Positions 1-64,000 of a DNA stretch of 64,000 bases are shown here, one piece after another (positions within the stretch are counted from its first letter, which is position 1; each line of letters starts with the position of its first letter). The DNA is taken from positions 1 through 64,000 of IMG/VR virus record IMGVR_UViG_3300020473_000011. One strand, given 5' to 3'. The notes below the pieces were generated by a model. That model searched no databases. It was not told where the DNA came from and worked only from the letters and a program-made list of their open reading frames with translations. The position numbers and the translations under genes were made by a program.

Positions 1-137
1 TACTGACCATTGACCTACTGACCATTGACCTACTGACCATTGACCTACTGACCATTGACCTACTGACCATTGACCTACTGACCATTGACCTACTGACCAT
101 TGACCTACTGACCATTGACCTACTGACCATTGACCTA
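1..137. repeat. Tandem array of a 15-bp unit (TACTGACCATTGACC) x9, probably truncated by the window start
   Basis: Nine perfect head-to-tail copies at 1-135, ending in TGACC-TAT-GGTCA (131-143). Confidence 0.97.
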
Positions 138-414
138 TGGTCATTGCTCTTCACACGCGCGACGGTTCCCGATATACTTGTATACATGTAGTGCATATCG
201 TCTTCTGACTATATGACCATATTGAGTATGACATGAGTCCCTTCTGAGATTTTGTTTTTGATGCTGAGTAGGCGCACTGTTCTTAATAACAGTGATCGAA
301 AAAAAATTTTTTAGGTATTAAACAACGTTTAATAATAGTAATAGTTAACTACTAAACGGTGAGCATAAGCTGCTTGTTAGTTAACGTTAAACATAGTTTA
401 GTACCAGTGAGGAA

Positions 415-939
415 GTGATAATGTCATTGGATATTGATGGTTTGACACTCTCTAATTTCACACTGAGATTAGACCCTACATTTGGCAAGCTAGAATTAGA
501 AGCCACCCCCGAAAATGAAGATACAGGTCTTCTTACCGCAACGTTCGAACTAGACGGCAAGCAATTTGAGTATCAAGAATGGTATTCTGTGGCAAATGCC
601 AAGGTTGAAACAGTAGACACCCTACTAGACGACAATACAGCACCGTCAGCCGTACGCCTATACGAATACTCAAGAACGCTACGCAAGCAAAGACGTAGTA
701 GACGCTTTATCGCTGAGTTAAACAAGCATATCGAATCACAAATCGGTGTCACTGATAAAACCGATAGATTTGAGAAAGCATTAAACGTTATGAAACTTTC
801 ACAAAATGCAGTGTGTAAACACCTCGGTGTGACGCCACAAGGCGTTATTAAGTGGAAGAAGACAGGTAACTTCCCTAACTGGATTTGGTACGCGCTACGT
901 GGCCTAGCTGTCGAATTAGGCCGACCACAACCACAGTAA
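415..939 (+). CDS. Hypothetical protein with C-terminal Cro/XRE-like HTH
   Basis: C-terminal LSQNAVCKHLGVTPQGVIKWKK pattern; GAGGAAG SD upstream. Confidence 0.65.
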   Translation: MIMSLDIDGLTLSNFTLRLDPTFGKLELEATPENEDTGLLTATFELDGKQFEYQEWYSVANAKVETVDTLLDDNTAPSAVRLYEYSRTLRKQRRSRRFIAELNKHIESQIGVTDKTDRFEKALNVMKLSQNAVCKHLGVTPQGVIKWKKTGNFPNWIWYALRGLAVELGRPQPQ

Positions 940-1066
940 ACACCAGCCCGCGAATTGCCACCCGAGTACGTGAGCCTGCGCTCACGTACTCGAACATAGG
1001 AAAACCAACCCAAACCTGATCGGGATCGGGATCGAAACCCAAACCGCAGCCCTCTAATAATATATG

Positions 1067-1095
1067 TTGCAAAAGTGGCTCTAAGCCACTATAGT
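1067..1095 (+). promoter_or_regulatory. Sigma70-like promoter with a palindromic operator in the spacer
   Basis: TTGCAA-17 bp-TATAGT; AGTGGCT-CTA-AGCCACT at 1074-1090. Confidence 0.6.
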
Positions 1096-1136
1096 AAGCT
1101 CACTAACCGAAACTTGAGATATGTGAGTGCATCGCA

Positions 1137-3185
1137 ATGGAATTACCTGACTTTAAACGAGCTTACTCCCAGCTAAAGGGCGAAAGACCGACTCAACAAA
1201 TTATCGCAGACATTACAGGCTATGAGCTGAATGCTGTAAAGAACTGGACACGACTAAACCGCAAGGTGCCTGTCCCTGACCCCGCCAAGATTGCCATGGG
1301 CTTGTATATAGAAAAGCTAAAGTCTAGTAAGTCGATGACATTAGCTGTACTTGATGCTGTCGGAACGGGGAAATCCCCTGTAAGCATTGAGGACAGCTGG
1401 GATAAAGGGGAGGCATTCTTCTCTCACCTAAAGAAGCTGCCAATAAACAGCTACGATGGCCGCGACTGCTTCCCGATAGACTCGGCGCAAGAGGTTGTCC
1501 AAAAGCTTGTTGAACTTGACCCCAGTGAGTTTGTCGCGCGTTCGTATGTCACAGCTCTAATGAACAGTGTAATGCCTCACGTGCGGTTCCCTGTCAACAA
1601 GATACTCTATGACAGTGCGTGTGCTGAGTGGCTATCGCATTTCAAGGCACTACACGAACATCAGAAAGAAGTGTGCGGTGATGAGTTGAGTATGTTTATC
1701 AGTAAGGTTACGTCTTACATGAAAGATAAATCTATTGAGGTTCCGACTAATCAAGACATTGTTGCGAAACTGCTGGTAGATGCACTGTATGCGACCGATA
1801 TGCAAATTGATTGGCTGTACGCTTACGAAGGGGAGCCTATGCCTGTGCGTAGGTACTCTAATCAACTCTACCTGTTCCCTTCAATGGATGTACTTGAGCG
1901 TGAGGTGATCTCAGGGAAACTACCCTATGGCGTGCATATCTGCGGTGTAAAGATTCAAGGCCAATTTGGGCGACCTGCCGCAGCTAACATGATTGTATGC
2001 AACACACCTAACAGGGGCTTTGTACTGTCGAATATGAACTTTTCTTTTTCGATGAATGATATGGAGTCGCGGAACGAGGATCGTATGCAGTCGAGCTATT
2101 GGGTGTCACCGACCACACACTACCCTTCTTGGAAAAATGAAGACGACCTACCTTGTGCGGACGATGCGTACCCTTATGCCTTTGGTAACATAGCCTCGCT
2201 GTCGGGTGAACAGGCATTGTGGGCGTATATGACTATGGAGCTTGCTGTCATGCGCTGCCTACAGGTTGAGCCGACTGGCCGCTCGGTGTCACTAAAGCTT
2301 TTAGAGGCTGTAAGTGATGATTCTGTGCGCACGACGCTGCCTGCTGTATGGACTAAGCCGTTTGACCCTACGCTACCGACAATAGCTCAAATGCTGGAAA
2401 CTCTGGAAGGTCACCCTAATTACAAGTGGATGGCAAGCTTGTTTGATGGTCTTTCGGATGAGGTATTACTGCCTGACGTGGAAGCTCTTGGTTTTGATGT
2501 ACGCGCACGCAAAGCTATACCTGAGACCTACGACCACGAGAAAAGCTCTGAAATAAACCGATACGGAAACTCTGCTACACCTGTGTATGGGAGTGTACAA
2601 CCGTTCACGATTAACTTATATCCTAGGCCGACAGGCGTATTCGGGAACGAGGCTGCTGTGAACAAGGCGCTCACCAAGATAGCAACGGAGAACTTTAACA
2701 AGCTATTGGGGGCACTCATGCGAGCCGACTGGCAGGATAATGCCGACGAGATAAATAAATGGTTTGCTGGGGCGCTCAAGCGACGGTTTGATAAAGTCAT
2801 GGCCTTTAGGAAGCGCTATGCCGATACGTGGTTCCTCTTACCACGTAAGCACTTCAAGAGTCTGCACCGTCGGCAGCCAATTAGTGGCATCTACGAGCAG
2901 TATCAACCTGTCAGTCTTGCCGATGGCGATTTGGTAAGTGACCGCTACTGCCCTATATCAATGCCTCGTATTGGCCATTATGATAGTGCGACATCAACAC
3001 ACAAGGGCTTTAAATCTAAGCGTAAGCCTAAGAATGAGTACTATGTTAATCCGATGAATACTCAGGACTTGATGGACATGTTTGACTACAAGCGCTCACA
3101 GCTGCCTAAACCTCTCCGTCACTGGCATAAGACAAAGCTGGGCGGCTGGGGACATCATGACATGACCGCATGGATTTTCGAATAA
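1137..3185 (+). CDS. Large hypothetical protein, possible N-terminal HTH
   Basis: 682-aa ORF; TQQIIADITGYELNAVKNW resembles an HTH. Confidence 0.7.
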   Translation: MELPDFKRAYSQLKGERPTQQIIADITGYELNAVKNWTRLNRKVPVPDPAKIAMGLYIEKLKSSKSMTLAVLDAVGTGKSPVSIEDSWDKGEAFFSHLKKLPINSYDGRDCFPIDSAQEVVQKLVELDPSEFVARSYVTALMNSVMPHVRFPVNKILYDSACAEWLSHFKALHEHQKEVCGDELSMFISKVTSYMKDKSIEVPTNQDIVAKLLVDALYATDMQIDWLYAYEGEPMPVRRYSNQLYLFPSMDVLEREVISGKLPYGVHICGVKIQGQFGRPAAANMIVCNTPNRGFVLSNMNFSFSMNDMESRNEDRMQSSYWVSPTTHYPSWKNEDDLPCADDAYPYAFGNIASLSGEQALWAYMTMELAVMRCLQVEPTGRSVSLKLLEAVSDDSVRTTLPAVWTKPFDPTLPTIAQMLETLEGHPNYKWMASLFDGLSDEVLLPDVEALGFDVRARKAIPETYDHEKSSEINRYGNSATPVYGSVQPFTINLYPRPTGVFGNEAAVNKALTKIATENFNKLLGALMRADWQDNADEINKWFAGALKRRFDKVMAFRKRYADTWFLLPRKHFKSLHRRQPISGIYEQYQPVSLADGDLVSDRYCPISMPRIGHYDSATSTHKGFKSKRKPKNEYYVNPMNTQDLMDMFDYKRSQLPKPLRHWHKTKLGGWGHHDMTAWIFE

Positions 3186-3748
3186 CTTGGGAGACGCTTC
3201 GTATGACTAAACTAAATGACGTGATAGAGCTAGAAAAGTTGCGCTGTAGCCGATTTTCTATCATAGGTATTTCGCACCTTGGCATTGAAGATAGCTACAG
3301 GCCATCAGAAACCTTGAAGGCTTTTCTAAGGACTGGGCGTGCGAATGTTGCTGCTGTTTTAGGAAAGGAAGACATTCGATTAGATAAAAAGCTCATAGCA
3401 CAGCTAGACGAGCCGAAAGGTTTAGACCTTATGACCTTTAGTAGCTGCCTTGATGACATACGCTGGAAAAGAAGGGGGATCGTACTGCACTTTACGATAC
3501 CGACGTGTACACCCGAAGGCCAAGGAATGATAACTGACCATTCTAAGCCACTCTTTGCCTTTGCGTATGGCGACGACTATGAGACTGCCCTGTATAAAGC
3601 GAAGGGCGTATCGGATGAGGTTGTAGCAGCACAGCTGGCATACCGCCGCGCATTTTTTGTTGATAAATCAAACGTGGTTATGGCTCATGGGGAAGGCCGT
3701 TCTATTCTTAGCAAAATGAAACAGTATTTAACAGGGTCGCGCGTTTAG
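3170..3748 (+). CDS. Hypothetical protein (start probably ATG near 3203)
   Basis: ORF follows the upstream gene; GGAG before the internal ATG. Confidence 0.6.
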   Translation: MDFRITWETLRMTKLNDVIELEKLRCSRFSIIGISHLGIEDSYRPSETLKAFLRTGRANVAAVLGKEDIRLDKKLIAQLDEPKGLDLMTFSSCLDDIRWKRRGIVLHFTIPTCTPEGQGMITDHSKPLFAFAYGDDYETALYKAKGVSDEVVAAQLAYRRAFFVDKSNVVMAHGEGRSILSKMKQYLTGSRV

Positions 3749-3782
3749 CACTCAACTCTGTTTAATCATTAACCACTTGGTG

Positions 3783-3809
3783 CGTTGTACAAATAAAGTT
3801 TGTACAACG
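3783..3809. promoter_or_regulatory. Double TTGTACAA operator as an inverted repeat upstream of HU
   Basis: CGTTGTACAAA-TAAAG-TTTGTACAACG; a third site at 3898-3905. Confidence 0.6.
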
Positions 3810-3949
3810 TATTTAAAAACCCTTGTCAATGGTGCAGTTTTCTGAGAAAGTACGGCTCAAATAGGTTGTTGCCTATTCGAGACGTACGACCAAAGGGTTG
3901 TACAATGAGAATTGAGACTAATGATTAGGGCATTGCCCGAGGATTTCAA

Positions 3950-4228
3950 ATGAATAAAGCTGAATTGATCGCTGCTGTTGCAGACCGTACTGAAACTACT
4001 AAAGCTTCTGCCGAAGCAGCTGTAAACGCTGTATTTGGTGTTATCACTGATGAACTAGCTACAGGTAGCGGTGAAGTTAAAGTAGCAGGTTTCGGTAACT
4101 TCTCTAAAAAGCACAAAGCTGCACGCACTGGCCGTAACCCTCAAACGGGTGAAGCTGTTGAAATCGCAGCGCGTAATGCAGCTGGTTTCTCTGCTGCAAA
4201 AGGTCTTAAAGATTCAATCAACAGCTAA
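3950..4228 (+). CDS. hup: HU family DNA-binding protein
   Basis: MNKAELI...GFGNF...ARTGRNPQTGEAVEI...LKD signature. Confidence 0.97.
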   Translation: MNKAELIAAVADRTETTKASAEAAVNAVFGVITDELATGSGEVKVAGFGNFSKKHKAARTGRNPQTGEAVEIAARNAAGFSAAKGLKDSINS

Positions 4229-4336
4229 TCAGCCGTTGACTTTAAGATATAAGGTCAGCGCCCTAGCCTGTCCTTAATGCTAAACAGATTCCGTGGGTTT
4301 CGGCCTACGGAATTTGTCGTATCTGGGGGTCGATAA

Positions 4337-4546
4337 ATGCCTAAATGTAACAATGACCTATGCCCTATCGGCGCTACCTGCGCCAATCTAAGAACCACGC
4401 TTGATGAGAGCGCACTGTACTTCAACCCTGTCAACACAGGGCACGGTTACACCTGTCGAAATTATAAAGCGACGGTGCCCGTTAGGTCACGCCTGAGTAA
4501 CCGCACAAATACCTTAACTAATCAAAATAAAGAATTGAGACTATGA
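4337..4546 (+). CDS. Small Cys-containing hypothetical protein
   Basis: ORF coupled to the next gene; several Cys residues. Confidence 0.45.
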   Translation: MPKCNNDLCPIGATCANLRTTLDESALYFNPVNTGHGYTCRNYKATVPVRSRLSNRTNTLTNQNKELRL

Positions 4547-6018
4547 TGAGTAATAAAAACTACCTACACACGCTAGCTCAACGCATGTCTGAGCTAGCCG
4601 AAAGCCGACAACGGTGGGAAGCCCTTTACGGGATGGAAAATCAGGCAACTGCACTGATTGGGCTAATCGAAGAGCAAAACGGCTGGTTTGACTTCACTAA
4701 CATGTCTGTTGTGAAGCAACAACAAATACCTGATGGCACAGAGGTCATCATGTATGTAGACTCAATGAACACGTGGATGAGTGGCATCGTACGCGGATTT
4801 GTTACGACTGATAACGAAAGCTACGAGACGCACTACATTGTACAAGAAGAAGCTGTCCTAGCTTATGAAGCTGTCACCCCTACCCTGATTGCACCGCGCA
4901 AGATTGAAGACTACGTGGCAGGCTTAGAGGCTATCCTATCTGTAGAAATGCCAGACGTTACTGATTACATTTTCTGGAAGTTACCGCTTGAGTGCCGCTT
5001 AGGTAAAGTTAGTAAAGTTAAACTGGATGAATCTAACGATGTGGCGCGAGTAGACATATACAATGGTGTCACGACTGATACATTCCTTTACAACGTGGCA
5101 GGTGAACCCCTGTTCGTCAGCGACGAGCATCTTAGAGACGAAGGTCTGTATCTGCGCAATACCAAAGAGGCCATGGCTGAGGCTAGGTCACAGATATTTA
5201 AAGCCTTCTATGCACCTAATAGCCAGATAGCCTCGACTGATAAGTTTTCCAGAGTACGCGCTATGCTTTTAGCGATAGAGCGTCGGTCGCCGCCAGAGGG
5301 TGCTCTTGGGCTAAGCCCACAGCAAGTACAGACGGCATTGAGCTATCGAGACCGAAATCCTACGGCTGTTACGGCAATCCCTGATGAAAAAGCGTTAGGC
5401 TTTGTCATTCAAAGCTTTGGCTATTCCAATGCTTACACTAAGCTACGTCACCATAGGTCTCGGTTCCCTTGCGCTTTCGTTGCAAAGGATTCTGAAAGTT
5501 ATATGGTTGTCGATGCGATACCTGTCGGTAACTTTGAAGCCATTGCGTATGAATCACTTATTAATTATTTAGACCGTTGCCTTGCGAAGGCCACCCCCGA
5601 ACAAATTAGCCAAGCTGGCGAAGGCTATACTGAAAACGCTAAAGATGCTGCGTTAGTTACGGCCGTAATGGGGCTGCCTTTGTGCTGCGATGCAGGCGTG
5701 GTCGACCAACTCTTGGAGGTCGACCAAGGGGTCTATCGTTTGCAGCTGTCGAACAAGTCTACAACACTTGTCAACGCACCACTTGTCATTCATTACAACA
5801 GTGAGGGCTTGCCTTTAAACCCAGTACTGGCGAAGCTCACTGAGTTCCACCTTCGAAACCAAACCATGAACCGTGAACAAGTGGCGGTCTTTATTGAAAA
5901 TAAGCTACATCGCATGAGCGCAACCGTCGACAAGACAGCGCGCGATATTGTTACTGCACTCGAAAAAGCAGGCTTATTAAAATTCGATGATAATGGCGAG
6001 GTGGTACATGGCGGCTAA
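4543..6018 (+). CDS. Hypothetical protein
   Basis: 491-aa ORF in an operon. Confidence 0.75.
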   Translation: MMSNKNYLHTLAQRMSELAESRQRWEALYGMENQATALIGLIEEQNGWFDFTNMSVVKQQQIPDGTEVIMYVDSMNTWMSGIVRGFVTTDNESYETHYIVQEEAVLAYEAVTPTLIAPRKIEDYVAGLEAILSVEMPDVTDYIFWKLPLECRLGKVSKVKLDESNDVARVDIYNGVTTDTFLYNVAGEPLFVSDEHLRDEGLYLRNTKEAMAEARSQIFKAFYAPNSQIASTDKFSRVRAMLLAIERRSPPEGALGLSPQQVQTALSYRDRNPTAVTAIPDEKALGFVIQSFGYSNAYTKLRHHRSRFPCAFVAKDSESYMVVDAIPVGNFEAIAYESLINYLDRCLAKATPEQISQAGEGYTENAKDAALVTAVMGLPLCCDAGVVDQLLEVDQGVYRLQLSNKSTTLVNAPLVIHYNSEGLPLNPVLAKLTEFHLRNQTMNREQVAVFIENKLHRMSATVDKTARDIVTALEKAGLLKFDDNGEVVHGG

Positions 6019-6511
6019 TCTTTTTAAGCCACCTGCACAAACGCCAACAACAGGAAACCCGTCAGTCTTTTTGGCGGGTACCATCGACAATGGCAATAGT
6101 GCTGATTGGCAATCTGAACTTGTGGAGGCGCTAAGGTTATATGACGTCGACTTGTACAACCCGAGGCGTGAAGAATGGGACGCCAGTTGGGAGCAGTCTA
6201 TTCACAATCAAAATTTTAAGGAGCAAGTAACATGGGAACTCGACCACCTAGATAAGTGCGATATTATCTTCATGCACTTTGTTGGTGGAAGCCAATCACC
6301 GATCACGTTACTTGAGCTAGGTCTTTATGCCGAAAAGCGCCCTAAGAACTTGATGGTCGTATGTAGCCCTGATTTCTGGCGTAAGGGTAACGTTGAAGTC
6401 ATTGCGGAGCGCTATGGCATACCGTTGTACTACGATTTCACAAAAGCGACCCGAGCACTCAGGTCTAGGCTCTCGCCGTTGATACATAGTGCGAAAACCA
6501 CTGCACCCTAG
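6008..6511 (+). CDS. Nucleoside 2-deoxyribosyltransferase-like protein
   Basis: VFLAGTID..WQ, NPRR, QVTWELDHL and SPITLLELGL motifs; ATG 6008 preferred over track start 5987. Confidence 0.85.
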   Translation: MAANLFKPPAQTPTTGNPSVFLAGTIDNGNSADWQSELVEALRLYDVDLYNPRREEWDASWEQSIHNQNFKEQVTWELDHLDKCDIIFMHFVGGSQSPITLLELGLYAEKRPKNLMVVCSPDFWRKGNVEVIAERYGIPLYYDFTKATRALRSRLSPLIHSAKTTAP

Positions 6512-6552
6512 TGTCTTTTGACTTTACAAAGTAGCTGGACAAAGCCTATTAT

Positions 6553-8454
6553 GTGGTTATAACTAACTGTGTAATAGGCTTTTTAGTGTCTGACGCTGTC
6601 AACAAATTAGTAGAGTCCCTGTCGCATGCAACCACACAGCATGAACGCAATCTAAGCGTACTGCTCAACATGGTAAGGCATGAACGTATTTTTACAGATA
6701 ACGCACTGGCAAACCTGCTTAACTACGCAGGCACCTCAACGCTAAAAGAACACCAGCAAAAGCTTCGGAAGTACATGAAGAGGTTCGACTACTCAGATAG
6801 TTCGGTTGCCTCGTATTCAAGCCGTCTTAAAAAGCTCGTTGCGTACTATCAAGACCATTGCCTATCTGATGAATTACCGACCCAACTAAGCATTGGGGAA
6901 AAGCTTGGGCATCTTGCACGTAAAGAACTTGGCCACTGCTCTCAGAAAGCGCAGCTAGAACACCTGCATAGCCTTAGTGGCATTCCACTGCCGTCGTTAA
7001 AGCGGTGGCTTACTAAAGGTACGAAACCAACCAAGGCACATCAAGACGCACTGTTTAAGCTGGCTGACCATTTCGATGTCTCACGTAACTACTTAACGAT
7101 AGACCCCGTTGCTATGGCCTCACCAGCTACTACCCGTATCGCAAAAGATTCAGTCAAGGCACTGCCCAAGGTTATTTGGGGTGGTCACTTACAGGGTCAG
7201 CTCGACAAGCTCTTGCTTTTCAAGACTAAGGCGCGAACACCCGCGTTATCACTGGCGTCCTTTAAACTGAATCGACGCGAGGCTCAAACACTCGTAGGTG
7301 GTGCTCGTTGGACAACGAATGCCGATGGTAGTAATGCTTCGGGTCAAAACTTTGAACGGATGCTTGACCGCTATTTTCGCTGGTTGTGCTCTAATTATGG
7401 TCTTGAGGCGGAGCAGCTTGACCTCAGTATGTTGCTGGTGGCCGAGTACCTAGAAGCTTATGTGGATGATTGCCTCGATGGTGAGTTCTACGCCACCTTG
7501 CAGACAACATTAAACTTACTTTCAGGCTTAATTGATCCGTTCCAAGGCTACCTTTGCCGCTACCACGCACCATTAACGGGTTATCCTCTCGGAGACGGGC
7601 AAGAGTCCGAGTACTTCGACCAACTAAGTATATGGCAAGAGCACGCCAGTTATATTAATAGCCAAGTTAAGACATGGTTACGTGATGTTCGCCACTTAAT
7701 GGCCGAGCAGCAACATGACAGTGACGACGCAGGTAAGCGGAATATTGGTTGGCTTCTTGATAGCTTAGATAGCACACTAGACCAAAGTGTTGCCGACGTT
7801 CGTCAACTGTCCGCTGATTTAAGCCAGCATAGCAAGCGCCTGACAGGTATTAATCGTCTTGCGCCAGCCCAAGTCAGCCTTTGGCTTCTTATGAGCTTAG
7901 AAGCGCCCCTGCGTGTCTCTAACTGGTGCGCCTTAAAGTTCTCCGACAAAGACCGTAGCAAAGAGCCAATTCTCTTCCGTGATAGTGGGCGTTGGCGTCT
8001 ACGTGTGCCCCGCAGTTACCTCAAGAACAGGCGTGGTCGTGAAGTTGAGGCAATCGATCAGGTTCTTAGTAACCCTCTGATCGGCGAGCTTATCGAACAG
8101 GTTCTCAATTACCGCAAAGAGCATAAAATAGAGACGGATGCAGTCTTTGTACAGACGCGATCAAGTAAGCATCGTAGCGCAGGCGAAGCCTACCAAAGAA
8201 CAGCATTGGCAAAATCAATACAAACTTGGACGGGACGAGCCGCATTCACGCGCTGGCCTGACCGCGACGTGGGGCGTGGCATCAACCCTCATGGTATGCG
8301 ACATTTTGTAGCGAGTTACGTTCTAGATAAGACAGGTGATTATAGACTCGCGGCTACGAGCCTAATGGATAGCGTGGCTGTGGTCATGAATGTCTATGGT
8401 AAAAATGACCACAGCCTAAATCAGAAGAAGCTCGCGGAGCTTCATCGGGTGTAG
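6553..8454 (+). CDS. Large tyrosine recombinase/integrase-like protein with an internal HTH
   Basis: PLRVSNW (R), HGMRH (HxxR), terminal Tyr in VMNVYGK; internal SGIPLPSLKRW HTH-like segment. Confidence 0.8.
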   Translation: MVITNCVIGFLVSDAVNKLVESLSHATTQHERNLSVLLNMVRHERIFTDNALANLLNYAGTSTLKEHQQKLRKYMKRFDYSDSSVASYSSRLKKLVAYYQDHCLSDELPTQLSIGEKLGHLARKELGHCSQKAQLEHLHSLSGIPLPSLKRWLTKGTKPTKAHQDALFKLADHFDVSRNYLTIDPVAMASPATTRIAKDSVKALPKVIWGGHLQGQLDKLLLFKTKARTPALSLASFKLNRREAQTLVGGARWTTNADGSNASGQNFERMLDRYFRWLCSNYGLEAEQLDLSMLLVAEYLEAYVDDCLDGEFYATLQTTLNLLSGLIDPFQGYLCRYHAPLTGYPLGDGQESEYFDQLSIWQEHASYINSQVKTWLRDVRHLMAEQQHDSDDAGKRNIGWLLDSLDSTLDQSVADVRQLSADLSQHSKRLTGINRLAPAQVSLWLLMSLEAPLRVSNWCALKFSDKDRSKEPILFRDSGRWRLRVPRSYLKNRRGREVEAIDQVLSNPLIGELIEQVLNYRKEHKIETDAVFVQTRSSKHRSAGEAYQRTALAKSIQTWTGRAAFTRWPDRDVGRGINPHGMRHFVASYVLDKTGDYRLAATSLMDSVAVVMNVYGKNDHSLNQKKLAELHRV

Positions 8455-8463
8455 AACTATTCC

Positions 8464-9903
8464 CTAGCTAGACGCTATAGATGACGCCGAGTGAATAACA
8501 TCGTTGATGCCTTTTTGACGTCCTAGTTCATGACCTTCATCAAAGTGCTTATCTAAAATTTTTATAAACGTGAGTACGTCTGGGCTATTTAGCTTGCTTA
8601 ACTGTTGGGTTAATGTCTGGTTCTCGATAACTAAATTTGAATACTCTTGGTGGTATGCAGCAAGGGCTTCAATGTGTACTAATGACGACTTGTAAGTATC
8701 GTCGGCAAGTTTTTCAAAGTTAGTACATGCTTTAGTCTTGTGGACGTCAAGTCGCTTCGCAGTTATAGCTCTATCGGCAGCCTTTGAAACAAGACCCTTT
8801 GAAGTTGAAGGGGTATAGTTTGTGGCCAAGCTTAACTCTAGGCCGTTAAGTACATCAGACGTATGAAGCTTTAGGCTTAGAGCAGCAGTGTTGCGCGCAG
8901 TTCTCCACCATAAGTTAGCTGCCTCTTGAGGACTAGCACCAAGTCTCTCTTTAAAGTCTGCGTCCAGCCGTTCCAAAGTTTTAGAGCTTTGGTCAGCTGC
9001 AAATTTACGAACTTCGCTTCGGCAATTATCAAGAGTATCTAAATCGACCACGCCCATAGCAAACGTAGCTACTTTCGCTATGTTGGCCTTTTGCTTATTT
9101 GATTTGTCTTCGTGTAGTCGTACGTAGTTTGCAAAAAGATAAAGAAGTCGTATTTGGTCAGCACCACCCGCAGATAATAGGCTTTCATCAATGATTTTTG
9201 ACTTTTTAGGGTTGTCACCACTCTTTAGTGTGTAAACGACATCTAAAGCGCGTGTGAATGGCTCACGCCCATGCTTGATAAGCAGTTCAACAAGTGCGCG
9301 TACACAGCGTCGTCTTCCTTTTGCAATTGGACAATGGTCATCCGTTTTTGTATTACCTACCACGTAGTTATAAAAGTTAACAACGGCATAATCATAGGTG
9401 TTATCGGTACCATCAAAAAGCCCGACTAATCGGAGATATTCATAGTGTGGTATAGACGAGGAAGCGAATTTTCTTAACGCTTTCGTGGTGGGGTCACTAC
9501 TTTTGTCTAGCGCTTTAATTCGACTCTTTAAGACATCACGGGCAGCCTTACACTTTGCTTCTACTTCGTCATCAGTCATGGAACTGTCGAGGCATTCTTG
9601 TTCGAGTTTATGCAGTAGTTTTGTGACCACATCAGGGTCACTCTTATAGCTCAGCAGATTCAGAATACCAGACCGTGCACGGCCGTGCGACTTACCATTA
9701 ATATCTACGTGAGGTAGGTATTGCTTAGGGTCAGTAGCATTTATGGTGTAACATAAGTGCCTATTTGATAGACCTCGTAGGTAGTTCTTTACTTCGTCTG
9801 CGGTGGTAGGAAATGCAGTCCCCTCTGCGGCCTTGTGGCCAATAATTTCCATAGTCTCTAAAGTTTTGCTGCTCGCAACTGGAGAGCTTTCGGTAGTAGT
9901 CAT
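8464..9903 (-). CDS. Hypothetical protein
   Basis: 479-aa ORF convergent with the recombinase. Confidence 0.75.
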   Translation of the reverse strand: MTTTESSPVASSKTLETMEIIGHKAAEGTAFPTTADEVKNYLRGLSNRHLCYTINATDPKQYLPHVDINGKSHGRARSGILNLLSYKSDPDVVTKLLHKLEQECLDSSMTDDEVEAKCKAARDVLKSRIKALDKSSDPTTKALRKFASSSIPHYEYLRLVGLFDGTDNTYDYAVVNFYNYVVGNTKTDDHCPIAKGRRRCVRALVELLIKHGREPFTRALDVVYTLKSGDNPKKSKIIDESLLSAGGADQIRLLYLFANYVRLHEDKSNKQKANIAKVATFAMGVVDLDTLDNCRSEVRKFAADQSSKTLERLDADFKERLGASPQEAANLWWRTARNTAALSLKLHTSDVLNGLELSLATNYTPSTSKGLVSKAADRAITAKRLDVHKTKACTNFEKLADDTYKSSLVHIEALAAYHQEYSNLVIENQTLTQQLSKLNSPDVLTFIKILDKHFDEGHELGRQKGINDVIHSASSIASS

Positions 9904-10092
9904 ACAAGTGTACCTTATCTATTTATCATTAGTATCAATTACTAAGCGATTATGTCTTATTACATATTAGATGGCAATAACGAAAAGCACTGTAAGGTAG
10001 TGTTTTAGAGGGAAATATGTTTGTGAGTTTGCCTTTCACTGAAAGGTAGATGGCTCAAAAGGAGGGGGTCTCTAGTTTTGAGCCTAGCTAAC

Positions 10093-10974
10093 CTATTTTC
10101 CGCAGTCAGGGCACTCGTTAAACTTTGGTTGTTTAAGGCGTTGGGCAATGCTTTCTACGTTGCTGATTATAAGGTCTTTCGGAACCTTTGAGAACTTAAT
10201 GCCCATTTTCATTAGTCTAAGCATCGGCTCAGGGTTTACGTGCTCTTCGCAGTAAACGACATGCGCCACGCCCGCATCAATGACAAGCTCAACACACAGC
10301 GTACAAGGGCTTCTCGTCACAAATAAAATTGACCCAACACCCGACTCGTTAGAACGCATTAGCTTTCTAAATAAATTGCGCTCGGCATGGATCACATCAG
10401 GAAGTGATTCACCACTTTCGTCTTCACATTCGTTAGGTGCCTTCGGCTCGGTTCCATTGTACCCGTCGGAAATAATACGATGCAGGTTATTGGGAAGAGC
10501 CTCTACAAGAACAGCGCCTACCTTTAAGTCTTTAGCATAAGACCTGTTAGCTTGTGCATAAGCTTGAGTCATGAACATCACTGTATGGCCATCACTCATT
10601 GGGAATGGGAAGTGGCGCTCATCACTCAGAAGAGCAAGAGAGCTGAGTGGGTCTATCAAGCCGTAACGTACAATAAGGTCTGTGATTTCTTGATGATAGT
10701 CGACAGAGTGGTCGAACGTTAGCTGTTTTTCAGTCTCCGCAGCTTCTTCAAGTGTTGTCTCAAAGATGTTTATGAGCACTTCGTTAAATGCCCCTTTTGC
10801 ATCATTTGCAATGAGGATGCGCTCGCATGGTGGAAGACCACCAAGTCCTATACCACTCTTCTTTAAGTAAACATCAGCAGCGTAGCCCAAATCTTGTCCA
10901 TACTTGCTAAAGAGCACGGCATAGGCTCGATTAATGTCAAAGACTCGTAGTAGATCGTATTTTATCGTGTTCAT
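10093..10974 (-). CDS. dCMP deaminase family protein with N-terminal extension
   Basis: KVGAV, GYNG, HAERN and SPCTLC zinc-deaminase motifs. Confidence 0.9.
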   Translation of the reverse strand: MNTIKYDLLRVFDINRAYAVLFSKYGQDLGYAADVYLKKSGIGLGGLPPCERILIANDAKGAFNEVLINIFETTLEEAAETEKQLTFDHSVDYHQEITDLIVRYGLIDPLSSLALLSDERHFPFPMSDGHTVMFMTQAYAQANRSYAKDLKVGAVLVEALPNNLHRIISDGYNGTEPKAPNECEDESGESLPDVIHAERNLFRKLMRSNESGVGSILFVTRSPCTLCVELVIDAGVAHVVYCEEHVNPEPMLRLMKMGIKFSKVPKDLIISNVESIAQRLKQPKFNECPDCGK

Positions 10975-10993
10975 TCATTTTCTCATCGTAAAG

Positions 10994-11536
10994 TTATGCA
11001 ATGCACTCACCCGCTAATTGGTCTTCCCTACGAACGGCAAGTATGACCTCACGGGTCATAACCGCATCGGCTAAGGCTCGGTGAGCATCACCTTGGAACT
11101 CGATGCCGTACTGCTCGGCCACGTCGGTGAGCTTAGGCCACTTCGGATTAGGGTCAGTTCGCGTTTTCATGTAGTCATGCAGCCACTTCATAGCACAATC
11201 CCACTGCACGCCTTTTAAGCGTAAACCGTAAGCTTCTGCGGACTGTTTCATCATGCGTTTATCAAAAGTATGGTTGTAGGCAACCGCTGTCGTATCGGTC
11301 AAAATTCGTTGTACAATATGGTGGATGTCACCCCACGTGGGCGCATCTTTTACCATTTCTTCGGAGATACCATGCGTCTCAAGGGCGACCTTACTGATTG
11401 GTACACTAGGCTTAACTAGCGTGTCCAGCAGGACTAGACCTGTTTTTCCGTCAACCATGGAAATCTCGCAGACTTGTGAGTTTTTGTAGACACCCGTAGT
11501 CTCGGTGTCTAGCAAAACAATATTGCTAAGATCCAT
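10994..11536 (-). CDS. DEDDh 3'-5' exonuclease (DnaQ-like)
   Basis: LDTETTG, HGIS, YNHTFD, HRALAD. Confidence 0.92.
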   Translation of the reverse strand: MDLSNIVLLDTETTGVYKNSQVCEISMVDGKTGLVLLDTLVKPSVPISKVALETHGISEEMVKDAPTWGDIHHIVQRILTDTTAVAYNHTFDKRMMKQSAEAYGLRLKGVQWDCAMKWLHDYMKTRTDPNPKWPKLTDVAEQYGIEFQGDAHRALADAVMTREVILAVRREDQLAGECIA

Positions 11537-11758
11537 TGTATTCTCGTCTATCTATTCTCGTATCAATTAGGGCTGCATGGTAGCGTTAATTATGTTTTGC
11601 GTCAATCCAAAGTGCCTGTCGAGCAGTGCCTTTCAAATTCGTTGTACAATAAATTTCAAGGAAGGTATTGACCTTTTTAGTAACATGCGACAGACTATCC
11701 GAAACTAACCGAAATCGCTGCAATGCAGTGGAAAATAAAGAGACTGGATGTAGATAGT

Positions 11759-12196
11759 ATGAGTATAGCAACATTACGTACCTACGTAGCTGAGCACACA
11801 ACGTGCGTTGAGGCTGGTACAGGTACAACACCGATAGAGTTCTTTGACGTTAACTATAAGGGCGATGTTGAAGCGGCTGGCTTGCGTCAGCTTGTCGAGT
11901 CGGCGCGCGAGGGAGAGTTCGGGAGCCGCGTTGACCTTTTTGATGGCAAAGAGCACAGCTATATTGAACTTGGTGGCTGGATTGGAAGCCAAGACCTTGC
12001 CCTACGCCTAATGGCGTTAGGTTGTCACTTAAAAATCTGGAAGTTGCTAACACCTTCAAACGTATTACCAGCAGACACTCCCGATGATGTTAAAGAACAG
12101 CTTAGTCGTATGGGCATGATAACAGTCACGTACCTACCAAACGAGGAACAATCTGACGATGGAGAGATTAATGGAAAGCTCAGCACCGAACATTAG
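11759..12196 (+). CDS. Hypothetical protein
   Basis: ORF with SYIELGGWIGSQDLAL segment; start chosen downstream of the promoter motifs. Confidence 0.65.
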   Translation: MSIATLRTYVAEHTTCVEAGTGTTPIEFFDVNYKGDVEAAGLRQLVESAREGEFGSRVDLFDGKEHSYIELGGWIGSQDLALRLMALGCHLKIWKLLTPSNVLPADTPDDVKEQLSRMGMITVTYLPNEEQSDDGEINGKLSTEH

Positions 12197-12536
12197 GCAC
12201 CTACAGCGATTCCAAAGAGACTGCCGTCTACTATGGATTGGTCGCATTGCAGCGCTAGCCGTACTAGCTTTTAACATCATACTTGCGGTTATGTTGGTTT
12301 ATAAGTACTACGCCCTTGGTGACGCAGGTGCGCTGGCAGGACTTTACCCTACCCTTGCGGGTGGTGGTATCGGAATCTTGCTAGTAACACATAAGTTCTG
12401 GGATGCGGGTTGGTTCTCAGTGAACTTTCTTCGTGCAGCAGGCCGTGACTATGAATCACTAGAAAACAATAACACGCTTCGAGTACGCTACCGCAATTTT
12501 AAGCGTGCACGCAAGGCAGCAGCTGAGCTGCTTTAG
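12159..12536 (+). CDS. Two-TM membrane protein
   Basis: Two hydrophobic stretches. Confidence 0.6.
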   Translation: MERLMESSAPNIRHLQRFQRDCRLLWIGRIAALAVLAFNIILAVMLVYKYYALGDAGALAGLYPTLAGGGIGILLVTHKFWDAGWFSVNFLRAAGRDYESLENNNTLRVRYRNFKRARKAAAELL

Positions 12537-12538
12537 CG

Positions 12539-12895
12539 ATGGTAATGCGTGAGTGTAACCATTGCGGTCGATGCTGTGCAGCGACGCCCTGTGACCTTGC
12601 CTTGTCCTACGTGGCCAAGGCTGTTGAGGGCGAAGCTTGTCCTGCTCTTGAACGTGAGGGTGAACTCTACTTTTGCGGGCTGTACAGAAAGCCTAGTTTG
12701 TATATTGACACGAGTTGGATTTCCAAATTAGACGACGCCTTGCAGACTAGAGCCTTGCAGAGTTATAGCGCTAAAGTTACCCAGCGCTTTGAGAGTGCCC
12801 TAACAGGAGTGTGCGACTCAGTGTATGGCCAAAGAGAGTACGATGAGCGGATCCCAGTTCATATTATTAATGAGGAAGGCAATAATGAAAAATAA
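12539..12895 (+). CDS. CxxCxxCC cysteine-cluster (YkgJ-like Zn/Fe-S) protein
   Basis: CNHCGRCC..PC, CPAL, CGLY. Confidence 0.7.
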   Translation: MVMRECNHCGRCCAATPCDLALSYVAKAVEGEACPALEREGELYFCGLYRKPSLYIDTSWISKLDDALQTRALQSYSAKVTQRFESALTGVCDSVYGQREYDERIPVHIINEEGNNEK

Positions 12896-13166
12896 TAGCT
12901 TAACAGTATACTGTGATGTACCAAAGGCTGTAACTAGCCAAAAGATGCTTCATGTAACGCGTAAAGGCCAGCACGCGTTTAGAGTTAGCGCAGGCTTTTG
13001 TTTAGTCGAAGGCGATGTACCTGTCGCTTTGCTTTCAGAAAGTGGCTCACATCAGGCCGTAGATAATCAGCGCGGTAACGCTTATGCACATCGCAAGGCG
13101 CTCCGTTACCGTAAAACTAAAAAGCAAAAATTGGCTAATGAAGAAAAAGGGCTTTTAGCCCTTTAA
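12825..13166 (+). CDS. Hypothetical basic protein (start probably near 12885)
   Basis: ORF coupled to the upstream gene. Confidence 0.5.
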   Translation: MAKESTMSGSQFILLMRKAIMKNNSLTVYCDVPKAVTSQKMLHVTRKGQHAFRVSAGFCLVEGDVPVALLSESGSHQAVDNQRGNAYAHRKALRYRKTKKQKLANEEKGLLAL

Positions 13167-13186
13167 AAAAAAACAATCATACACCG

Positions 13187-13492
13187 CTACCAATCATGCT
13201 CAGCGCGCCAATCACAGGTGTCGCACACCTCGTGAGGATTCTCACAGAAACTACAAGGAGGACAGGACGTCGCCATGCAGTAGCAGCGATAACCCTCAGC
13301 CTCGGCCTCATCATAGATAGTACCGTTACAGTCATTCCTATTGCAGGTCTCATCAGCTAAGTACCCAAGAGGCGGCGCTGGTGTTCTAGCTAGTAACAAA
13401 AGCCCAACAGCACCTGCTAGGCACAGTGAAATGAGCACAGCTAAGGCTGCAATAACGAAGATAGTAGTCGGGTCAAAAACCATAAAGGTCAC
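13187..13492 (-). CDS. Membrane-anchored Cys-rich protein
   Basis: N-terminal TM; C-terminal CxC..CPPCSFC..CDTC. Confidence 0.6.
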   Translation of the reverse strand: MTFMVFDPTTIFVIAALAVLISLCLAGAVGLLLLARTPAPPLGYLADETCNRNDCNGTIYDEAEAEGYRCYCMATSCPPCSFCENPHEVCDTCDWRAEHDW

Positions 13493-13549
13493 CTCAAGAA
13501 CCAGTTAAATAAAAAAGGGCGAGCTAGCTCACCCTCGCATCGTAGAGTA

Positions 13550-13972
13550 CTACGCCAAGTCCTCGTCGAACTCGGGCTGGTGCTTCTTTACGGACACCTC
13601 TTCGACGGCTAAAGAAGGGCAGTCTTTCTTACCTGATGGTAGATAGCGCCACCCTGTCACATTGAAGACCTCACCGTCTTTGCTTTTTTCACCGTGGTCA
13701 GTGCCAGTTAGTATATCTTGAAAGCCCTTACCCATCGGGTAGGCATGAACCATAGCGGCGCGTACGCCAAAAGAAGAGTCAACTAGTACGACTTGGCAGT
13801 CTTCTAGGTTACTGCTCTCTTGGCTATGAATACCATGCCACTTATGGTTATCAGATAGGTCTGATAGCACTTCTATAAGATTATCTAGTGACTCGCCTTT
13901 CGAAGGTTTCAGGTCGACCTTATTCTTTTGTTCAGTTACAAACTTTAGTGATGATGTTGCGCGAATTTTCAT
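13550..13972 (-). CDS. Hypothetical protein
   Basis: ORF in the minus-strand operon, followed by a terminator-like hairpin near 13510-13535. Confidence 0.6.
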   Translation of the reverse strand: MKIRATSSLKFVTEQKNKVDLKPSKGESLDNLIEVLSDLSDNHKWHGIHSQESSNLEDCQVVLVDSSFGVRAAMVHAYPMGKGFQDILTGTDHGEKSKDGEVFNVTGWRYLPSGKKDCPSLAVEEVSVKKHQPEFDEDLA

Positions 13973-13991
13973 TGTCTCAATTAGTCTCTTG

Positions 13992-14879
13992 TTAAGTGTT
14001 CTTTATTTTTTTGTCAGCACAGTGCTTACGGCATCGTTGGCGCTGTTCTATCGCGGTGATACCACATAGGGTCGATACCTTTGCTAGCGTATCAATGGCT
14101 GTGCTGTCGCGGTCACCGATGTGCACCCAACCTTCATTAGTTAGCGTGTATTCGGCGTACGACTCTGAATCTGGCACCGCTACGAGCAATGTACGAGTAG
14201 CAGCTGACGGAGCGCCCTGCTCTTTTTCCAGATCATTGTAAAATGGACTTAGGTAACAGTTACTCACGTTGGTAAGTGCCCATGTGATCGGGTATTTACT
14301 ATCACACTTTGGACTTACTTTTAACTGTGCACTTAGGTCACTAAGGTTGGTCACGCTTTCGAGGATCGCAAGCATACTTACGCCGTACGCATGCCCGAGC
14401 TGAAAGGCTTCATCGAGTGTAATGTCGGTACTACGCTTAATCTCAAGGCTATTTAGACGCGCTTGCGTCAATCCTGTCGTAGAAGCAGCTTTGTACACAG
14501 TCATACACGCATTCTTTCTAAGAGCGATAAGGCGGTCACCTAGATTGTCGATCAACTGTAGCTTTACTGCCGAAAGCATACGCAGGAGCACGTCAACTGA
14601 CTTGTGGTTGTCGAAAAGCATCACGACCCTAGGAGCGTCGTCACAGCCTTCGATTTCTGCCCCTGTCGTTGTGTCACCTACACTAACAGTCCCATTGTTC
14701 TCACGAAACAAGATACCCTTCGCAGGATGGTCGCGAGCCTCGATCAAACCGAGTGTAATATTCCCGCTACCAAAGTGCATCGAGGTTAGGATTGAATGGC
14801 CATCAGGGTGTAACCCAAGCCCATATTCGAAGTTTCCATTGTAATTAAAGCCGTCAGTTTCTTTGTTGTTAGTTTCCAT
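13992..14879 (-). CDS. Protein with an internal XRE-type HTH
   Basis: LGDRLIALRK...GLTQARLNSLE...ITLDEAFQLGHAYGVS. Confidence 0.7.
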   Translation of the reverse strand: METNNKETDGFNYNGNFEYGLGLHPDGHSILTSMHFGSGNITLGLIEARDHPAKGILFRENNGTVSVGDTTTGAEIEGCDDAPRVVMLFDNHKSVDVLLRMLSAVKLQLIDNLGDRLIALRKNACMTVYKAASTTGLTQARLNSLEIKRSTDITLDEAFQLGHAYGVSMLAILESVTNLSDLSAQLKVSPKCDSKYPITWALTNVSNCYLSPFYNDLEKEQGAPSAATRTLLVAVPDSESYAEYTLTNEGWVHIGDRDSTAIDTLAKVSTLCGITAIEQRQRCRKHCADKKIKNT

Positions 14880-15252
14880 TGTACAAGTCTCTATTTATTT
14901 GTGATTCTAGACCCCATGACACGCTGTTAGTTAATGCGGACAGGTGTACCGCTACAGCTTGGCCATTCGGTAGCATATTGTGGGTGTCAAGCATAACGCG
15001 ACGCTTTAGGTCTTCCGTTATGTAAGGCAGTCCATGTAGGCGCTCAACTACTGCCTGATAGCTAACAGGCAGCACCAAGCAGTAACCTTCGTCAAAGTCT
15101 TCCCCTAACTTGGTGAATAAAGCTCGTACGGCTTCCTCAGCGACCTTCCGCTGTTTGGACAAATCTGGAACTAAGCTATATAGCTCGTCAAGGATTTCCG
15201 TAGCAGTTTTTGCAGGTGTATTGCATGTACTGTTTGTGGCTTTATTTAACAT
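14869..15252 (-). CDS. Hypothetical protein
   Basis: Start at MLNK overlapping the upstream stop; the track's longer start overlaps the HAD gene. Confidence 0.55.
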   Translation of the reverse strand: MLNKATNSTCNTPAKTATEILDELYSLVPDLSKQRKVAEEAVRALFTKLGEDFDEGYCLVLPVSYQAVVERLHGLPYITEDLKRRVMLDTHNMLPNGQAVAVHLSALTNSVSWGLESQINRDLYNGN

Positions 15253-16000
15253 TGGCGGCGACCCCTTTAGGCTGAAAAGCTGGACGAAGGTCACCATTGA
15301 GTAAGCCGAAGATGTGTAACACCTCTTCAAAGTTACGGCGGTTAAACCCAGTTGCTGAGTCAACGTGAACGAAGTTACCCATCTGAGACTCAAGCATGTC
15401 GCAGCAATCGTCGATGATGGCATACTGTTCGATCTGGTCACCATAGAGGTCTAGCCAATCTTGGATATGCTGTCCCCTTATACCTCGACTAGTGTCAGGC
15501 GTCTTCCACGCAATGTTGGGGTCACCTTCGTTTGCGTTACGGTCTCTAAATAGGATGTTACTACCAAGGCCACACGTTTGAAGGATCCGTCGCATGGTCA
15601 AGTAGCTATTACCCAACCGCCATACACTGCTAATCACAAAGCAGATATTGCCACGATTGGTGAGTTCGCGAAGCAAACCGATGGCTGTAGGCTCAACATA
15701 GTGTGCGCCACCATGGGCAATCTCGCTTTCCTGCGTACAGACGACGTCATCCATATCCAAGAAAACAACAAGCTTTCTGTCGTGATAGTTGCTTACTATG
15801 TTATCAAGCTGGTCGAGAACCTGTTGCGCAAGACCCTTTAAATACTCAGGGTCATTCGAAAGATTCATGGCGGCATGACCATCAAGCGTTTGGCCGTCTT
15901 CTAGCTGACGTTCTAGCTCTTGTATCGGGTTAGTGATAGCTTCAAGCCCATCTTTGGCCTTATGGTAAAGCTGGCGTAGTACGTGGTTGCTGCGGATCAT
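15242..16000 (-). CDS. HAD domain protein (Swiss-army-knife RNA-repair-like HAD family)
   Basis: VFLDMDDVV, VISSVWR, RGQHIQDWL, YAIIDD. Confidence 0.8.
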   Translation of the reverse strand: MIRSNHVLRQLYHKAKDGLEAITNPIQELERQLEDGQTLDGHAAMNLSNDPEYLKGLAQQVLDQLDNIVSNYHDRKLVVFLDMDDVVCTQESEIAHGGAHYVEPTAIGLLRELTNRGNICFVISSVWRLGNSYLTMRRILQTCGLGSNILFRDRNANEGDPNIAWKTPDTSRGIRGQHIQDWLDLYGDQIEQYAIIDDCCDMLESQMGNFVHVDSATGFNRRNFEEVLHIFGLLNGDLRPAFQPKGVAANVK

Positions 16001-17013
16001 GCGCCGTGCCCCTGCGTAAAAATACGTTTCTTTGGTTTAACGCGAACTTCCACGGTTTTTGTCGGCTTGATTGGGGCTTCACTATTGTCAAGGTTCCTTG
16101 GTCGGAAGCTATCACGCGTATTAGGCGCGAGTCGGCGTCTAGCACCCGCTTTGTTCCCATTATTTTTATTGGTCTTCTTAACAGGATTATTTTTATTAGT
16201 AGCGGGTGCCTTGGCCTTCCCCTCTTCAAGACTGAATAGCGTATGACTACGACTGACTAGTTGGATTCTTCTAGGCTTCTTTTTCCCAGCTGTGACGTGC
16301 CCATCGTTACGCTTTTTGAACGCATTGAAAAGCTCGTCAGGTATGTACGGCGCACCGTACACAGACGGGTGCAGTTCACCCGTACGCTTATTACGAAGGA
16401 TAAGAGCTTTGATAGCTTGCTCATCCTTTGAGAACTTGACGCACAGGTCTACAAATTTGACTTTAAGTTTAGCGCTGATGAGGTCTTCACGTGTAAAGTC
16501 ACCATGGATAAGGCCAAGTACTGTTTCACGTAGTGCCCATTCATGGTAAGACCATGACTGTTTAGCGTCTTTTCGACGAACTAAGCCTGATAGCTGCATT
16601 AAATTATAGATAAAATCTCTACGACTAAGCTTACCTTGTGGCTTTCCGCAGATACCAACACGGTCAGCGTTGACGCCAGCAAGCATACAATTAACGCGGT
16701 AATTTACCGAACGTGCTTCGAAGTGGAGCGTCTGAGCAACAAGCTCTTGCGGGTAGCCTTTCGCAGTGTATATATCAATTAGCTCTTCTCGAATACCAAC
16801 TGCCCACGGGCGGCTGTCCCTACCGAAAAGAAGAGGGAATTGCTCGGTAAGCTCTTTGTTCAGCTGGTCTTGCGCTGCGGTGTAGGCTTCTTTACTTTCA
16901 TACAGAGGTACCATGTCTGGTGATTCATTAGAATAGACATGATCGGGGTAGAATGGCGTTTTTATGTGGTTCAAGGTTTTGTCCTCGCTTTGTTCAATAA
17001 AAGTGACGGGCAT
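15997..17013 (-). CDS. ProQ/FinO-family RNA chaperone
   Basis: FPLLF...PWAVGIREEL...NYR...RVGICGKPQG; basic C-terminal tail. Confidence 0.75.
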   Translation of the reverse strand: MPVTFIEQSEDKTLNHIKTPFYPDHVYSNESPDMVPLYESKEAYTAAQDQLNKELTEQFPLLFGRDSRPWAVGIREELIDIYTAKGYPQELVAQTLHFEARSVNYRVNCMLAGVNADRVGICGKPQGKLSRRDFIYNLMQLSGLVRRKDAKQSWSYHEWALRETVLGLIHGDFTREDLISAKLKVKFVDLCVKFSKDEQAIKALILRNKRTGELHPSVYGAPYIPDELFNAFKKRNDGHVTAGKKKPRRIQLVSRSHTLFSLEEGKAKAPATNKNNPVKKTNKNNGNKAGARRRLAPNTRDSFRPRNLDNSEAPIKPTKTVEVRVKPKKRIFTQGHGA

Positions 17014-17040
17014 AACCCGTCACAGTGTAACGCTTAGCTA

Positions 17041-17925
17041 TTAAGCGTCAGTGCCATCTACGCCATCTTCACTAAGTAACGAATCAGTACTTTCATCTGT
17101 TCCATCAACACCAGACATGGCCTTTTGTTTTAAAAGCTCATCAGTGCTGCCGAAACCGCCGTCACCACGAACTGTCTCGTCAAGCTCATCGACAACAACA
17201 GGGTCTTTCGTGATGATAAGTGGACGAAGGACTAGCTGTGCAATAGCGTTGCCTAGTAGCATTTCTGGGTTGAACGTCTTTAGGTCTACCCCTACTTTAG
17301 GTGTTACTGCGATTAACAGGTCACCACGATAGGTCTCGTCGATATAACCACAAGCGTTAGCGACCATTAACTCAGTCTTCGAGATTGAGCTGCGGCCAGC
17401 CAAGTCATAGTAGAATCCCACAGGTGGCTTAATAGCAACACCCGTGCCTAACAACCACGTATCATTACGTAATTGCTTATACACGCTAATTGGCGTTAGG
17501 TTTAAACCAACATCCGTTGGGTGTGCACGTGCAGGTACAACAGCATCAGGGTGAAGTAGCTTAACTTTAGGTGCGTCGCCAACCATAAAACAAGGCCAAG
17601 CTTCTGTTGGTAGCGATATAGTACCAGCTGGCATTGTGTTAGGGTCAAGCTCAGCCTGTTCAGCTTGAGCTAGGTGAGCTTCATTAGCCATCTTGATTGA
17701 ATCAATAATGCCGTCAAGCGTGATGCTCTTATCGTTCTGGAAGCGCTCGGTGTCGCGTTGGATAGACTCAAGCATGCCTTGAGTTAGTGCGATTGCTAGT
17801 TCAGGTGTAGCGATGTCTACAGAAAGGATTGCGTCTACAACGCTGTCTAATGTTAGGTCATTAGGCCAAACCACATCTTTTAGGATGTCGGCAAGTGGTG
17901 TGCGAAGTTCATTAGGTAGAGCCAT
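17041..17925 (-). CDS. dut: dUTPase (trimeric type) with N-terminal extension
   Basis: GRSSIS, GYIDETYRGDL, IAQLV, TVRGDGGFGST. Confidence 0.93.
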   Translation of the reverse strand: MALPNELRTPLADILKDVVWPNDLTLDSVVDAILSVDIATPELAIALTQGMLESIQRDTERFQNDKSITLDGIIDSIKMANEAHLAQAEQAELDPNTMPAGTISLPTEAWPCFMVGDAPKVKLLHPDAVVPARAHPTDVGLNLTPISVYKQLRNDTWLLGTGVAIKPPVGFYYDLAGRSSISKTELMVANACGYIDETYRGDLLIAVTPKVGVDLKTFNPEMLLGNAIAQLVLRPLIITKDPVVVDELDETVRGDGGFGSTDELLKQKAMSGVDGTDESTDSLLSEDGVDGTDA

Positions 17926-18290
17926 GAGTATTCTCTCTATTTCATAAGTATCAATTTGGTGGCAGCAGTACTACCGCGTATTATCTTTAGTATCAATTGC
18001 AGCGGTCTAACCGCTGGCAGGCTTCTTCGCGCTATCGAGTGTGACAGCTCAAGCGACTGCGGGGCAGGATATTACGGTCACATGTAACTTATGTAAACCC
18101 TAAAATTGTAATTTTATTGAAAAAACCGCACGTACGCATAAATTGTGTACAACATTGTACAATGCTTGTACCATCTGACTTCACAGCGGATTCGTGATAG
18201 TCTTTCACTTTATGATTGTTGTACAAAACGAAACGCGCAACAAATATTTAACGACCTAATCAGCTGCAATGCAGTATATTAGGTATAGTT

Positions 18291-19004
18291 TTGAGTATAA
18301 GAAGGTATGCAATGAGAAATTCCAAGACTCAAGTCCATGAGGCCATGGCACTAGTCGAAACTAATAACATAGAGGCCATATTTGACACTAAAACGTCGAC
18401 TCTCTCAGTAAAGTCACCATACAGCCATGACCTTGTTAATGCGCTTGTTGAGTCTGGTTTAGGCTACTACGACGAGAAAGGCCAATCTTGGGTCTTCGCT
18501 TTAGAACAAATGGAAAGCGTTGTACAAACCTATAACGAGCACTATCCAGACCTTGATATGCCCTCGGCATTATTAAAAGGGGCACTAACAGAGGCCGACG
18601 CGACTGAGGTCGATGCTGAGTCTCAAGTGGCCATTGCGGAGATTGAGGGTATGGGCGACAAAGCTGCCTCTGTCTTTGCGCTCGCAGAGTCCTACGCACT
18701 AGCTGTAGGTCGCATTGTCCCAACGTTGGATCTTAATCTTGTTGCCGCTGTAGCACGCGATTTTGGCATCTACCCTATCGGGTGGGAAGACGATGTAACG
18801 AAGCTTAATTCTCTACTTTCAGTTGAGCGCTATACTAAAGACATGGCACAGGAAGATAAAAATAAGGTATTAGCCCTACAACGTTTCCTGAACGCCTTAG
18901 AAGAGGGTAAGTTCCGTGGTGTCTATTCCCGTGATGTACTTAACCACTTGGTCAAGCCTGCGGGTCTTGCTGTAACTAAGAACCTATACAACCCAAATTA
19001 CTAG
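18291..19004 (+). CDS. Hypothetical protein
   Basis: 237-aa ORF; start probably ATG 18312. Confidence 0.65.
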   Translation: MSIRRYAMRNSKTQVHEAMALVETNNIEAIFDTKTSTLSVKSPYSHDLVNALVESGLGYYDEKGQSWVFALEQMESVVQTYNEHYPDLDMPSALLKGALTEADATEVDAESQVAIAEIEGMGDKAASVFALAESYALAVGRIVPTLDLNLVAAVARDFGIYPIGWEDDVTKLNSLLSVERYTKDMAQEDKNKVLALQRFLNALEEGKFRGVYSRDVLNHLVKPAGLAVTKNLYNPNY

Positions 19005-19216
19005 AGACCTTAAAATTTTTGGAGTTATCCACCTTTCTTAGCGCAGGGTGCCCACACCGAGATTAGGTGTGGGTTGAATGCGCAAAATAATTGAAAATTA
19101 TTTTCCTAGGACTGACGCTAAGTCAATGGTGCGTAGGCATTTTCAACGAAAATAAGCCATTGCTTTGTACAATCTTTGTTGGTAAATTGAACTTAATCTA
19201 ACTAGGAATTACTCTT

Positions 19217-20455
19217 GTGAAAATACTTAAAGCGTTTCGTTACTTATTGGCTCCGACCGACGCCCAAGAAATCTTGTTTTACAAGATGGCGGGCTGTGGT
19301 CGTGTAGTTTATAACGACACGCTTGATTATTTGCTTAACATCATAAAGAAAGACCTAGGTATCACCGACCGAAAGGCATTGTACAAACATCTAAACAGCT
19401 TGGATTACAAAGCGCGTAAAGCGCTGTTTAGTAAGTTACCGCATCATTCGGCCATGAACAAACTGGTTACCGCTTGGAAAAAACTAGAACATCGCGAATG
19501 GCTCTCAGAAGCCTATCGCGATAATTTAGACCAACGCCAACGTGATTTACATAAAGCACTAGAGAAATGGTTGAAAGGCGCAGGGAGCTTCCCGCGCTTT
19601 AGGCAGCGCTCTACAGCCCATCACTCAACAATGCGCTTTGTGAACTTTAACAAATACTGCGCATTGCACGACAGTCGCGTCAAGTTGCCGAATAAGCTTG
19701 GCTTAGTTAAGTTCCGTAACTCACAACCAATCGAAGGCACACCGAAGAGTTGTACCGTTTCGCTTAACGCGTGTGGTCAATGGCACATTTCAATTCTTTG
19801 TGAACTCGAAGTATCTAAACCAATGCCTACGGCTGAGACAGCCGTAGGCATTGATATGGGTATTGCTAAAAACATGACCCTAAGTGACGGCACTGTTTAC
19901 AGTGGCGTCCACAGCTTCAAAGGTATTATGGGCAAGCTGGCCAAGTCGCAACGGAAGTTCGCCCGCCAAGAAAAAGGCTCAAACAACTGGAAGAAGCAAA
20001 AGTTAAAGATAGCTAAGCTTCACCAGAAAGCTGCGAACGCACGCAGAGACTTTCAACAAAAAGCCACGACCGAGATCAGCAAAAACCACGCAATGATAGT
20101 CGTTGAGGATTTGAAAGTTTCTAATATGTCACGCAGTGCAAAAGGTGACGCTGAAAACCACGGTAAAAACGTGAGGCAAAAGGCAGGACTAAACCGCTCT
20201 ATACTCGATCAGGGTTGGGGTGAAATTCGCCGACAGCTTGAATACAAGTCTGAATGGCTTGGCAACGTGTTTCATGCGGTACCACCGCACCACACGAGCC
20301 AGACGTGCCCTGCTTGTCGTCACAAAGCCAAAGAGAACCGATTGACACAAGCTGAGTTCATTTGTGTTGAGTGTGGTTTCAGCGAGAATGCCGACGTCGT
20401 CGGCGCTATCAACGTCTTACATCGCGGCATGGCCTTAGAGGCCAGCGCGAATTAG
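19217..20455 (+). CDS. tnpB: RNA-guided endonuclease TnpB (IS200/IS605 family)
   Basis: N-terminal HTH (KAFRYLLAPT), RuvC GIDMG / VVEDL / NADVVGAINV, zinc ribbon CPAC..CVEC. Confidence 0.95.
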   Translation: MKILKAFRYLLAPTDAQEILFYKMAGCGRVVYNDTLDYLLNIIKKDLGITDRKALYKHLNSLDYKARKALFSKLPHHSAMNKLVTAWKKLEHREWLSEAYRDNLDQRQRDLHKALEKWLKGAGSFPRFRQRSTAHHSTMRFVNFNKYCALHDSRVKLPNKLGLVKFRNSQPIEGTPKSCTVSLNACGQWHISILCELEVSKPMPTAETAVGIDMGIAKNMTLSDGTVYSGVHSFKGIMGKLAKSQRKFARQEKGSNNWKKQKLKIAKLHQKAANARRDFQQKATTEISKNHAMIVVEDLKVSNMSRSAKGDAENHGKNVRQKAGLNRSILDQGWGEIRRQLEYKSEWLGNVFHAVPPHHTSQTCPACRHKAKENRLTQAEFICVECGFSENADVVGAINVLHRGMALEASAN

Positions 20456-20609
20456 TTATCAGGGCAGGTCATGCCCGTAGCGCCTGTGAAGTGAATTGGC
20501 ATTGGCCAGTCAGCAACAGGAACCAGTAAACCGAGTGATCAGTTTACACCTAGTAATGGGAATCCTCTTCCTGCGACGGCGTAGCCGCAAAGGGAGGGGA
20601 GGATGTCAA
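19217..20609 (+). mobile_element. TnpB-only IS200/IS605-family element; left end not identified
   Basis: tnpB plus right-end hairpin ending GGATGTCAA at 20609; no tnpA nearby. Confidence 0.7.
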
Positions 20610-20629
20610 ACAAACGGTGGATAGAGGTG
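20456..20629 (+). ncRNA. TnpB omega/reRNA scaffold plus putative guide (about 20610-20629)
   Basis: GCCTGTGAAGTG...CAGGAACC...GGAATCCTCTTCCT...GGGAGGGGAGGATGTCAA right-end layout. Confidence 0.7.
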
Positions 20630-20632
20630 TGT

Positions 20633-20658
20633 AAAAGCCGTGTTTATAGCGGCTTTTT
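20633..20658. terminator. Bidirectional intrinsic terminator
   Basis: AAAAGCCG-loop-CGGCTTTT between convergent genes. Confidence 0.7.
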
Positions 20659-20669
20659 AACGCTTTAAA

Positions 20670-21341
20670 TTAGGCTAAGCCGATGGATTGTGTACCGCTA
20701 CGCACAAGTGCCATGCACATACTTTTGTAGTCGGGCTTTGAGTGCCAAGCTTGGTACATTTCCATTTCACAGACGAGGGAGTCGAGTGCTTGATCAGCTA
20801 TCTTGTATTGCTTATTAAAAAATTCTGCTAGACGTCGGCGTGTTCTTACGGAGTGCCCGAGAAGTTCTTCTACGTCAAGGCTCTGAAACAACTGGGCACG
20901 CACTAGCTCCATTTGCTTGTGAATCGCCTGCATGTCGCGGTTCCATGATCCACCCTGTTCGCGTTCAGCCCAGTACGCGCTATAAGCTTTCTGTATACCA
21001 GACGCCTTCATAGTATCGTCAAAAGCCTTTAGTTTTGATTTTATATCGGCTTGAATTGCCCACAGTTCGTGGAAGTCGTCAAGTTTGCCTTCGGCATGGG
21101 CTGCTTTTAGCTGCTTTAGGGCAGATCTCGAAAGAGAGAAGCCAACGTACCCCTGCCCCTTACATGGATAACACTGGATCCCTGTTTGTTTTCCGCGAAA
21201 AGTCGCCCCTTCACCGTTACAGCGAGGACACTTGTCACCATGTATGCTGAGTTGTTCTAAGCGCTTTAAGGCTGTTGATTTAGCTTTAGGGTGTTCGTTG
21301 TCAATATCTAGCAACGCACATATTGCTTGTATTGTCTTCAT
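20670..21341 (-). CDS. Hypothetical protein with a DnaJ-like zinc finger
   Basis: CPRCNGEG and CYPCKGQG. Confidence 0.7.
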   Translation of the reverse strand: MKTIQAICALLDIDNEHPKAKSTALKRLEQLSIHGDKCPRCNGEGATFRGKQTGIQCYPCKGQGYVGFSLSRSALKQLKAAHAEGKLDDFHELWAIQADIKSKLKAFDDTMKASGIQKAYSAYWAEREQGGSWNRDMQAIHKQMELVRAQLFQSLDVEELLGHSVRTRRRLAEFFNKQYKIADQALDSLVCEMEMYQAWHSKPDYKSMCMALVRSGTQSIGLA

Positions 21342-21497
21342 GTAGTTCTCTTCGTATCAATTACTGCGGCACAGGTATAATTAGACCTTGACGCTACTGG
21401 GCAGACCTTATAGGATCTTTCGTACTAAATCAAGACCGTTGTACAATATGCGTAGCGAAAGAAAGGCTACGGCGCAACCTAATACGAGACTAGAAAA

Positions 21498-21977
21498 GTG
21501 GCTTTGATAGTAGACCTAGATGGGACTGTTGCCGACAACAGGCATCGCCAACACCTTATACCGCGAGAAAAGACGCAGACGCACCATTGGCACGCCTTTA
21601 ATAATACGTGTGACCTAGATGCGCCTGTGACTGCCGTAATAGACCTGATACATCTTTACATGCAGATGAACCCTGCTAGAGCACTTATCTTCGCGACAAG
21701 CCGTACGGAGACAGCGCGTGATAAAACTGAACGCTTTCTAGCTCAGTATTTTGAGGGTTATGGCTACCAACTACTTATGCGACCCGTTGACGACCACCGC
21801 TCAGCCGTGGACATAAAGGCGGAGTGGCTAGACAACCTTGCCCCTTTAATCACTGACAACTCGGTTTTCTTAGAGGATAACCGTGATGTCCACAACATGG
21901 CCAAGCAGCGCTTCCCAAATGCCAGTCACCTATTGGTGCCTAGCTTCGATTGTGCCTATTTGGCTTTAACAAACTAA
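21498..21977 (+). CDS. HAD phosphatase, PNKP/PseT 3'-phosphatase-like
   Basis: IVDLDGTVAD, ATSR, LLMRP..DHR, FLEDN. Confidence 0.8.
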   Translation: MALIVDLDGTVADNRHRQHLIPREKTQTHHWHAFNNTCDLDAPVTAVIDLIHLYMQMNPARALIFATSRTETARDKTERFLAQYFEGYGYQLLMRPVDDHRSAVDIKAEWLDNLAPLITDNSVFLEDNRDVHNMAKQRFPNASHLLVPSFDCAYLALTN

Positions 21978-21992
21978 CCAAGGAATGACACC

Positions 21993-22106
21993 ATGACCAA
22001 CAATCTAAATCGACGTAGCACCGACTTTCGGAAGACGCCTACTTACGCCTTAAAGATGACTCTCACCTTAATGGTTGTGGCGGGTCTTTTTTACGTTGCC
22101 TTATAG
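21993..22106 (+). CDS. 37-aa single-TM small protein (not in ORF track)
   Basis: MTNNLNRRSTDFRKTPTYALKMTLTLMVVAGLFYVAL; AAGGA SD. Confidence 0.5.
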   Translation: MTNNLNRRSTDFRKTPTYALKMTLTLMVVAGLFYVAL

Positions 22107-22248
22107 AAGTTGCAGCGCAACAAGTTTGCCGATTACGGCCATACGTCTCCATAAAAATTCCCTTCCAAAGGAAGTTAAATTGGCGTAAGTTAAAGATAGC
22201 ACCGCTATGATATTCGGTGCGTAACTACTCAAATACAAGAGGTACTGT

Positions 22249-22602
22249 ATGCAAATTACTGTAGCTGGCCATCATATTGAGGTCACCGAGAACTTACACA
22301 GTCACGTTGTAAGCAAATTGCAAAAGATTAGCTCACACTTCCCTGAGATCATGTCGGTAGACGTGACGTTAACACTGGACAATGGCAAAGACAGCGTCGT
22401 GGAAATGCACACTGTTTACCATGGGAAGACAGCGTCGGTGAAAGTCGATAACGACGACATGTACCATGCGATTACGCAAGGCCGTGACAAGCTCCAACGC
22501 ATCCTTTCTGATATTAAGAGTTCTGAGAAAGCGTTACGAAAAGACAAGTCAGTCGCTCATCAGGAGCCAGCACTAGACGGCGACGCCGAAGACCTCGAAT
22601 AA
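22249..22602 (+). CDS. hpf: Ribosome hibernation promoting factor (HPF/RaiA family)
   Basis: MQITVAGHHIEVTENL...KLQKI...DMYHAI; GAGG SD. Confidence 0.92.
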   Translation: MQITVAGHHIEVTENLHSHVVSKLQKISSHFPEIMSVDVTLTLDNGKDSVVEMHTVYHGKTASVKVDNDDMYHAITQGRDKLQRILSDIKSSEKALRKDKSVAHQEPALDGDAEDLE

Positions 22603-22726
22603 GCCTACCTACAACGCTTTGCTTCGGTGAAGCGTTGCCCAACGATTTTTAATCAAAACGCTTGCATTGCAGTAATATTCTGTTATCGTGTTACACGAGA
22701 CGTTTATACAAACGCTTAACTAACCG

Positions 22727-24787
22727 ATGGATAGAATTATGAACAACCCTAAAACTGATACGAGCGTGATAGTCACAGATACACATGATCACGTCGAAAT
22801 AGAAGGCAATGCCCCCGAGATAGCGCTAGGACAGTGGTATTGGGTTAAGGGCGAAAAGAGCCGCTATGAGAAAGAAAATGTCTACGTTGAGCGTGAGCCA
22901 GCACCCGAGGGGTACTTAGACCTGTGCTGTGTCACTGAAATTGGTAGTAACTTCGTTGAGCTGAGCCAGCCCCGCGAAGATAACGGCCGAAGCTACGTAC
23001 GAATTTTGTTGAAGGATGTACCTGAGCAGTGCCAGCTTTGTGACGACCCTGCGTCGGTCATATCAGGTATTATCGGTCGGTATCAGCAGCTCTCAGGTCA
23101 GACTATGGCTGAGATACAACAACTAACAGCAAGGTTGGGGCTATCAGCAACGCCTGCTATTGGGTCTTCATCGTCAGGAACAGCTCTACGAGTAGTCGAT
23201 GCAGCTACAAACGTTGACCTTTATAAGACAGAGTTAATTAAGGCCAAGGAAGAGACCTTGCCTGCGCTGTTTGAAGAAGTAAAAGGTTTAAGCTCCAAAG
23301 TCTCAAAGTGGTTGTCCGCTGAGTCTTTAGCATTAGAAGCACAGCTGGGAGTACTCAAAGCGTCGTTTGACCAGATAGAAGGCCGCATTTTCAACGTGTC
23401 GCTTTATGCAGGTCTTAATGAGGACACTGTAAAGGTACAAGACGGCGACCCAGCCCCAGCAGACACAAAGCTTCATGTAATGCAGCGTAAGCTGTTCATG
23501 GATGAAGAATGCCTGATGAATTACAAGGCGGGTGGTATGTCGTTTGAGAACATAGAGGCTTTTGACGAGTGGCTGACAGAGTCTGATAACCTTGAACGTT
23601 GCTTACCCTTCGAGCGTTGTATAGTCGCCTTTCAGGTGCGTCGTAAGCAGAAAGTATACGACAGCGACGGTGATTTTCTCTCAGCTTACATAAATACAAG
23701 GCGTATGGCAGCTGACAAGCTGACGTTTCTTTACATTAGAAACGGCGAGCGCGTATATAGACTAGGCACAGATCTTGAGTTCGATGACATGTTATTCCCG
23801 TCGGGGGACGTCACATTTAATGAACCGCAAATGGTTAAGATGTTCATTGACCGCGTTGATAGCTTAATTCCCGTACGCGAATGGGAAGCCATGAAGGCTG
23901 AATCTGATAAAGCAGAGGCTCTTTATAAACAGTGGGAAGCCGATAACCCAGAAGAGGAATGGCGTAAGATTGAAGGTAATGAGACGCGCCCGTACTCGTG
24001 GGGCAACCCCTACGGCAATCTATGTAGCCGCCATAGGGACGTGAATGACTATCAGCTTGTTAATGAAGACCACCTCTACTTTGACAGTGTGAAAAAGCAC
24101 GTTGATGACCGCATAGAAAAGTACAACCGCATTGTATTGATCATACAAGGATTACTCGACCGTAGTGAGGTGCTGCATCCACACCCGCCTGTTAAGTTAC
24201 ATGACCCTCGTGACTTTGAAGCTACTATAAAGCTTATTTACGATGCTGAGCATGTGTTAACGTTTGGGGAAGCACCTAGTTTTGAAGCTTATCGTGCAAG
24301 GTGTAACTTAGAAATCAGTCATGAGTCAGTCTTCGTAGGTCAAGAAGAAGTGTGGTTTGCTAACGAGTGCGAAAAAGAGAACGAGAGGCGTGACCGTAGT
24401 TATTACAGAGACCATATAGGGTCAACTAACTACTGGCGTCCTTCACACCTTGAAGTGGGCATGGGTCATGTAGCGAAAGCTGAAAGAATCCAACCAAAAG
24501 CCCGTAAAGCTGTGTTCTCATGGTTAAAAGAGCGCACCGACGCCTATCAATACGATGACTCAGATATGAACCGCTTTTTACGCCGCACATTTACGGTTTC
24601 ATTCGATAAGCTACTGAACGTGAGCGCCTACAAGAAGGGAGACTACAAACAGTTCTTCAAAGACCCGCGTACACGACATGACTACTTAAAATGGGCACCT
24701 TACCTACTTGCAGCTGAGGACTACGTGAACGGTGTAGCCGAGGCGAAAGAACCTAATACTTTTGGTAAGGAAATCAATTCGTGGTAG
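22727..24787 (+). CDS. Large hypothetical protein with a coiled coil
   Basis: 686-aa ORF. Confidence 0.8.
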   Translation: MDRIMNNPKTDTSVIVTDTHDHVEIEGNAPEIALGQWYWVKGEKSRYEKENVYVEREPAPEGYLDLCCVTEIGSNFVELSQPREDNGRSYVRILLKDVPEQCQLCDDPASVISGIIGRYQQLSGQTMAEIQQLTARLGLSATPAIGSSSSGTALRVVDAATNVDLYKTELIKAKEETLPALFEEVKGLSSKVSKWLSAESLALEAQLGVLKASFDQIEGRIFNVSLYAGLNEDTVKVQDGDPAPADTKLHVMQRKLFMDEECLMNYKAGGMSFENIEAFDEWLTESDNLERCLPFERCIVAFQVRRKQKVYDSDGDFLSAYINTRRMAADKLTFLYIRNGERVYRLGTDLEFDDMLFPSGDVTFNEPQMVKMFIDRVDSLIPVREWEAMKAESDKAEALYKQWEADNPEEEWRKIEGNETRPYSWGNPYGNLCSRHRDVNDYQLVNEDHLYFDSVKKHVDDRIEKYNRIVLIIQGLLDRSEVLHPHPPVKLHDPRDFEATIKLIYDAEHVLTFGEAPSFEAYRARCNLEISHESVFVGQEEVWFANECEKENERRDRSYYRDHIGSTNYWRPSHLEVGMGHVAKAERIQPKARKAVFSWLKERTDAYQYDDSDMNRFLRRTFTVSFDKLLNVSAYKKGDYKQFFKDPRTRHDYLKWAPYLLAAEDYVNGVAEAKEPNTFGKEINSW

Positions 24788-25542
24788 TACCAAAAGAGCC
24801 AACGGCAATTGACCAGTTGAATGAGGCTGTAGAGTTTGCCCTAGACCATTCTCGTATCATGGGGTCGATCAGCGCCCCTGATACGGAAAGTGCGCCCCTT
24901 ATTGAACGAGTCCGTGAGTTTGTCTACGCACTCGACGCAGGTGAAGTGCCTGATAAGTACCCTTTAAAGACTCACTATATAATGGATAGGATTGACCCTA
25001 TCCAGTTCCACTTATCTTTCACGCTTAAAGGCATACTGAACAGTTATGGTATGTGGGCGATTGTTGATAAGGAATGGACGAAAGTACTGGCAGACCACAT
25101 TGGTAAGAGGCACGCGCTGGAAATTATGGCAGGCAGCGGGTGGCTTACCAAGGCGCTGAGGGGTCACGGTGTTTCAATGTCATCTACAGACGACCAAAGC
25201 TGGAAACATGTCCATCAGCTCGCTAAAGGCGACGGCACCGTTGAGGCAATAACAAATTTGGATGCGTTAGAGGCTGTTCATGCGTTTCCACACGCTGAGA
25301 TCCTAATTGTATCGTGGCCACCTTATAACGAAACGTTCATCGTAGATGTTTGTGACGCATGGGGCAGCGACCGTCCAATTATTTTTATCGGAGAAGGCAG
25401 CGGTGGTTGCACAGCTTGTAATGAGTTCTTCACTCATTATGATGGCCAAAGACTAGACGTTGACATGCCACGGCATCAGGGGATCCACGACTATGTCTAC
25501 TGCGGTTATTGGCGTCGTACAAAAGACGTACAAAAGGAGTAA
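24781..25542 (+). CDS. Class I SAM-dependent methyltransferase-like protein
   Basis: LEIMAGSGW motif I, LIVSWPPY, IFIGE. Confidence 0.7.
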   Translation: MVVPKEPTAIDQLNEAVEFALDHSRIMGSISAPDTESAPLIERVREFVYALDAGEVPDKYPLKTHYIMDRIDPIQFHLSFTLKGILNSYGMWAIVDKEWTKVLADHIGKRHALEIMAGSGWLTKALRGHGVSMSSTDDQSWKHVHQLAKGDGTVEAITNLDALEAVHAFPHAEILIVSWPPYNETFIVDVCDAWGSDRPIIFIGEGSGGCTACNEFFTHYDGQRLDVDMPRHQGIHDYVYCGYWRRTKDVQKE

Positions 25543-25696
25543 TAAGGTATTAGGTCGTCTAATACCTTTTGATTAAACTTAAAATTAAAACTAATAATTA
25601 ACTATACAACGGCCAATCGGTTTGATATTTTGAAAACAGTTGCAGCACAGGGAGTAGCACAGGATATGTGTTTGCATACGCAATGAATTTTAGTAT

Positions 25697-26173
25697 TTGG
25701 AAATAGAAAATATAATGTTTGAAATATTGAACACAGGGATGAGACGCGTCATTTTCTTTAGTATCTTGACGGTGAGCTTAGTCGCTCTTGATGTCACTAG
25801 CTTTTTAGTTAACTTAGGGTACAGTGCGTCTTTTTCGTTGGGTTTAGTGTCACTTGCCCTAGTGACTACCCTAATCCCTCTGGCAGTTTTAGTTTATGGG
25901 CAAACGCCTAAAGCTCAAGTAGACCGACTTCTCTATAGCGTTTTAAAAGCGGCCTCTGAGCGTGAAGCGCAATCGGTTACTTTTGTTTTAAATGACGTTG
26001 ACCGTAGTTTATACATAGACATCGACAATTGGGTCGTAGTTAAGCCATGCAAGTACAAGCTTACTGCTCAATTAGCGAAGATTTTAAAATCACGTGCAGA
26101 TACTGTCCCGTATCAGATGAACGATGGCAGATCCTACGCATACTTTCTGACACCCGCAGCGGCTGCCGCGTGA
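25697..26173 (+). CDS. Membrane protein
   Basis: Two N-terminal TM segments. Confidence 0.55.
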   Translation: MEIENIMFEILNTGMRRVIFFSILTVSLVALDVTSFLVNLGYSASFSLGLVSLALVTTLIPLAVLVYGQTPKAQVDRLLYSVLKAASEREAQSVTFVLNDVDRSLYIDIDNWVVVKPCKYKLTAQLAKILKSRADTVPYQMNDGRSYAYFLTPAAAAA

Positions 26174-26186
26174 AGACATACCAATA

Positions 26187-26214
26187 AAAAGGCTGACAAA
26201 ATGTCAGCCTTTTT
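26187..26214. terminator. Bidirectional intrinsic terminator
   Basis: AAAAGGCTGACA-AAA-TGTCAGCCTTTT. Confidence 0.8.
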
Positions 26215-26227
26215 GTTAAGGTTTGCA

Positions 26228-27505
26228 CTAAAGTACTAGATTTACACTGTAACCTTTGTTGTTCAGCAGTGTTGCTAGGTACGTACAACGCTTTCTAAAG
26301 TTTAGCTCGCTCATCCCAAGTTGAGCGGCGAGTGTCGCCTTAGAAACGCCTTTTGACACGCCATATAAAAGGTCTTGGTCGGGCTTACCCAAGGATTCAA
26401 TAAGCTTCATTGGAACTTCCGTCTTACCCAAGGACATCATACGCTTATCATTTCGGGCGTCGTCGGCTTTTTGCTTACGACCTTCTATCGAATCTCGTCT
26501 TGAGGGTGTTTTATTAAGGACTGCATTCATATCGCTTATAGATGGCGTACGAGTACTAGCTTGCTGGACAATTGCAGTAGGCACCGCCACGGGGTCTTTG
26601 CTTGTCTCTTCGCTACTAGCGCTCAGGCTTTCAGCGCTGTCCTTGGTTGCTGCCATACCACCACTGTCATTCACGTCGTCAAATTGCTGTTCTGGGCTTT
26701 GAGGGGCGCTGTCAGCCTCTTTTTCAGTAGTTAGCGACCTTTCATGCTCTAAAGCTAGCTCGTGCTCTCTAGACTCTTTTAGGCTCGTTTTTCGTCGTAT
26801 TTGGTATTGCTGGATAGCATGGTTTGTCGCAAGTGTTAGTATTACGGCCATTGGGTCGAACACAATGATTAATGCGAAGATGAAGAATTTAACTGCGTCT
26901 TGCACCCCTACCCCAAACATTTCAGCAACATAAATAATTGGACCTACATGGGCGTCCGCTTCCATTTTTTGCTTTTGCAACGCGTTCATAGTTGCTTGCA
27001 GGTCGCGCCTTTTCTGCTCAAGGTCTGACACTTCGGCGGCATAGTCAGCTTTAAGCTCCATTCTTTTTGTGATGTACTGCGGTGGTACGTCAGCAATCGT
27101 CTTATTGATCTGCTCTAAACGCTCGTCAACCTGCATGACTTCCTTTTGCTTAACCTCAATGGTGTACGTCACCTCTTGTAACTTTTGTGTGGACTCGCCG
27201 TACCCTTGAGATAAAAAACCAAAGATCCCAAGGCTGGTGATCAGCATGAGTACAAAGATGGCACTTATCAGGTACGTCTTCATGAGTATGCCTGTTGTCT
27301 TCCAAGTACGATAGACAAAACTTGCGGCAACCAGCTTTCCGAGTTCGAGCGACGAACCCATAACAACAACTGGCCAGTATGCCGCCGAGAACATTGCAGC
27401 TAAACCGATCACCGAGAAGTAAGCGGCGCTACTTGCTATCGCGAATGATGCGATAATTAAGACTAATATTAATCCCATGGGGTCTCCAATAATTTCAGTA
27501 TTCAA
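26228..27505 (-). CDS. Multi-TM coiled-coil membrane protein (large-phage-like family)
   Basis: AAYFSVIGLAAMF...LELGKLV...ITSLGIFGFLS, coiled coil, IIVFDPMAV. Confidence 0.75.
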   Translation of the reverse strand: MNTEIIGDPMGLILVLIIASFAIASSAAYFSVIGLAAMFSAAYWPVVVMGSSLELGKLVAASFVYRTWKTTGILMKTYLISAIFVLMLITSLGIFGFLSQGYGESTQKLQEVTYTIEVKQKEVMQVDERLEQINKTIADVPPQYITKRMELKADYAAEVSDLEQKRRDLQATMNALQKQKMEADAHVGPIIYVAEMFGVGVQDAVKFFIFALIIVFDPMAVILTLATNHAIQQYQIRRKTSLKESREHELALEHERSLTTEKEADSAPQSPEQQFDDVNDSGGMAATKDSAESLSASSEETSKDPVAVPTAIVQQASTRTPSISDMNAVLNKTPSRRDSIEGRKQKADDARNDKRMMSLGKTEVPMKLIESLGKPDQDLLYGVSKGVSKATLAAQLGMSELNFRKRCTYLATLLNNKGYSVNLVL

Positions 27506-27542
27506 ACGTTCGGCTTAGGTGCTAACTAAGCCCACAACGAAA

Positions 27543-27941
27543 TCAGACAAAGTCAGGTATCTTGCGCTTTATCCCACCTGACGGCTGCTTTGGTGTGATC
27601 CCTTTAACGGTTACATCACACGCTTTCTCAAACTCAAAGTTTTCTAGTTCCGTTCCTAGCTCTTCCTGAGACAGTACGATTGTATTGACCCGACGATAAG
27701 CATCCCGATAGCTTATCCCTGTCTCGTCCTCGACTTTGACCAGTACATCTTTTACGGCCTTATGTAAATCAAGCTGGGTTGATTCCTGTTTATAGCCCAC
27801 AGGGAACAAGAAATAGATGGTTGCGTCAGTACGTAGCCACTCGATTAGCTCATGGAGTTTTGGGAACCCTTTAACTATTGTGAAAAGCTTGTTGAGTTCC
27901 TTAATGTGGTAGTGCTTGTGGTCGGTCATATCGCTACCCAT
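27543..27941 (-). CDS. Hypothetical protein
   Basis: ORF in an operon. Confidence 0.6.
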   Translation of the reverse strand: MGSDMTDHKHYHIKELNKLFTIVKGFPKLHELIEWLRTDATIYFLFPVGYKQESTQLDLHKAVKDVLVKVEDETGISYRDAYRRVNTIVLSQEELGTELENFEFEKACDVTVKGITPKQPSGGIKRKIPDFV

Positions 27942-28719
27942 TTAGCTTTGATAAAGCGCTGTCTAAGCGAGTTAGCTGGTCGCTTATGACTTCGCGCTCG
28001 GTCTCTAATGCTTCACGTATAATGCCCTTAGCTCGGCTTAGCCATGAGCGCTTATCACGCGATAGGCAGACTGCGAAGCACTCGTAGTGGTACCCATCTT
28101 CTGGGTTTTGTGGATTTCGTCGGCGGTAGTAAATTGAGTTCAGTGTAACAACGTTTGGAAGCTCTTCACCATTAACAAGTTGCTGGTACTCATTATGGGC
28201 GTGCATCGCATCAAGAAGGTCTTGCGGCCAAAGAACGGCGCTATTCTGTTCAAAGGGTTTAAGCTCGCCCTTACGATTAACAATGAATATGGCACTATGT
28301 AGGTCGACATCTTCTATATACTCACCTGCCCCTGAATTATCAAAGGCAACCTTAATCACTGATACCTGTTTAAAAATGTCTGATAGTGCGTACAAGCTAG
28401 TGGGTTGTACATCAGTAAAGCAAGGCTCACCATAGCTGCCCACGTAGCCAATGTGGTCAAGCATTGGCTCACCTTTTTCATTCTTACCACTTGTTAGTAC
28501 AACGACTTTAGCTTGTTTACGTTCAAGTGTTAAAGAGGCTTGCTCTAGAAGGACACCTTTTGGATTAAGGATCGGCTCACCTTTAGTTAGTTGTACAGTG
28601 ATCGGTCTTGAACGGGCAAAAACGCCGTCACCGCGTTGGTCTAAATCAACGCTGTAAAGTTCGAAGCCATATTGATTGGCTGACATAGTGTTACTCCACG
28701 TTATAGCACTGACGGGCAC
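27934..28719 (-). CDS. Hypothetical protein
   Basis: ORF downstream of a TTGTACAA site (28769). Confidence 0.65.
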   Translation of the reverse strand: MPVSAITWSNTMSANQYGFELYSVDLDQRGDGVFARSRPITVQLTKGEPILNPKGVLLEQASLTLERKQAKVVVLTSGKNEKGEPMLDHIGYVGSYGEPCFTDVQPTSLYALSDIFKQVSVIKVAFDNSGAGEYIEDVDLHSAIFIVNRKGELKPFEQNSAVLWPQDLLDAMHAHNEYQQLVNGEELPNVVTLNSIYYRRRNPQNPEDGYHYECFAVCLSRDKRSWLSRAKGIIREALETEREVISDQLTRLDSALSKLNG

Positions 28720-28884
28720 TACAGCCCAGTCGGTCTCGTCTCAGTTATTATCATTGTAGCATCAAGCGTTGTACAACAAAAAGTAAAACCCCAAAGCTGA
28801 GCGTGGTGCTCGTAGTTCAACGAGGGCTAACACTTTAGTGTGGTGCAGACTTGTACAACATAAATTTAACAAGAATCTACAGGT

Positions 28885-28960
28885 CTGATCTTGACCCAAG
28901 GTCACGATCATTACTACCCAGAATGATCCGATCAGATCCTGCCTGACCCGAGGTCACAGA
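28885..28960. promoter_or_regulatory. Putative replication origin element
   Basis: Two TGACC-N3-GGTCAC repeats (28892-28905, 28944-28957) and five GATC sites in about 52 bp, upstream of rep. Confidence 0.55.
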
Positions 28961-29472
28961 GTGCACGCACTTTTCATTTGCAGATTATGTCGGTTGTTTT
29001 GTATTCAATGAAGGCTTGTCAGCAGGTGCGATCAACCTAGCTATTCACTGAGGTCGTAGTGCTCTGAAATAGCAGCAATTAAAGTATTTGAAGTGGGACT
29101 AACTCTATAAATTATTTTTTACGGGAATTTAGTTGAAACGTCAATCCCAATTCGCAAAAGAGTTGATCTTAAACGGCCTAGTTAAGTTTCAAAACTAGTC
29201 GTAATAATGAGCATTAGGTATCTAAATAGACGATGGAATGCGGCCTCTAGGCGTGGTGTTAAAAGTGGAATAACAAGTGGTACGTCAACTAAGTTTAAGC
29301 CTGTTTCGTCAACCACATTAACAACTAAAACCAAAAGTAGAACACAAAGTGCCAACAGAGTAAAAACCTCTGAAACCCGCGTAAATTAAGGCTTGCAGCC
29401 GTTTTTAAACCGTTTATTTTTAGCATTATAAAGAGCCAGAAAGGCTCTGTAATACTAAAGGGAACGGTAGAC

Positions 29473-31119
29473 TTGACCTTACAAGCAGGCGCACATCTTT
29501 ATCACAAAATGCCACCTACGGCATTCGACGACGATTGGGGGATCGGTCATGAGCCAGCCCTCCGATGGTTTTGTCGTGCGTGCGCAACAAGGCAAGAGCT
29601 GACTGACCATCAAGCTTGTGGAAACCCTACCTATGACCCTCGGCGTGAAACTGTCACGCGGTCAAGCTATATGCTAGATGTAAACTCAGGTGAGTTTAAC
29701 TCTAAGACGAATGGCGTTTACTTCACACCAAACTTATTTTATCGCTGGCGTAATCAGCGCCATTTAAACGGATTTACGTCACACTGGCTTGAGATCGACA
29801 CCAATGGGCATAAAGCTCTAACAGAGTCCGAGGCAAATAAAGTATTACAAGAAGTCACAGAGGTCTTGTGGCGCGCAGACTTACCAGCTGCTACCAGTAT
29901 CGTTACGACGGGGTCAGGGGGAGTTCACCTCTATTGGATGTATGATGAGCCTCAAATGACGCGCTCAGTAAAACACAGAGAAAAGCTCTTAGAAAGGTGG
30001 CGAGAGATCAGCCGTTGCATATCCGCACGATTCGAAGAAAAGAGAAAAGAGCTTGGCTACAGTGGTTGGTCAGTCGACTTTGCAGCATCGCATAACCCCT
30101 CGGGTAACATGCGGCTACCGAGTTCTCTGCATCATAAGACATGGCGCGAAGTCGAATATTATCGCGGTGGTAAAAAGATAGCGCCACAAGCTTTAGTGAG
30201 CCATCTGGGCTTTAAATGGAAATACCCTTGTAGTGATGACTACGTGGTGACTGTTCCGCGTGACCCGAGGCCACAGAAAAACATAAGCCTGCAACCTCTT
30301 GTTGTCCGAAATGCGGTAGAACCCTCAAAAGAAAAGGTCGCAGGTGTAGCTCAAGGCTTTGACAGTGGTGGCCAACAGTACTGGATGAAAGGGCTGTTAC
30401 GCCAGTGGGCTGACTTTTTAGCTATGACGCGACCAGACCTAAAGGGACAACGCGACTTAACGGCTTTCCATATCTACAATATGGCTAATCGTGTGATGGG
30501 GGCGAGTGATGCGTGGAAATACGTAGAGCAGCTTAACAAGAAATACATTGGCCTAACAGATAATGAGCTAAAAGGCTATCTAAGTACGGCGGCGTCAAAC
30601 GTCTACTACTATGGCATGTCACGCTTGGTGCACATACTTGGTACAGAGTTAGGACTTCCGCTTGATTTTAGCTACAGTAAGAAACAGGCCAAACTGGGCG
30701 AAAAAGAAGTAGGCCGTCGTCAAGTTCGGTCTGGGCGAACAAGTGCCCGAAAGAAGAGCCAGCGGTCTTTTGACAGGCTCGTAGAAGACATTCATGCCTA
30801 TGTCGAAAAGCACAAGGTAACGCCAACACAAATAAAGCTATCAAAGAAGCTTAGGGCGTCTGTTTTTAAGGCGTCTAGACTTACACGCGCTACGTTCTAC
30901 AGGCACCTACCTAATGCCCTGCAAGCCGTGATGCAAAAGGTTCAGGTAACACTGGCCGACTTAAAATTATTGGCAGAAAATTCCAGTCTCATTCGGTCTC
31001 CCCTCTCCTATAACGCCGTAGGCGATGGGTTTGGATTTTTAGATCTTGGATCATTTATTCGATTGGATCGTGGTGAGTATGCTTATAAAGTTTTCAATAT
31101 TCTAGAGCCACCTGATTAG
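29473..31119 (+). CDS. Plasmid replication initiator, AEP/primase-like Rep
   Basis: HWLEID, TTGSGGVHLYW and NMRLPSSLHHK motifs; C-terminal SRLTRATFYRH HTH-like segment. Confidence 0.7.
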   Translation: MTLQAGAHLYHKMPPTAFDDDWGIGHEPALRWFCRACATRQELTDHQACGNPTYDPRRETVTRSSYMLDVNSGEFNSKTNGVYFTPNLFYRWRNQRHLNGFTSHWLEIDTNGHKALTESEANKVLQEVTEVLWRADLPAATSIVTTGSGGVHLYWMYDEPQMTRSVKHREKLLERWREISRCISARFEEKRKELGYSGWSVDFAASHNPSGNMRLPSSLHHKTWREVEYYRGGKKIAPQALVSHLGFKWKYPCSDDYVVTVPRDPRPQKNISLQPLVVRNAVEPSKEKVAGVAQGFDSGGQQYWMKGLLRQWADFLAMTRPDLKGQRDLTAFHIYNMANRVMGASDAWKYVEQLNKKYIGLTDNELKGYLSTAASNVYYYGMSRLVHILGTELGLPLDFSYSKKQAKLGEKEVGRRQVRSGRTSARKKSQRSFDRLVEDIHAYVEKHKVTPTQIKLSKKLRASVFKASRLTRATFYRHLPNALQAVMQKVQVTLADLKLLAENSSLIRSPLSYNAVGDGFGFLDLGSFIRLDRGEYAYKVFNILEPPD

Positions 31120-31183
31120 ATTGAGATTATGGAATGTCGTTTTCAGATAGACCTATTTTCTAATCAATTAGATTAAAAAATAC

Positions 31184-31222
31184 TTTACAGATAAAACTCT
31201 CCCCGTTATATTGTACAACGAA
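31184..31222 (+). promoter_or_regulatory. Promoter of the methyltransferase, with the TTGTACAA site over -10/+1
   Basis: TTTACA-17 bp-TATATT, then TTGTACAACGAA. Confidence 0.55.
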
Positions 31223-31295
31223 TTTGTAATCTATTGCGCCACAAGGGTTTTGGAGATATACTAGCGGTATCTTTGTGGGATTAGAAAACTTCTAA

Positions 31296-32876
31296 TTGTT
31301 AACTAGTTTGTCACTCATGGTGGCAGAGGATCTGAGAATGACCAGACGACAGAAAAGAGATTTTTCAAACGCTCTTGGTATGAGTGATACAACTCAACCT
31401 ACTAATGAAAGTGCAAGTAAATCACGTCGAAGAAAACGTAGAGACTACTCACAAGTAACTAGTGATGGAAAATCAACAAGTAAGCTTTCGGGCACCCTAT
31501 CACTTAGCAAGGGTGGCTCTGTCGTGGACATTGCAGACCGTGCCGCCGAAACAAAACGTAAACAGTCTAAATTGTCACCCGCCGAAGCTCGTGCTTTAAA
31601 ATTAAAAGAAGCTGAGCGTCATACGAGTGAGCGTCGCGAGAACTTTGAACTACTAGACCCTAAGCGCTACGTGACAGCCGACAACAATATCTGGATTGGC
31701 AAAGAGGACTGGGCTGACCTCAAAAAGCGATATAACAACAGCGATGAACGCTCGCGTTTAATCCGTCTTCTTGAAGGTATCGTCATTGACCATAAGATGT
31801 CATTACCTACACGTGAAGTTTCACGTGATGCAGCATGGGAAAGCTTTTTGGAGCTAAAGCGCGCAGACTCAGCGCCGTTTATGGCAGGTGCACGTACGGA
31901 CTCACGCTTTACGTATAAGCAGCCTTTAGGTATGCTGACGGTTCTTGCTAATAACGTTGGCAACTTCACAGGTGATTACTTTTATCAGGACATCCGTTGG
32001 ACATGCCGTGGAAGTTTCGCTGATTCACCAGCTGAAAGCTGGAAGGACAGAAAGGCGCTTCGCTCAATATTTCACCGACTGATCGATGATGAGGCCGATA
32101 TGGTCTCGCGTGATACGTTACGAAAGTTCATGGGCGTACGTCAGTACATACCGACACCAGACCGCCCGTTTGTAGCTAAGGCACTGCTTGATTACTTCAA
32201 GCCTGATTCTGTACTTGATTTGAGTGTGGGCTGGGGTTCGCGCTTGCTCGGTTTTGAGGCTGCTGAGCATCCAACGGAATACCATGGAATCGACCCTGAT
32301 CAACGTATCGTAGAGGCAAGTAGAAAGCTTGATAAATTCTGCCGTCAAACTCGAAAGAACGTGAATATCTATAAGGAAGCTGCCGAAGATTTCGCATACG
32401 AGATCATAGACCCTGTTGACATGATCATGTTTGCACCGCCTCCATATAACAATGAGCGTTATTCTAAAGACGATACGCAGGCTTATATACGCTACCCAAC
32501 TGTCGACGAGTTTCTAGATAACTTCCTGAAAACGACGCTTGTTAAGGCTTGGGAAAGCTTAAAGGTCGGTGGTACGCTGGTTGTTGAACTAGGCGACTTG
32601 AAAGCGCCTAAGTTTGATGACTTCGGTGGACGTACTGGTGGACGCTATAGACTAGTAGAGCCTTTAATGAGCATTATTAAGAGAGAACTGGACGGCGCTG
32701 AGTACATGGGAACTATCGGGTCAGGTATTGCAAGTAACAAGCCTTCAAGCAAGCTCGACACAACTCTTCGAGGTGACCCGATCTGGGTTTTCAAAAAGAA
32801 AGGCTCGCAACGTGTGGCGTCTATTCTCTTTGGTAACAAGATGGCATCGGAAGTTTACTCAAATTTGAACCCATAG
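31296..32876 (+). CDS. Amino (N6-A/N4-C) DNA methyltransferase, orphan
   Basis: VLDLSVGWGSRLLG, YHGIDP, FAPPPYNNERY; start probably ATG 31338. Confidence 0.8.
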   Translation: MLTSLSLMVAEDLRMTRRQKRDFSNALGMSDTTQPTNESASKSRRRKRRDYSQVTSDGKSTSKLSGTLSLSKGGSVVDIADRAAETKRKQSKLSPAEARALKLKEAERHTSERRENFELLDPKRYVTADNNIWIGKEDWADLKKRYNNSDERSRLIRLLEGIVIDHKMSLPTREVSRDAAWESFLELKRADSAPFMAGARTDSRFTYKQPLGMLTVLANNVGNFTGDYFYQDIRWTCRGSFADSPAESWKDRKALRSIFHRLIDDEADMVSRDTLRKFMGVRQYIPTPDRPFVAKALLDYFKPDSVLDLSVGWGSRLLGFEAAEHPTEYHGIDPDQRIVEASRKLDKFCRQTRKNVNIYKEAAEDFAYEIIDPVDMIMFAPPPYNNERYSKDDTQAYIRYPTVDEFLDNFLKTTLVKAWESLKVGGTLVVELGDLKAPKFDDFGGRTGGRYRLVEPLMSIIKRELDGAEYMGTIGSGIASNKPSSKLDTTLRGDPIWVFKKKGSQRVASILFGNKMASEVYSNLNP

Positions 32877-32912
32877 CGCTAGAATCTACTGGGTATCACT
32901 ATTAGTTTAATA

Positions 32913-32935
32913 AGGGCGTGAAAGCGCCCTTTTTT
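32913..32935 (+). terminator. Intrinsic terminator
   Basis: AGGGCGT-GAAA-GCGCCCT followed by a T-run. Confidence 0.8.
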
Positions 32936-32988
32936 ACGTGCGCTGTACAGCAAATCGCGCCCACTTGTACAATAAACTCACCTAAACA

Positions 32989-33049
32989 GCTGCACTGCAA
33001 CCACTTATAGAAAATAATCGTTGTACAACGATATTGTTATTGCTATACT
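32989..33049 (+). promoter_or_regulatory. Regulon promoter module
   Basis: CTGCACTGCAA box, perfect ATCGTTGTACAACGAT, TTGTAC-17-TATACT. Confidence 0.75.
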
Positions 33050-33082
33050 CAATGCGTACTAAGAAAAACCGATTGAGACTAT

Positions 33083-33340
33083 GTGATGACCACCCTTACG
33101 ACCGATGAATTGTTAGCCCGTTTTAGAATCCAACCAGCGCCTATTAAGAATGACGAAGGTGATGCAATAACACTAGCCGAGTTCCTAGCTGAACAAGCCC
33201 TAAAGAAAGAGCTTGCCCGTGAGGAAATGAAACGCCGTGTTAAGGCTGCTCGTGCTGCAAAAGCTCCCGTGCGTGCCCGTGTAGCTTTCATTAAAGCTAG
33301 GCTACAAATTGCTGAAATGCGTAAACAAAAGGCTGCATAA
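33083..33340 (+). CDS. Small basic helical protein
   Basis: ORF directly after the promoter module. Confidence 0.65.
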   Translation: MMTTLTTDELLARFRIQPAPIKNDEGDAITLAEFLAEQALKKELAREEMKRRVKAARAAKAPVRARVAFIKARLQIAEMRKQKAA

Positions 33341-33345
33341 TTCTA

Positions 33346-33933
33346 ATGTCCGATACTCAATCTAACGATTATTTAAGTACCCCTGTTAGCTGGCCATTGC
33401 TCTACCGCATGGTCAGTGTCTTTGAGCAGCATAAAGCCCGCATCATTATTGATAGGCCACGGGAGCTAAATGCCAGCGGTCGTGAGATAACGAACTCCCG
33501 CAGCTACCGTCGTTCAGGTGGTCGTACGACATACAAAGCAACCATGTTACCAGATGACATCTACCGAGCTTGGAACTACTTCACCTGTAATGCGAAGAAA
33601 ATAAACCAGTTCCTTTACCGCAATGGTGCTGTAAATGCTGCGAAAGCCGTATTTGTATTTATGAATGTTAAGCTCAATTCGAAGGATCGTGCTGCCCGCG
33701 CGCGTGCTAAGCGTGAGAGTCTTTTTAAGGGACGTTACTATGGCTCTTTCGTAACGGAGATCATCACTAAAACTCTTGAGTCTAAGTTGGGATCCCGATT
33801 CGATGTGCTTATTGAGCACACGCCAGATCGCTATCTATTCGAGGTTATTGGCCACGCGAGTGCACGCGCGGTAATGCACGACCTGAAAGAACCGCTAGCG
33901 CTCAAGACACTAGCAGTGCAGTTTATCAAGTAA
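33346..33933 (+). CDS. Hypothetical basic protein
   Basis: 195-aa ORF. Confidence 0.65.
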   Translation: MSDTQSNDYLSTPVSWPLLYRMVSVFEQHKARIIIDRPRELNASGREITNSRSYRRSGGRTTYKATMLPDDIYRAWNYFTCNAKKINQFLYRNGAVNAAKAVFVFMNVKLNSKDRAARARAKRESLFKGRYYGSFVTEIITKTLESKLGSRFDVLIEHTPDRYLFEVIGHASARAVMHDLKEPLALKTLAVQFIK

Positions 33934-33935
33934 CC

Positions 33936-34604
33936 TTAGTTGCAGTCGGCGCAGCCCCAGTTGTTAAACGGATTCTCGACTAGCTCCGCATTGTAATAAC
34001 GGCGGTCTTGTGTCACCTTTTTGGTAAGGCCGTCAATTAATGGGAAGTCAGTGTCTTCCGTCTCGATTTCAGCAAGGCATAAGCCTTCATTTTTGTCTAA
34101 GAAAATATCAATTTCCCACAGGTAGCCCGAGTACTCAAACAAGTGACGGACTTTACTAATCCGTGCTGTAAGCGTCTCGTATATGGCCTCAGCGGACGTG
34201 ATTGGTATTGATGTTTCGTATTCTCTTCGGCTCGCGCCTGCTATGCGTTCTTTAAAGCAGAAGATTGCCTCAGCTTCGTCGATAATACGAATGCGAAGTG
34301 CCCACGAGGATGAGTCTACTTTGAAAAGTGCTTGTTCCTGACAGACCAAATCAACGCCGTCACAGGCCATCATTTCTTTGACATCTTTGGGGTCAATTGG
34401 GAAGGCAGTACTTGATGTATTTATACGACTCTTAACGAGTACAAAGCCCTGACCGTTCTTGTCTAACCCAAGCAGGACATCCCAGTCAGACTGCTCATTG
34501 ATGTAGGCTTGGCTTAATGTGTGACGCTCTTTGCAGTGCTCGCGGTACTTTTCATTGAATATGTTTACATCCATTACAAATTTTTCTTCGGTCTCTATGG
34601 CCAT
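33936..34604 (-). CDS. CYTH domain protein
   Basis: IETEEKF (ExExK), LRIRI, EYE, WEIDIF..NEGL..AEIE. Confidence 0.9.
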   Translation of the reverse strand: MAIETEEKFVMDVNIFNEKYREHCKERHTLSQAYINEQSDWDVLLGLDKNGQGFVLVKSRINTSSTAFPIDPKDVKEMMACDGVDLVCQEQALFKVDSSSWALRIRIIDEAEAIFCFKERIAGASRREYETSIPITSAEAIYETLTARISKVRHLFEYSGYLWEIDIFLDKNEGLCLAEIETEDTDFPLIDGLTKKVTQDRRYYNAELVENPFNNWGCADCN

Positions 34605-34728
34605 TAGTCACCCTCGTCTGGTAGTACTTAATATCTGTGTATCTTGGTTTCCTAGCGACTATGCACCAATGAGGTTGCCTTAGCAATAGGTATGCTGTGC
34701 AGGCTGACCTGCATATCTTTTCAAAAGT

Positions 34729-34789
34729 GCTGCACCGTAAGGCTTTACATTAAATATCGTTGTACAATGATGTGCTTTGTTGTTATAGT
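34729..34789 (+). promoter_or_regulatory. Regulon promoter module
   Basis: CTGCACCGTAA box, ATCGTTGTACAATGAT, TTGTAC-18-TATAGT. Confidence 0.7.
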
Positions 34790-34822
34790 AGGCTCACTAA
34801 CCGATACAAATGAGACCCGATA

Positions 34823-35125
34823 ATGACCCAAGCTAAAAATACCAACTTTATATGGAAGCCTGCTCGAATCTTTACGCAGTTGCCAACCGAAGGCTTTGTA
34901 CACGTCATCTTGTCAGACGACAAAACCGAGTTATGCTGTGATGTGGTCGAGCTTGACGAAAAGCGTGGTGAACTTGAGGTACTAATGTTTGCTGCCGTTG
35001 ACGCGGCCTACCAAGCCGAGTTCTTACAAGGTCAGCACCGTGCAATTGATGACGAATACCGCTTTACAGTGCAGCTGCTAAAAGAAATCGAAGACGACGA
35101 AAAAGCGGCAGCAAAAAAGGCTTAA
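34823..35125 (+). CDS. Hypothetical protein
   Basis: ORF after the promoter module. Confidence 0.65.
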   Translation: MTQAKNTNFIWKPARIFTQLPTEGFVHVILSDDKTELCCDVVELDEKRGELEVLMFAAVDAAYQAEFLQGQHRAIDDEYRFTVQLLKEIEDDEKAAAKKA

Positions 35126-35203
35126 TTGGTTTATACTCTCGTTCAAATTGATGACTAAGCCCGCGCGAAGAACGCAGGTGTAGAAAAAATAATTGGAGTA
35201 CCC

Positions 35204-36094
35204 ATGCAAATTGATAACTTTGGAAGTTCGTGTGAGCTTTTCGAGCATTATGCTTTATTAGCTGGTGATAGCAGTCTTGATGTAGAAGCTATGGCCAGAC
35301 AACATGCACACATGGTGGGCTTTCAAAGCCTTGAAGAGTATGTCACATATCTCGATAGCGCTGAGAATCAAGTACCTCAATTGACTTTTGCTTTTGCTGG
35401 CCGAGAAATCGCAGACATTACTGTGGAGCTTACAAATGTAAAGGGCGACATAACACGAGATCCACATTCGTTTGACGTTGACCTTAATGAGGCTGTTAGC
35501 TTCTGTTTAACCTCATCACGCTGGGGCGGCACTAAGCTAGCCTTTAAGACGCTTGATGTAGTCCAAGCGCTGATACCATACCTGAGTGACGCACACTACG
35601 AGTTACACCCTCAGCTACTGGCCGACCGCGAAAAGTGGACGGGCGCAGCCCTGTTCTTCGATGCAAGCTTTAAAAATGTTATCGCTGAGCACAACTCACC
35701 TAATTTTGCTTTCACGGTCACTCATTGGTTAGGAAGTAGTGCCGACTTGGCCTTCCCTGAAAGTACAAACCCAGTACAACAAATGGTTGACTTCTCAGAC
35801 CAACTACTAGGTAATGCAGCTGCTCATGCCCTTGAGGTTATGATGGGCTACCTGCGCAATAACGATCAGGTGAAGATCCATACAGCAGACGACTTGCGCC
35901 GTGAACTGATGGCTAGTCTAACTGATAGTAATATACAGCGAATTGCAGTATCGACTATTTCGGGTTTATACCTGAGCTTCTTATCAGTACCTATGACCGA
36001 TGATGAAGCCGAGGCTATGGTACAAACGGCTCTGAAAGAAGAAAAACCAAAACTAAGCTTAGTACATTCGTCGGACAGTACGGTTCGTCATTAA
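35204..36094 (+). CDS. Hypothetical protein
   Basis: 296-aa ORF with GGAG SD. Confidence 0.7.
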   Translation: MQIDNFGSSCELFEHYALLAGDSSLDVEAMARQHAHMVGFQSLEEYVTYLDSAENQVPQLTFAFAGREIADITVELTNVKGDITRDPHSFDVDLNEAVSFCLTSSRWGGTKLAFKTLDVVQALIPYLSDAHYELHPQLLADREKWTGAALFFDASFKNVIAEHNSPNFAFTVTHWLGSSADLAFPESTNPVQQMVDFSDQLLGNAAAHALEVMMGYLRNNDQVKIHTADDLRRELMASLTDSNIQRIAVSTISGLYLSFLSVPMTDDEAEAMVQTALKEEKPKLSLVHSSDSTVRH

Positions 36095-36141
36095 TCAACG
36101 CAAAGGGCATCATGTTATGCCCTAACTAAAAGAAGGCATCT

Positions 36142-36312
36142 ATGACAACAATCTCAAAGCGTTTGAACAGCCGACGTCAGCGCATGCTCGGAATAAGCCA
36201 ACGTCGCAACAGAAGGCAGCAACTAGCCGCTAAGCGTGGTAAGCGTCAGTCACTACAACGCTATCGTGCATTCGAGGCTCGCGCTCATCAAGAAGCTTTA
36301 AGCGCTCAGTAA
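36142..36312 (+). CDS. 56-aa arginine-rich small protein (not in ORF track)
   Basis: MTTISKRLNSRRQRMLGISQRRNRRQQLAAKRGKRQSLQRYRAFEARAHQEALSAQ; AAGG SD. Confidence 0.6.
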   Translation: MTTISKRLNSRRQRMLGISQRRNRRQQLAAKRGKRQSLQRYRAFEARAHQEALSAQ

Positions 36313-36692
36313 AGCCCCCTGAGTATTTCATCGGCGGACTGGTCACGCTTTAAAAGTATGGCATGCGCTCGGTCACGTAACTCAGTCCATTCGGTCAAGT
36401 CGGAATAAGCACAAGTTGTACGTAGCACTGTCACAAGCGCTAAATCTGAGAGCCTAGCCTCATCGACTGAGCTTAGGATAAGTGCAAGTACTTCTTTTGC
36501 GGCTGGACTTGCCTGCACAAGAGGTGTTGCACTGAAAGATGGCAGCACCAAGCCTGCAACGTCTCTCAAAGCCTCCATAAGCGGTCTAATATCTTTTGCT
36601 GACTTAATATCAGCGCCTCTCTTGTAATAGTCATCTAGCACAGCTGCAACAGTATCGTACGCTGCGGAAACCATCACGGCATTATCTTTCAT
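36306..36692 (-). CDS. Hypothetical protein
   Basis: 128-aa ORF with AGGA SD. Confidence 0.6.
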   Translation of the reverse strand: MKDNAVMVSAAYDTVAAVLDDYYKRGADIKSAKDIRPLMEALRDVAGLVLPSFSATPLVQASPAAKEVLALILSSVDEARLSDLALVTVLRTTCAYSDLTEWTELRDRAHAILLKRDQSADEILRGLY

Positions 36693-36705
36693 AAGACGTT
36701 CCTAT

Positions 36706-36730
36706 AAAAAAGGCTACCCATTGGTAGCCT
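36706..36730 (-). terminator. Intrinsic terminator after the Ser/Cys peptide genes
   Basis: AGGCTACC-loop-GGTAGCCT followed by a T-run on the minus strand. Confidence 0.75.
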
Positions 36731-36755
36731 AAAGTATTAACTTTTGGTCAGCAGT

Positions 36756-36935
36756 TTAGCACGAGCTGCTACAAGAGCTTGAGCTGCATGAACTACATGA
36801 GCTGCATGAACTGCACGAGCTACAGCTGCCACCGCCACCACCTGAGCCGCCGCGACGCTTACGTTTGTTTGACATGTTTAGAGCTGCTTTGTAGGTAAAG
36901 CGCTTGTGCCTTGTACATTTACTTAATTGACGCAT
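36756..36935 (-). CDS. 59-aa Gly/Ser/Cys-rich precursor-like peptide 2
   Basis: MRQLSKCTRHKRFTYKAALNMSNKRKRRGGSGGGGGSCSSCSSCSSCSSCSSSSCSSSC; GGGGAG SD. Confidence 0.8.
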   Translation of the reverse strand: MRQLSKCTRHKRFTYKAALNMSNKRKRRGGSGGGGGSCSSCSSCSSCSSCSSSSCSSSC

Positions 36936-36954
36936 AGTATGACTCCCCTTTTTC

Positions 36955-37098
36955 TTAACACGAACTACTGCAAGAGCTACAAGAACTACAGCTACTGCCA
37001 CCACCGCCACTTGAGCCACCACGGCGTCGGCGTGACATATTTAGCGTACCCTTGTAGGCACTTCGATGGTTTTTAAGGTGTGTCTTTAAAGTCTTCAT
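36955..37098 (-). CDS. 47-aa Gly/Ser/Cys-rich precursor-like peptide 1 (not in ORF track)
   Basis: MKTLKTHLKNHRSAYKGTLNMSRRRRGGSSGGGGSSCSSCSSCSSSC; GAGGG SD; paralog of peptide 2. Confidence 0.8.
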   Translation of the reverse strand: MKTLKTHLKNHRSAYKGTLNMSRRRRGGSSGGGGSSCSSCSSCSSSC

Positions 37099-37111
37099 AG
37101 AGTGAACCCTC

Positions 37112-37615
37112 TTAGTTTAGCACTTTGTGCAATTTAAGCTGCTCCCACATGTCGCTAGTATCGACTAGCAACTCGTCAGGCAGTAATGAATCCATAGCGA
37201 AAAGTAGTGGTAGCTCGTCGGAACCGCAGGGTATTTCTTCACGTTGCGCGCAAAGGTAAAAGGTGCGAAGCGTCATGACTTCCATCGGCTCAGTTTGGGT
37301 ACCTGTGGAAGTCTTGAACTGCGCTTCTATCTCAGGTACGTGATCAACAAAGCGGCCTACTACGTTAAACAACTCGCGATAGTCTTTCGAGAATAAGAGG
37401 TACGCATGCCATAGCTCATCAACCAACTTTGATGGCATGCCGCATGGCTTTTGCGATTCAAGGCTGACAATGAAGTAGTCGATCAGGGCTTGGCCGCACA
37501 TTTCGACGTCTTGTTCGGTCAGCTCAACACTGAACTTAGTTTCAGCCTCTTTCTTGAAGCGTGCCAGTACATAGGGTGGAACTGTATGACCTTCTAAATA
37601 GCTCAGGTTCATCAT
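37112..37615 (-). CDS. Glycine-rich-domain-protein (GRDP/DUF1399-like) core domain
   Basis: MPSKLVDELWHAYLL..KDY...GRFVDHVP motif. Confidence 0.7.
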   Translation of the reverse strand: MMNLSYLEGHTVPPYVLARFKKEAETKFSVELTEQDVEMCGQALIDYFIVSLESQKPCGMPSKLVDELWHAYLLFSKDYRELFNVVGRFVDHVPEIEAQFKTSTGTQTEPMEVMTLRTFYLCAQREEIPCGSDELPLLFAMDSLLPDELLVDTSDMWEQLKLHKVLN

Positions 37616-37763
37616 GTTATTTCTCAGTCTCGTTTATGTACTCATCCTACCAACGCACCATTGGCTTTGCAACTTGTTGCTAAAATCCCCGACCTAGCTG
37701 TATAATTACGTCAAAGGCGCGACTGCCCTATTCCACTGCAACACTAAGAGAACCGAGATAATT

Positions 37764-38288
37764 ATGAATTATCGAGTAAATACGGATTCTGCGCGCCCTC
37801 AGCCCTTTCCACCCCATGGTAGGATTTCTGTAGAGGTTCACGGTACCAATAATGACCTAATCCATGTCAAATGCTTCGGCGCTTTCAATAAAGAAACAAT
37901 GCTAGCCTTAGTCGACATACAACAGCGCTATCGTGATTTATTGTGCCCCAAACGCTACGTGATCGTAGAGTTCATAGACACATGTTTAGCGCTGCCTGAG
38001 TTTTTTGCTGAGGCCACACGTCATCATAAAGAATTGGTTTCCCGTGGCCAGTCCTCAAAGGCCGTTGCTTATGTTATGCGCAAAGGTATCGAGGGTAAGT
38101 CCATGATGAAAGGCTTTTACTTGGGGGTCTATAAAGACGCTGGGATCCCAGTAGTCGTTACTGAGACCGTAGACGAAGCCCGCCAGTGGCTTAAAGAAAA
38201 AGGGCTGGGATCAGCCCAAACTAATGAGAATTGGAGCACACTCGCGGAATCGAACCGCGCTCATGCTGCTTTGCAGGCAGCCACCTAA
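37764..38288 (+). CDS. STAS/SEC14-like hypothetical protein
   Basis: Small alpha/beta pattern ending TVDEARQWL; 3' end overlaps tRNA-Cys antisense. Confidence 0.55.
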   Translation: MNYRVNTDSARPQPFPPHGRISVEVHGTNNDLIHVKCFGAFNKETMLALVDIQQRYRDLLCPKRYVIVEFIDTCLALPEFFAEATRHHKELVSRGQSSKAVAYVMRKGIEGKSMMKGFYLGVYKDAGIPVVVTETVDEARQWLKEKGLGSAQTNENWSTLAESNRAHAALQAAT

Positions 38289-38306
38289 CCACTCAGACAA
38301 GTGTGC
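38232..38306 (-). tRNA. tRNA-Cys(GCA)
   Basis: GCACACT/AGTGTGC acceptor, GCTGC-CT GCA AA-GCAGC anticodon arm, U73, encoded CCA. Confidence 0.95.
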
Positions 38307-38325
38307 GTTGTACAATGAATTAAGT

Positions 38326-38401
38326 TGGCAGGGGCTATAGGACTTGAACCTACAACCTTCGGAGTTGGAAACCGCTGCTCTCCCAATTGAGCTAAGCCCC
38401 T
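38326..38401 (-). tRNA. tRNA-Trp(CCA)
   Basis: AGGGGCT/AGCCCCT acceptor, G73, CCA; anticodon arm GCGGT-TT CCA AC-TCCGA. Confidence 0.93.
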
Positions 38402-38412
38402 GCAATGAAAAG

Positions 38413-38496
38413 TGGTACGGGTAGCGAGGATCGAACTCGCAAGGACATACCGACAGAATTTAAACCTGCTGCGTTTACCAGTTTCGCCATACCCGT
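38413..38496 (-). tRNA. tRNA-Leu(TAA)
   Basis: ACGGGTA/TACCCGT acceptor, A73, long variable region, GCAGG-TT TAA AT-TCTGT. Confidence 0.92.
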
Positions 38497-38502
38497 ATTG
38501 TT

Positions 38503-38590
38503 TGGTGGATAGCCTTGGACTCGAACCAAGAAGCCCTTTAAGGGAGCGGGGTTACAGCCCGCGACGCTACCAATTACGCTCTAACTATCC
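38503..38590 (-). tRNA. tRNA-Tyr(GTA) copy 2
   Basis: GGATAGT/GCTATCC acceptor, GCGGG-CT GTA AC-CCCGC, long variable arm, CCA. Confidence 0.92.
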
Positions 38591-38599
38591 AATAATGTT

Positions 38600-38677
38600 T
38601 GGTGGACACTGGCCAGATTCGAACTGCCGACACTCGGAACTTCAACCCGATGCTCTAACCAACTGAGCTAAGTGTCC
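38600..38677 (-). tRNA. tRNA-Phe(GAA)
   Basis: GGACACT/AGTGTCC acceptor, TCGGG-TT GAA GT-TCCGA, CCA; one extra G in the T-stem. Confidence 0.9.
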
Positions 38678-38687
38678 ACACTAAAAG

Positions 38688-38776
38688 TGGTGGATGAGGT
38701 AAGACTCGAACTTACAAAACCCTAAAGGGCAACGGGGTTACAGCCCGCGACGCTACCAATTACGTGTTACTCATCC
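38688..38776 (-). tRNA. tRNA-Tyr(GTA) copy 1
   Basis: GGATGAG/CTCATCC acceptor, GCGGG-CT GTA AC-CCCGT, long variable arm, CCA. Confidence 0.92.
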
Positions 38777-38790
38777 AAAAAATCTTTGTA

Positions 38791-39009
38791 CTACTCTACG
38801 TTGAGGCGTTCACCGTTCGGTAGTACAAGGGATAGCTCCACATGCCCACCAAGTGCCTCGACGTAAGCTGCCAGTTTAGTCACAGACAACTGTTTAATTT
38901 CCTTGCCTTCAAGTTTGCTGACACTTGAATCGCTAACCCGCATTTGAGCGGCAATGACCTCTTGCTTTACTTTTAGCTCTTTTCTGAGGTCTTTTAGATT
39001 AGGTTGCAT
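38791..39009 (-). CDS. XRE-family HTH protein (HigA-antitoxin-like)
   Basis: LKDLRKEL..KQEVIA..M.VSDSSVSKLE...LAAYVEALGGHVEL. Confidence 0.85.
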   Translation of the reverse strand: MQPNLKDLRKELKVKQEVIAAQMRVSDSSVSKLEGKEIKQLSVTKLAAYVEALGGHVELSLVLPNGERLNVE

Positions 39010-39038
39010 TTTGGTGTTCCTACTATGCGTAGGGCATT

Positions 39039-39073
39039 AAAAAAGCCCAGTGATAAATCAGCTGGGCTTTTTT
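39039..39073 (-). terminator. Attenuator terminator upstream of the HTH-tRNA operon
   Basis: AAAAAAGCCCAG-CTGATTTATCA-CTGGGCTTTTTT on the minus strand. Confidence 0.9.
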
Positions 39074-39141
39074 GACTAACGTCACATGGTCTGTTCCGAC
39101 CTGCCCAGAAGCTACCGCCCCCGAGCCTAGTTTCTCGGGGA
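39039..39141 (-). promoter_or_regulatory. Transcription attenuator with alternative hairpins
   Basis: CCCCGAG/CUCGGGG versus GCUCGGGGGC/GCUUCUGGGC versus CUGGGC/GCCCAG versus terminator. Confidence 0.8.
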
Positions 39142-39142
39142 A

Positions 39143-39187
39143 CTATCTAAATAAATAACACCAAAAATATAACGCTACGTTAGCCAT
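39143..39187 (-). CDS. Leader peptide MANVALYFWCYLFR (not in ORF track)
   Basis: ATG GCT AAC GTA GCG TTA TAT TTT TGG TGT TAT TTA TTT AGA TAG; TAAGG SD upstream. Confidence 0.88.
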   Translation of the reverse strand: MANVALYFWCYLFR

Positions 39188-39243
39188 GTCTTTCAACCTT
39201 AAAAAAAGTAAATTCGTGTAGCTCTCAATGAGCTGATATGACA

Positions 39244-39272
39244 ACTATAGCGTGACCCCTGAAAATTGCCAA
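39244..39272 (-). promoter_or_regulatory. Sigma70 promoter for the leader-HTH-tRNA operon
   Basis: TTGGCA-17 bp-TATAGT on the minus strand. Confidence 0.75.
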
Positions 39273-39282
39273 ACACTTTAGC

Positions 39283-39307
39283 TTTCCAAAATAGAAAGTT
39301 TTGGAAA
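39283..39307. promoter_or_regulatory. Inverted repeat, candidate operator between divergent promoters
   Basis: TTTCCAAAA-TAGAAAG-TTTTGGAAA. Confidence 0.5.
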
Positions 39308-39553
39308 TTAAGAACTTGACGCGGGTTTGTCGCGACGTGTAATATGCTGCGTAACACGGGGGATTCCCTTGAAACCCATGTGTGCCCAAGGGCTTTTATA
39401 AGTCCTCGCTGCTAGCAGGTACCCACACAGCGGTACTGCCAAACTATGACGCTTTAATGTGACTAGACCAAATTCTTAAAACCCTGTATTTAACGCGGGT
39501 GACTTTTGGAACGCTAGCGAAGTCTATATCCGCGTGAAGATATAGAGGTTTCG

Positions 39554-39979
39554 ATGTCGAATAGACAGGCTTCAACAAGTGTATTTTTAGAAGAGAATGT
39601 ATTACAAACAATAGTAGATGAGCGTCTTAACGCAAAACCCGAATTAGTTACAGCTTACAACTGCTTAGTAACTCTTCATCGTGATGTACACCGTATTGGG
39701 GACATTGTACAACCAGTGTCGCCACAACACAGTAGCATTATAGAAGAAGGGAACGCTGGGCTTGAACAAGCCGTCGACTTTTTCATTGAGGGCATCATAA
39801 CTAGAGACTTTCTCGATATTGTACAATTGACGTACGACAGTAATCGCTTGCACGAAACATACAATCACGTAGAACGAATTTTAATCAGTACGCTCGACGC
39901 GCGCTGTGTTGATGTGCAGGAGTTTAAACAAACACATGGAAAAGCATCCACTAAAAGTGCTATTCGATGTCATGGGTGA
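39554..39979 (+). CDS. Hypothetical protein
   Basis: 141-aa ORF with GAGG SD. Confidence 0.6.
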   Translation: MSNRQASTSVFLEENVLQTIVDERLNAKPELVTAYNCLVTLHRDVHRIGDIVQPVSPQHSSIIEEGNAGLEQAVDFFIEGIITRDFLDIVQLTYDSNRLHETYNHVERILISTLDARCVDVQEFKQTHGKASTKSAIRCHG

Positions 39980-41129
39980 GCGTAGATTTGATGCGCTGCC
40001 GAGTGACCAGCAAGCAGAGAAAATCCAGCTACATGATAGAGTCAATGTCACTGCATCATTGGCTAAGGTTAGCAATTCGGAGTACCCGAAAGACTTACAG
40101 TTCCTGCGCAAGCAGCAACTAGTAAAGGCCGAGAGCCTTCGAGAGCTGAACGCTATCGCGAACTCATTACGCTACCTCATGCAAGAACGGGCGGGCTACC
40201 GCTCGTCTAAGCTTGGCCAGTACCGTGACATAGCTTCTGTACTCTGTGGATTTAGCAATTACAAGGCTGCCTTTAAACAATTCAATGGCAGCCTCGATAA
40301 TTCGTCGTTGATCCCTACCCTATTACTACAGCAACCCGTTGTGGTCATAGACTACAATGGCCGCCTGTCGGCCTCGTACAATGACGAGTCAGAAGCTATA
40401 TACGTTTATAAAAATAACTTATATGTTCTTAGCCCCGTAGCTGCAAAAGATAGCTACACCGTCGACTTACAGTGGACGGACACCGAAGTTGTTCAACTTA
40501 GTTGTATCACCGCAGGAAGCGCTGATAACGACCGTTCTCATTACATAGAGGTCGTTTTACGTGAAGGTGATGCCCTAGGTCACATCGTCGCTGATAACTC
40601 AAAAACACAAGCCTATTTAATCCGAGATCTAGTCTACTTATACGATGGCCAAGACCTAACGCTAAGTCAGCGCGAGGTCGACTATGACTATGCACTAAGG
40701 CACAGGTTATTTTCATTGATAAATGGTACTACCGAAGAGCGCTACCATATATTTTTTAAGAGTGACGGTCATAGTGTGGTTTATTGTACAGACAGCGACG
40801 CACAATTGCGGGTTATGCCTAGGGAAGAGCTGATGCGATTACTAGAGCACCCTGCAACGATGTATTGCGGGAGAGGTGACCTAGCACGTCGAGACGGCTA
40901 CGAGCTTAAAGGTACCCCATCGCCTTACGGCCAACCCTCATCAAACATTATTCTATTGATGGAGGATGTTGACCCCGACTTTGAGGATAAACGTCATATA
41001 GTTATATATGATGCTATAGGCAGCGACCCTATAGCGCTTAGCTACATGTTTATTGAGGATTCTCTGTACCAGTCTGAGTTCGCTGATAATAGCCGTTATT
41101 CATATTTCGAAGATACAGGTCAGTCTTAG
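39906..41129 (+). CDS. Hypothetical protein
   Basis: 407-aa ORF; start uncertain. Confidence 0.7.
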   Translation: MLMCRSLNKHMEKHPLKVLFDVMGERRFDALPSDQQAEKIQLHDRVNVTASLAKVSNSEYPKDLQFLRKQQLVKAESLRELNAIANSLRYLMQERAGYRSSKLGQYRDIASVLCGFSNYKAAFKQFNGSLDNSSLIPTLLLQQPVVVIDYNGRLSASYNDESEAIYVYKNNLYVLSPVAAKDSYTVDLQWTDTEVVQLSCITAGSADNDRSHYIEVVLREGDALGHIVADNSKTQAYLIRDLVYLYDGQDLTLSQREVDYDYALRHRLFSLINGTTEERYHIFFKSDGHSVVYCTDSDAQLRVMPREELMRLLEHPATMYCGRGDLARRDGYELKGTPSPYGQPSSNIILLMEDVDPDFEDKRHIVIYDAIGSDPIALSYMFIEDSLYQSEFADNSRYSYFEDTGQS

Positions 41130-41179
41130 TTGCTACGCAAAGCAGGTGCGCGCTATGATGTGCGCACCAATTGACCTAA

Positions 41180-41422
41180 ATGAGACTTAGACGAATGCAA
41201 GAAACACAAAAGATGACGGTGGCAGATTTCCTATTCAGGGGCATAGACCCATGCCTCGACGGGAACTGTGTGATCAAAGCCCCAACAGGGGGTATGGTCA
41301 CCAATGGCGGATGCCGTTGTATAACTAACTTACCCAGAGGCCAACTGAATTTAATTGCAAATCGGTTGCGTGTCATAAAGGATGCTCAGGTAGACATCCC
41401 TGTTTTCAAGCGTAAGGGCTAG
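41180..41422 (+). CDS. Small hypothetical protein
   Basis: C.DGNC...TNGGCRC motif. Confidence 0.55.
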   Translation: MRLRRMQETQKMTVADFLFRGIDPCLDGNCVIKAPTGGMVTNGGCRCITNLPRGQLNLIANRLRVIKDAQVDIPVFKRKG

Positions 41423-41440
41423 TAGATTTGGACTAATCAC

Positions 41441-41502
41441 CTGTGCCGCAGCATATTTCATTAAAAAAAATCATTGTACAATGATTTTTAACCTGATAAA
41501 GT
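41441..41502 (+). promoter_or_regulatory. Regulon promoter module
   Basis: CTGTGCCGCAG box, perfect 24-bp palindrome AAAAATCATTGTACAATGATTTTT, TTGTAC-17-TAAAGT. Confidence 0.75.
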
Positions 41503-41545
41503 ACACGCAACTAACCGATACACCGTTTTGATTAAGGACGTGACT

Positions 41546-42271
41546 ATGTCAGCCATTGATACCGTAGCAGACCGCAAGGCCAAAGAAACAGCTCGCCTTT
41601 TAACCTCTTATGATGCGTTTTTCGCATTGATGGGCGAGCTGGGCTTCGAGAATATTACGAGCCAACCAGAGTATGATGAGACTGATTATCATGATGCTAC
41701 GCGACGTAACATTGAAACGCGTACTAAGAAAGGCCGTGAATTTACATTTAAGGATCCAAAGTCTGAACTTCACGTACGTTTTAGCGTGGCTGCGCCTGAC
41801 CGCCTAGACTATTATAACGACACACATAAGCTGACAGTATTGATCCGTCCTGACAGTTTTAATTGGTCATGTAAAGACTTCCCGTATAAGCCGTATGCAA
41901 AGCCAGAAACTCTTCGTAGAAACATTAATACAGTAACTAAGGCTGCAATCGAGCACGCACGTGATATGAGCAGTAAAGACCGTTTTTATGACATGAACAT
42001 AAGCGACGCGCTTTCAAAGCTTGACGGCCTATTTGGGGGCGAGGCTAAACTCCAAGGGTCGAAGGGTTGCTGTGACATCGGCATTAACTATAAGCTTCAC
42101 GCGATACGCATTGACCTGCATGACTTTGTTTCAAAGGGATTAGACAAGACTACAGTGCTTGAGCGTATTGGACGCCACCATGACCACCGTAATTATGTAC
42201 TGACCTTATCACAATGGAAGCAGCATGTTGACCTGCTAGCTTCATTCAACGCGACTAACCTAAAGGGGTAA
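41546..42271 (+). CDS. Hypothetical protein, paralog of 42815-43495
   Basis: Colinear similar blocks shared with the downstream paralog; AAGGA SD. Confidence 0.75.
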   Translation: MSAIDTVADRKAKETARLLTSYDAFFALMGELGFENITSQPEYDETDYHDATRRNIETRTKKGREFTFKDPKSELHVRFSVAAPDRLDYYNDTHKLTVLIRPDSFNWSCKDFPYKPYAKPETLRRNINTVTKAAIEHARDMSSKDRFYDMNISDALSKLDGLFGGEAKLQGSKGCCDIGINYKLHAIRIDLHDFVSKGLDKTTVLERIGRHHDHRNYVLTLSQWKQHVDLLASFNATNLKG

Positions 42272-42278
42272 TAAAAAA

Positions 42279-42704
42279 ATGACGACAGTAAGACAAAAAG
42301 AACTTGGGGTGCTCGGTGGGATTGCCATTTTTTCGCTGGGGATGTTTCTAGGGCACTACTTAACCCAGAGTGCGGGAGAACCCGCAAGTCAGCCTGATAT
42401 AACAACACTAGCGCCTGATAGGTTGTCAAAAGCTCCACCACGTACTGAGGTGTTTCTCAATGACGATGGTATTGAGTGCATAAGAGACACACTCACGGGG
42501 GCACTCTCGTGTAACTTCGTAAAATACGAGGAAGCCATTAAGGCTTGCGAGGAAGAACAGCTAGCCAAGAACACGTTTGTCGGTGATGGGGGTAAAGAAA
42601 TCACCTTCCCTCTACTTGAAGGCGAGTGTGAGGCTAAGGTTAAAATAGAGGCAGTAGAAGCCCATAGACTAGCGGAAGAACGTGCTCGGATAGTATGGCA
42701 CTAG
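42279..42704 (+). CDS. Membrane-anchored hypothetical protein
   Basis: N-terminal TM. Confidence 0.65.
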   Translation: MTTVRQKELGVLGGIAIFSLGMFLGHYLTQSAGEPASQPDITTLAPDRLSKAPPRTEVFLNDDGIECIRDTLTGALSCNFVKYEEAIKACEEEQLAKNTFVGDGGKEITFPLLEGECEAKVKIEAVEAHRLAEERARIVWH

Positions 42705-42713
42705 CTAAAAGCA

Positions 42714-42773
42714 CTGCACCGCAGCACTTTACATTAAAAAATCATTGTACAACGATTTTGGCTGTGCTACATT
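42714..42773 (+). promoter_or_regulatory. Regulon promoter module
   Basis: CTGCACCGCAG box, ATCATTGTACAACGAT, TTGTAC-17-TACATT. Confidence 0.75.
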
Positions 42774-42814
42774 ACGTACATAGAATATTTCTTACCGATA
42801 CTAAAGAGACCGAT

Positions 42815-43495
42815 ATGTACGTTAACAAACAACTTGAGACACAACTAAAGCACTTTGACGATTTCACTCAGCTAATGAAAGACATGGGCATGGAGTGCGC
42901 ACGTTCGGCAGTGGATTCGGTAGATGAAGTATTTTCACAACTACGTAAAGCTATTGTCACTAAAAAGGACGGCGATGTTCGTTACGCGGACTTTAAACAC
43001 CCTAATGCAGAGGTGTGGCTACAAATCGAGGCTGAGACACCTCTTTACAGCATTGACCCAACTAAGGTTCGCATCCTTGTATCAACGTCGCAATACAGCC
43101 ATGGTACGCGTGAGAACCCATTCCGCCCACTAGGTAAAGTATCAACACTCAAAAAACGTATTGATGACCTAGTGGAAAGTCTTTCAAAGGATGCCGAACG
43201 CGAAGCACGCGCCCAGCGTTTCATGGACGTAAATACAAGCATCGCAGAGAATATGGCGCTGGACTTAACAGGCGAAAAGGCCGAGGTTCGCGAGGAAAAG
43301 GGCTATCAAAGCATCACGCTAAACTATCGAGCTGTTAGCGTAAAGGTTGGCTTGTCTATGTTCCTTAATGAGGGCGATGCAACTAAAGTGTCTTTATCAT
43401 TGGGCTTTAATTCAAAGACTACGCATAAGACGCTAACGCTAAAAGAATGGGTACGTACAGTGGATCAATTCTACGCAATGGGATTACTGGGATAA
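42815..43495 (+). CDS. Hypothetical protein, paralog of 41546-42271
   Basis: Start after the promoter module; the track start at 42695 runs through the promoter. Confidence 0.75.
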   Translation: MYVNKQLETQLKHFDDFTQLMKDMGMECARSAVDSVDEVFSQLRKAIVTKKDGDVRYADFKHPNAEVWLQIEAETPLYSIDPTKVRILVSTSQYSHGTRENPFRPLGKVSTLKKRIDDLVESLSKDAEREARAQRFMDVNTSIAENMALDLTGEKAEVREEKGYQSITLNYRAVSVKVGLSMFLNEGDATKVSLSLGFNSKTTHKTLTLKEWVRTVDQFYAMGLLG

Positions 43496-43576
43496 TGCGT
43501 ACGCCAACGAACTGAGGCATACCTAGGTGCAAGCTGCCCACTGCGCCTCTATAGAAAGCACCGACCAGCTAGTGAA

Positions 43577-43963
43577 TTACTGCCTAATCGGTGCCTTGGT
43601 TGCAGATTTTAAAGTACCTCTAAGGTGCGAAACGAGCCTGCTGACATTGGTCATATCGTCTGATTGTGCAGGTTCAGCGACCCTAAGTTCAGGTTTTGTT
43701 ACCCTATCGAACATGGTCTTTTCGGCCTTCTCCCCTTTTACACTATAAAGCCTAATTCTGTAGTCGTCAGGATTTAACATCATATCAACTTCATCAACAA
43801 CCGTGGCTAAACGCCACATACCGTTACGGTATCGTTCTAACTGATGACCACCTTTTAGCTTATCGTTCAAGAAAATAGCACGACGCGTCTCTGATGATAG
43901 GCACTGCTTTAAAATATCTAAACCCATGGTGTCTTCCTCTGATCTTACTACACGGCACACCAT
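43577..43963 (-). CDS. Hypothetical protein (start probably near 43927)
   Basis: GAGGAAG SD before MGLDIL. Confidence 0.55.
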   Translation of the reverse strand: MVCRVVRSEEDTMGLDILKQCLSSETRRAIFLNDKLKGGHQLERYRNGMWRLATVVDEVDMMLNPDDYRIRLYSVKGEKAEKTMFDRVTKPELRVAEPAQSDDMTNVSRLVSHLRGTLKSATKAPIRQ

Positions 43964-44135
43964 TGGCCGCTAACGGGTGGGCATTATTCATGTCATTGAA
44001 AGTATTGGCAATGGCGTGATTACCCAATATGGCGTGAGATATATCTCACGTGATGTAGGTCTTTAGCGTAGGAAAAGGCATACTAGAGTGCTAAGTGATT
44101 GCTTACAAAGCAATAACTATTCAGCTCGTATTCAG

Positions 44136-44196
44136 TTGCAGCGCAGAAGTTTTTATCAATTAAATCGTTGTACAATAAATTGATAGCTGTTATATT
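44136..44196 (+). promoter_or_regulatory. Regulon promoter module
   Basis: TTGCAGCGCAG box, ATCGTTGTACAATAAAT, TTGTAC-17-TATATT. Confidence 0.7.
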
Positions 44197-44328
44197 ACCC
44201 TCGAACTGACCGATAAACACAAACGTGGTTAAAGAAAGAGACCCTGAGCGAGCTGTGCAACTACATAGGCTGCGTAGAGTGTCAAGCTTAACGACCACGT
44301 GGTAATAGAGACTAACTAGGAAATACCC

Positions 44329-44727
44329 ATGGATAAAAAGCCAAAACATATTGTAGCTGAGCACGGTGTAGGCACCGTATTTTTAGCGGTACCTACGGGC
44401 AACCGCGTTAAGCGTGGTAGCTGCCCGTTTAGTCAAGCTGTAGAGCTTAAAGTTATAAAGGCTGCACGGGTAAATGCAGAGTTTGAGATATTTAACTCCA
44501 ATACAAAAAGCCACTACACTGAAAAGCTTAAACTTCATTCGTTCCACCTCAGTAACGTATTTGATGGCGCAAATGGCGGCTATACGCTTTATCCAAGTCA
44601 TGCTGCGATGAACGATGCCTACCGCGTCAATGAGGCTGATAAGGCTATCCGTGACTGGTCACGCTTAGATGACGAAACCAAATTAAAGGTCGCAGACATA
44701 CTAGAGATAGCCAGCCTAGAAGCGTAA
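44329..44727 (+). CDS. Hypothetical protein
   Basis: 132-aa ORF with AGGA SD. Confidence 0.65.
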   Translation: MDKKPKHIVAEHGVGTVFLAVPTGNRVKRGSCPFSQAVELKVIKAARVNAEFEIFNSNTKSHYTEKLKLHSFHLSNVFDGANGGYTLYPSHAAMNDAYRVNEADKAIRDWSRLDDETKLKVADILEIASLEA

Positions 44728-44806
44728 GAGCTGCGAGCACTTATTTAAGACTTAGCCGCTAGTGCAGCGAACTCGCGGCCTTGTGAGTCTTAAAACTTGA
44801 AAAGCG

Positions 44807-44878
44807 TTACCCCGCAGCACTTTACATTGATAATTTTTATCAAAAAGTGTTGTACAATGATTTTTTGACTGCTATAGT
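44807..44878 (+). promoter_or_regulatory. Regulon promoter module
   Basis: TTACCCCGCAG box, GTGTTGTACAATGAT, TTGTAC-17-TATAGT. Confidence 0.7.
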
Positions 44879-44918
44879 CTGACCCAACTAACCAATTAAT
44901 AAAAATGAGACTTGACCG

Positions 44919-46523
44919 ATGAACTTATCAACTGCTCAAATACTTAAAAACGCATTAAAACTAGATGCCGTAGATAAATCGGATCTAGACTTGGCGCTTA
45001 TACGCCAACACATCCACGACCTAGATGAGGTCAGTGCCGAGATCTCAAAGCGCATTAGCCGCCCTAATGCAGGTTTTGCTTTCCTGAGACTAAAACCCGT
45101 TAGCTTTGAACCTCAAAAGCTTTATGGTCAGAATGTGAAGTCTGATAATGCACTTGAGCTTGCGGCATGCTCAGCTATGCTAAATGATGCGGGTAAGTGG
45201 GTGCCAAACGAAAATGACATCCTCTTCACGACGCTTATCACCGAGCGCGGTATAAGTGACCTGATTTTCAATGTACAGAGCTGTAAAGTTGAGCCAACAC
45301 AGATCACGTCTCTTGACGGCGTGCCAGTTGCTACGCCAACTGCAACGTATTCACATGCTGAGCAGTACGGTGGCCATTTCTATGAGACCATTGACCTAGC
45401 ACGCCAAGCTATCGCCACCGCCAAGCGCGAAGCGGAACGCCTACAAGATACAGGTGTTAAACTTAATAAGACGGAAAAAGAAGAACTCGCTGAGGCACAG
45501 TGGCAACTTGACCGTTATGCTAGAAGTGACCTTGACTTCTGTATCGAGATCGACTCAGAGCAGGCCGAGAAGGACGTTCATCATCTAAAAATGGAGGTGT
45601 TGTCTTCAATCACGTCACATATAACGAAGGTCGCCGAGCCGTTAAGACTCGTCGATAAGTCAAGCATGCAGACAATTGAGTCTACGCCAGAAAAAGTCTT
45701 CCGTACGCGTATTCGTGATGTTCTCAAGCTGGGTGATGTGGCGATATTAATCAGGCGCTACGCCCCACACTATGAGCCGAGTGACAAGGCTAATGCCTAC
45801 CGTAGAGGTGAGGATCAAAAGGATATACTGCACCTCGCAAATCGCTACGAGAATAAGCACATCTTAGAGACGTACCGAAACTGTGAGCTAGGTAAGGGCA
45901 GCCTTTCAATGACACGTCCATCAACGCGAGGCATGACACTCTTCGGTGACGCTCGTAGTGTTCAGCACTACTACACGCTTTCACTCCAATTCTCAGCTGA
46001 GAGAGTGCGCAGCTTTGGCGAAGTAGAGACGCAAAAAGCGCTAGATTTGATGCAGTTCAGTATGACCGACTTTCAAGTCATGGAACTCGTGCGCGGGTCA
46101 CTTGCAGGTGATTGGGTCAATGCTACGCTGTCTTACTATGGGCAACGTAGCGTACATTTCTCTAAAGATACCGAGACGGATCAGGCGCACGATGTGGTTA
46201 AAGTTGACGTGCCCGACCTACCTGACAGCTCAAGACAGTTGGCGGCCTTGGTTGACGAGCTAGGTAGCCTACTAGCGAGTAAATCACAAGCGAAAGCAAC
46301 GCGCGAGGCCATCTTAGCAGCGGTAGAAAAGATTGAGACTCTTCTTGACCGTGAAGTTAGCGAACGTGATGAGCTGTATAAGGAAACGCGTGATACGATG
46401 CTTCGTAAGTATCAGGATAGTGCATTGCCTCAAATGGAGCGCGTACTTGAACGCGTAGGCCAGTTGCACCCAGAATTAAAAGCAACACTGCATAAGCGTT
46501 TAACCGACAAAATAGGTGACTAA
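44919..46523 (+). CDS. Hypothetical protein
   Basis: 534-aa ORF. Confidence 0.8.
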   Translation: MNLSTAQILKNALKLDAVDKSDLDLALIRQHIHDLDEVSAEISKRISRPNAGFAFLRLKPVSFEPQKLYGQNVKSDNALELAACSAMLNDAGKWVPNENDILFTTLITERGISDLIFNVQSCKVEPTQITSLDGVPVATPTATYSHAEQYGGHFYETIDLARQAIATAKREAERLQDTGVKLNKTEKEELAEAQWQLDRYARSDLDFCIEIDSEQAEKDVHHLKMEVLSSITSHITKVAEPLRLVDKSSMQTIESTPEKVFRTRIRDVLKLGDVAILIRRYAPHYEPSDKANAYRRGEDQKDILHLANRYENKHILETYRNCELGKGSLSMTRPSTRGMTLFGDARSVQHYYTLSLQFSAERVRSFGEVETQKALDLMQFSMTDFQVMELVRGSLAGDWVNATLSYYGQRSVHFSKDTETDQAHDVVKVDVPDLPDSSRQLAALVDELGSLLASKSQAKATREAILAAVEKIETLLDREVSERDELYKETRDTMLRKYQDSALPQMERVLERVGQLHPELKATLHKRLTDKIGD

Positions 46524-46762
46524 TGGCTAAGATGCCCGACAAAAATAAGGACTGCTTACAGGGTGTAGTTGCTTTAAAAAGTTCGATGGTCAATAAGGCT
46601 GGTGAGTACTTCCCTGCGGGTCAGCTTATGGTTATTACTGCGCGAAGCAAGAAAGAGGGCAAAGTTAGTCTGCGCCCGCTTCGCGGTAACATCATCATTG
46701 ACGAAGACAGTGTAGAGTACCTTGGCACTAAGTCAGAACTGGAACTTGGAGACAAGCAGTGA
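46523..46762 (+). CDS. Hypothetical protein
   Basis: Translationally coupled ORF. Confidence 0.6.
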   Translation: MAKMPDKNKDCLQGVVALKSSMVNKAGEYFPAGQLMVITARSKKEGKVSLRPLRGNIIIDEDSVEYLGTKSELELGDKQ

Positions 46763-47040
46763 GTTCATCAGCAGGTAAACTGCCAACAATCAACGACTCA
46801 CAAAGAGACGAAGTGCGAGCTTTATCGCGTAGATTAAGCGAATTTGTGAGCGCCCACGCTGATGCACTAAGCCCTAGCCTTGTGGCGACCCTTAGCACGT
46901 CAGCCTCAAAGCTTAACGATTTAGTACAGACCCGTGAAGAAGAACATGCCTTAAAGCTTATACTTCTGAACGTGGATAACGACAACTTGTCGGACGCAGA
47001 ATTTCGTCAGTTCATACGAAATAGCTGGAAGCCTAATTGA
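46759..47040 (+). CDS. Hypothetical protein
   Basis: Coupled ORF; LSDAEFRQFIRN tail. Confidence 0.6.
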   Translation: MSSSAGKLPTINDSQRDEVRALSRRLSEFVSAHADALSPSLVATLSTSASKLNDLVQTREEEHALKLILLNVDNDNLSDAEFRQFIRNSWKPN

Positions 47041-47080
47041 TCTTCTCTTAGGCTTTTTGCCGTGATACACTGCGGCGCAA

Positions 47081-47470
47081 TTGAACAATGATGAGACACT
47101 GACAATGACTGATTACATGACGTCGGAAACTGCGACGCTTGTGATGCTCATTACCATCTTTGCTATCGGCCTTTACTCAATGATGAAATGGTTGTACAAA
47201 GCATCTGGTATATGGGTAACTAGCTTCCTATCGCGATACTTGCGTGGCATTTACTGGGTTAAAAGCCCCAAGGGCTTTATGCGCTTTAAAACACCTCAAA
47301 CAGCTCAAGAGTACGATAAGCTGCTAGATGTGATCCACCAGTTAGACTTAAAGCTTGTACGTGAAGGTATACTGCATGGTACGGCTAAAGCAATGCACAC
47401 CGATTTAGAGCACATGCTTGAGAGAGCGCCATTTGAGTACCGTAACGGTAAAGTGGTGGCCATCGCATGA
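47081..47470 (+). CDS. Membrane-anchored hypothetical protein
   Basis: N-terminal TM. Confidence 0.6.
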   Translation: MNNDETLTMTDYMTSETATLVMLITIFAIGLYSMMKWLYKASGIWVTSFLSRYLRGIYWVKSPKGFMRFKTPQTAQEYDKLLDVIHQLDLKLVREGILHGTAKAMHTDLEHMLERAPFEYRNGKVVAIA

Positions 47471-47751
47471 GACTAACACCCGATGAAGAAGCACTAATTC
47501 TAAAAAGACGCGCTGAGGAAGCTCGTGTACAGAAGCGTGAGCGCTTCTATGGTGAAGTGGTACGAATCACTGCCCTATGGCATGAATGGTCTTTAGAGAA
47601 CGGTGAGGGGCTGACATTCAGCACATTCGTAAACCAGTTCGAGGCACCTGAGCACATCAACACAGAGTTCGAGGGACACTTAAAGGCTATCTATGAGGCC
47701 GTCCGTGATGTGCTGAATAAAGCGGCGGCACACGCCCACCAAATTAACTAA
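47467..47751 (+). CDS. Hypothetical protein
   Basis: ATGA-coupled ORF. Confidence 0.65.
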   Translation: MRLTPDEEALILKRRAEEARVQKRERFYGEVVRITALWHEWSLENGEGLTFSTFVNQFEAPEHINTEFEGHLKAIYEAVRDVLNKAAAHAHQIN

Positions 47752-47770
47752 CCGATACTGAGGAAATAAT

Positions 47771-48436
47771 ATGATCAAATACGCAACGGGTTCCGATGGC
47801 GCTAAGTACTGGCGTCCAATCTACATAGGCTTTATCAAGAATGATTACTTACGCCGTACGCTGTGCGTACTAGCCACACCCTTCGTCTTTTTAATGGCGT
47901 CGTTTGCAAACGCTTTTGTCTTAATCTGCCATGTCATGGTCATATTAGTTGCGGGCTTGTTTAGATCTTTTTGGAACCCGCTAAGGTCACTGCTACGTTT
48001 TGACGAAATCTGGAAAGCGCCACGTCATAAAAACTCAGAGATATTTAACCAAGTTGCTTATGATGCGCGTAATCGACGCATTAAGCTACCTGACCAAGAA
48101 AGCTGTGTTGCAGCTGTCGTAGAAGCTCATGCGCGCCTACGCGACCTCGGCTGGCAAGATGCCTATAACGCCCCGAATGATGGCACACCTTTTCAAGCGT
48201 ACGTGTCGGGCTACGTAGATATTTGTGAGTATGTAACGTATGAAGGTGACTTCCCGACAGGACGCTTTATTCGCCATTTAGATGAGCAATATGGCGGTGA
48301 CCATCAAAAGCACGAGATTAAGCCGCTTCTTATTCGCCCTATACCTGAAAAAGAGCGTGAGAGTGACCCTTTTATCAATGCGGTCATGGCCTACGCACTA
48401 CACAAACAGGCTAAGCACGTGCGTGACCAAAAATGA
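47771..48436 (+). CDS. Membrane-associated hypothetical protein
   Basis: Hydrophobic N-terminal segment; WQDAYNAPNDGT motif. Confidence 0.65.
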   Translation: MIKYATGSDGAKYWRPIYIGFIKNDYLRRTLCVLATPFVFLMASFANAFVLICHVMVILVAGLFRSFWNPLRSLLRFDEIWKAPRHKNSEIFNQVAYDARNRRIKLPDQESCVAAVVEAHARLRDLGWQDAYNAPNDGTPFQAYVSGYVDICEYVTYEGDFPTGRFIRHLDEQYGGDHQKHEIKPLLIRPIPEKERESDPFINAVMAYALHKQAKHVRDQK

Positions 48437-48699
48437 GATTAAGTGATAAGCAGCCACCCTCTCGGCTTATGCACGCTGCCATACAGCTTTACCACAAGCT
48501 TGAAGAGGCCGAGCTTGAGACCTTTATGTCAGCAATAGGCTCAGACAGTCCAGACACTATAAAGCCTAACCCGTATAAACTACCCGCTACAAAAGTTTGG
48601 TACTGGGGGATTAACCGTTGGGGGATCCACTTCTCATACGCTGAGTACGATGCACGAGAAGATGCCGAAAAGAAACGAAAACAGGAACAGAAACAATGA
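48433..48699 (+). CDS. Hypothetical protein
   Basis: ATGA-coupled ORF. Confidence 0.6.
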   Translation: MRLSDKQPPSRLMHAAIQLYHKLEEAELETFMSAIGSDSPDTIKPNPYKLPATKVWYWGINRWGIHFSYAEYDAREDAEKKRKQEQKQ

Positions 48700-49013
48700 T
48701 AGATTTAGATGCACTCTTTCCGTATGCGAGGTTCGATTATATCGACGATGGAACTCTAAAGGTAAGAACTAAAATCCGAGTACTGCTAGATAGTTCGGGA
48801 GACCCCTCAGCGTTTGCAAGTGAGCTGGCGGATGTTACGGCTTTGTTTGGCGTAGAGCTTGAGAGCTTCAAGATGTCGCATAGTGTGGAGTTTAGCTATG
48901 AGTTGTCTTACACGGTCGAAGAGCTATGCGAGACAATCGCGATTATCGCATGGCTTAGCCGTCATGGCCGAAAGCACTTCAATACCTTTTCATTCTTGGA
49001 GGTGCCAGCTTAA
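48696..49013 (+). CDS. Hypothetical protein
   Basis: ATGA-coupled ORF; terminator at about 49031-49056. Confidence 0.6.
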   Translation: MIDLDALFPYARFDYIDDGTLKVRTKIRVLLDSSGDPSAFASELADVTALFGVELESFKMSHSVEFSYELSYTVEELCETIAIIAWLSRHGRKHFNTFSFLEVPA

Positions 49014-49068
49014 CTGGCTGTACATGAACTAAAGCCTGCGTCCTGCGGGCTTTTTTAGCGGAGTAATA

Positions 49069-49698
49069 ATGGGGTTATTTAACAAGAAAAGGCACATTGT
49101 TTACGAGCAGCTATTGGTGCTGCCCGCCCACGCACAGTGCCCGAAAGCGTTTAAGTTTGATATTGATGTCGACGTCACGAGTCACAGTAAGGACAAGCTA
49201 GGTCGTCAATTCTCACCATTCTTATTAGGGGACGTCTACGTCGAGTCAGGTCTTTGGGCGCACTGTGTTGAAAACGCGTGGCAATTTTCTAAGGTTTATT
49301 CTGAGCATACAGACTTAAATGGCGACCCAACGCCTGCTTGGTACTCTTGGCGCGAGGCAGGGCTTGAGAGAGACCACCCTGTGCATGCGCCTATGGGGCG
49401 TGGCGCAAAGCATCTGTACTGGTACCATAAAGGTAAGAAGCTGAATGCACGTGAAGCACGAGAGCAGCTGTTTAAGCCATGGTACATGGAACTCGCGATG
49501 AACACTGATGCGTGGGATTGGTTAACTTCGGAGTATCTACAAGGTAAGCGTATTTTGATGCGCGACTTTAAGGCTATCGACCACGTGGCGGAGCAACGAA
49601 CCTTCACGGAATGCCTTGCCGAGCCGACAATACCTCTTTGCCATGGTTACCTACTTGGCGAGGCACTAGAGTCCTTAAATGAAAAAGCCCGCAACTAG
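49069..49698 (+). CDS. Conserved-looking hypothetical protein of large-virus type
   Basis: DVTS, FSPFLLG, VENAWQFSKVY, CHGY motifs. Confidence 0.7.
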   Translation: MGLFNKKRHIVYEQLLVLPAHAQCPKAFKFDIDVDVTSHSKDKLGRQFSPFLLGDVYVESGLWAHCVENAWQFSKVYSEHTDLNGDPTPAWYSWREAGLERDHPVHAPMGRGAKHLYWYHKGKKLNAREAREQLFKPWYMELAMNTDAWDWLTSEYLQGKRILMRDFKAIDHVAEQRTFTECLAEPTIPLCHGYLLGEALESLNEKARN

Positions 49699-49721
49699 CG
49701 GGCTTTTTAAAGAGAAGATCC

Positions 49722-50108
49722 TTACGAATGTTTATTAAGCTTTTTAAACTTCTCTAGAGCATCCGCCACGTCTTGCTCAATATCATCACTAAAATTTGTT
49801 TTGTTGTCTAAGTTTAGTTGAGCAACAATAGAATGCTGAACGTTAATACGCTCTTGGTTATCTAGAACGGCAAACGTGTCGTCTTGGTCAGGTTGCTCGG
49901 CCTCTAATTCTTCTATGGTCGCATAGTTTTCTCTCGAAAGCTCAGTGACGTCATCTTCGGTTAATGTAGGTTTAGCATTGTTTGGCGCGTTCAGCGCGTC
50001 CTGTACAAGTTCAGCGGTTTCTTGGTCGCGTATGCCAAAGGCGTGAGCATTGGCGATCACTTCGTTACGGTCTGTTACTTCTTTATGGGCTGTTTGTGCC
50101 ATAGACAC
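49722..50108 (-). CDS. Acidic hypothetical protein
   Basis: GAGG SD; bidirectional terminator at about 49682-49708. Confidence 0.6.
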   Translation of the reverse strand: MSMAQTAHKEVTDRNEVIANAHAFGIRDQETAELVQDALNAPNNAKPTLTEDDVTELSRENYATIEELEAEQPDQDDTFAVLDNQERINVQHSIVAQLNLDNKTNFSDDIEQDVADALEKFKKLNKHS

Positions 50109-50235
50109 CTCATATTTTTGATAGCTTTGGATAGTGTTTCTTTAGGTATTCACGTAAGACATTGGGGCTTTTATTTTAATTAAAACCCTTTAATCGTTTT
50201 TAATTCGACTAAAGGGCTTGGTTACGTAACGTAGA

Positions 50236-50727
50236 TTAATTTTTACCTTGGTTCGGCCAGTCATTGAGCGGCGCTAGAAGGTTTAGAAGTAACTCTAGAT
50301 CCTCGCGAGCGCGTAAGTCAGGAATAGAGCTAGCGAACTGCGTGTCCCAGCCGCTGTAGCTGGTCTTGTATAGAAAGTACTGGTGTCCATATTCACTGTG
50401 CTTCGAATAGCGAACATAGGCACCCTCACCCGTAACATGAGTCCAGTTCTTCGGAGCATCTGGGTTCTTAACAATAGACTCAAGCCAAGCAAGTTTTTTG
50501 ACTACATCGGATAAGTCACTAACAGCCTTAGCTTTAACAGTGATATAGAAACCGTCGGCTGTCATTTCGATGCTGTCGGCCACTGGGTGTACAGGGTCGA
50601 ACTCAGGAAACCTTTCCAAGTAGAGTGCTAAAGCTTTTACCCAGTTGCATTCGCTGGTGCCAAGCGTGCAGTGAGGGACAAACTGGCGCACCACCTGATA
50701 GAGTGGTGCTGAACTAATTACCGTCAT
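50236..50727 (-). CDS. Hypothetical protein
   Basis: Coupled ORF. Confidence 0.6.
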   Translation of the reverse strand: MTVISSAPLYQVVRQFVPHCTLGTSECNWVKALALYLERFPEFDPVHPVADSIEMTADGFYITVKAKAVSDLSDVVKKLAWLESIVKNPDAPKNWTHVTGEGAYVRYSKHSEYGHQYFLYKTSYSGWDTQFASSIPDLRAREDLELLLNLLAPLNDWPNQGKN

Positions 50728-51838
50728 GATGTAACCCTAAGAATGCAGGTGCTGCTTTAAGTTCAGACAGCGGTCTATCGTGTCTTTCATTCGGGCGTGC
50801 CCCCGAGGCAAAGAACCCCTCTAAGTCGGTCATTAGATTGTGCAGTCGTTCATGGATAGAAACCAGCAAGTTCCAATCGTCAGCACTGTACGGGATCGTA
50901 TAATACGTATATTCCTTATCGGTAATACATGTGCTGCTTTTAGGATTAGCGGCAGCCCGCTGTTTGCGCGTCTTTATATCTAGTGCCATTGCATTTGGGT
51001 GGAGTGTCCCATCGTCTTCCATGAGATAGACTGTATCTTCGATCAGGGCACCCTGATACAACTCAAAGCTAGCTGTTTGGTACCTTACCAATCGTTGGAA
51101 TACATCACGGCTAGAAGCTGAGCTAACCCCTGTCAAAAGCTTATAACCGTCGGCATTACCTTCCCGATGCTTGATGCCGACGCAGATCACACGTTCGCCG
51201 TTCGCCGCGTTTAAGAAATGACGACGGTAGACGTGCTTGGTCACAGTGAATGGACTGTCTACGCCAGTGCTGCCCTTTAGTACGACGTCAGTAAGCTCTT
51301 TGTAGGTGTCTGCCGTGAAGAATCCGTGAGCGCGCCCGTCTTTGTCACTCATCACTCTAAAGTTAGGCAGCTTCGTCATTTTAAGTGCCTGCGGAGAGAA
51401 CTCTGTAAAAAACTCACTATCTAAGGGCGCTAAAAACTCATGCACGTTCGTATCATAGAAGATAGGCACCTTGTGGTACGTCTGAACATTGTCAGTGTAA
51501 CCGTAGCGCTCAATAATCCACGAGGGGTAAAGACTGGACAACTTCGCGTGCTTAATTAGCTTTAGCTGTGTAAAGTCTGATGCCTTCGGAAAATGCAGAA
51601 CCATGCCGTCAACTTTGTCATCGAACTGAACACTGCTATGCCCGAAAAAGTTACCCATGGTTGTTGTGTAGCTAGATGACCCTGTTCCGTAGCCAGATAA
51701 GGCGAGGTGTGCTTTTATCTCTTGGGTAGGTGACGAGCACAAGGGTGGGCACCGATACGTACGGTTGTCCGCTGGGTCATAGCTATCGTCATGGAGCTGC
51801 AACACGTCTTCGTATCGCAGCGTCTTTTTATTACTCAT
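50714..51838 (-). CDS. Hypothetical protein
   Basis: 374-aa ORF. Confidence 0.75.
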   Translation of the reverse strand: MSNKKTLRYEDVLQLHDDSYDPADNRTYRCPPLCSSPTQEIKAHLALSGYGTGSSSYTTTMGNFFGHSSVQFDDKVDGMVLHFPKASDFTQLKLIKHAKLSSLYPSWIIERYGYTDNVQTYHKVPIFYDTNVHEFLAPLDSEFFTEFSPQALKMTKLPNFRVMSDKDGRAHGFFTADTYKELTDVVLKGSTGVDSPFTVTKHVYRRHFLNAANGERVICVGIKHREGNADGYKLLTGVSSASSRDVFQRLVRYQTASFELYQGALIEDTVYLMEDDGTLHPNAMALDIKTRKQRAAANPKSSTCITDKEYTYYTIPYSADDWNLLVSIHERLHNLMTDLEGFFASGARPNERHDRPLSELKAAPAFLGLHHDGN

Positions 51839-52550
51839 TATTTACTCGTTGTTGGTTGTTAAGGTAAGCAGCAGCCTGCTTCCATTGTTCGTTGGTTACA
51901 TAAGGGTCTCGTTGCTTACAGGCTGCGAGCGTCTTTTGCGTGATCGTACGACGTAAGCCCTTATTGTTACTTAGCTGGACATCAGTGTATTGACTTCGTA
52001 CCTTGCGGGCTACGATAAACAGCGCCTGCGCCAACTCTTCGATAGACTTAGTGCTCGTATTTTCTTTTGCGTGACGTAGGTCATCTTCGCGCTTATTAAT
52101 ACGCCATTTAATTTCGGTGAAGGTGTCCGCGTTTGACCCACCGACCATTTGGTAGCGCTCTTTGATAACGTTACAGGCTTTGTGGTCGCCACGTGTAACC
52201 GCCATGTTGAACTCGTGAAGTTCATCCTTAGACTCTTGGAGCGCAGCCTCAGCCTTACCAATATGATCAAGACTGCCTACCTCACCTGCCGCATAGACTT
52301 TAAGGTCTTCACTCATGAACAGCTGTGAGCCATCAAGAAACTCGAATACGTTCACACTCGTTGTCTTATTGGCAATACGGTACAGTCGCACAGGACGATG
52401 TGGTGCATCGAGTGTTACCGTGCTTTGGTCACAGCCAATAGAGCCACTTAGCAGCTTATCAGCAAATGATGGGTGAGCAGGTAGCTTAAAGGTATAGCCT
52501 AATTCAATGGCATCCATTACAGCATGTGCATGTGTAGGTGATTGTGACAT
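51831..52550 (-). CDS. Hypothetical protein
   Basis: Start at MSQS after AGGAAG SD and the promoter module. Confidence 0.7.
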   Translation of the reverse strand: MSQSPTHAHAVMDAIELGYTFKLPAHPSFADKLLSGSIGCDQSTVTLDAPHRPVRLYRIANKTTSVNVFEFLDGSQLFMSEDLKVYAAGEVGSLDHIGKAEAALQESKDELHEFNMAVTRGDHKACNVIKERYQMVGGSNADTFTEIKWRINKREDDLRHAKENTSTKSIEELAQALFIVARKVRSQYTDVQLSNNKGLRRTITQKTLAACKQRDPYVTNEQWKQAAAYLNNQQRVNNE

Positions 52551-52594
52551 GTCGGTCTTCCTTTCGATAAATTGTGGTATCACTTTCTGAGGCC

Positions 52595-52656
52595 AATATA
52601 GCGCAGCCACTGCTAGTTGTACAACACTTTTTTGAGTGAAAGTCGCTGTATTGTAA
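52595..52656 (-). promoter_or_regulatory. Regulon promoter module (minus strand)
   Basis: TTACAATACAG box, GTGTTGTACAAC, TTGTAC-18-TATATT. Confidence 0.65.
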
Positions 52657-52776
52657 GGGATTTTGAAAGTATGCACCATTGGGTTCTTGGTATGCCCAGA
52701 CTTCATTGTACAAAGAAAAAAACCGCCAAGATGATCGGCGGTTTTGGTCGTTCTATATAGAGTTTCATGAAAACAA

Positions 52777-52928
52777 ACTGTCTCCCGACAGTGGGGCAGC
52801 TACACAGTCACTGGTTCTTGCCGACGGGCAATACCTAACACCGCGTCCCAGTGGTTGTGTAGCCTAGTGACTAACCCAGTTCATGGCCAGCTCGAAAGCC
52901 ATTAACCCAGTTAGTCCCATTCTTTTTT
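52777..52928. ncRNA. Candidate structured non-coding RNA
   Basis: 16-bp stem 52799-52814/52848-52863, inner TTGCC/GGCAA hairpin, second domain GACTAAC/GTTAGTC. Confidence 0.4.
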
Positions 52929-52938
52929 ATAGACGTCG

Positions 52939-53403
52939 CTAAGCTTGAGTCTTGCGCAGCGCGTCAAGCTCTGCACGAACCTCATCGGCAGACTTATTCT
53001 CTAGCTCTCGCTGCTCGATGCGGTCTAGCTGTGCCATTAGTTCCTTTTCTTTCGCGCGTAGTTCAGCCTCTGCTCTTGCAGCGTCATCTTCTGCAATACG
53101 CGACTCGATAATGCCCTTAACAATATCGAATGCAAGCTGAGTCTTCACGTTGACTTTATTGCGCTTAACAAAACTTAGTTCACCTGCTTCTTTGATTTCG
53201 CGGTCTAGCTTAATTGCGATCTCATCAAGGTAAGCCTCGTCATTCTTATCTTTACGGCGGAATGTAAGAGGCATTTCGTAAAGGTCTTCGATTGAGAAGC
53301 GCCCGCCTACATTTTGAGATACAAAGCGTAACTTGATGCGAAGACCCGCAACAATTTTTTCTTCTAGGGACATCTTTGCTAATTTGTCTGATGTTAATTG
53401 CAT
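52939..53403 (-). CDS. Phage-type hypothetical protein, partner of the upstream gene
   Basis: KLRF..SIEDLYEMPL, AFDIVKGII, coiled-coil tail. Confidence 0.75.
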   Translation of the reverse strand: MQLTSDKLAKMSLEEKIVAGLRIKLRFVSQNVGGRFSIEDLYEMPLTFRRKDKNDEAYLDEIAIKLDREIKEAGELSFVKRNKVNVKTQLAFDIVKGIIESRIAEDDAARAEAELRAKEKELMAQLDRIEQRELENKSADEVRAELDALRKTQA

Positions 53404-53417
53404 GGTACTTATCCTTC

Positions 53418-55451
53418 TTAGAATGTAACTTTAACTACGCGGTTAAATGAACCGCTAACTTTAACTAGTAACGCGTTGCGCTGCGTTGATGAAAAACCAA
53501 GACCGCTTAGCTGGTCATCTGTAGGGTCGGCCTTCAACTTAGAACCGAGTGCTTCAAATACCTTGCGGTGTTTGTTCAGTTCAGGTGCTAAGTTTTCGTT
53601 GTAGAATCCACGGATCTTGTCAGGTGACTGGCAGCCCTCTAGCATGAAGAAGAAGTGCTTATTACCAGTCTCTTCACCGTCCCAGTGGTTCGGTGAGTTC
53701 ATTACCATTGATACTTTTGACCATTGATGTGTGTTAACACCCCACTCTTGGCGTGAAGCCTCTGACCCTTTGATTGAGCTGATGATCTTGACGCCCTCAC
53801 TGTGCGAGTAGTCGAACTCAAGCACTATGATACTGCGGCCGTTTTGTAGTGCGTCTTTGTGTTCAAACTTAATGGTATTCCCGAAGTACTCAAATTCTAA
53901 AACAAAGCCAAAATCAATACGTTCACGTTGACGGAAGTTCTTCACCCGTACGCGATGGCGACCCTCTTGCATACGTGAACGGTCGGCATAGGCAATGTTT
54001 TCAACGGGTGTGCGTGAGTCGACACCCGTCGCGTTCATATCAATATCAAGGAACCCACCTGTGCGATAGCTTTTCTTGGAAGTAAAGTCGATCACATTAC
54101 CGTCAGGCTCTTCCATGCTAAGGTCTAAGTCGTCGCCATTGAACCATGCTAGAGAACTACGCACGTCCGCGTTGACATTACCGCCTGCGGCCTTAACCAA
54201 CTGGGTAATAGAAGCGTCGGCCAACTCGCCATTATAGCTCCAAGAGAAGTTGTTAGGCCACTTCAACATATTAGGCGCATCAGGGTACACAGGCGCAACA
54301 AGGCTGACCAGATTCGGCACATGTCGGTTTTCCATCATGACTTCAAGACTAGTGGCCTTTGGTAGCACATCTGCTACGAAGTCCTCAATGCTAATCTCTT
54401 CGACCTTATCGAACTTTTGCTTATTGTTGGCCTTTGTAGGCGCGAGAAGGTCAAGCGCATTACCCTTCATTTTCTTTTGAGCATCACGGTCGGCGAAGAG
54501 CACGTTATTCACTGTGATGTCTTCTAACCGAGCTGGGCGGCGGTAAAGCGAGTCTTCGAAGCCAAGCTGTATGATGGTCTCATTCGCTTCATCGATCTGC
54601 TTTTGTGTGATAAGGGCAGTTGGGCGCTTATAGTTCTCAGGCGCAACCTTCGCTTCATAAGATTTTACGGCATCTTCTAGGTCGCTGCCTTCGGAAAGGT
54701 CTGATAAGAGCGTCCCCATAGAAGTGTTGCGAAAACGGCCACTGTTACCAAGTTCTACAGACTTTTCCCAGAAAAACAGTTGTTCTTTTAGTGGGTCATC
54801 TAGTTTTTCTATGCGAGCGAACTCAGTTTTAACCTTAACGAGCGTGTCAACGATATGCTTGAACTCTTCACCGCGATACAAGGATCCCTGTGCAATTAGG
54901 TCACTTACTAACTCACACGAATAAAGGTCTACCTCACGTACGGAGCGCTCTAGTACCATTTTGTTAGCACGGGTGTCTGAAAGGTATGAGCCAGCCTCGG
55001 CATTTACAAACTTGTTAGGTAGGTCAAAATAGAAGTGTTCCCACTTCTTCTGTTCACCATTGGCCATAGGCTCAAAGTTGTGAGAAGTGCCCACGCGGGT
55101 TTCCCAGTGACGATACACATTCTGGATAGAGTCGCTATGTTGGCGTACGAAAAGGGAAAGTGCGTCAGCTACGGCCTGACGGAAGTCACTAAGCTCAATA
55201 TCCCACACTGTAACTAGTTTGCCATCAATGATAGCAATAACATTACCAATATTTCGGATGAAGTTGCGGCAGCAAGCGCAATCGTGTTCAGTACGTTCGC
55301 GATAAAGAGGGTTGGTGCCTTTAGGGAAGCTTGAAAGATATTCGTTGTACAACTCGTCTTTATTTAACTCGACGGTGTATAGCTCAGTGCTGTTTTCGGT
55401 CATATACGCTAACTGCGCATTAACAGCGTCACGCATGGCATTAAAGCTCAT
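53418..55451 (-). CDS. Large phage-type conserved protein (HxCxxC motif; DLDL/LDIDMN/PVENI domain)
   Basis: EHDCACCRNFI, WPNNFSWSYNG, DDLDL, LDIDMN, PVENI. Confidence 0.8.
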   Translation of the reverse strand: MSFNAMRDAVNAQLAYMTENSTELYTVELNKDELYNEYLSSFPKGTNPLYRERTEHDCACCRNFIRNIGNVIAIIDGKLVTVWDIELSDFRQAVADALSLFVRQHSDSIQNVYRHWETRVGTSHNFEPMANGEQKKWEHFYFDLPNKFVNAEAGSYLSDTRANKMVLERSVREVDLYSCELVSDLIAQGSLYRGEEFKHIVDTLVKVKTEFARIEKLDDPLKEQLFFWEKSVELGNSGRFRNTSMGTLLSDLSEGSDLEDAVKSYEAKVAPENYKRPTALITQKQIDEANETIIQLGFEDSLYRRPARLEDITVNNVLFADRDAQKKMKGNALDLLAPTKANNKQKFDKVEEISIEDFVADVLPKATSLEVMMENRHVPNLVSLVAPVYPDAPNMLKWPNNFSWSYNGELADASITQLVKAAGGNVNADVRSSLAWFNGDDLDLSMEEPDGNVIDFTSKKSYRTGGFLDIDMNATGVDSRTPVENIAYADRSRMQEGRHRVRVKNFRQRERIDFGFVLEFEYFGNTIKFEHKDALQNGRSIIVLEFDYSHSEGVKIISSIKGSEASRQEWGVNTHQWSKVSMVMNSPNHWDGEETGNKHFFFMLEGCQSPDKIRGFYNENLAPELNKHRKVFEALGSKLKADPTDDQLSGLGFSSTQRNALLVKVSGSFNRVVKVTF

Positions 55452-55591
55452 GGAACTCTCCTGTGTATCATAGTATCGGTTAGTTTTGACTTGTTATCTT
55501 CTAAGCCAAAATTCGTTTATAAAATAAATCGACGCGAACTATGTCACATAAGTTACTACGCTGCAAGCGTTTTGAGCTGAAAAACTTTTAG

Positions 55592-56401
55592 TTAAGGTGC
55601 GGCCTTAACTTTTACGTTTTTGATGACCGTTTGGCGGATCCCTTTGTATTCGTCGTGTTTTTTGATTACAAAATCAAGTGTAACTTGGTTACCCTTCGCA
55701 AGCTCACCACCAAGGTCTGAGCTGCCCATATATTTAAGAAGCTCACCCGAGCGCGTGACAAACAGGATGACGTTCGTCCAACCGAAGTGGCCGTTAAAGC
55801 CATATTTGTCGGCCACCGTAGCTGTAATGCGACGAAGCTTATCACCCTCTTCACCGAAAAACTCACCGTTACCATCTTTGTTAAGCTGAGCAACCTTTAA
55901 TTTCTCAGGGAAATGTTCGCGTAGGTACTCTGCGAGTTGGCCAGCTGTTGACTGAGGCTCTTCTTTGCCCTTTTTAAGCCAAAACTCGAACCAGCCTTGG
56001 TCATTCTTAGCAACACACTCCTTGATAGGCGCGCCCTTATCCTTACCGAAAGGGTATAGCCCTTTCGCTAGATAAGAGTTTTGCTCGGCGCTACGAGCTT
56101 CTACGCGTTGCACGCGTGTTTCGTTGTAAGCTTTAATGCGCTTTGCTTCGTTCTCAAGGCGTCGACGCTCATTCTCCGTAAGGGTGTGCTTAGGCTCTGA
56201 GATCAAATGACCCAGCTTGGTGACTATCTCAACGGCGCGTACATGGCATGTTGATAATGCACGTACATATACATCGCGTAAAAGTATCTTCTCAGACTTC
56301 TCACCGAAGTTGTTCGTTAAAACGACAGTTTCTTCAAACTGATGGCGTAACGAATAGCGTGAGCCTTTTGCGCCAGTAGTTAAGTAATAACATGAGTACA
56401 T
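55592..56401 (-). CDS. Hypothetical protein with a putative C-terminal OB fold
   Basis: PFGKDKG; C-terminal beta-rich IKKHDEYKGIRQTVIKNVK. Confidence 0.65.
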   Translation of the reverse strand: MYSCYYLTTGAKGSRYSLRHQFEETVVLTNNFGEKSEKILLRDVYVRALSTCHVRAVEIVTKLGHLISEPKHTLTENERRRLENEAKRIKAYNETRVQRVEARSAEQNSYLAKGLYPFGKDKGAPIKECVAKNDQGWFEFWLKKGKEEPQSTAGQLAEYLREHFPEKLKVAQLNKDGNGEFFGEEGDKLRRITATVADKYGFNGHFGWTNVILFVTRSGELLKYMGSSDLGGELAKGNQVTLDFVIKKHDEYKGIRQTVIKNVKVKAAP

Positions 56402-56679
56402 TGTCGTTTCCTTCTCTTCGGTTCGTTTAAGTATTCATTGTAAACGGCTGCATTGCAAGCGTTTACGTTTGATAGTGCTACTATAGCAGGTTGAATGTGA
56501 AACGCAACATCGTTGTACAATGATTTTCAAAAAAGTGAAGCTAATTCATTAGATTCAATGAATGGTTGTGCCGCAAGGGACACTCTGGTAATTTACGTCG
56601 GCCATAAAAGGCTGCACCCCAATGGTGTGAGCCGCATAACTGAGACGCTGACAACTGACACTAACGTGGAGACATCACT

Positions 56680-57057
56680 ATGAGAACTGAACGGGCTTAC
56701 CTCACAGCATCCAACAACCGCTGGGTCTTCTTACTGCTAATCTTTATCGTGGTAATACCGCTTTTGTACAACATTATCATGCCAATTGATAGAGAAGAGC
56801 CTGTGGCTACAAATGGCTCGACAATAGCGACAACAAGCACACTTAGCCTTAAAGACATCACGAAGAACATGAGCTTTGTATGCTTAAACGATTATGTCTA
56901 CATGCACCCGAAGGGCTACCCACGAGCTTTAGAGCCTGTCCTAATTAATGGCAATGACATAAGTACAGGTGCAAGGCTTATCCCATGCGATGACTATGAA
57001 CTTGTGTACAATGCTGTTCTGAGTGTTGAGGATGCCATGGGGAAGGGCAATGAATAA
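56680..57057 (+). CDS. Membrane-anchored hypothetical protein
   Basis: N-terminal TM; GGAG SD. Confidence 0.65.
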   Translation: MRTERAYLTASNNRWVFLLLIFIVVIPLLYNIIMPIDREEPVATNGSTIATTSTLSLKDITKNMSFVCLNDYVYMHPKGYPRALEPVLINGNDISTGARLIPCDDYELVYNAVLSVEDAMGKGNE

Positions 57058-57583
57058 CGGTACTTCTGAAAGCACTGTGAGCTTGCTTTTTCTAGACATT
57101 GACGGCGTTCTACGCGGGCTTCACACTAAGGCTTCGCCGTACAAGCGTGCGGCTATCGAACGCATGGGCATTCACGATGCGAGAACTCAGCTCGAACTAA
57201 CACTGTTAGACTGGTACTTGGTACAGCAACTTTGTGCTTTCGTGACGGCTAACAATATCAAGGTTGTCGTGACCTCTACTTGGCGTGAGGGCTGGGAATC
57301 CGAGCACTTTACCGAGCTGTTTAGGTTATGTGGTGCGGAGCTTGCCAACGACTGCATCATAGGATGCACACCCCTCATGGACGAGATAAGCGAAACGAGT
57401 AAACGGGGTCATGAGATCAAGGCATACCTAGATGACACCCAAAGGAAGCGCAACTATGCAATCTTAGATGATCAAGGGGTTAAGGCATTCTTGCCTGAGC
57501 AATACGAACGCTTAGTCAGCACGTGCCCCTATAAGGGGTTGCTCGCATCGGACTTGGACAAGGTACTAGGCCATTTTGCCTAG
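57050..57583 (+). CDS. HAD domain protein (Swiss-army-knife RNA-repair-like HAD family)
   Basis: FLDIDGVL, VVTSTWR, RGHEIKAYL, YAILDD. Confidence 0.85.
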   Translation: MNNGTSESTVSLLFLDIDGVLRGLHTKASPYKRAAIERMGIHDARTQLELTLLDWYLVQQLCAFVTANNIKVVVTSTWREGWESEHFTELFRLCGAELANDCIIGCTPLMDEISETSKRGHEIKAYLDDTQRKRNYAILDDQGVKAFLPEQYERLVSTCPYKGLLASDLDKVLGHFA

Positions 57584-58083
57584 TGAATCCCGCCATTCAT
57601 ACCGATGAGGCATTTGTCTTCTATAATGCCGTCACAGAGTAAAATGGCACTACATAGGTTTGAACTAGGCATGCGCTCAAAAACCATAATAACGGCACGT
57701 TTTTCAGAGGTGATGAGAAACCTCGTAAGGGTGTCGAACCGACGCTTTAGGGCTGTACGTTGCTGTGGGGTTGGCGGTATGCGGTAGTCTCTCACAAAGC
57801 GACCCTCAAAAAAGACCTCATGCTTACGCTTTAGCTTATTGGCCTCAATAACGTGGGTAGAGCACATTTTTAGAATGTTCTTTATGTCAGAGACATTTAA
57901 AATCGTGAGGTCGTCACCGCAGTACTGCGTAATGATAGCCTCGACAAGCTCGGAGTTGATGCACACATAGCCGCCTTTTGAAGCTGTTACCATCTGGCCT
58001 CTTTCCATGGCGACGTCATAATCCATCAAGTATTTAAGCACAGATTTTGAGACTTGAACTTCAATCATTGCACAATCTTCCAC
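57580..58083 (-). CDS. Hypothetical protein
   Basis: 167-aa ORF. Confidence 0.6.
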   Translation of the reverse strand: MEDCAMIEVQVSKSVLKYLMDYDVAMERGQMVTASKGGYVCINSELVEAIITQYCGDDLTILNVSDIKNILKMCSTHVIEANKLKRKHEVFFEGRFVRDYRIPPTPQQRTALKRRFDTLTRFLITSEKRAVIMVFERMPSSNLCSAILLCDGIIEDKCLIGMNGGIH

Positions 58084-58300
58084 CTAAATTCGCTAAACCC
58101 TCGTAAATATTGTACAACAATAGTACGAAACGGCCTATGGCGCAAGCATTTTGGCACCTAATATACAGTACTTTGATCAGTGTTTGTCTTAAACTGACCC
58201 AACGAACTAATGGTGCTGCTTCGAATATTTCGATTATTGACTTCGCTGCTATTTCAACTATTATTCCGCCCTACATTTATAGAGTAGACGGTTAATTGAT

Positions 58301-58753
58301 ATGGTGGATTGTAAAAGACTAAATGGTGCAGAAGATCAACAGCTTGCTGCCTTTGCACGCAAGCAGCTTGGTGAGGTACTTTCCACAGGCGAGCAAGATT
58401 ACAGGGTTCGTATTTACGATGCAGGCGGCAATGCCCATGAGCTTTGTCTCCCGACGGTGGCCTTAGAACTTTTTTCGGATGCCCTCGCTATCATGGCAAA
58501 AGGCGACGCCGTCGCGCTGGGTCAGGTTGGGGCTGAGTTGACTACACAGGAAGCTGCCGACCTTTTGGGTATGTCTCGGCCAACGTTCATTAAACTTCTT
58601 GATGCGGATGCACTACCCCACACTAGAAAAGGGAATCGTCGCAAGGTGTCTATCGAAGACGTCTTGGCTTATAAGAAAAAGAATGCAGACGGCCGCCTTG
58701 ACGCATTAGGTCAGCTTAGTAGTCTAGACCAAGAGCTAGGATTAGGCTACTAG
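58301..58753 (+). CDS. Excisionase-family HTH DNA-binding protein (antitoxin-like)
   Basis: ELTTQEAADLLGMSRPTFIKLLD..GNRRKV..DVLAYK..QELGLGY. Confidence 0.85.
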   Translation: MVDCKRLNGAEDQQLAAFARKQLGEVLSTGEQDYRVRIYDAGGNAHELCLPTVALELFSDALAIMAKGDAVALGQVGAELTTQEAADLLGMSRPTFIKLLDADALPHTRKGNRRKVSIEDVLAYKKKNADGRLDALGQLSSLDQELGLGY

Positions 58754-58789
58754 CTGCTTGAGAGCCAGCGCACGGCTGGCTTCGTACAT

Positions 58790-59635
58790 TCAGCTGTTGG
58801 CCACAACTTTCTTTGCAGCGGTGACAAGCCAATCATAATGGTCGGTGCCTACAGGAACTGCATCAGCTGAGCTACCCGATTGCACCTTATCGTAGAAGGC
58901 CAAGGCTTCTTTTAGCTCATCAATATCACCACGTTTTTGCGTAAACTCCCCCGTCTCTGTATTAAAGCGGATCTGATGCTTACTGAGGGCACGAGCCGCA
59001 TCAGTATAGCAGGCTGCATAGCATTCGCTTTCCGACGTATCGCGGTCGTAATGCTCTGGGTCGACACCTGTCGCCTCTGACAGCGTAGAAACCATTTGGT
59101 CGAGACAGTCACGATAATAGTCGGCCTCGTCAGTCGGGTTGGACAGGTGGTTTATGACCTTTAGCTCAGCGTCTATGGCTTCTTGGCCTTTAGGCACGCA
59201 ACAGCCATCATGGTGAACAATACACTGGTCTGAAAGCGCATCTTGTGTCGCCCCGCAGAAATCGCAACAGCGCCAGCCACCAACTAGCGTTGTATAAGGC
59301 ACGCTATCTACGGTTGGCTCATCGACTGACCCAAAGGTAAGGCCATGGGCTTTCATTTGGTTTAGGATGTCTAATGATTGCTTTAAAAGAGCTACAGTGT
59401 CTTCACAGCAAAAAGAGACAACCCGTTCCTTTGCAGCTTCTGCATCAGCGAAAGAACCTATGTGCTCCGTCCCAATAGTGGCCTGCCAAGAACAATCGCC
59501 TTTGCCTGAGACATAGAAGACTCGTGCCTTCATACCTAATACGGGTATATCTGCTGAATAGCTGGGAAGGTCAGCCTTCGTCTCTGTTTGCGCCCAATTT
59601 AAGATTAAGCCCGAGGCTGTGTTAATGCTTGTCAT
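58790..59635 (-). CDS. Hypothetical protein
   Basis: 281-aa ORF with CDFC..H..C motif. Confidence 0.65.
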   Translation of the reverse strand: MTSINTASGLILNWAQTETKADLPSYSADIPVLGMKARVFYVSGKGDCSWQATIGTEHIGSFADAEAAKERVVSFCCEDTVALLKQSLDILNQMKAHGLTFGSVDEPTVDSVPYTTLVGGWRCCDFCGATQDALSDQCIVHHDGCCVPKGQEAIDAELKVINHLSNPTDEADYYRDCLDQMVSTLSEATGVDPEHYDRDTSESECYAACYTDAARALSKHQIRFNTETGEFTQKRGDIDELKEALAFYDKVQSGSSADAVPVGTDHYDWLVTAAKKVVANS

Positions 59636-59636
59636 A

Positions 59637-60122
59637 TTAGTCCTCGCCCAATGGGCAGTTTATGTGTTTGTTACCGTATAGGATCGCGACACCACAACCG
59701 CAGCGTTTTACGTGACTGCCCACGGTCATACTTTCTAGCTGTACTGTGCTACGCGGACGACTAGGCGCGCGGTACCTTTCTTCCAAGTGTTGCCCACCCT
59801 GTTTTAGCAGCTCAATGTCATCTAAGCTCGATAGTCTGCGTCGTGTCTCGAAAGCTGAGTTAGTAAGATTCTGTTCTGAAATGGCTTTACATGAAGGCTC
59901 TACATGGGTTTGGCCATGGAAACCGTGCTGTGTTGCAGCGCTTAGGAAGCTCTGAGTCTTCGCTATCGCGCCCGAAAAGTCATACTTAGTAAAAGGCTGA
60001 TCCGTATGACGGTTCACGGCCTCAAGTAACACCCCATGAGGGATGGGAAGACCTAGACTAATCATCATCTTTCGCCTTAATCCAGTTGTACTCATTAGGC
60101 GGGTATGCCTCAAGGGCTTCAA
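59637..60122 (-). CDS. Hypothetical protein (start probably near 60068)
   Basis: Coupled ORF in the minus-strand operon. Confidence 0.5.
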   Translation of the reverse strand: MKPLRHTRLMSTTGLRRKMMISLGLPIPHGVLLEAVNRHTDQPFTKYDFSGAIAKTQSFLSAATQHGFHGQTHVEPSCKAISEQNLTNSAFETRRRLSSLDDIELLKQGGQHLEERYRAPSRPRSTVQLESMTVGSHVKRCGCGVAILYGNKHINCPLGED

Positions 60123-60273
60123 GCAAAGTTCGCTTATTTTCGTCCCATATACCGCTCGGCCAGAATTGGAAGAGTGTCACTAGTCCATCTTTATCACGCC
60201 ATGCGTAACAATCGAATACGATGTCAGTCTTAGCGGTGCTCGGTAGCTTGTCATTGTTGGCCACGCCTGTCAT
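60058..60273 (-). CDS. Hypothetical protein
   Basis: Coupled ORF. Confidence 0.55.
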   Translation of the reverse strand: MTGVANNDKLPSTAKTDIVFDCYAWRDKDGLVTLFQFWPSGIWDENKRTLLEALEAYPPNEYNWIKAKDDD

Positions 60274-60648
60274 TTATTCTTTGCCTCTCGTAGTTTCTTT
60301 GCATTTTAATTCGGTTTTAGCAGTGCCATCATGCGTAGACTCATCACTTAGCTTTTCTAGGATGTCCCACTCGCTTTCAAAGACAGAGGCCAAGCCCGAT
60401 TCGTGCCAAATACGATAGCCCCGAAATGAGACTTTGCCCCTAAATACGCGCTCGACACAGCCTTTGCAGTTGAAGCGGGTCACATTCTTGTCCCCATGAG
60501 GCTCTACCGTATCGATCTGTGCACGCTTACCGTTACGCATCAGATAGATTCCAACGCTGTCGATAATCACGGGCTTTGTGTTCATAGGCGTAATTGCACT
60601 ATCATTCATGGTATCTATTTCCTTTTGGCTTGTTAGCTTGTTAGGCAC
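60274..60648 (-). CDS. Hypothetical protein
   Basis: GIYLMRNGKRAQI...WDIL phage-like pattern. Confidence 0.6.
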   Translation of the reverse strand: MPNKLTSQKEIDTMNDSAITPMNTKPVIIDSVGIYLMRNGKRAQIDTVEPHGDKNVTRFNCKGCVERVFRGKVSFRGYRIWHESGLASVFESEWDILEKLSDESTHDGTAKTELKCKETTRGKE

Positions 60649-60690
60649 AAAGGCCGTATAAATCTAGATAAGCTACTGCGTACCAGCGCA

Positions 60691-61722
60691 TTATACAAAC
60701 TCTACGGCGGATTGTAAGTCTTTGAACCCACGGTCGTCATAGCGGCGCGTCGTATCAACATTGGAATGGCCAAGTAGCTTAGCCACCTCAAAAATGTCAC
60801 GGCCATTAAGAAGTAATCTAGTCGCAAAGTAATGACGAAGAGCATGCGGGTGCAGCCCCGTTACATTGTCGGCCTCGCCAGCTTTACGGATAACGTTGTA
60901 GACCCCAGTCGTTGATAGTCCATTGTCTAAAACTTTATCGACGATGTTTACCTTGCGGAATAAAGGGGCTGACCGCTTTTTATTGTTCGTTGTAAGCACG
61001 ACCCGTGCCCAGTCCATTAGGGCTTTATGTAGCTCGCTATTCATAGGAACGTCACGAAGCTTCGCTCCCTTACCCAATACACTGATAAACGACTCTTTAT
61101 GACCACTCTTAGAAAAACGGATGTCTTGTAGGCGCAGGTTGGCCACTTCTTCGCGGCGTAGGCCAGCATGTGACATGCACATGAAAATCGCGCGGTTTCT
61201 CACGCTGATGTTTTTAAGGGTGCCAATACTACCGATAACTTGATTAACAGTAGCCGCAGGAAGCGCCCCTAAGTCGCGCTCAGACGTTAAGTTGCTAAGA
61301 TTGTCTAGTTGCCCTTCTAACCACGTTAAATCGACCTCATCGTTGCTAGCGTTCGATTTAGCCTGCTTCTTTGCATTACTCTTAACGGATTTGATGGCAT
61401 GCTTAATCTTTTCGTAGGCTGTCTCGGTAAGCTTGTCTGAGATAAGTGCCCAGTTAAGTGTTTTTCGAACGATAGTTAGAACAGTGTTTATATAGCTTGT
61501 AGACTTACCCTCTTCGACTAGTGCAGTTCTCAGGTCTGAGTATTCTTGGATGGTCAACGCGTGCCACTCGAAACTAAGGACAGACTCATTATTGTCAGCC
61601 TTTGCTGCGTGAGGTGTGCGCTTTAGCGCAGCGCGTAAGTTCTTTACTACAGCGCCCTTTGAAGCGTCTGAGGTAAGGCTCGCGAGATATAGGTCAATAT
61701 AAGCTTGCATAGTCGGTCTCAA
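60691..61722 (-). CDS. Xer-like tyrosine recombinase
   Basis: GLRREE, GKGAK, HPHALRHYFAT, LLGHSNVDTTRRY. Confidence 0.93.
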   Translation of the reverse strand: MRPTMQAYIDLYLASLTSDASKGAVVKNLRAALKRTPHAAKADNNESVLSFEWHALTIQEYSDLRTALVEEGKSTSYINTVLTIVRKTLNWALISDKLTETAYEKIKHAIKSVKSNAKKQAKSNASNDEVDLTWLEGQLDNLSNLTSERDLGALPAATVNQVIGSIGTLKNISVRNRAIFMCMSHAGLRREEVANLRLQDIRFSKSGHKESFISVLGKGAKLRDVPMNSELHKALMDWARVVLTTNNKKRSAPLFRKVNIVDKVLDNGLSTTGVYNVIRKAGEADNVTGLHPHALRHYFATRLLLNGRDIFEVAKLLGHSNVDTTRRYDDRGFKDLQSAVEFV

Positions 61723-61772
61723 CTTATCAGTGTATCGGTTCTATTCCGCTGCATGGCAGCGGTTTATGACGA

Positions 61773-61802
61773 TACTATAAGCTATCATTGTACAATGATC
61801 AA
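61773..61802 (-). promoter_or_regulatory. Recombinase promoter with the operator in the spacer
   Basis: TTGATC-17 bp-TATAGT overlapping perfect ATCATTGTACAATGAT (61784-61799). Confidence 0.7.
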
Positions 61803-61805
61803 GAC

Positions 61806-62120
61806 CTATTTACGAATTAGTGTACAACTCTCAACCTTGCAGCTAATAACATATTCTTCATGGAAGTCGAACTCAACCTCGCGCAGGAAGTCTTCTTGGT
61901 CAAGGTGTGAGTCAACTTCGGCAATTAGATAGATCTCACCTTGACCGTCATTGCTGTGCACATCAACGTCGTATAGGTCAGCGTCACTAAGGTGAGGCGG
62001 CGTTGTACCCTTCTCATATAGCTCTAGTTCATCTTGCAGCACTGAAACAACGCGGTCAGGGCACATTACTTCTAGGCGTGTTGCTAGCTTTAGCAGCACG
62101 CGAAAACGATTGTTATTCAT
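61806..62120 (-). CDS. Acidic hypothetical protein
   Basis: 104-aa ORF. Confidence 0.55.
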   Translation of the reverse strand: MNNNRFRVLLKLATRLEVMCPDRVVSVLQDELELYEKGTTPPHLSDADLYDVDVHSNDGQGEIYLIAEVDSHLDQEDFLREVEFDFHEEYVISCKVESCTLIRK

Positions 62121-62146
62121 CAGTAGTCTCTCTTATTTTAAAATTC

Positions 62147-62392
62147 TTATTTTTCTTCAACCCAAGGGTGCGTTACGCCATACTCAACTGACATTTTCTG
62201 TTTAAATACAGTATCAGGCTTCGCCAAGGCAATTTCATTCTCTTCAAAGCGGTCATCGCGTACAGAGAAGTACTTGTCGAATAATCGTTTTGGAATGCGC
62301 ATTGCGGCCATGGCTTTAGGCTTGCTTGTTGCTGCCACCATGAAATTATTCACGCCGTCTTTGCTTCCATAGAATACTTTTAGCTTTGCCAT
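62147..62392 (-). CDS. Hypothetical protein
   Basis: Start MAKLKVF after AAGGGA SD. Confidence 0.6.
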   Translation of the reverse strand: MAKLKVFYGSKDGVNNFMVAATSKPKAMAAMRIPKRLFDKYFSVRDDRFEENEIALAKPDTVFKQKMSVEYGVTHPWVEEK

Positions 62393-62510
62393 GAGGCTGT
62401 TCCCTTTAGTTGGTATTGTCTGTAAAAGGCTGCGGGGCAACCGACTTGGCACAAATTTATAGAATCGTTGTACAACCGTCAAGTTTTATTTATGTTTTAA
62501 ATGAAAGTAG

Positions 62511-62570
62511 CTGCGCCGCAACGCTTTTCATTCAAAAAGTGTTGTACAACGATGTGAGTGATGCTATAGT
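62511..62570 (+). promoter_or_regulatory. Regulon promoter module
   Basis: CTGCGCCGCAA box, GTGTTGTACAACGAT, TTGTAC-17-TATAGT. Confidence 0.75.
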
Positions 62571-62609
62571 CAGCCCTATTGAAAGCACTAACTAATTTGA
62601 GATCCCGAT

Positions 62610-63668
62610 ATGGACACAAGTACGCCTGAATTAAACATTGTTGATAAGATCGTAAAAAGCGCAATTTTGACACACTTTTCTACGAACCCATCACGTGCCC
62701 ATGTACTCAGCCACGTGCTACTTACGACAGGTAACTGTTACGAGTGGGTTAAGGATGCAGATGGTCTTTATGTACTAGAGTCTCCATTCGACGATGCTGA
62801 TGGCACAACGACGCGCATCGAACCAGAAGAACATGAAGAACTCGATGGGGCATTCAAGCTCCTTGCACGCTTCAAGGACAGCAACGCGAGTATTACATTT
62901 CGTAATATGATCACTGAGTGGATTTCTGACAATATCGACGTCTACTGTACGCGACGTTTCCAAGCTGAGCTAGGTGCAGACCTCAGCCCAACACGGGCTT
63001 ATACTAACTTTATGCCTGACTCGGCTGCGATCTCCACGATGCCTAACGTAGAAGAGATACACCCAGTTTGGGTGGCCGCCATAGAAGAGCTTATCTCTAA
63101 CCAGTTTGACCTTATCTGGGCGGGCGGTCTACCGAGAGGAAGCCGTGAGGCACTTGAACACGTAAGACAGTACGACCCTGCCTACGCACAGCTATACCTC
63201 GCGCTCATGAACGCACGCGAAAAGATAGAAGCTGCTAAGCCTGTGAAGAATAACCCGTATACGCAGAAGTTAGTAGAAAAGCGTGAGAAGCGTCTAGCAG
63301 AGAATTATGCACAACTGACTGCGAAGGCTGAGAACGCAGAATGGGAAGCGCCGAGCTTCGAAGAGTTTGTGAAAATAAGCGCAACCGACTTTAAGAAAGG
63401 GAACATCATTATCCATGAAGAACTAGTCTCTTTTGTGACTGGTCGTCAGGAAGATATGCACCGATTCTTCCCAAACGGTAAGCCTAACGCTGACTTTGAG
63501 CGCCAAGCTATGGCCGTCATTGAATCTTGCACAGCATTCACCAGATACCCACAGGCATCTACCCTAGTCTATGACATAAAGCGTGAGCTTGGTATACGCA
63601 CAGCCTGTGAACCTTTGATTGAGGTCTACGTCAATGACGTATTACCTATGCTTTTCTCAGCCTCTTAA
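62610..63668 (+). CDS. Hypothetical protein
   Basis: 352-aa ORF. Confidence 0.75.
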   Translation: MDTSTPELNIVDKIVKSAILTHFSTNPSRAHVLSHVLLTTGNCYEWVKDADGLYVLESPFDDADGTTTRIEPEEHEELDGAFKLLARFKDSNASITFRNMITEWISDNIDVYCTRRFQAELGADLSPTRAYTNFMPDSAAISTMPNVEEIHPVWVAAIEELISNQFDLIWAGGLPRGSREALEHVRQYDPAYAQLYLALMNAREKIEAAKPVKNNPYTQKLVEKREKRLAENYAQLTAKAENAEWEAPSFEEFVKISATDFKKGNIIIHEELVSFVTGRQEDMHRFFPNGKPNADFERQAMAVIESCTAFTRYPQASTLVYDIKRELGIRTACEPLIEVYVNDVLPMLFSAS

Positions 63669-63700
63669 AACCAATTAGAACTATTAGAAGGAAACTTAAA

Positions 63701-63955
63701 ATGACCGTAAGAAACGTAACACAGTACTTGATCGAAGCCTTCAAAAACAACGGCGTTGAGACTATCCAACCGAATGCAAGCGTGCGGTTTGTTACATCAC
63801 TTATTGATGAGCTACCGCGAAGCTGGCATGGGCTTGGGCGTGATGACCTAGTAAAGAAAATACGTGTAACCTGCGAGTTGGGTGCGAGTGGCGGCAAGCT
63901 TAAACGCCGCAGAGTTAAAGATGTTAAGGGCTACGTCTACGACATCTTAGTGTAA
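63701..63955 (+). CDS. Hypothetical protein
   Basis: AAGGA SD; 84-aa ORF. Confidence 0.6.
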   Translation: MTVRNVTQYLIEAFKNNGVETIQPNASVRFVTSLIDELPRSWHGLGRDDLVKKIRVTCELGASGGKLKRRRVKDVKGYVYDILV

Positions 63956-64000
63956 CCTAAACCTGCTGAAATAACCTGCGGCGTAGATATTTTCGAATAA

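What the first reader, a model, noticed from the sequence alone, without database searches (positions are those of the whole stretch)
3783..62570. Replicon-wide regulon built on the palindrome (A)TCRTTGTACAAYGA(T)
Seen: by eye about 26 intergenic TTGTACAA sites (e.g. 3785, 3800, 3898, 11642, 18155, 19165, 21439, 28769, 31211, 33021, 34760, 38308, 41474, 42745, 44168, 44850, 52617, 56513, 58110, 61788, 62542) plus about ten in coding sequence. Chance expectation for an 8-mer is roughly 1-2 at about 55% AT. At 33021, 41474, 42745, 44168, 44850 and 62542, TTGTAC sits 17 bp before a TGn-extended -10 and serves as the -35. At 19165 and 61788 the palindrome lies in the spacer, and at 31211 over -10/+1. 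Variable position relative to the promoter argues for a dimeric repressor site. Inference: a master regulator of establishment or early genes, analogous to KorA/KorC or ArdK-CUP regulons. The regulator is unidentified.
Basis: partly seen in the sequence, partly recalled or inferred. Interest (0 to 1): 0.7.

Follow-up and report, generated by a model that had tools for sequence, protein, structure and literature searches.

The report
Genome-wide palindromic operator in giant phage
An invariant 8-base palindrome (TTGTACAA, inside a looser 18-base palindrome) sits in most promoter regions of a roughly 416-kb marine giant phage, at a few fixed positions relative to ordinary bacterial promoter elements, so it is most likely the docking site of one still-unidentified protein that controls transcription of the whole genome.

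Summary
TTGTACAA occurs 37 times in the window against 1.7 expected, and 149 times in the 281.6-kb contig. About 8 more occur per 10 kb beyond both contig ends.

- **Motif shape.** The consensus is AATCR-TTGTACAA-YGATT. The 8-bp core tolerates essentially no mismatch, the flanks are soft, and the two half-sites vary independently.
- **Location.** Sites lie in 25 of 29 divergent gaps and about 46 of 80 long co-directional gaps. They lie in only 2 of 19 convergent gaps.
- **Registers.** About 35 sites sit at fixed positions in sigma-70-type promoters: as the -35 with a TG-extended -10 (13-20 sites), filling the spacer (9), or just upstream of the -35 (about 8). The rest have no recognisable partner element.
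- **Conservation.** Two diverged relatives keep the motif.
- **Replicon.** It is not a plasmid. It is a marine jumbo myophage, probably of Pseudoalteromonas, whose longer assemblies carry a ParA-like gene.
- **Scope.** Sites also precede structural and tRNA genes, so this is not an "establishment" regulon.

The best reading is an operator for a symmetric sequence-specific protein acting genome-wide. Whether it represses, activates or both is not shown, and the regulator remains unidentified. Two candidates, a HigA-like XRE protein and a ParA-linked putative ribbon-helix-helix protein, are each weakly supported and each contradicted on one point.

The parts
3785..3792 (.). Site 1 of 3 upstream of the HU-like gene (3950-4228).
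   Evidence: Exact match; intergenic. The HU-like identification rests on the Pfam annotation of the longer contig.
3800..3807 (.). Site 2 of 3 upstream of the HU-like gene. It aligns with a TTGTACAA in the P. umbrosa relative within sequence that is only 47% identical overall.
3898..3905 (.). Site 45 nt before the HU-like start codon, with TACAAT facing the gene and no sigma-70 partner element.
4838..4845 (.). In-gene copy with weak flanks; possibly not functional.
6152..6159 (.). In-gene copy with weak flanks.
11309..11316 (.). Copy inside ORF 10994-11536(-); the left half-flank is good.
11642..11649 (.). Site in a divergent intergenic gap, 106 and 110 nt from the two start codons.
14879..14886 (.). 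Site overlapping the start codon of 13992-14879(-), in the arrangement GAGAC-TTGTACA-ATG.
18155..18162 (.). Site in a divergent gap.
18219..18226 (.). Site 86 nt upstream of 18312(+).
18520..18527 (.). In-gene copy.
19165..19172 (.). Palindrome in the spacer of TTGCTT-17-TAAATT (TG-extended), 45 nt upstream of the tnpB-like gene.
19379..19386 (.). In-gene copy, within the tnpB-like gene.
21439..21446 (.). Site in a divergent gap, 98 and 52 nt from the two start codons.
28769..28776 (.). Site 83 nt upstream of 27934-28686(-).
28851..28858 (.). Distal partner of 28769, 82 bp away.
31211..31218 (.). Site overlapping a TATATT and lying 23 nt upstream of a TTGCGC-17-TATACT promoter (class C).
32965..32972 (.). 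Distal site, 56 bp upstream of 33021.
33021..33049 (+). Class A promoter: TTGTAC as the -35, 17 bp, then TG-extended TATACT.
34760..34789 (+). Class A promoter: the palindrome at the -35, then TG-extended TATAGT, then an ACTAACCGAT leader.
38308..38315 (.). Site between tRNA-Cys and tRNA-Trp within a six-tRNA cluster on the minus strand.
39705..39712 (.). In-gene copy (39554-39979).
39819..39826 (.). In-gene copy (39554-39979).
41466..41509 (+). Class A promoter. A near-perfect 22-bp palindrome is centred on 41477/41478, the -10 TAAAGT lies at 41497-41502, and RNA contigs start at 41509, the first base of the AACTAACCGAT leader.
42745..42773 (+). Class A promoter: full 18-bp palindrome, 17 bp, then TG-extended TACATT. 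My gene calls wrongly placed it in coding sequence.
44168..44196 (+). Class A promoter: TTGTAC, 17 bp, then TG-extended TATATT, then an ACTGACCGAT leader.
44850..44878 (+). Class A promoter: TTGTAC, 17 bp, then TG-extended TATAGT, then an AACTAACCAAT leader.
47192..47199 (.). In-gene copy with weak flanks.
52617..52624 (.). Copy inside the 5' part of 51831-52706(-).
52706..52713 (.). Site overlapping the start codon of 51831-52706(-), read as TTGTACA-ATG.
55345..55352 (.). Copy about 100 nt inside the 5' end of 53418-55451(-).
56513..56520 (.). Site with good flanks in a divergent gap.
56764..56771 (.). In-gene copy.
58110..58117 (.). Site in a divergent gap, 42 and 184 nt from the two start codons.
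61788..61795 (.). Palindrome in the spacer of TTGATC-17-TATAGT on the minus strand, 78 nt upstream of 60691-61710(-).
62468..62475 (.). Site in a divergent gap, 74 bp from 62542.
62542..62570 (+). Class A promoter: TTGTAC, 17 bp, then TG-extended TATAGT, upstream of 62610(+).

Best explanation
TTGTACAA, with its soft AATCR/YGATT flanks, is the binding site (operator) of one symmetric, probably dimeric, sequence-specific DNA-binding protein that acts on most transcription units of a roughly 416-kb marine jumbo myophage. The phage transcribes many genes from sigma-70-type promoters.

Shown: the site is built into these promoters at discrete registers. It is centred near -31.5 where it replaces the -35 hexamer, near -22 where it fills the spacer, and near -46 just upstream of the -35. 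It also lies directly before many genes that have no recognisable sigma-70 elements.

Inferred: a protein bound at -31.5 or -22 must collide with RNA polymerase, so those roughly 30 promoters are most likely repressed by it. At the partner-less sites, including those in front of virion genes, it may instead be needed for transcription. The likeliest overall role is therefore a genome-wide switch. This could be a lysis/latency immunity repressor of a ParA-bearing episomal phage, or a temporal early-to-late switch.

Not shown: that any protein binds, the sign of regulation, and the identity of the protein.
For: - **Enrichment.** 37 sites against 1.7 expected in the window; 149 in the contig, against 17 for the next palindromic 8-mer.
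- **Promoter linkage.** Sites are present in 25 of 29 divergent gaps of at least 50 bp and in about 46 of 80 co-directional gaps of at least 100 bp. They are present in only 2 of 19 convergent gaps. The median distance to the start codon is 77 nt.
- **Symmetry.** The consensus is the same on both sides when sites are oriented by the downstream gene. The R/Y positions vary independently: 24 GG, 16 AA and 61 mixed.
- **Fixed registers.** -10 hexamers pile up at +23 (11 sites) and +13 (9 sites) against about 1.5 expected. The independent consensus scanner calls four class A promoters in the window.
- **RNA.** Metatranscriptome contigs from two runs of one sample start at 41509, which is 7 nt after the -10 of the class A promoter at 41474. 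Silent stretches elsewhere show the signal is RNA and not DNA.
- **Conservation.** A 4.3-kb contig with 29-60% protein identity keeps three TTGCAA-tca-TTGTACAA-cgat-TATACT promoters. A Pseudoalteromonas umbrosa relative with 66-72% nucleotide identity has 11 sites in 20.5 kb, its commonest palindromic 8-mer.
- **Not a host regulon.** Three Alteromonadales genomes each have only 1-2 extended sites.
- **Precedent for the site shape.** HigA-type XRE dimers read a compact central palindrome with loosely specific flanks (PMC6987408). A gut-metagenome element carries 3-4 TCATTGTACAATGA boxes directly upstream of a small ribbon-helix-helix gene.
Against: - No binding protein is identified and no binding was tested.
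- The core is invariant: 149 exact copies, while the 12 one-mismatch variants sit near background. That is stricter than typical operator sets and more like a promoter -10 element or an enzyme recognition site.
- About 80 intergenic sites have no sigma-70 partner. In many of them TACAAT faces the gene 30-45 nt before the start codon, which suits a promoter role.
- RNA contigs reach to within 11 nt and 18 nt of such sites at 127721 and 132281.
- Neighbouring sites show no helical phasing and no excess of close pairs, so there is no sign of cooperative binding.
Confidence: 0.6

Rival explanations
1. The palindrome is itself a core promoter element, read by a phage-directed form of RNA polymerase such as a phage sigma-like factor or a sigma appropriator (as T4 uses TATAAATA or the MotA box). 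It would not be an operator for a separate regulator.
For: - The 8-bp core is invariant, as in T4 late promoters.
- Most sites have no other recognisable promoter element.
- TACAAT faces the gene at most gene-proximal sites in the virion-gene region.
- The most highly expressed gene seen, 127246-127680(-), is preceded only by such a site, and an RNA contig reaches to 11 nt from it.
- Class A geometry, with the box centred at -31.5 and a sigma-70 -10 downstream, resembles T4 middle promoters.
- The T4-type late motif TATAAATA is rare, with 10 copies.
Against: - A palindrome with palindromic flanks cannot by itself set direction.
- In 9 promoters it lies between a good -35 and a good -10 at a 16-18 bp spacing, where it cannot be the recognised promoter element.
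- At class A promoters the RNA 5' end follows the downstream -10, not the palindrome.
- No sigma-70 region 2 protein is found in the 281 kb. One third of the genome was not examined.
Confidence: 0.2
2. The sites are read by a host (Pseudoalteromonas-type) transcription factor that the phage exploits.
For: - The 18-mer occurs in two Pseudoalteromonas genomes and one Catenovulum genome among only 29 hits in 185,579 species genomes.
- TTGTACAATGA lies 10 nt after the -10 of a chromosomal HigA-like gene in two Pseudoalteromonas species.
Against: - Host genomes hold only 1-2 extended sites each, about the same as the reversed-pattern control.
- The chromosomal copies lie at the end of an island inserted in a miaE-like gene, which is mobile DNA and not a host regulon.
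Confidence: 0.07
3. The motif hitch-hikes on mobile promoter-terminator cassettes (like the PeSL elements of T4-type phages) that spread by recombination, and has no binding function of its own.
For: Class B promoters are near-identical units. Each is preceded by a GCAGTCG(T)TTTT terminator and followed by an A(C/T)TAACCGAT leader, and they are repeated through 111-124 kb.
Against: - The same core occurs in at least four different promoter contexts, before tRNA genes and before virion genes, with unrelated surrounding sequence.
- It is retained in relatives whose surrounding sequence has diverged to 47-76% identity.
Confidence: 0.05
4. It is an epigenetic or enzyme recognition site, for example the target of the phage C-5 cytosine methyltransferase (GTAC or TGTACA) or of a site-specific nuclease or nickase.
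For: - The invariant palindromic 8-mer is typical of enzyme sites.
- A DNA_methylase (C-5) gene is present.
Against: - It gives no explanation for the fixed promoter registers, the avoidance of convergent gaps, or the semi-conserved flanks.
- The target sequence of the methyltransferase is unknown.
Confidence: 0.05
5. It acts as an RNA or DNA hairpin, for example as a terminator, a processing site or a cruciform.
For: It is a perfect inverted repeat, and some sites lie within larger hairpins, for example at 132281.
Against: - The R/Y flank positions do not covary. Mixed pairs are in excess: 61 observed against 50 expected.
- There is no T-run after the site.
- It is nearly absent from convergent gaps, where terminators sit.
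Confidence: 0.03

Closest known systems
Phage P1 C1 repressor and its dispersed operators (from my own knowledge of P1, not tested here)
   Same: One phage-encoded protein has many operators scattered over a large genome of an episomal (ParA-bearing) phage, overlapping promoters of many operons.
   Different: P1 operators are asymmetric 17-mers, number around 20, and do not sit directly at late structural promoters. Here the site is a perfect palindrome, present about 150 times in 281 kb, and also found in front of virion and tRNA genes. No C1 homologue was sought.
RK2/IncP KorA, KorB and KorC global regulons
   Same: Short palindromic operators recur across a replicon at different positions relative to promoters. 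In RK2 a partition-linked protein (KorB) doubles as a global regulator. Here a ParA-like operon with a putative ribbon-helix-helix gene exists just outside the window.
   Different: The replicon is a phage, not a conjugative plasmid. The operator sequence is different. No KorA or ParB_N domain was detected. There are about ten times more sites. The par operon promoter has no TTGTACAA.
T4 middle promoters (MotA box at -30 plus a sigma-70 -10)
   Same: In the 13-20 class A promoters the box replaces the -35 hexamer and is centred near -31.5, with a good, often TG-extended, -10.
   Different: The box is palindromic. It occurs at other registers too, and no MotA or AsiA family hit appeared in the Pfam surveys.
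Mycobacteriophage L5 gp71 'stoperators' (from my own knowledge)
   Same: Tens of identical repressor sites are spread over the whole phage genome.
   Different: Stoperators are asymmetric, orientation-dependent and lie within transcribed regions. Here the sites are symmetric and tied to promoter-bearing gaps.
HigA-type XRE operators (PaHigA, TTAAC|GTTAA; PMC6987408)
   Same: A compact central palindrome is essential, and the flanks are needed but loosely specific. PaHigA also regulates genes beyond its own operon. The phage encodes a HigA-like protein at 123917-124285.
   Different: That protein's own promoter carries a different inverted repeat, TAACCTnnnAGGTTA, found nowhere else in the genome. 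It therefore looks like a local autoregulator.

Membership tests
RK2-type Kor regulon (KorA/KorB/KorC) | A KorA (PF16509) or ParB-type KorB protein is encoded on the replicon. | tested here: not met
   PF02195 gave no match at E<=1. PF16509 gave only an 11.8-bit hit inside a generic XRE gene. The missing third of the genome was not searched.
RK2-type Kor regulon (KorA/KorB/KorC) | The replicon is a conjugative plasmid backbone carrying replication, transfer and stable-inheritance operons. | tested here: not met
   Tail sheath, baseplate gp25/gp5-like and virion proteins are present. The record is classed as viral.
ArdK-CUP regulon (IncN) | Long conserved upstream repeats (CUP) carry the promoter. 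| tested here: not met
   Only about 18 bp is shared across contexts, and the flanking sequence is unrelated. The class B subfamily alone shares longer cassettes.
Operator of a dimeric repressor (generic) | The site has dyad symmetry with independently varying half-sites. | tested here: met
Operator of a dimeric repressor (generic) | The site overlaps core promoter elements. | tested here: met
   This holds for about 30 sites (classes A and B). It cannot be assessed for about 80 sites that have no recognisable sigma-70 elements.
Operator of a dimeric repressor (generic) | A cognate protein binds the site and lowers transcription. | not testable with these tools
No binding or expression assay was possible.
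T4-type middle promoter (MotA/AsiA sigma appropriation) | An activator box centred near -30 replaces the -35, with a sigma-70 -10 downstream. | tested here: inconclusive
   The geometry is met at 13-20 class A sites, but the same box occurs at other registers.
T4-type middle promoter (MotA/AsiA sigma appropriation) | MotA and AsiA homologues are encoded. | tested here: not met
   No such family appeared among all Pfam hits at E<=1e-4 for 327 proteins of 45-420 aa. One third of the genome was unseen.
T4-type late promoter | TATAAATA lies upstream of virion genes. | tested here: not met
   There are only 10 copies in 281 kb, 6 of them intergenic.
Ribbon-helix-helix box arrays (omega, ParG, MetJ type) | Short 7-8-bp boxes occur in abutting tandem arrays. 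| tested here: not met
   Sites are mostly single. Pair spacings of 15-98 bp are irregular and no more frequent than chance.
Ribbon-helix-helix box arrays (omega, ParG, MetJ type) | An RHH protein is encoded, typically next to ParA, and is autoregulated through the same boxes. | tested here: inconclusive
   A 196-aa protein downstream of ParA has a strand-helix-helix pattern at residues 27-71 and a weak HicB hit at E=0.007 (model pLDDT only 44). No TTGTACAA lies upstream of the par operon.
HigA-family XRE regulator as the binder | The protein belongs to the HigA family. | tested here: met
   HTH_3 hit; homologues named HigA family; PDB HigA hits at E about 2e-5.
HigA-family XRE regulator as the binder | Its own promoter carries the operator. 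| tested here: not met
   Its own promoter, TTGACG-17-TAAGAT, has no TTGTACAA. It is flanked by two copies of TAACCTnnnAGGTTA that are unique in the genome.

The most novel reading that the evidence does not exclude
One invariant 8-bp palindrome forms a private transcription code for a roughly 416-kb ParA-bearing megaphage. A single symmetric factor would silence sigma-70-type early promoters where the box fills the spacer or replaces the -35. The same factor would be the essential recruiting element at about 80 promoters, including those of virion genes, that have no other recognisable signal. Register alone would then decide repression or activation across roughly 220 sites.
Probability: 0.2. 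Interest if true: 0.8.

Novelty: new variant of a known kind. Interest (0 to 1): 0.6.

Why it matters
How jumbo phages that lack their own multisubunit RNA polymerase programme several hundred genes is largely unknown. Here one short motif marks most transcription units, and it sits at defined registers in otherwise ordinary promoters. That gives a directly testable handle on the whole programme through one pull-down and one TSS map. A related element occurs in a sequencing run of a Pseudoalteromonas umbrosa sample, so the experiment may be feasible in culture. If the longer assemblies with ParA reflect an episomal lifestyle, this would be the immunity network of a very large phage-plasmid.

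Tried and rejected
- **Plasmid identity.** Rejected. There are no megablast hits in plasmids or phages, and virion genes are present.
- **Close relatives by protein.** The sheath protein found none in IMG/VR, and the best match in the phage collection is 39% identical. The XRE-122 profile found none in IMG/VR.
- **Motif scans of IMG/VR and GTDB genomes.** These returned only single hits, at about the number expected by chance, with no blastn match to the phage.
- **Helical phasing or clustering of neighbouring sites.** Not significant.
- **Hairpin covariation.** Absent.
- **RNA contig ends as transcription start sites.** Most contig starts lie inside genes and are assembly breaks. Only the 41509 coincidence is worth citing, and it comes from two runs of one sample.
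- **Families searched and not found in the 281 kb.** GntR, sigma-70 region 2, RHH_1, Arc and ParB_N.
- **Gut-element RHH protein.** It has no detectable homologue in the phage.
- **Protein-DNA complex prediction.** The job was not folded, so it is no evidence either way.
- **AlphaFold model of the 196-aa protein.** Its confidence is too low (pLDDT 44) for a fold search.
- **Tissierellia 30-bp perfect palindrome containing the 18-mer, beside an XRE gene.** This is a probable real operator in an unrelated organism, and it is not informative for this phage.
- **Literature.** A search for the motif with 'phage' found nothing relevant.

Full report
**1. Observation**

TTGTACAA occurs 37 times in the 64-kb window. 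Dinucleotide-preserving shuffles give a mean of 1.69 and never more than 7.

The window is the first 64 kb of a single 281,557-bp contig with 47.7% G+C. That contig holds 149 copies. TTGTACAA is the commonest 8-mer of any kind in it, and the next palindromic 8-mer has 17 copies.

Aligning all copies gives AATCR-TTGTACAA-YGATT. The core is essentially invariant. The twelve canonical one-mismatch variants together total 165 copies, near background, with only 31 intergenic. Between ATCR and YGAT flanks the core is TTGTACAA in 20 of 34 cases, and every other filling occurs once. Flanks of intergenic sites score 6.5 out of 10 on average against a background of 3.0. They are only slightly weaker in the virion-gene region, at 6.05.

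**2. What the replicon is**

It is not a plasmid. Large ORFs match tail sheath and virion structural PHROGs. Pfam finds baseplate gp25, T4_baseplate, sheath initiator and gp5-like OB domains. The record is an IMG/VR virus record rated 67% complete. It recurs in marine metagenomes and metatranscriptomes.

Assemblies of 416-419.5 kb contain the whole contig. Beyond both ends the motif continues at 8 sites per 10 kb. This implies roughly 220 sites in the full genome, which is an extrapolation.

Just upstream of window position 1 those assemblies encode a ParA-type ATPase, a 665-aa protein and a 196-aa protein. An episomal lifestyle is therefore possible but not shown.

The closest homologues of one phage gene are chromosomal Pseudoalteromonas genes, and one assembly is labelled Aestuariibacter. 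The host is therefore probably an Alteromonadales bacterium, which is an inference.

**3. Where the sites lie**

The figures in this section depend on my own rough gene calls.

- 111 of 149 sites are intergenic, although only about 13% of the DNA is non-coding.
- At least six 'coding' sites with strong flanks are really promoters that my calls mis-assigned.
- By type of gap, the motif is present in 25 of 29 divergent gaps of at least 50 bp and in about 46 of 80 co-directional gaps of at least 100 bp.
- It is present in only 2 of 19 convergent gaps. Those two are a tRNA cluster and a 2-kb non-coding stretch.
- The median distance from a site to the start codon it faces is 77 nt.
- Sites also precede tRNA clusters and virion genes.

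The motif therefore belongs to promoter-bearing DNA throughout the genome.

**4. Registers relative to promoter elements**

Strong -10 hexamers accumulate at +23 (11 sites) and +13 (9 sites) from the first T of the core, against about 1.5 expected at random intergenic positions. Explicit pattern searches give three classes.

| Class | Arrangement | Number | Examples |
|---|---|---|---|
| A | TTGTAC, 17 bp, then a -10 that is often TGnTATAGT | about 20, of which 13 convincing | window: 33021, 34760, 41474, 42745, 44168, 44850, 62542 |
| B | TTGCAA or TTGACA, the palindrome filling a 16-18-bp spacer, then TATACT | 9 | all between 111 and 134 kb |
| C | the palindrome about 20 nt upstream of a TTGnnn-17-TAnnnT promoter | about 8, some by chance | window: 31211 |

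The consensus scanner independently reports TGTACA, 16-17 nt, TATAnT with TG at 33022, 34761, 44169 and 44851.

Class A and class B promoters share a conserved leader, A(C/T)TAACCGAT, at +1 to +10. Class B promoters are each preceded by a GCAGTCG(T)TTTT terminator.

Roughly 80 intergenic sites have no recognisable sigma-70 partner. In many gene-proximal ones TACAAT faces the gene.

**5. Symmetry**

When sites are oriented by the downstream gene, both flanks show the same consensus. The purine and pyrimidine positions next to the core vary independently: 24 sites are G/G, 16 are A/A and 61 are mixed, with no preference for complementary pairs. This argues against a hairpin and against a directional promoter element. 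It argues for a protein with two equivalent subunits. Neighbouring sites show no helical phasing and are no more often paired than chance predicts.

**6. RNA evidence (weak)**

Only assembled contigs of one marine metatranscriptome sample were available.

- In both runs a contig begins at 41509. That is the A seven nucleotides after the TAAAGT -10 of the class A promoter at 41474, and the first base of the conserved leader.
- Stretches with zero depth (43601-44400, 128001-129800, 132601-133000) show that the signal is RNA and not contaminating DNA.
- Downstream of the class B promoter at 132744 there is no RNA.
- The gene behind the partner-less site at 127721 has the highest depth seen, and a contig reaches to 11 nt from that palindrome.
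- Most other contig ends fall inside genes and are assembly breaks, so these points are suggestive only.

**7. Conservation**

- A 4.3-kb metagenome contig is syntenic with 115-119.7 kb at 29-60% protein identity. It carries three TTGTACAA sites. Two sit in class B promoters (TTGCAA, the palindrome, then TATACT), one of them with the leader, and the third lies between TTGACA and a -10-like element.
- A relative in a Pseudoalteromonas umbrosa sequencing run has 66-72% nucleotide identity in shared genes. It has 11 copies in 20.5 kb, its commonest palindromic 8-mer, and 7 of them are intergenic.
- Upstream of the HU-like gene the two phages are only 47% identical, yet both keep TTGTACAA sites.
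- In the P. umbrosa relative the AATCR/YGATT flanks are much weaker, so the core is the conserved unit.
- Three Alteromonadales genomes hold only 1-2 extended sites each. Scans of IMG/VR and of 185,579 species genomes return only single hits.

**8. Who binds it?**

This is not resolved. The Pfam survey of 327 proteins found four to seven XRE-type HTH proteins, an HU-like protein, an HTH_17 protein and an Aca2-like protein. It found no sigma factor, GntR, RHH or ParB domain.

*Candidate 1: the HigA-like protein at 123917-124285.*

- For: three of about 50 unrelated metagenome loci retrieved only by the 18-mer encode homologues of it.
- For: in two Pseudoalteromonas species the orthologue's promoter has TTGTACAATGA ten nucleotides after the -10. 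A third species has a 7-of-8 match.
- For: HigA proteins are known to read a compact central palindrome with loosely specific flanks (PMC6987408).
- Against: the element is deleted in another orthologue and absent from more distant ones.
- Against: the recognition helix differs between the subfamilies that co-occur with the motif.
- Against: in chromosomes the 18-mer marks the end of an island inserted in a miaE-like gene.
- Against: the phage gene's own promoter has no TTGTACAA. It is bracketed by two copies of TAACCTnnnAGGTTA that occur nowhere else in the genome. That is the expected look of a local autoregulator.

*Candidate 2: the 196-aa protein downstream of ParA, outside the window.*

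- For: its N-terminal pattern RLTVRIP, helix, helix is conserved in six homologues and has a weak HicB hit at E=0.007.
- For: ribbon-helix-helix proteins read short boxes. An unrelated gut-metagenome element has 3-4 TCATTGTACAATGA boxes directly upstream of a small gene with the same pattern.
- Against: the model is of low confidence, with pLDDT 44.
- Against: the DNA-facing strand residues differ from those of the gut protein.
- Against: the par operon promoter lacks the motif.

The complex predictor would not fold protein with DNA. One third of the genome was not examined.

**9. Mechanism**

*Shown:* a symmetric, strictly conserved site is built into promoter regions genome-wide, at a few discrete registers in sigma-70-type promoters, and is conserved in relatives.

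*Inferred:*

- A dimeric protein binds the site.
- At about -22 and -31.5 it must exclude RNA polymerase, so it would repress there.
- At partner-less sites it may be required for transcription.

I put 0.6 on a genome-wide operator for a symmetric regulator, with the sign of regulation unresolved. I put 0.2 on the box being a core promoter element of a phage-directed polymerase. The remainder is split among a host factor, hitch-hiking on promoter cassettes, an enzyme or methylation site, and a hairpin.

**10. Comparison and novelty**

It works most like the dispersed operator networks of phage P1 (C1), mycobacteriophage L5 (stoperators) and plasmid RK2 (Kor proteins). For class A promoters it also resembles T4 MotA-dependent promoters. 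It is not a member of any of these, because the defining proteins or site properties were tested and not met.

The scale, the invariance of the core and the use of several registers make it a new variant of a known kind. The finding is real and interesting, but the central claim of regulation by a bound protein still rests on sequence anatomy alone.

Noticed in passing
whole contig; e.g. window 3909-3916, 44907-44912: AAnTGAGAC lies 0-25 nt (median about 9) before the start codon of about 75 genes. 88 of 211 TGAGAC copies are intergenic. It looks like a non-canonical ribosome-binding or leader element rather than a Shine-Dalgarno sequence.
   Followed up: partly
window 41509-41519, 44886-44896, 34790-34805; G000 111826, 114850, 117855: A conserved leader, A(C/T)TAACCGAT, sits at +1 to +10 of class A and class B promoters. 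It also occurs close to some start codons without a promoter. It may be an initial-transcribed or translation-enhancing element.
   Followed up: partly
G000 124695-124760 (L004:4695-4760): Two copies of the inverted repeat TAACCTnnnAGGTTA, unique in the genome, bracket the TTGACG-17-TAAGAT promoter of the operon encoding the HigA-like XRE protein. This is probably a separate local operator.
   Followed up: yes
window 38232-38776; G000 198756-198966, 200667-201226, 202692-202768: There are 14 tRNA genes in four clusters. Palindromes lie upstream of, or inside, the clusters.
   Followed up: partly
G000 148660-150772: A 2.1-kb stretch with no ORF lies between convergent genes. It holds four TTGTACAA sites and repeated CTGACCCGAGG(G/T)CAG hairpin-like units. 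It could be an origin or non-coding RNA genes.
   Followed up: no
window 19217-20455: A TnpB (IS605 OrfB/Cas12f-like) gene sits inside the phage genome, with a palindrome in the spacer of its putative promoter.
   Followed up: no
whole contig (positions not mapped): The phage encodes an unusual set of host-like RNA and translation factors: ribosome hibernation factor (Ribosomal_S30AE), ArfA, Hfq-like, ProQ/FinO-like, tRNA nucleotidyltransferase and RNA-repair HAD/PNKP domains. It also has a CheW-like domain and a C-5 DNA methylase.
   Followed up: no
L131:4228-8003 (about 5.4 to 1.6 kb before window position 1 in the 416-kb assemblies): A ParA-type ATPase (392 aa) is followed by a 665-aa protein and a 196-aa putative ribbon-helix-helix protein. 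The operon is conserved in the P. umbrosa relative. It suggests plasmid-like maintenance of a roughly 416-kb phage.
   Followed up: partly
L033:6412-7656, L038:6317-7334, L030: In Alteromonadales chromosomes the same 18-mer, preceded by CATTAC, lies where a miaE-like gene is interrupted. In L033 a 288-aa YagK/YfjJ-like gene follows, of the same length and position as one that elsewhere precedes a HigA-like plus HD_4 gene pair. It may be the end of a mobile island.
   Followed up: partly
L075:6675-6780, L064:1794-1868, L051, L059: Unrelated gut-metagenome contigs carry 3-4 TCATTGTACAATGA boxes within about 100 bp directly upstream of a small ribbon-helix-helix gene. This is an independent use of the same box.
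   Followed up: partly
G000 111-124 kb: Repeated units of terminator (GCAGTCG(T)TTTT), class B promoter and small ORF resemble the PeSL promoter-stem-loop cassettes of T4-type phages.
   Followed up: no

What the first reader, a model, noticed from the sequence alone, without database searches (positions are those of the whole stretch)
32989..62521. Second quasi-palindromic box (YTGCRNYGCAR) phased about 31 bp upstream of the TTGTACAA -35
Seen, with start-to-start distance to TTGTACAA: CTGCACTGCAA 32990 (31 bp), CTGCACCGTAA 34730 (30), CTGTGCCGCAG 41441 (33), CTGCACCGCAG 42714 (31), TTGCAGCGCAG 44136 (32), CTGCGCCGCAA 62511 (31), TTACAATACAG 52656 on the minus strand (32), TTACCCCGCAG 44807 (43). 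Related copies occur at 11718, 18264, 22662, 56448 and 61749. The centre falls near -61, or about one helical turn further. Established: these are class I activator positions. Inference: a two-input module (activator plus repressor) copied in front of many genes.
Basis: partly seen in the sequence, partly recalled or inferred. Interest (0 to 1): 0.6.

Follow-up and report, generated by a model that had tools for sequence, protein, structure and literature searches.

The report
Dyad box upstream of phage promoters
A short GC-rich palindrome really is repeated at a fixed distance upstream of many early promoters of an uncultured 281-kb marine phage; it looks like the docking site of a second, still unidentified regulator, not a terminator, which makes this phage's promoter cassettes a two-switch system that can now be tested.

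Summary
The window is the first 64 kb of a 281.6-kb marine jumbo-phage record. YTGCRNYGCAR occurs 11 times in the window (1.75 expected) and 31 times genome-wide, 24 of them intergenic. Boxes with at most one mismatch lie 30-34 bp from TTGTACAA 11 times (0.9 expected).

The box is the core of a 23-bp dyad, AA-N4-CTGC-N3-GCAG-N4-TT. It is tied to the -10/-35, not to TTGTACAA. I curated 29 promoters in three classes:
- Class A: box centre about -61, TTGTACAA at -32.
- Class B: box centre about -61, a true TTGCAA -35, TTGTACAA in the spacer at -21.5.
- Class C: the box itself supplies the -35 (centre -30), TTGTACAA upstream.
- Two to three promoters have the box centred at -72/-73.

The flanks do not covary as a hairpin. 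Predicted stems are weak, and canonical terminators lie beside some boxes.

The best reading is a DNA site for a dimeric regulator, kept on one helix face relative to RNA polymerase. Its sign depends on position. "Class I activator" is only a positional fit. The closest known cassettes are the T4-type PeSLs. No diverged relative or raw RNA reads were available, so function is inferred. A related iteron, TGCAGTCGTCTTTT, forms five arrays elsewhere in the genome.

The parts
32984..33049 (+). Class A cassette: dyad box CTGCACTGCAA 32990-33000, AT-rich tract, TTGTACAA 33021-33028 (start-to-start 31), TG-extended -10 TATACT 33044-33049. Box centre -61.
   Evidence: A canonical terminator at 32912-32931 lies just upstream.
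34724..34789 (+). Class A cassette: box CTGCACCGTAA 34730-34740 (1 mismatch), TTGTACAA 34760-34767 (30), TG-extended -10 TATAGT 34784-34789, then leader ACTAACCGATAC. Box centre -61. Divergent intergenic region.
   Evidence: A terminator-like hairpin at 34696-34715 lies upstream.
41435..41520 (+). Class A cassette: box CTGTGCCGCAG 41441-41451 (1 mismatch), TTGTACAA 41474-41481 (33), -10 TAAAGT 41497-41502, leader AACTAACCGATA from 41509. Box centre -63.
   Evidence: Metatranscriptome contigs of two runs of one sample begin at 41509. Other samples' DNA contigs carry a 2-nt deletion at 41463 that brings the spacing to 31.
42708..42773 (+). Class A cassette: box CTGCACCGCAG 42714-42724, TTGTACAA 42745-42752 (31), TG-extended -10 TACATT 42768-42773. 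A second candidate, TTGGCT-N17-TAGAAT, lies at 42758-42786. Box centre -61 relative to TACATT.
   Evidence: RNA contigs span this box without a break (42687-42980).
44130..44196 (+). Class A cassette: box TTGCAGCGCAG 44136-44146, TTGTACAA 44168-44175 (32), TG-extended -10 TATATT 44191-44196. Box centre -62. Divergent intergenic region.
44801..44878 (+). Class A cassette, one helical turn further: degenerate box TTACCCCGCAG 44807-44817 (2 mismatches) followed by cacTTTACA, TTGTACAA 44850-44857 (43), TG-extended -10 TATAGT 44873-44878. Box centre -73.
52595..52662 (-). Class A cassette on the minus strand: degenerate box TTACAATACAG (52646-52656, 2 mismatches), TTGTACAA 52617-52624 (32), -10 TATATT 52595-52600. 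Box centre about -63.
62505..62570 (+). Class A cassette: box CTGCGCCGCAA 62511-62521, TTGTACAA 62542-62549 (31), TG-extended -10 TATAGT 62565-62570. Box centre -61. Divergent region: a second TTGTACAA (62468-62475) faces the other way.
63976..63986 (+). Box CTGCGGCGTAG (1 mismatch) of a class A cassette. Its TTGTACAA (genome 64006, 30 bp) and -10 TATAGT (genome 64029) lie just beyond the window end.
31211..31262 (+). Class C cassette: TTGTACAA 31211-31218, then box TTGCGCCACAA 31234-31244, whose TTGCGC acts as the -35 hexamer, N17, -10 TATACT 31257-31262. Box centre -30.
11718..11728 (.). Related copy CTGCAATGCAG (AT-rich centre). It lies about 14 nt downstream of a TAACCGA leader motif, so it is in a transcribed leader, not at -61.
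18264..18274 (.). Related copy CTGCAATGCAG inside a longer inverted repeat (CCTAAT...ATTAGG), 45 bp downstream of the TTGTACAA at 18219.
22662..22672 (.). Related copy TTGCATTGCAG, with no TTGTACAA nearby, upstream of a TATACA...ACTAACCGAT promoter-like stretch (box centre about -50).
56448..56458 (.). Related copy CTGCATTGCAA inside a longer palindrome (GTAAACG...CGTTTAC; predicted RNA hairpin -9.7 kcal/mol). Divergent region, 65 bp from the TTGTACAA at 56513.
61749..61759 (-). Related copy CTGCCATGCAG (minus strand) within a strong 7-bp-stem hairpin CCGCTGC/GCAGCGG (-12.9 kcal/mol). It lies directly downstream of TTGTACAA-N8-TATAGT, so it is at the 5' end of a transcript.
22110..22120 (.). 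Exact pattern match TTGCAGCGCAA, intergenic, with no TTGTACAA or clear promoter register.
47070..47080 (.). Exact pattern match CTGCGGCGCAA immediately before an ORF start. No T-run follows and no TTGTACAA is in register.
5685..5695 (.). Exact pattern match CTGCGATGCAG inside a coding region. Probably a chance occurrence.

Best explanation
The box is the core of a 23-bp dyad, AA-N4-(C/T)TGC-RNY-GCA(G/A)-N4-TT. This dyad is the 5'-most module of roughly 100-bp sigma-70-type early-promoter cassettes in an uncultured marine jumbo phage.

Each cassette runs in this order:
- dyad box
- AT-rich, UP-like tract
- -35 hexamer or TTGTACAA operator
- -10 (TATAGT or TATACT)
- conserved leader ACTAACCGATA
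- GAGAC
- ATG of a small ORFan

The box most likely acts at the DNA level, as the binding site of a dimeric, sequence-specific regulator. That regulator is probably phage-encoded; the genome has four Xre-type HTH genes.

The site is kept on one face of the helix relative to host RNA polymerase. Its centre lies at -61 +/- 2 in about 18 promoters, at -72/-73 in 2-3 promoters, and at -30 in 7 promoters. These registers are about three and about one helical turn apart.

Its position does not depend on where the TTGTACAA operator sits. The operator's centre is at -31.5, at -21.5, or at about -44. The two palindromes are therefore two separate inputs.

At -30 the box supplies the promoter's TTG and overlaps the sigma region-4 contact. 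A bound protein there must repress, or must replace the -35 contact. At -61/-72 it sits where a protein can touch the alpha C-terminal domain (activation), or where it could act as an auxiliary operator.

Shown: the motif, its extent, its registers, and the lack of hairpin covariation. Inferred: protein binding, and its sign.
For: Sequence-specific conservation with random neighbours. In 25 promoter-oriented copies, T1, G2, C8 and A9 of the box and the TT at +15/+16 are 92-100% conserved. AA at -6/-5 is present in 20 of 25. Positions -4 to -1, +11 to +13 and everything further out are unconserved. This argues for selection on the motif, not for recent duplication of whole cassettes.

No base-pairing constraint:
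- The outer pair Y0/R10 is statistically independent (CG 23, TG 11, CA 12, TA 5).
- One-mismatch variants break the stem as often as they keep a wobble pair.
- Flank pairs are unpaired in 11-15 of 27 sequences. Overall 73.7% of cells are paired against 70.6% in shuffles.
- The median predicted RNA hairpin is about -3.8 kcal/mol.

Registers. The box start lies 53-57 bp upstream of strict -10 hexamers in 13 cases and 23-24 bp upstream in 5 cases, regardless of where TTGTACAA sits. Curated centres are -60 to -64, -72/-73 and -29/-30.

Class C. All seven boxes begin with TTGC, giving a TTG at -35. Most class A and B boxes begin with CTGC.

Not needed as a terminator. Boxes occur in divergent intergenic regions, where nothing needs terminating (34730, 44136, 62511). 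They also occur next to canonical terminators (32912-32931 and 34696-34715).

Other points:
- The promoter call is supported by metatranscriptome contigs that start at 41509, 7 nt after the -10.
- Candidate regulators exist.
- No Rfam family matches.
Against: - No binding protein has been identified and there are no expression data with strand or 5'/3' ends. Only assembled contigs were available.
- No diverged relative carries the early region. The one relative found shares TTGTACAA but not the box, so conservation could not be tested.
- The A-run / T-run flanks, and about 10 of 46 copies with extended stems (-8 kcal/mol or stronger), are also what a bidirectional terminator would show.
- Flank complementarity is slightly above the partner-shuffle control (4.37 against 3.99 pairs of 8, p = 0.006).
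- The spacing spreads over 5 bp (30-34), which is looser than for strict face-of-helix activators.
- The promoters look strong without any activator.
Confidence: 0.5

Rival explanations
1. PeSL-like stem-loop. The box is the apex of a small RNA/DNA hairpin followed by a T-run. It attenuates or terminates transcription coming from the upstream ORFan and insulates each early-promoter cassette, as in T4-type 'promoter-early stem-loop' elements.
For: - The overall layout matches PeSLs: a stem-loop just 5' of an AT-rich tract, a sigma-70-type promoter, a ribosome-binding region and the ATG of an ORFan (PMC2839356, PMC4122927).
- Downstream genes have no family hits.
- The box is always followed by N3-TTTT and often preceded by an A-run.
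- About 10 of 46 copies fold at -8 kcal/mol or stronger, for example genome positions 111325, 257854, 269419 and window 61749.
- Flank complementarity is slightly above control.
Against: - The conserved stem is only 4 bp with a 3-nt loop.
- The three nucleotides between the stem and the T-run pair in only 39-52% of copies, against 35-43% expected.
- Class A copies fold at 0 to -4 kcal/mol.
- The terminator scan does not call any box, yet it finds canonical terminators next to two of them.
- There are no compensatory changes.
- Copies occur in divergent regions.
- RNA contigs run through box 42714.
- A terminator would have no reason to keep a fixed register to the -10, or to double as a -35.
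Confidence: 0.17
2. The box is the site of a class I transcription activator that recruits RNA polymerase through the alpha C-terminal domain, while TTGTACAA binds a repressor.
For: - Centres at -60 to -64 and -72/-73 are the classical class I positions (established knowledge for CRP-type activators and for P2 Ogr-type phage activators at about -55).
- Class A promoters lack a canonical -35.
Against: - Class A promoters have an extended -10 and a UP-like tract.
- Class B promoters have a near-consensus -35.
- The same box at -30 in class C cannot act by a class I mechanism.
- No activator gene has been identified, and MotA/AsiA-type families were not found (those searches had no positive control).
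Confidence: 0.2
3. No regulatory role of its own. The box is a conserved linker that marks cassette boundaries and serves as a recombination hotspot for shuffling ORFans, or it is a remnant carried along with duplicated promoters.
For: - It always sits at the 5' edge of the cassette, about 10 nt after the upstream stop codon.
- PeSLs are proposed recombination linkers.
- The downstream genes are ORFans.
Against: - Sequence between the modules is not conserved, so the copies are not recent duplicates.
- An 11-23-bp motif is short for homologous recombination.
- The use of the box as a -35 in class C, and the fixed registers, point to a function in transcription.
- No second genome was available to show shuffling.
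Confidence: 0.08

Closest known systems
PeSL (promoter-early stem-loop) cassettes of T4-type phages (Arbiol et al. 2010, PMC2839356; Comeau et al. 2014, PMC4122927)
   Same: - About 100-bp repeated intergenic cassettes in front of small ORFans.
- A conserved dyad element at the 5' edge, an AT-rich tract, a sigma-70-type -35/-10, and a translation-start region.
- Many copies per genome, and consensus sequences specific to each phage lineage.
   Different: - PeSL stem-loops are stable (for example A3-4G3-loop-C3T3-4) and are experimentally effective terminators. Here the conserved stem is 4 bp and the flanks do not covary.
- Here a second palindrome (TTGTACAA) is built into the promoter in three registers.
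- Here the box can itself be the -35.
- This phage is not T4-like.
Position-dependent phage regulators: phi29 p4 (dyad with A/T-tract flanks; activates A3 from -82 while repressing A2b by overlapping its -35), and lambda CI at OR2. From my own knowledge, not tested here.
   Same: One dimer-type site is used at an upstream, RNAP-contacting position on some promoters and at a -35-overlapping position on others. The site has a dyad with A/T tracts about one turn from its centre.
   Different: The recognition sequence and the protein families are unrelated or unknown. Here there are dozens of copies spread over a 281-kb genome, not a single switch region.
P2/P4 Ogr/Delta-dependent late promoters (TGT-N12-ACA dyad centred near -55) and CRP class I sites (-61.5, -72.5). 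From my own knowledge.
   Same: A dyad upstream element at a fixed register about 55-62 bp upstream of the start, repeated before several operons. Alternative positions lie one helical turn away.
   Different: - Those promoters have poor core elements and depend on the activator. These have an extended -10, a UP-like tract or a good -35.
- No zinc-finger or CRP-like activator was identified.
- A -30 register does not occur in those systems.
Global plasmid regulators that bind both repeat arrays and promoter operators: omega of pSM19035 (heptads in direct and inverted orientation), KorB of IncP-1, and RepA/RepE iteron-plus-inverted-repeat operators. From my own knowledge.
   Same: The half-site GCAG-TCG-TTTT of the class B boxes recurs as a direct-repeat iteron, TGCAGTCGT(C)TTTT, in five arrays (21 copies). 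This is the same logic of direct repeats in one place and inverted repeats at promoters.
   Different: - Only the class B boxes and one class A box share the TCG extension.
- The base before GCAG is T in the iterons but mostly C in the boxes.
- No Rep, ParB or RHH gene was detected.

Membership tests
Class I activator binding site (CRP-type) | Dyad site centred near -61.5, or at further integral helical turns (-72, -82...) | tested here: met
   Centres are -60 to -64 in about 18 of 22 class A and B promoters and -72/-73 in 2-3 of them. The spread is +/-2 bp, and there is one outlier at -57.
Class I activator binding site (CRP-type) | The target promoter is weak without the activator (defective core elements) | tested here: inconclusive
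   Class A lacks a canonical -35 but has TG-extended -10 hexamers in 10-11 of 14 promoters and a UP-like tract. Class B has a TTGCAA/TTGACA -35 with TATACT. Promoter strength was not measured.
Class I activator binding site (CRP-type) | All functional sites lie upstream of the -35 region | tested here: not met
   Seven promoters carry the same box centred at -29/-30, where it forms the -35 hexamer.
Class I activator binding site (CRP-type) | An activator protein that contacts the RNAP alpha C-terminal domain | not testable with these tools
   Only candidate HTH_3 genes were found.
Intrinsic (Rho-independent) terminator | A GC-rich stem of at least 5 bp immediately followed by a U-tract | tested here: not met
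   The conserved stem is 4 bp with a 3-nt loop. Three mostly unpaired nucleotides precede the T-run. The median MFE is about -3.8 kcal/mol. The terminator scan calls none of the boxes. A minority (about 10 of 46) do have longer stems.
Intrinsic (Rho-independent) terminator | Stem maintained by compensatory changes | tested here: not met
   The Y0/R10 combinations are independent. There is no excess of double changes (5 pairs against 5.3 in shuffles).
PeSL cassette (T4-type phages) | A repeated sigma-70-type early promoter with an AT-rich upstream tract in front of ORFans | tested here: met
   29 curated cassettes. Downstream genes have no Pfam or PHROG function. RNA contigs are consistent with one predicted start.
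PeSL cassette (T4-type phages) | A stable stem-loop acting as terminator just upstream of the promoter | tested here: not met
   See the terminator rows. RNA contigs span box 42714 without a break.
PeSL cassette (T4-type phages) | Cassettes mediate gene shuffling between related genomes | not tested
   No relative with the early region was found.
T4 MotA-box middle promoter (considered for class C) | An activator box centred at -30 that replaces the -35, with a sigma-70 -10 | tested here: met
   Class C boxes are centred at -29/-30, with TATAGT or TACACT 17 bp after the TTGCGC.
T4 MotA-box middle promoter (considered for class C) | A MotA box consensus (TGCTT) and MotA/AsiA homologues | tested here: not met
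   The sequence is a GC-rich dyad, not TGCTT. PF09114 and PF09010 gave no hit, but those searches had no positive control and the record is about 67% complete.
Iteron / inverted-repeat operator pair (Rep- or omega-type) | The same half-site occurs as direct repeats in arrays and as inverted repeats at promoters | tested here: inconclusive
   GCAGTCG(T/A)TTTT is shared by 21 iterons and about 8 boxes. GCAG-N3-TTTT is the preferred spacing, with 24 of 34 occurrences intergenic. The other boxes lack the TCG and mostly have C, not T, before GCAG.

The most novel reading that the evidence does not exclude
The box is the inverted-repeat (dimer) form of the 14-15-bp iteron TGCAGTCGT(C)TTTT. That iteron forms five direct-repeat arrays at about 84.5, 86.6, 87.5, 128.3 and 128.9 kb.

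One phage protein would then bind the arrays (an origin-, partition- or switch-like locus next to an Xre-type repressor gene) and also about 30-45 promoter boxes. This would couple a replication or segregation or immunity locus to genome-wide control of early ORFan promoters in a jumbo phage. It would be an omega/KorB-like global circuit in a virus, working beside a second global operator (TTGTACAA, 149 copies).
Probability: 0.15. Interest if true: 0.75.

Novelty: new variant of a known kind. Interest (0 to 1): 0.45.

Why it matters
Jumbo phages from the ocean are almost entirely uncharacterised at the level of gene regulation. This genome shows an unusually legible regulatory grammar. Two unrelated palindromes, a UP-like tract, an extended -10, a conserved leader and a pre-ATG motif are combined in three promoter architectures.

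The second box moves with RNA polymerase's reference frame. The first box, TTGTACAA, moves independently of it. If the box binds a regulator, the same protein is predicted to have opposite effects on different promoter classes. That would give a compact explanation of temporal switching among dozens of ORFan genes.

It also shows that PeSL-like cassette organisation exists outside T4-type phages, but with the 'stem-loop' slot occupied by what looks like a protein operator. The predictions can be tested directly with short reporter constructs.

Tried and rejected
1. Canonical terminator. Rejected on stem length, lack of covariation, weak folding, and the presence of true terminators next to boxes.
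2. Tandem upstream promoter, with the box as the -35 of a second promoter in class A. There is no consistent -10 at +21 to +24; the AT tract fits a UP element better (inspection).
3. Sigma-54 -24/-12 reading of GGTGCA...CTGC. The spacing is off by one and there is no GG upstream of most boxes (inspection).
4. N4-type hairpin promoter or a phage RNA polymerase. There were no PF00940 or sigma70_r2 hits. RNA contig ends do not sit downstream of boxes.
5. Known RNA family. None beyond the tRNAs.
6. Comparative test. None of the following gave a diverged relative with the early region:
   - pattern scans of viral contigs;
   - a pattern scan of metagenome contigs (the only hit is the same record, 100% identical);
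   - protein-based searches;
   - blastn against phages and plasmids.
   The one relative (L073/G001) shares only structural genes and TTGTACAA.
7. Literature search for TTGTACAA in phages. Nothing relevant.
8. The 120-aa gene flanked by iteron pairs. No family and no informative Atlas match.
9. Read laying gave assembled contigs only, so starts, ends and strand cannot be proven.

Not used: the large protein search, an alternative genetic code, complex prediction.

Full report
**What the sequence is.** The window is bases 1-64000 of a single 281,557-bp virus record (47.7% GC).
- It encodes virion structural proteins, a cluster of six tRNAs and mostly ORFans.
- Near-identical DNA occurs in marine and seawater metagenomes from several studies and in two metatranscriptome runs of one sample.
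- blastn finds nothing similar among deposited phages or plasmids.
- It is therefore an uncultured marine jumbo phage. CheckV-type completeness is given as 67%.

**The observation.**
- TTGTACAA occurs 37 times in the window (1.7 expected) and 149 times in the genome. It is the commonest 8-mer there, and 104 of the 149 copies are intergenic.
Of these, 24 of 31 lie in the 15.8% of the genome that is intergenic.
- CTGC-N3-GCAG is the most frequent 4-N3-4 dyad of the genome.
- All listed copies and distances were verified.
- Boxes with at most one mismatch lie 30-34 bp from a TTGTACAA 7 times in the window (0.26 expected) and 11 times genome-wide (0.87 expected).
- There are further peaks at 41-43 bp (8 against 0.52) and at 12-18 bp (7 against 1.2). 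All hold when only intergenic DNA is considered.

**Anatomy.** I aligned 25-27 copies in promoter orientation.
- The box is the core of a longer dyad: AA at -6/-5 (20 of 25), four unconserved bases, CTGC, three bases (mostly G/C), GCAG, three unconserved bases, then TTTT. The TT at +15/+16 is present in 25 of 25.
- Positions between and beyond these are essentially random. The copies are therefore not recent duplicates of a whole cassette.
- The cassette continues with an AT-rich tract resembling a UP element, the -35 region, and a -10 of the form TATAGT or TATACT.
- Six to seven nucleotides further on comes a conserved leader ACTAACCGATA. A GAGAC motif often lies shortly before the ATG.
- Metatranscriptome contigs from two runs of one sample begin exactly at 41509. 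This is the first A of AACTAACCGATA, 7 nt after the TAAAGT hexamer. Contigs cannot prove a 5' end, so this is supportive only.

**Three architectures.**
- Class A (14 promoters, 9 of them in or at the edge of the window). The box is followed by 19-23 AT-rich bp, then TTGTACAA occupying the -35 position, N15-16, then the -10. The box centre is at -60 to -64, or -73 at 44807. The TTGTACAA centre is at -31.5. Ten or eleven of the 14 carry an extended -10 TG.
- Class B (8 promoters, 111-133 kb). The box is followed by about 21 bp, a true TTGCAA/TTGACA -35, then TTGTACAA inside the spacer (centre -21.5), then the -10. The box is 41 bp from TTGTACAA but keeps its 32 bp to the -35. Its centre is at -61 to -63 in six promoters, with one at -57 and one at -72. 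None has an extended -10.
- Class C (7 promoters, one at 31211-31262). TTGTACAA is followed by 4-15 bp, then a box that always begins with TTGC and serves as the -35 hexamer, then N16-17 and the -10. The box centre is at -29/-30.
- Check without curation. Using strict intergenic -10 hexamers only (n=119), the box start lies at -53 to -57 from the -10 in 13 cases and at -23/-24 in 5 cases. TTGTACAA peaks separately at -23/-24 (11 cases) and at -13 (6 cases).
- Conclusion. The box is referenced to RNA polymerase's frame, not to TTGTACAA. Its registers (-30, -61, -72) differ by about three and about one helical turn.

**Hairpin or protein site?** The A-run/T-run flanks invite a terminator reading, so I tested it.
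- The outer pair of the box is statistically independent: CG 23, TG 11, CA 12, TA 5.
- The four flank pairs between the stem and the T-run are unpaired in 11-15 of 27 sequences. Overall pairing is 73.7% against 70.6% in shuffles, with no excess of compensatory pairs.
- Predicted RNA hairpins have a median near -3.8 kcal/mol. Class A copies fold at 0 to -4 kcal/mol. About 10 of 46 copies reach -8 kcal/mol or stronger.
- The set is only slightly more self-complementary than a partner-shuffled control (-4.75 against -3.91 +/- 0.25 kcal/mol).
- The terminator scan calls no box, but it finds canonical terminators directly upstream of boxes 32990 and 34730.
- Boxes occur in divergent intergenic regions.
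- RNA contigs run across box 42714.
- No Rfam family matches.
- Verdict. A canonical terminator is rejected. A weak attenuator role for the minority with longer stems remains possible.

**Mechanism.** The best-supported reading is a DNA-level site for a dimeric regulator held on one helical face relative to RNA polymerase.
- In class C the box provides the TTG that sigma region 4 reads. All seven class C boxes start with T, whereas most class A and B boxes start with C. A bound protein there must compete with the -35 contact or replace it.
However, those promoters already have strong core features, so activation is not required by the sequence.
- The mutual spacing of the two palindromes varies (31, 41, or -12 to -23 bp). 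They are two independent inputs, not one rigid module.
- Candidate regulators are four Xre-type HTH genes.
- No sigma factor, RHH, MotA, AsiA or T7-type polymerase family was detected. Several of those searches had no positive control.

**An unexpected relative of the box.**
- The 7-mer GCAGTCG is strongly intergenic (34 of 66 copies). It belongs to a 14-15-bp iteron, (R)TGCAGTCGT(C)TTTT.
- The iteron is present as 21 direct repeats in five arrays, all in one orientation: 84.54-84.61, 86.55-86.78, 87.51-87.61, 128.28-128.44 and 128.88-128.90 kb.
- One array lies beside an Xre-type repressor gene. Two arrays flank a 120-aa ORFan.
- The promoter-proximal half of all class B boxes and of one class A box reads GCAGTCG(T/A)TTTT, which is the same word.
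- GCAG-N3-TTTT is the preferred spacing genome-wide.
- This suggests, but does not show, that the box is an inverted pair of the iteron half-site.

**Comparison with known systems.**
- In layout the cassettes are closest to the PeSLs of T4-type phages: a stem-loop, an AT tract, an early promoter, then an ORFan (PMC2839356, PMC4122927). They fail the defining feature of a stable, terminating stem-loop.
- In logic they resemble position-dependent phage regulators (phi29 p4, lambda CI) and upstream-dyad activators (P2 Ogr, CRP class I). Those resemblances are from my own knowledge and were not tested.

**Limits.**
- The only relative found is a 127.6-kb fragment with 61% protein identity in a structural gene. 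It keeps TTGTACAA (62 copies against 6 for the control word), but as TATTGTACAATA. It shares only structural genes and shows no box enrichment or spacing.
- Pattern scans of viral and metagenome collections found no other carrier.
- Function therefore rests on within-genome statistics.

**Verdict.** This is a new variant of a known kind of phage promoter cassette and is of moderate interest.

Noticed in passing
L002:530-620, L002:2545-2795, L002:3505-3625, L004:4275-4450, L004:4875-4910 (genome 84.5, 86.6, 87.5, 128.3 and 128.9 kb): There are five arrays, 21 copies in all, of a direct-repeat iteron (R)TGCAGTCGT(C)TTTT. All copies are in one orientation and often occur as tandem pairs 15-17 bp apart. 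One array lies next to a 124-aa Xre-type HTH gene (84015-84389, minus strand). Two arrays flank a 120-aa ORFan (128448-128810). This looks like an origin, a partition site or a multi-operator switch.
   Followed up: partly
window 41509-41520, 34796-34807, 44887-44896 and about 20 other promoters genome-wide: A conserved leader, ACTAACCGATA(C), begins 6-7 nt after the -10 hexamer. RNA contigs of two runs start at its first A (41509). Its function is unknown. It could be an initial transcribed sequence, a 5'-UTR signal, or a further operator.
   Followed up: partly
genome-wide; e.g. window 33068-33073, 34812-34816, 44907-44911: GAGAC (often TGAGAC) is 12.7-fold enriched in the 22 nt before predicted start codons (70 occurrences, about 17% of genes). 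That is comparable with AGGAG-type Shine-Dalgarno words, but GAGAC is not complementary to the usual anti-SD sequence.
   Followed up: partly
window 3829, 19126, 37655, 58210 and about 48 more genome-wide: A further repeated word, CAATGGTGC(R), has 52 copies, 25 of them intergenic. It often lies 30-45 nt upstream of GAGAC...ATG in the structural-gene half of the genome. It may be a separate (late?) promoter element.
   Followed up: no
genome 80-160 kb (L001-L005): The E. coli-type Chi octamer GCTGGTGG occurs 72 times (35 forward, 37 reverse; about 9 expected). Of these, 58 are concentrated between 80 and 160 kb.
   Followed up: no
window 41463: DNA contigs from two other samples carry a 2-nt deletion in the A-run between box 41441 and its TTGTACAA. 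This changes the outlying 33-bp spacing to the modal 31 bp.
   Followed up: no
class A versus class B promoters (e.g. window 33041-33049 versus genome 117872): Promoters in which TTGTACAA occupies the -35 position almost always have an extended -10 TG (10-11 of 14). Promoters with a true TTGCAA/TTGACA -35 never do (0 of 8). This suggests that TTGTACAA is an operator that displaced the -35, not a -35 element itself.
   Followed up: yes
L073, L078-L084 (IMGVR_UViG_2885280279_000001, 127.6 kb): A related phage fragment keeps TTGTACAA (62 copies against 6 for the control word). Its flanks differ (TATTGTACAATA instead of ATCGTTGTACAACGAT), and it has no CTGC-N3-GCAG box enrichment.
   Followed up: yes
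window 38232-38776 (minus strand) and 38842-38997: There is a cluster of six tRNA genes (Cys, Trp, Leu, Tyr, Phe, Tyr), with a TTGTACAA (38308) between tRNA-Cys and tRNA-Trp. An 81-aa Xre-type HTH ORF lies immediately beside the cluster.
   Followed up: no
window 6553-8454 (+): A 633-aa ORF has a weak tyrosine-recombinase (Phage_integrase) C-terminal match, just below the Pfam cut-off. Together with four Xre-type HTH genes, this raises the question of a temperate or plasmid-like lifestyle.
   Followed up: no
L009:6609-15935 (minus strand): A 3,108-aa ORF has no Pfam or PHROG match. It is 30% identical over 1,319 residues to a gene of the related fragment.
   Followed up: no
window 53418-55451 (minus strand): A 677-aa protein of PHROG 1735 (function unknown) is about 50% identical to proteins of several hundred Salmonella, Klebsiella and other myoviruses. 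A few records label those proteins 'DNA-directed RNA polymerase', but there is no Pfam support here.
   Followed up: no

What the first reader, a model, noticed from the sequence alone, without database searches (positions are those of the whole stretch)
36706..37672. GRDP/DUF1399-like protein with two free-standing Gly/Ser/Cys-rich precursor-like peptides
Seen: a self-contained minus-strand operon with promoter TTGCAA-17-TAGGAT near 37672-37644 and a terminator at 36706-36730. It encodes a 167-aa protein with PS..VDELWH...Y...G.FVDH.P, then two paralogous peptides with their own SDs: MKTLKTHLKNHRSAYKGTLNMSRRRRGGSSGGGGSSCSSCSSCSSSC and MRQLSKCTRHKRFTYKAALNMSNKRKRRGGSGGGGGSCSSCSSCSSCSSCSSSSCSSSC. 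Both share YKxxLNMS, a basic patch, a Gly linker, (SSC)n and a C-terminal Cys. The track misses the first and mis-starts the second. From recalled family knowledge, this domain usually carries a fused Gly/Ser/Cys tail, and leader plus Ser/Cys-rich core is typical of RiPP precursors. Inference: the tail has been split off and duplicated, suggesting an enzyme-substrate or binding pair (new RiPP-like or metallothionein-like system). No YcaO, radical SAM or DUF692 enzyme was recognised in the window.
Basis: partly seen in the sequence, partly recalled or inferred. Interest (0 to 1): 0.75.

Follow-up and report, generated by a model that had tools for sequence, protein, structure and literature searches.

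The report
Phage domain with detached cysteine-tail peptides
A giant marine phage encodes a small helical protein and, right behind it, two short peptides carrying the glycine/serine/cysteine tail that is normally fused to this protein family in bacteria and plants, giving a two-piece version in which the family's unknown function could be tested.

Summary
On the minus strand lie a 167-aa gene (37615-37112), two paralogous peptides of 47 and 59 aa with their own Shine-Dalgarno sites, and a clean terminator. The window is the first 64 kb of a marine jumbo myovirus record of 281 kb, about 67% complete. The protein belongs to Pfam PF27765 (UCP032817-like). It is homologous to GRDP-like/DUF1399 at superfamily level only and does not score on that model. 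Most family members are membrane-anchored bacterial proteins with a fused Gly/Ser/Cys tail ending CGGGCGGGD. Plant GRDP2 tails carry the same GGGCGG motif. In 10 of 13 contexts of soluble tail-less homologs, down to 28% identity, a free-standing peptide with a leader, a basic patch and a Cys tail follows the gene. The peptide 1 leader is under purifying selection. A metatranscriptome contig spans the domain gene and peptide 1. Co-folding supports binding through the leader (ipSAE 0.77, best control 0.01). No MNIO, YcaO or linked radical SAM enzyme was found. The chemistry is unknown, whether metal handling or cysteine modification. Whether the architecture arose by fission or fusion is unresolved. 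This is a new variant of an uncharacterised but widespread module, of moderate to high interest.

The parts
37112..37615 (-). 167-aa soluble, acidic protein (pI 4.6, net charge -14) of Pfam PF27765 (UCP032817-like), GRDP superfamily. It has no membrane anchor and no Cys tail. Conserved core: M60 P61 S62, D66, W69 H70, Y79, G87, H92 P94, P136, F139, D142.
   Evidence: (AF2 pLDDT 92, eight helices)
37107..37111 (-). Shine-Dalgarno GAGGG for peptide 1, 8 nt before its ATG. It is conserved in the spacers of L001, L002 and L004.
36955..37098 (-). Peptide 1, 47 aa: basic leader (residues 1-22, with R12, Y15, K16, L19, N20, M21 conserved), RRRR patch, Gly/Ser linker, then C-terminal CSSCSSCSSSC.
   Evidence: synonymous-only variation at 11 of 15 leader codons; leader predicted to dock on the domain; RNA contig 36945-37481 covers it
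36943..36948 (-). Shine-Dalgarno GGGGAG for peptide 2, 7 nt before its ATG.
36756..36935 (-). Peptide 2, 59 aa, a paralog of peptide 1. It has the same R-x-x-Y-K-x-x-L-N-M-S leader motif, a KRKRR patch, a Gly linker and a longer (CSS)n tail with 7 Cys.
   Evidence: No RNA contig covers it, which proves nothing. L001 has a second peptide that keeps R-x-x-Y-K-x-x-L.
36701..36730 (-). Intrinsic terminator: AGGCUACC-AAUG-GGUAGCCU followed by UUUUUAU.
37644..37672 (-). It matches 8 of 12 positions, no better than chance. A jumbo phage may use other promoter types.

Best explanation
This is a two-gene (split) form of a widespread but uncharacterised module: a helical GRDP-superfamily domain (PF27765) that works together with a flexible Gly/Ser/Cys-rich tail. 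In most bacteria the two are one polypeptide, held at the cytoplasmic face of the membrane by an N-terminal anchor. In this phage clade the domain is soluble and the tail comes in trans as one or two small peptides. Each peptide has three parts. A basic amphipathic leader (R12/Y15/K16/L19/N20/M21 face plus an Arg/Lys patch) docks on an acidic and hydrophobic surface of the domain formed by residues 35-60 and 124-155, next to the invariant MPS loop and the LPLLFxxD helix. A Gly linker gives reach. A CxxC-repeat tail is the working part. The domain's invariant polar residues (S62, D66, H70, Y79, H92, D142, and the commonly conserved C122) then act on or together with the tail thiols, either by coordinating a metal with them or by modifying them. 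Shown here: the genes, their conservation and purifying selection, the fused/split relationship, probable transcription, and the absence of known RiPP enzymes. Predicted: the leader-mediated complex. Inferred: that the Cys tail is the domain's substrate or ligand, and the chemistry itself.
For: The family and its fused tails. The fused tail of P0039 has the same design as the phage peptide core. Split arrangement beside tail-less homologs: 10 of 13 contexts at 28-77% identity. The domain gene and its peptide are the only genes shared by all split loci. The fused gene has no conserved neighbour in 80 bacterial loci, so the module is self-contained. Purifying selection on the leader and a conserved SD. 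Charge complementarity, -14 against +9 and +10. Co-fold ipSAE 0.79/0.77/0.73 against a best control of 0.01, a mark reached by 58 of 80 solved complexes and 2 of 110 mismatched pairs. The contacts fall on the leader positions that are conserved between orthologs and paralogs. One RNA contig spans the domain gene and peptide 1, with patchy depth against a flat DNA run. Invariant polar residues. The same domain-plus-Gly/Cys-tail pairing occurs in plant GRDP2 (PMC4299439) and in TIGR04222 proteins (PMC12452194).
Against: There is no biochemical evidence for any member of the superfamily. In the co-fold only residues 43-44 of the tail touch the domain with low expected error. The co-fold used my own alignment, so its calibration holds only roughly. 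Three tail-less homologs (L008-L010) lack a convincing peptide. Peptide 2 has no RNA support and no ortholog with the same leader. The RNA libraries could in principle contain DNA.
Confidence: 0.6

Rival explanations
1. A metal buffer or chaperone only (metallothionein-like). The Cys tails bind Zn, Cu(I), Cd or Fe without covalent modification, and the domain is merely a docking or metal-sensing platform.
For: The tails are CxxC or CxxxC repeats in flexible Gly/Ser, and they vary widely in length and sequence, as if only Cys content matters. The domain and tail are predicted to be cytoplasmic, where thiols are reduced. There are no exporter, protease or tailoring genes nearby. Related Cys-bearing RiPPs, the bufferins, act in copper homeostasis (PMC12452194).
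Against: It does not explain the invariant Ser, Asp, His and Tyr residues of the domain, nor why a dedicated leader-docking partner has been kept from bacteria to plants. Metal binding was not tested. This overlaps with one branch of the best explanation.
Confidence: 0.25
2. A true RiPP system. The domain is a new leader-recognising maturase that chemically modifies the Ser/Cys core, with fused autocatalytic and split forms in the way borosins have both. The two peptides are alternative precursors.
For: The peptides have leader, linker and core anatomy, and there are two different cores per enzyme gene. Leader-dependent docking is predicted. The domain has invariant polar residues. Fused and split architectures have a precedent in borosins (titles and abstracts of 10.1101/2021.12.24.474128 and PMC8429565). 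The Gly-run plus Ser/Cys core resembles the microcin B17 precursor (my own knowledge, not tested here).
Against: The fold matches no known enzyme: PDB Foldseek gave nothing at E <= 0.001 and VIA-align gave Z <= 4.7. No protease or exporter is linked, and the fused forms stay membrane-tethered. No modification has been observed.
Confidence: 0.2
3. The peptides are substrates of a host or distal enzyme, for example an MNIO/DUF692 as proposed for TIGR04222 tails. The domain would act only as a chaperone or recognition partner.
For: TIGR04222 proteins with similar Ser/Gly/Cys tails are often next to MNIO genes (PMC12452194). The fold of the window protein resembles a TIGR04222 protein at TM 0.57. 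All 5 bacterial genomes checked that carry the fused form have MNIO genes.
Against: No MNIO was found in the 281 kb of phage held. In bacteria the MNIO genes lie 0.3-3 Mb from the fused gene and are never adjacent. MNIO genes are common in those taxa anyway. TIGR04222 tails are predicted to be periplasmic, whereas these are predicted cytoplasmic. About a third of the phage genome is missing.
Confidence: 0.08
4. The small ORFs are not genes; they are low-complexity DNA that happens to be open.
For: Gene callers miss them: peptide 1 is absent from the protein collection. Peptide 2 lacks RNA cover.
Against: Codons 12-26 of peptide 1 vary at 11 positions by synonymous change only, and the SD is conserved. 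Peptides of the same design recur beside homologs down to 28% identity with unrelated DNA. They are the only such runs in six frames of 281 kb. The co-fold score is 0.77 against 0.01.
Confidence: 0.03

Closest known systems
Bacterial UCP032817-like proteins (Pfam PF27765), e.g. Ralstonia solanacearum RSOE_06980, annotated 'hypothetical protein'
   Same: The same domain with the same conserved motif (MPSxxVDxLWH...GxFxHHxP...LPLLFxID). The Gly/Ser/Cys tail has the same design, including a basic patch, a Gly run and (CSS)n in P0039.
   Different: The bacterial proteins are single polypeptides with an N-terminal membrane anchor and the tail fused in cis. The phage protein is soluble and the tail is encoded as one or two separate peptides with a dedicated docking leader.
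Plant glycine-rich domain proteins GRDP1/GRDP2 (DUF1399, Pfam PF07173 GRDP-like)
   Same: A homologous helical domain: fold TM 0.51-0.57, an Atlas cluster whose members match both Pfam models, and bridging proteins that match both profiles. The C-terminal Gly-rich region has interspersed Cys, consensus [CG]GGGCGG[GC] (PMC4299439).
   Different: The window protein does not score on PF07173. The plant proteins are about 800 aa, with extra regions between domain and tail. Their molecular function is also unknown; only stress and development phenotypes are reported.
TIGR04222 membrane proteins, putative MNIO (DUF692) substrates, and bufferins
   Same: An N-terminal structured part plus an unstructured C-terminal Ser/Gly region interspersed with Cys. 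The authors propose that the N-terminal moiety helps biogenesis of the tail (PMC12452194). Fold resemblance is TM 0.57.
   Different: There is no TIGR04222 HMM match. TIGR04222 proteins have several transmembrane segments and tails predicted to be periplasmic, and they are often next to MNIO genes. Here there are no TM segments, the location is predicted cytoplasmic, and no MNIO occurs in the phage record.
Borosin RiPPs, fused (OphMA-type) and split (SonM/SonA-type)
   Same: An architectural analogy only: the same enzyme-core pair exists both as one polypeptide and as an enzyme plus a free-standing precursor peptide (abstracts).
   Different: Borosin enzymes are SAM-dependent N-methyltransferases, unrelated in fold. 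No methyltransferase is involved here and no modification is known.
Microcin B17-type linear azole peptide precursors and thiopeptide precursors
   Same: A leader followed by a Gly run and a Ser/Cys-rich core. There is a weak compositional hit to TIGR03892 (E 0.077, 13.4 bits against a cut-off of 25).
   Different: No YcaO cyclodehydratase or partner dehydrogenase occurs in the 281 kb held. The TIGR03892 hit is far below its cut-off.

Membership tests
Pfam PF27765 UCP032817-like | Match to the family HMM | tested here: met
   The precomputed Pfam assignment PF27765 is given for the window's own protein (P0001) and for all close homologs. The model is absent from the local Pfam copy, so hmmscan could not repeat it. 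The Atlas nearest fold cluster is 100% PF27765, TM 0.77.
Pfam PF27765 UCP032817-like | Conserved motif MPSxxVDxLWH ... Y ... GxFxHHxP ... LPLLFxID | tested here: met
   Alignment A1 of 49 sequences: S62, D66, Y79, F139, D142 are invariant; M60, P61, W69, H70, G87, H92, P94, P136 are at least 90% conserved.
Pfam PF27765 UCP032817-like | Typical architecture: N-terminal membrane anchor plus a fused C-terminal Gly/Ser/Cys tail | tested here: not met
   The window protein has neither. The tail is supplied by separate peptides. This is the variant feature, not a reason to exclude it from the domain family.
Pfam PF07173 GRDP-like (DUF1399) | Match to the family HMM at or above the gathering score of 22.7 bits | tested here: not met
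   No hit at E <= 1 by hmmscan and none at E <= 10 in the genome search. In that search the control genomes were also silent.
Pfam PF07173 GRDP-like (DUF1399) | Homology at superfamily level (shared fold, overlapping profiles) | tested here: met
   AFDB clusters named GRDP-like or DUF1399 match at TM 0.51-0.56, E ~1e-2. One Atlas cluster has 93% PF27765 and 33% PF07173 members. All 4 proteins that pass PF07173 also match the A1 profile at 21-64 bits. Arabidopsis GRDP1 matches only weakly, probability 0.35 and TM 0.35.
NCBIfam TIGR04222 | HMM match; multi-pass membrane protein with a periplasmic Cys tail | tested here: not met
   No TIGR04222 hit for the window protein or for 8 family members. 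No TM segment is present. Anchored relatives are predicted to have a cytoplasmic domain and tail in 74 of 84 cases. Only a fold resemblance, TM 0.57.
RiPP biosynthetic system | Precursor peptide with a leader and a core | tested here: inconclusive
   The anatomy fits: a conserved leader, a linker and a variable Ser/Cys core. No cleavage site or mature product is known.
RiPP biosynthetic system | A recognised tailoring enzyme (YcaO, MNIO/DUF692, radical SAM maturase, lanthipeptide enzymes) encoded with the precursor | tested here: not met
   No PF05114 and no PF02624 in the 281 kb. The single radical SAM gene is 70 kb away and matches only the generic CxxxCxxC region, far below every family cut-off. 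Lanthipeptide enzymes were not searched. About 33% of the genome is missing.
RiPP biosynthetic system | Leader-dependent recognition by a partner protein | tested here: inconclusive
   Co-fold ipSAE 0.77 against a best control of 0.01, with contacts on leader residues 1-27. This is a prediction, not a measurement.
RiPP biosynthetic system | A demonstrated post-translational modification | not testable with these tools
   Needs mass spectrometry of co-expressed or native peptide.
Metallothionein-like metal-binding peptide | High Cys content in CxC or CxxC arrays and demonstrated metal-thiolate binding | tested here: inconclusive
   The tails hold 4 Cys in 12 residues (peptide 1) and 7 Cys in about 23 residues (peptide 2), at CxxC spacing. 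No metallothionein family hit. Metal binding cannot be tested here.

The most novel reading that the evidence does not exclude
The PF27765/GRDP-superfamily domain is a previously unrecognised peptide-modifying or metal-inserting enzyme. Its substrate is its own Gly/Ser/Cys tail in bacteria and plants, or, in this phage clade, free-standing leader-bearing peptides. That would make the operon a phage-encoded representative of a new RiPP-like class and would give the first biochemical function for plant GRDPs and hundreds of bacterial 'hypothetical' proteins.
Probability: 0.2. Interest if true: 0.85.

Novelty: new variant of a known kind. Interest (0 to 1): 0.62.

Why it matters
The pairing of this helical domain with a Gly/Cys tail recurs in at least 593 bacterial species genomes for one subfamily alone, in TIGR04222 proteins and in plant GRDP stress proteins. 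No member has a known molecular function, and no paper in the library searched mentions UCP032817 or PF27765. In fused proteins the two parts cannot be separated. The phage version separates them naturally into a soluble 167-aa protein and short peptides. Binding, metal loading or covalent modification can therefore be assayed in trans with simple co-expression and mass spectrometry. It also shows that gene callers and assemblers systematically miss these peptides, because contigs break in the Gly-run DNA. Similar split systems are therefore probably under-counted.

Tried and rejected
1. Direct Pfam, NCBIfam and PHROGs scans of the 167-aa protein, of both peptides against NCBIfam, and of the neighbours gave nothing above cut-off. 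PF27765 is not in the local Pfam copy.

2. PDB searches found no solved relative: sequence profile, Foldseek and VIA-align wide, best Z 4.7. Globin-like folds recur among the weak VIA matches but sit below the noise level for helical proteins, so I rejected them as evidence.

3. The peptide 1 search in the 5.8-billion-protein collection gave no hit. The Atlas language-model search of peptide 2 gave only scores of 0.54 or less.

4. Neighbourhood clustering of 80 bacterial loci found no conserved partner gene. Clustering of the split loci found no third conserved gene. The Metallophos gene is shared only by L005-L007.

5. The single-protein scan of IMG/VR found no close relatives. Only one partial hit appeared among cultured or GenBank phages.

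6. The first genome-contig scan with A1 failed for lack of a conserved stretch. It was repeated with A2.

7. The idea that the peptide leader derives from the GFxYxL segment after the fused domain was considered. The phage domain keeps its own counterpart of that segment, so the resemblance was left as unproven.

8. HD-domain or Ser-His-Asp hydrolase readings of the invariant residues were considered. Without coordinates or any fold match they remain speculation.

9. The literature search for phage-encoded RiPPs or Cys-rich peptides returned nothing relevant.
Full report
**1. What is in the sequence**

- A 167-aa ORF lies at 37615-37112.
- A 13-nt spacer with GAGGG follows, then a 47-aa ORF (peptide 1, 37098-36955).
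- A spacer with GGGGAG follows, then a 59-aa ORF starting at the ATG at 36935 (peptide 2, to 36756).
- After that comes a hairpin plus T-run at 36730-36701.

The terminator is picked up by the scan and folds as expected: 8-bp stem, 5 G-C pairs, z = -2.2. The proposed promoter matches only 8 of 12 consensus positions. That is below the scan threshold, and the region holds no more promoter-like sites than shuffles do, so I treat it as unverified.

The mechanical ORF list extends peptide 2 to an 88-aa GTG-start ORF. Its N-terminus is an out-of-frame reading of the peptide 1 repeat. The ATG with its own SD is the sensible start.

**2. Genomic setting**

The window is the first 64 kb of a single 281,557-bp IMG/VR virus record, rated about 67% complete. 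The window's own protein also sits on contigs of up to 419,624 bp, so the full genome is probably near 420 kb.

Almost nothing in the window has a Pfam hit. Several features mark a jumbo myovirus:
- a 677-aa protein matches phrog_1735 at 2e-265 and is about 50% identical to proteins of large enterobacterial phages;
- tail sheath and virion proteins lie at 172-243 kb.

Runs that hold the DNA are marine or seawater metagenomes.

Directly upstream of the operon lie six tRNA genes, for Cys, Trp, Leu, Tyr, Phe and Tyr, and a 72-aa HTH protein. The two peptides are the only Gly/Ser/Cys runs of 10 or more residues in any of the six frames of the whole record.

**3. The protein family**

Local Pfam, NCBIfam and PHROGs scans give nothing. 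The precomputed annotation of the protein and all close homologs is PF27765, 'UCP032817-like'.

An exhaustive HMMER search finds 514 cluster representatives at E <= 0.001. Most are 200-260 aa, with an N-terminal hydrophobic segment, the domain, a variable linker and a Gly/Ser/Cys tail that typically ends CGGGCGGGD. Among 140 representatives that carry the WH motif:
- 58 have an anchor plus a Cys tail;
- 23 have a tail only;
- 26 have an anchor only;
- 33 have neither.

In 74 of 84 anchored proteins the Lys/Arg residues cluster after the hydrophobic segment. The domain and tail are therefore predicted to face the cytoplasm.

One narrow pattern for one subfamily already hits at least 593 species genomes, mostly Beta- and Gammaproteobacteria. 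118 Ralstonia solanacearum megaplasmids carry a fused copy annotated 'hypothetical protein'.

The alignment shows S62, D66, Y79, F139 and D142 invariant. M60, P61, W69, H70, G87, H92, P94 and P136 are at least 90% conserved.

**4. Relation to GRDP/DUF1399**

The window protein does not score on PF07173, so it is not a member of that family by its HMM. Homology at superfamily level is nonetheless well supported.
- The AlphaFold2 model (pLDDT 92, pTM 0.88, eight helices) matches its own family in AFDB clusters at TM up to 0.76.
- It also matches entries named 'Glycine-rich domain-containing protein-like', 'DUF1399' and 'TIGR04222 domain-containing membrane protein' at TM 0.51-0.57, E ~1e-2.
- One Atlas cluster has 93% of members matching PF27765 and 33% also matching PF07173.
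- All four Gammaproteobacterial proteins that pass the PF07173 threshold also match my A1 profile at 21-64 bits.

No solved structure shares the fold.

The plant GRDP2 paper states that its C-terminal Gly-rich domain contains interspersed cysteines, with consensus [CG]GGGCGG[GC] (PMC4299439). That is the motif of the bacterial tails. The pairing of this domain with a Gly/Cys tail is therefore ancient and unexplained.

**5. The free-standing peptides are conserved partners**

I examined 13 independent contexts of soluble, tail-less homologs.

| Locus | Identity to window protein | What follows the domain gene |
|---|---|---|
| L001 | 76% | Peptide 1 ortholog plus a second Ser/Cys-tailed peptide that keeps R-x-x-Y-K-x-x-L |
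| L002/L003, L004 | 72-77% | Peptide 1 ortholog; contig ends inside the Gly run |
| L005 | 50% | 49-aa peptide overlapping the stop codon, ending KRRKKRPGASCSSGCSSNCSTCSSDCQ |
| L006 | 40% | 40-aa peptide ending KKKKKGGGCSDCNDCSD |
| L007 | 43% | 86-aa peptide ending CSSSSCSSSSCGGGGGD |
| L099 | 28% | 50-aa peptide ending LNMAKKKKKKKSDGSCDDCSDCNDCSSCGD |
| L100 | not computed (tail-less homolog P0103) | 84-aa peptide ending CGSSSCSSGCGGGCGG |
| L097/L098 | not computed (tail-less homolog P0029) | A basic peptide starts just before both contigs end |
| L008 | 32% | Ambiguous |
| L009, L010 | 27-28% | No peptide |

With the window itself, that makes 10 of 13 contexts with a peptide.

Across the split loci, the domain gene and its peptide are the only shared genes. 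Around the fused gene no neighbour is conserved in more than 16 of 80 loci. The fused tail of P0039 (RRRSSSGGGGGGGDGCSSCSSCSSCSGCSGSSSSD) has the same basic-patch, Gly-run and (CSS)n design as the phage peptides.

**6. Evidence that the peptides are expressed and selected**

In peptide 1, codons 12-26 (R-S/G-A-Y-K-G-T-L-N-M-S/T-R-R-R-R) vary among four phage relatives at 11 positions by synonymous change only, and at 2 positions by conservative replacement. The GAGGG SD is kept in all four spacers.

Two marine metatranscriptome runs, from a sample other than the DNA source, give 100%-identical contigs that cover the region in patches. One contig (36945-37481) spans most of the domain gene and all of peptide 1 at word depth 28.7 and 120.5, the second highest in the 5-kb stretch. 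Adjacent stretches read zero, while the DNA run is flat at about 26. That pattern favours transcription over DNA carry-over, although the tool warns that it is not proof. Peptide 2 and the 5' end of the domain gene are not covered, which proves nothing either way.

**7. Predicted complex**

The domain is acidic (pI 4.6, charge -14) and the peptides are basic (+8.6 and +10.5). Co-folding of the domain (with alignment A1) and peptide 1 scored ipSAE 0.79, 0.77 and 0.73, against 0.01, 0.00 and 0.00 for three controls. That mark was reached by 58 of 80 solved complexes and 2 of 110 mismatched pairs, and the counts hold only roughly because my own alignment was used.

Confident contacts are on peptide residues 1-4, 8-9, 12, 15-16, 19-21 and 23-27. 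This is a helical periodicity, and it coincides with the positions conserved between orthologs and between the two paralogs (R12, Y15, K16, L19, N20, M21). On the domain the contacts are residues 4, 8, 35-60 and 124-155, which include acidic and hydrophobic residues. They interleave with invariant P136, F139 and D142 and include M60 of the MPS motif. Of the Cys tail, only residues 43-44 touch the domain with low expected error.

**8. What it probably does**

The fusion/fission pattern, the self-contained nature of the fused gene, the leader-mediated docking and the invariant polar residues together argue that the domain and the Cys tail are a functional pair. The tail is the domain's ligand or substrate.

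I cannot decide the chemistry. The leading candidates are metal coordination by tail thiols together with the domain's His and Asp residues, and covalent modification of Cys or Ser.

A classical exported RiPP is less likely, for three reasons.
- No protease, exporter or known tailoring enzyme is linked. There is no MNIO or YcaO in 281 kb, and the only radical SAM gene is generic and 70 kb away.
- The fused forms stay tethered to the membrane.
- The MNIO-substrate idea proposed for TIGR04222 tails (PMC12452194) finds no adjacency here.

**9. Direction of evolution**

A maximum-likelihood tree of 49 domain sequences places the 33 anchored, fused-tail sequences on one side of a branch (support 91/80). 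The soluble tail-less and split lineages form a grade on the other side. One transition between architectures is enough, but without an outgroup fission and fusion cannot be told apart. That relatives in the superfamily (GRDP, TIGR04222) have fused tails hints at fission. This was not tested.

**10. Verdict**

The finding is real and more than chance. It is a conserved, probably expressed, two-gene form of an uncharacterised but very widespread domain-plus-tail module, carried by a marine jumbo phage and its relatives. It is a new variant of a known but functionally unknown kind. Its main value is that it makes the function of the whole superfamily testable in trans. Interest is 0.62.

Noticed in passing
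window 38232-38776 (-): An array of six tRNA genes (Cys-GCA, Trp, Leu-UAA, Tyr, Phe, Tyr) lies directly upstream of the operon, on the same strand. Metatranscriptome contigs cover 38397-38762. A tRNA-Cys next to Cys-rich peptide genes may be coincidence.
   Followed up: partly
window 37764-38288 (+): A 174-aa ORF divergent from the operon overlaps tRNA-Cys by 57 nt at its 3' end. It has no family hit, and an RNA contig covers its 5' part (37654-38046).
   Followed up: partly
window 53418-55451 (-): A 677-aa protein matches phrog_1735 at 2e-265 and is about 50% identical to proteins of 546 phage records (Salmonella, Klebsiella and others). A few of those records annotate it as DNA-directed RNA polymerase.
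   Followed up: partly
window 6553-8454 (+): A 633-aa protein has a weak C-terminal Phage_integrase match (25.4 bits against a cut-off of 27.1) and a match to phrog_216 integrase. An integrase is unusual in a jumbo lytic-type myovirus.
   Followed up: no
window 33936-34604 (-) and 38791-39009 (-): A CYTH-domain protein and a 72-aa HTH (HTH_37/HTH_3) protein flank the region. Both are syntenic in the related contigs L001 and L002.
   Followed up: partly
L013 3806-5089: In an IMG/VR contig, a tail-less homolog of the domain is followed by three paralogous small secreted proteins (90-109 aa) with several Cys. This could be a different kind of trans partner.
   Followed up: no
L002 6518-6628, L003, L004 1481-1585, L097/L098 ends: Five independent metagenome contigs end inside the Gly-run or Cys-repeat DNA of the peptide gene. 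Assemblies and gene calls therefore lose these peptides systematically, and the split system is probably under-counted.
   Followed up: partly
P0005 (variant of window 37112-37615): A 131-aa variant, 98% identical, diverges after residue 110 through a frameshift. It is recorded on 3 contigs of up to 416,434 bp. It could be a strain variant or an assembly error. One RNA contig separately shows a 1-nt deletion at 37228.
   Followed up: no
G000 108142-108513 (-) (L096 1114-1956): The only radical SAM protein in the record is 280 aa and matches just the generic CxxxCxxC region (best hit AlbA at 32.5 bits against a cut-off of 850). It lies 70 kb from the operon and nothing links it to it.
   Followed up: partly
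L005 1645-2409, L006 3364-4185, L007 584-1447: A Metallophos (calcineurin-like phosphoesterase) gene lies within 2 kb of the domain-peptide pair in three distant split loci, but not in the window or L001.
   Followed up: partly
window 36306-36692 (-): A 128-aa ORF starts right after the terminator. It has no family hit, is absent from the syntenic contig L001, and has no RNA contig cover.
   Followed up: partly
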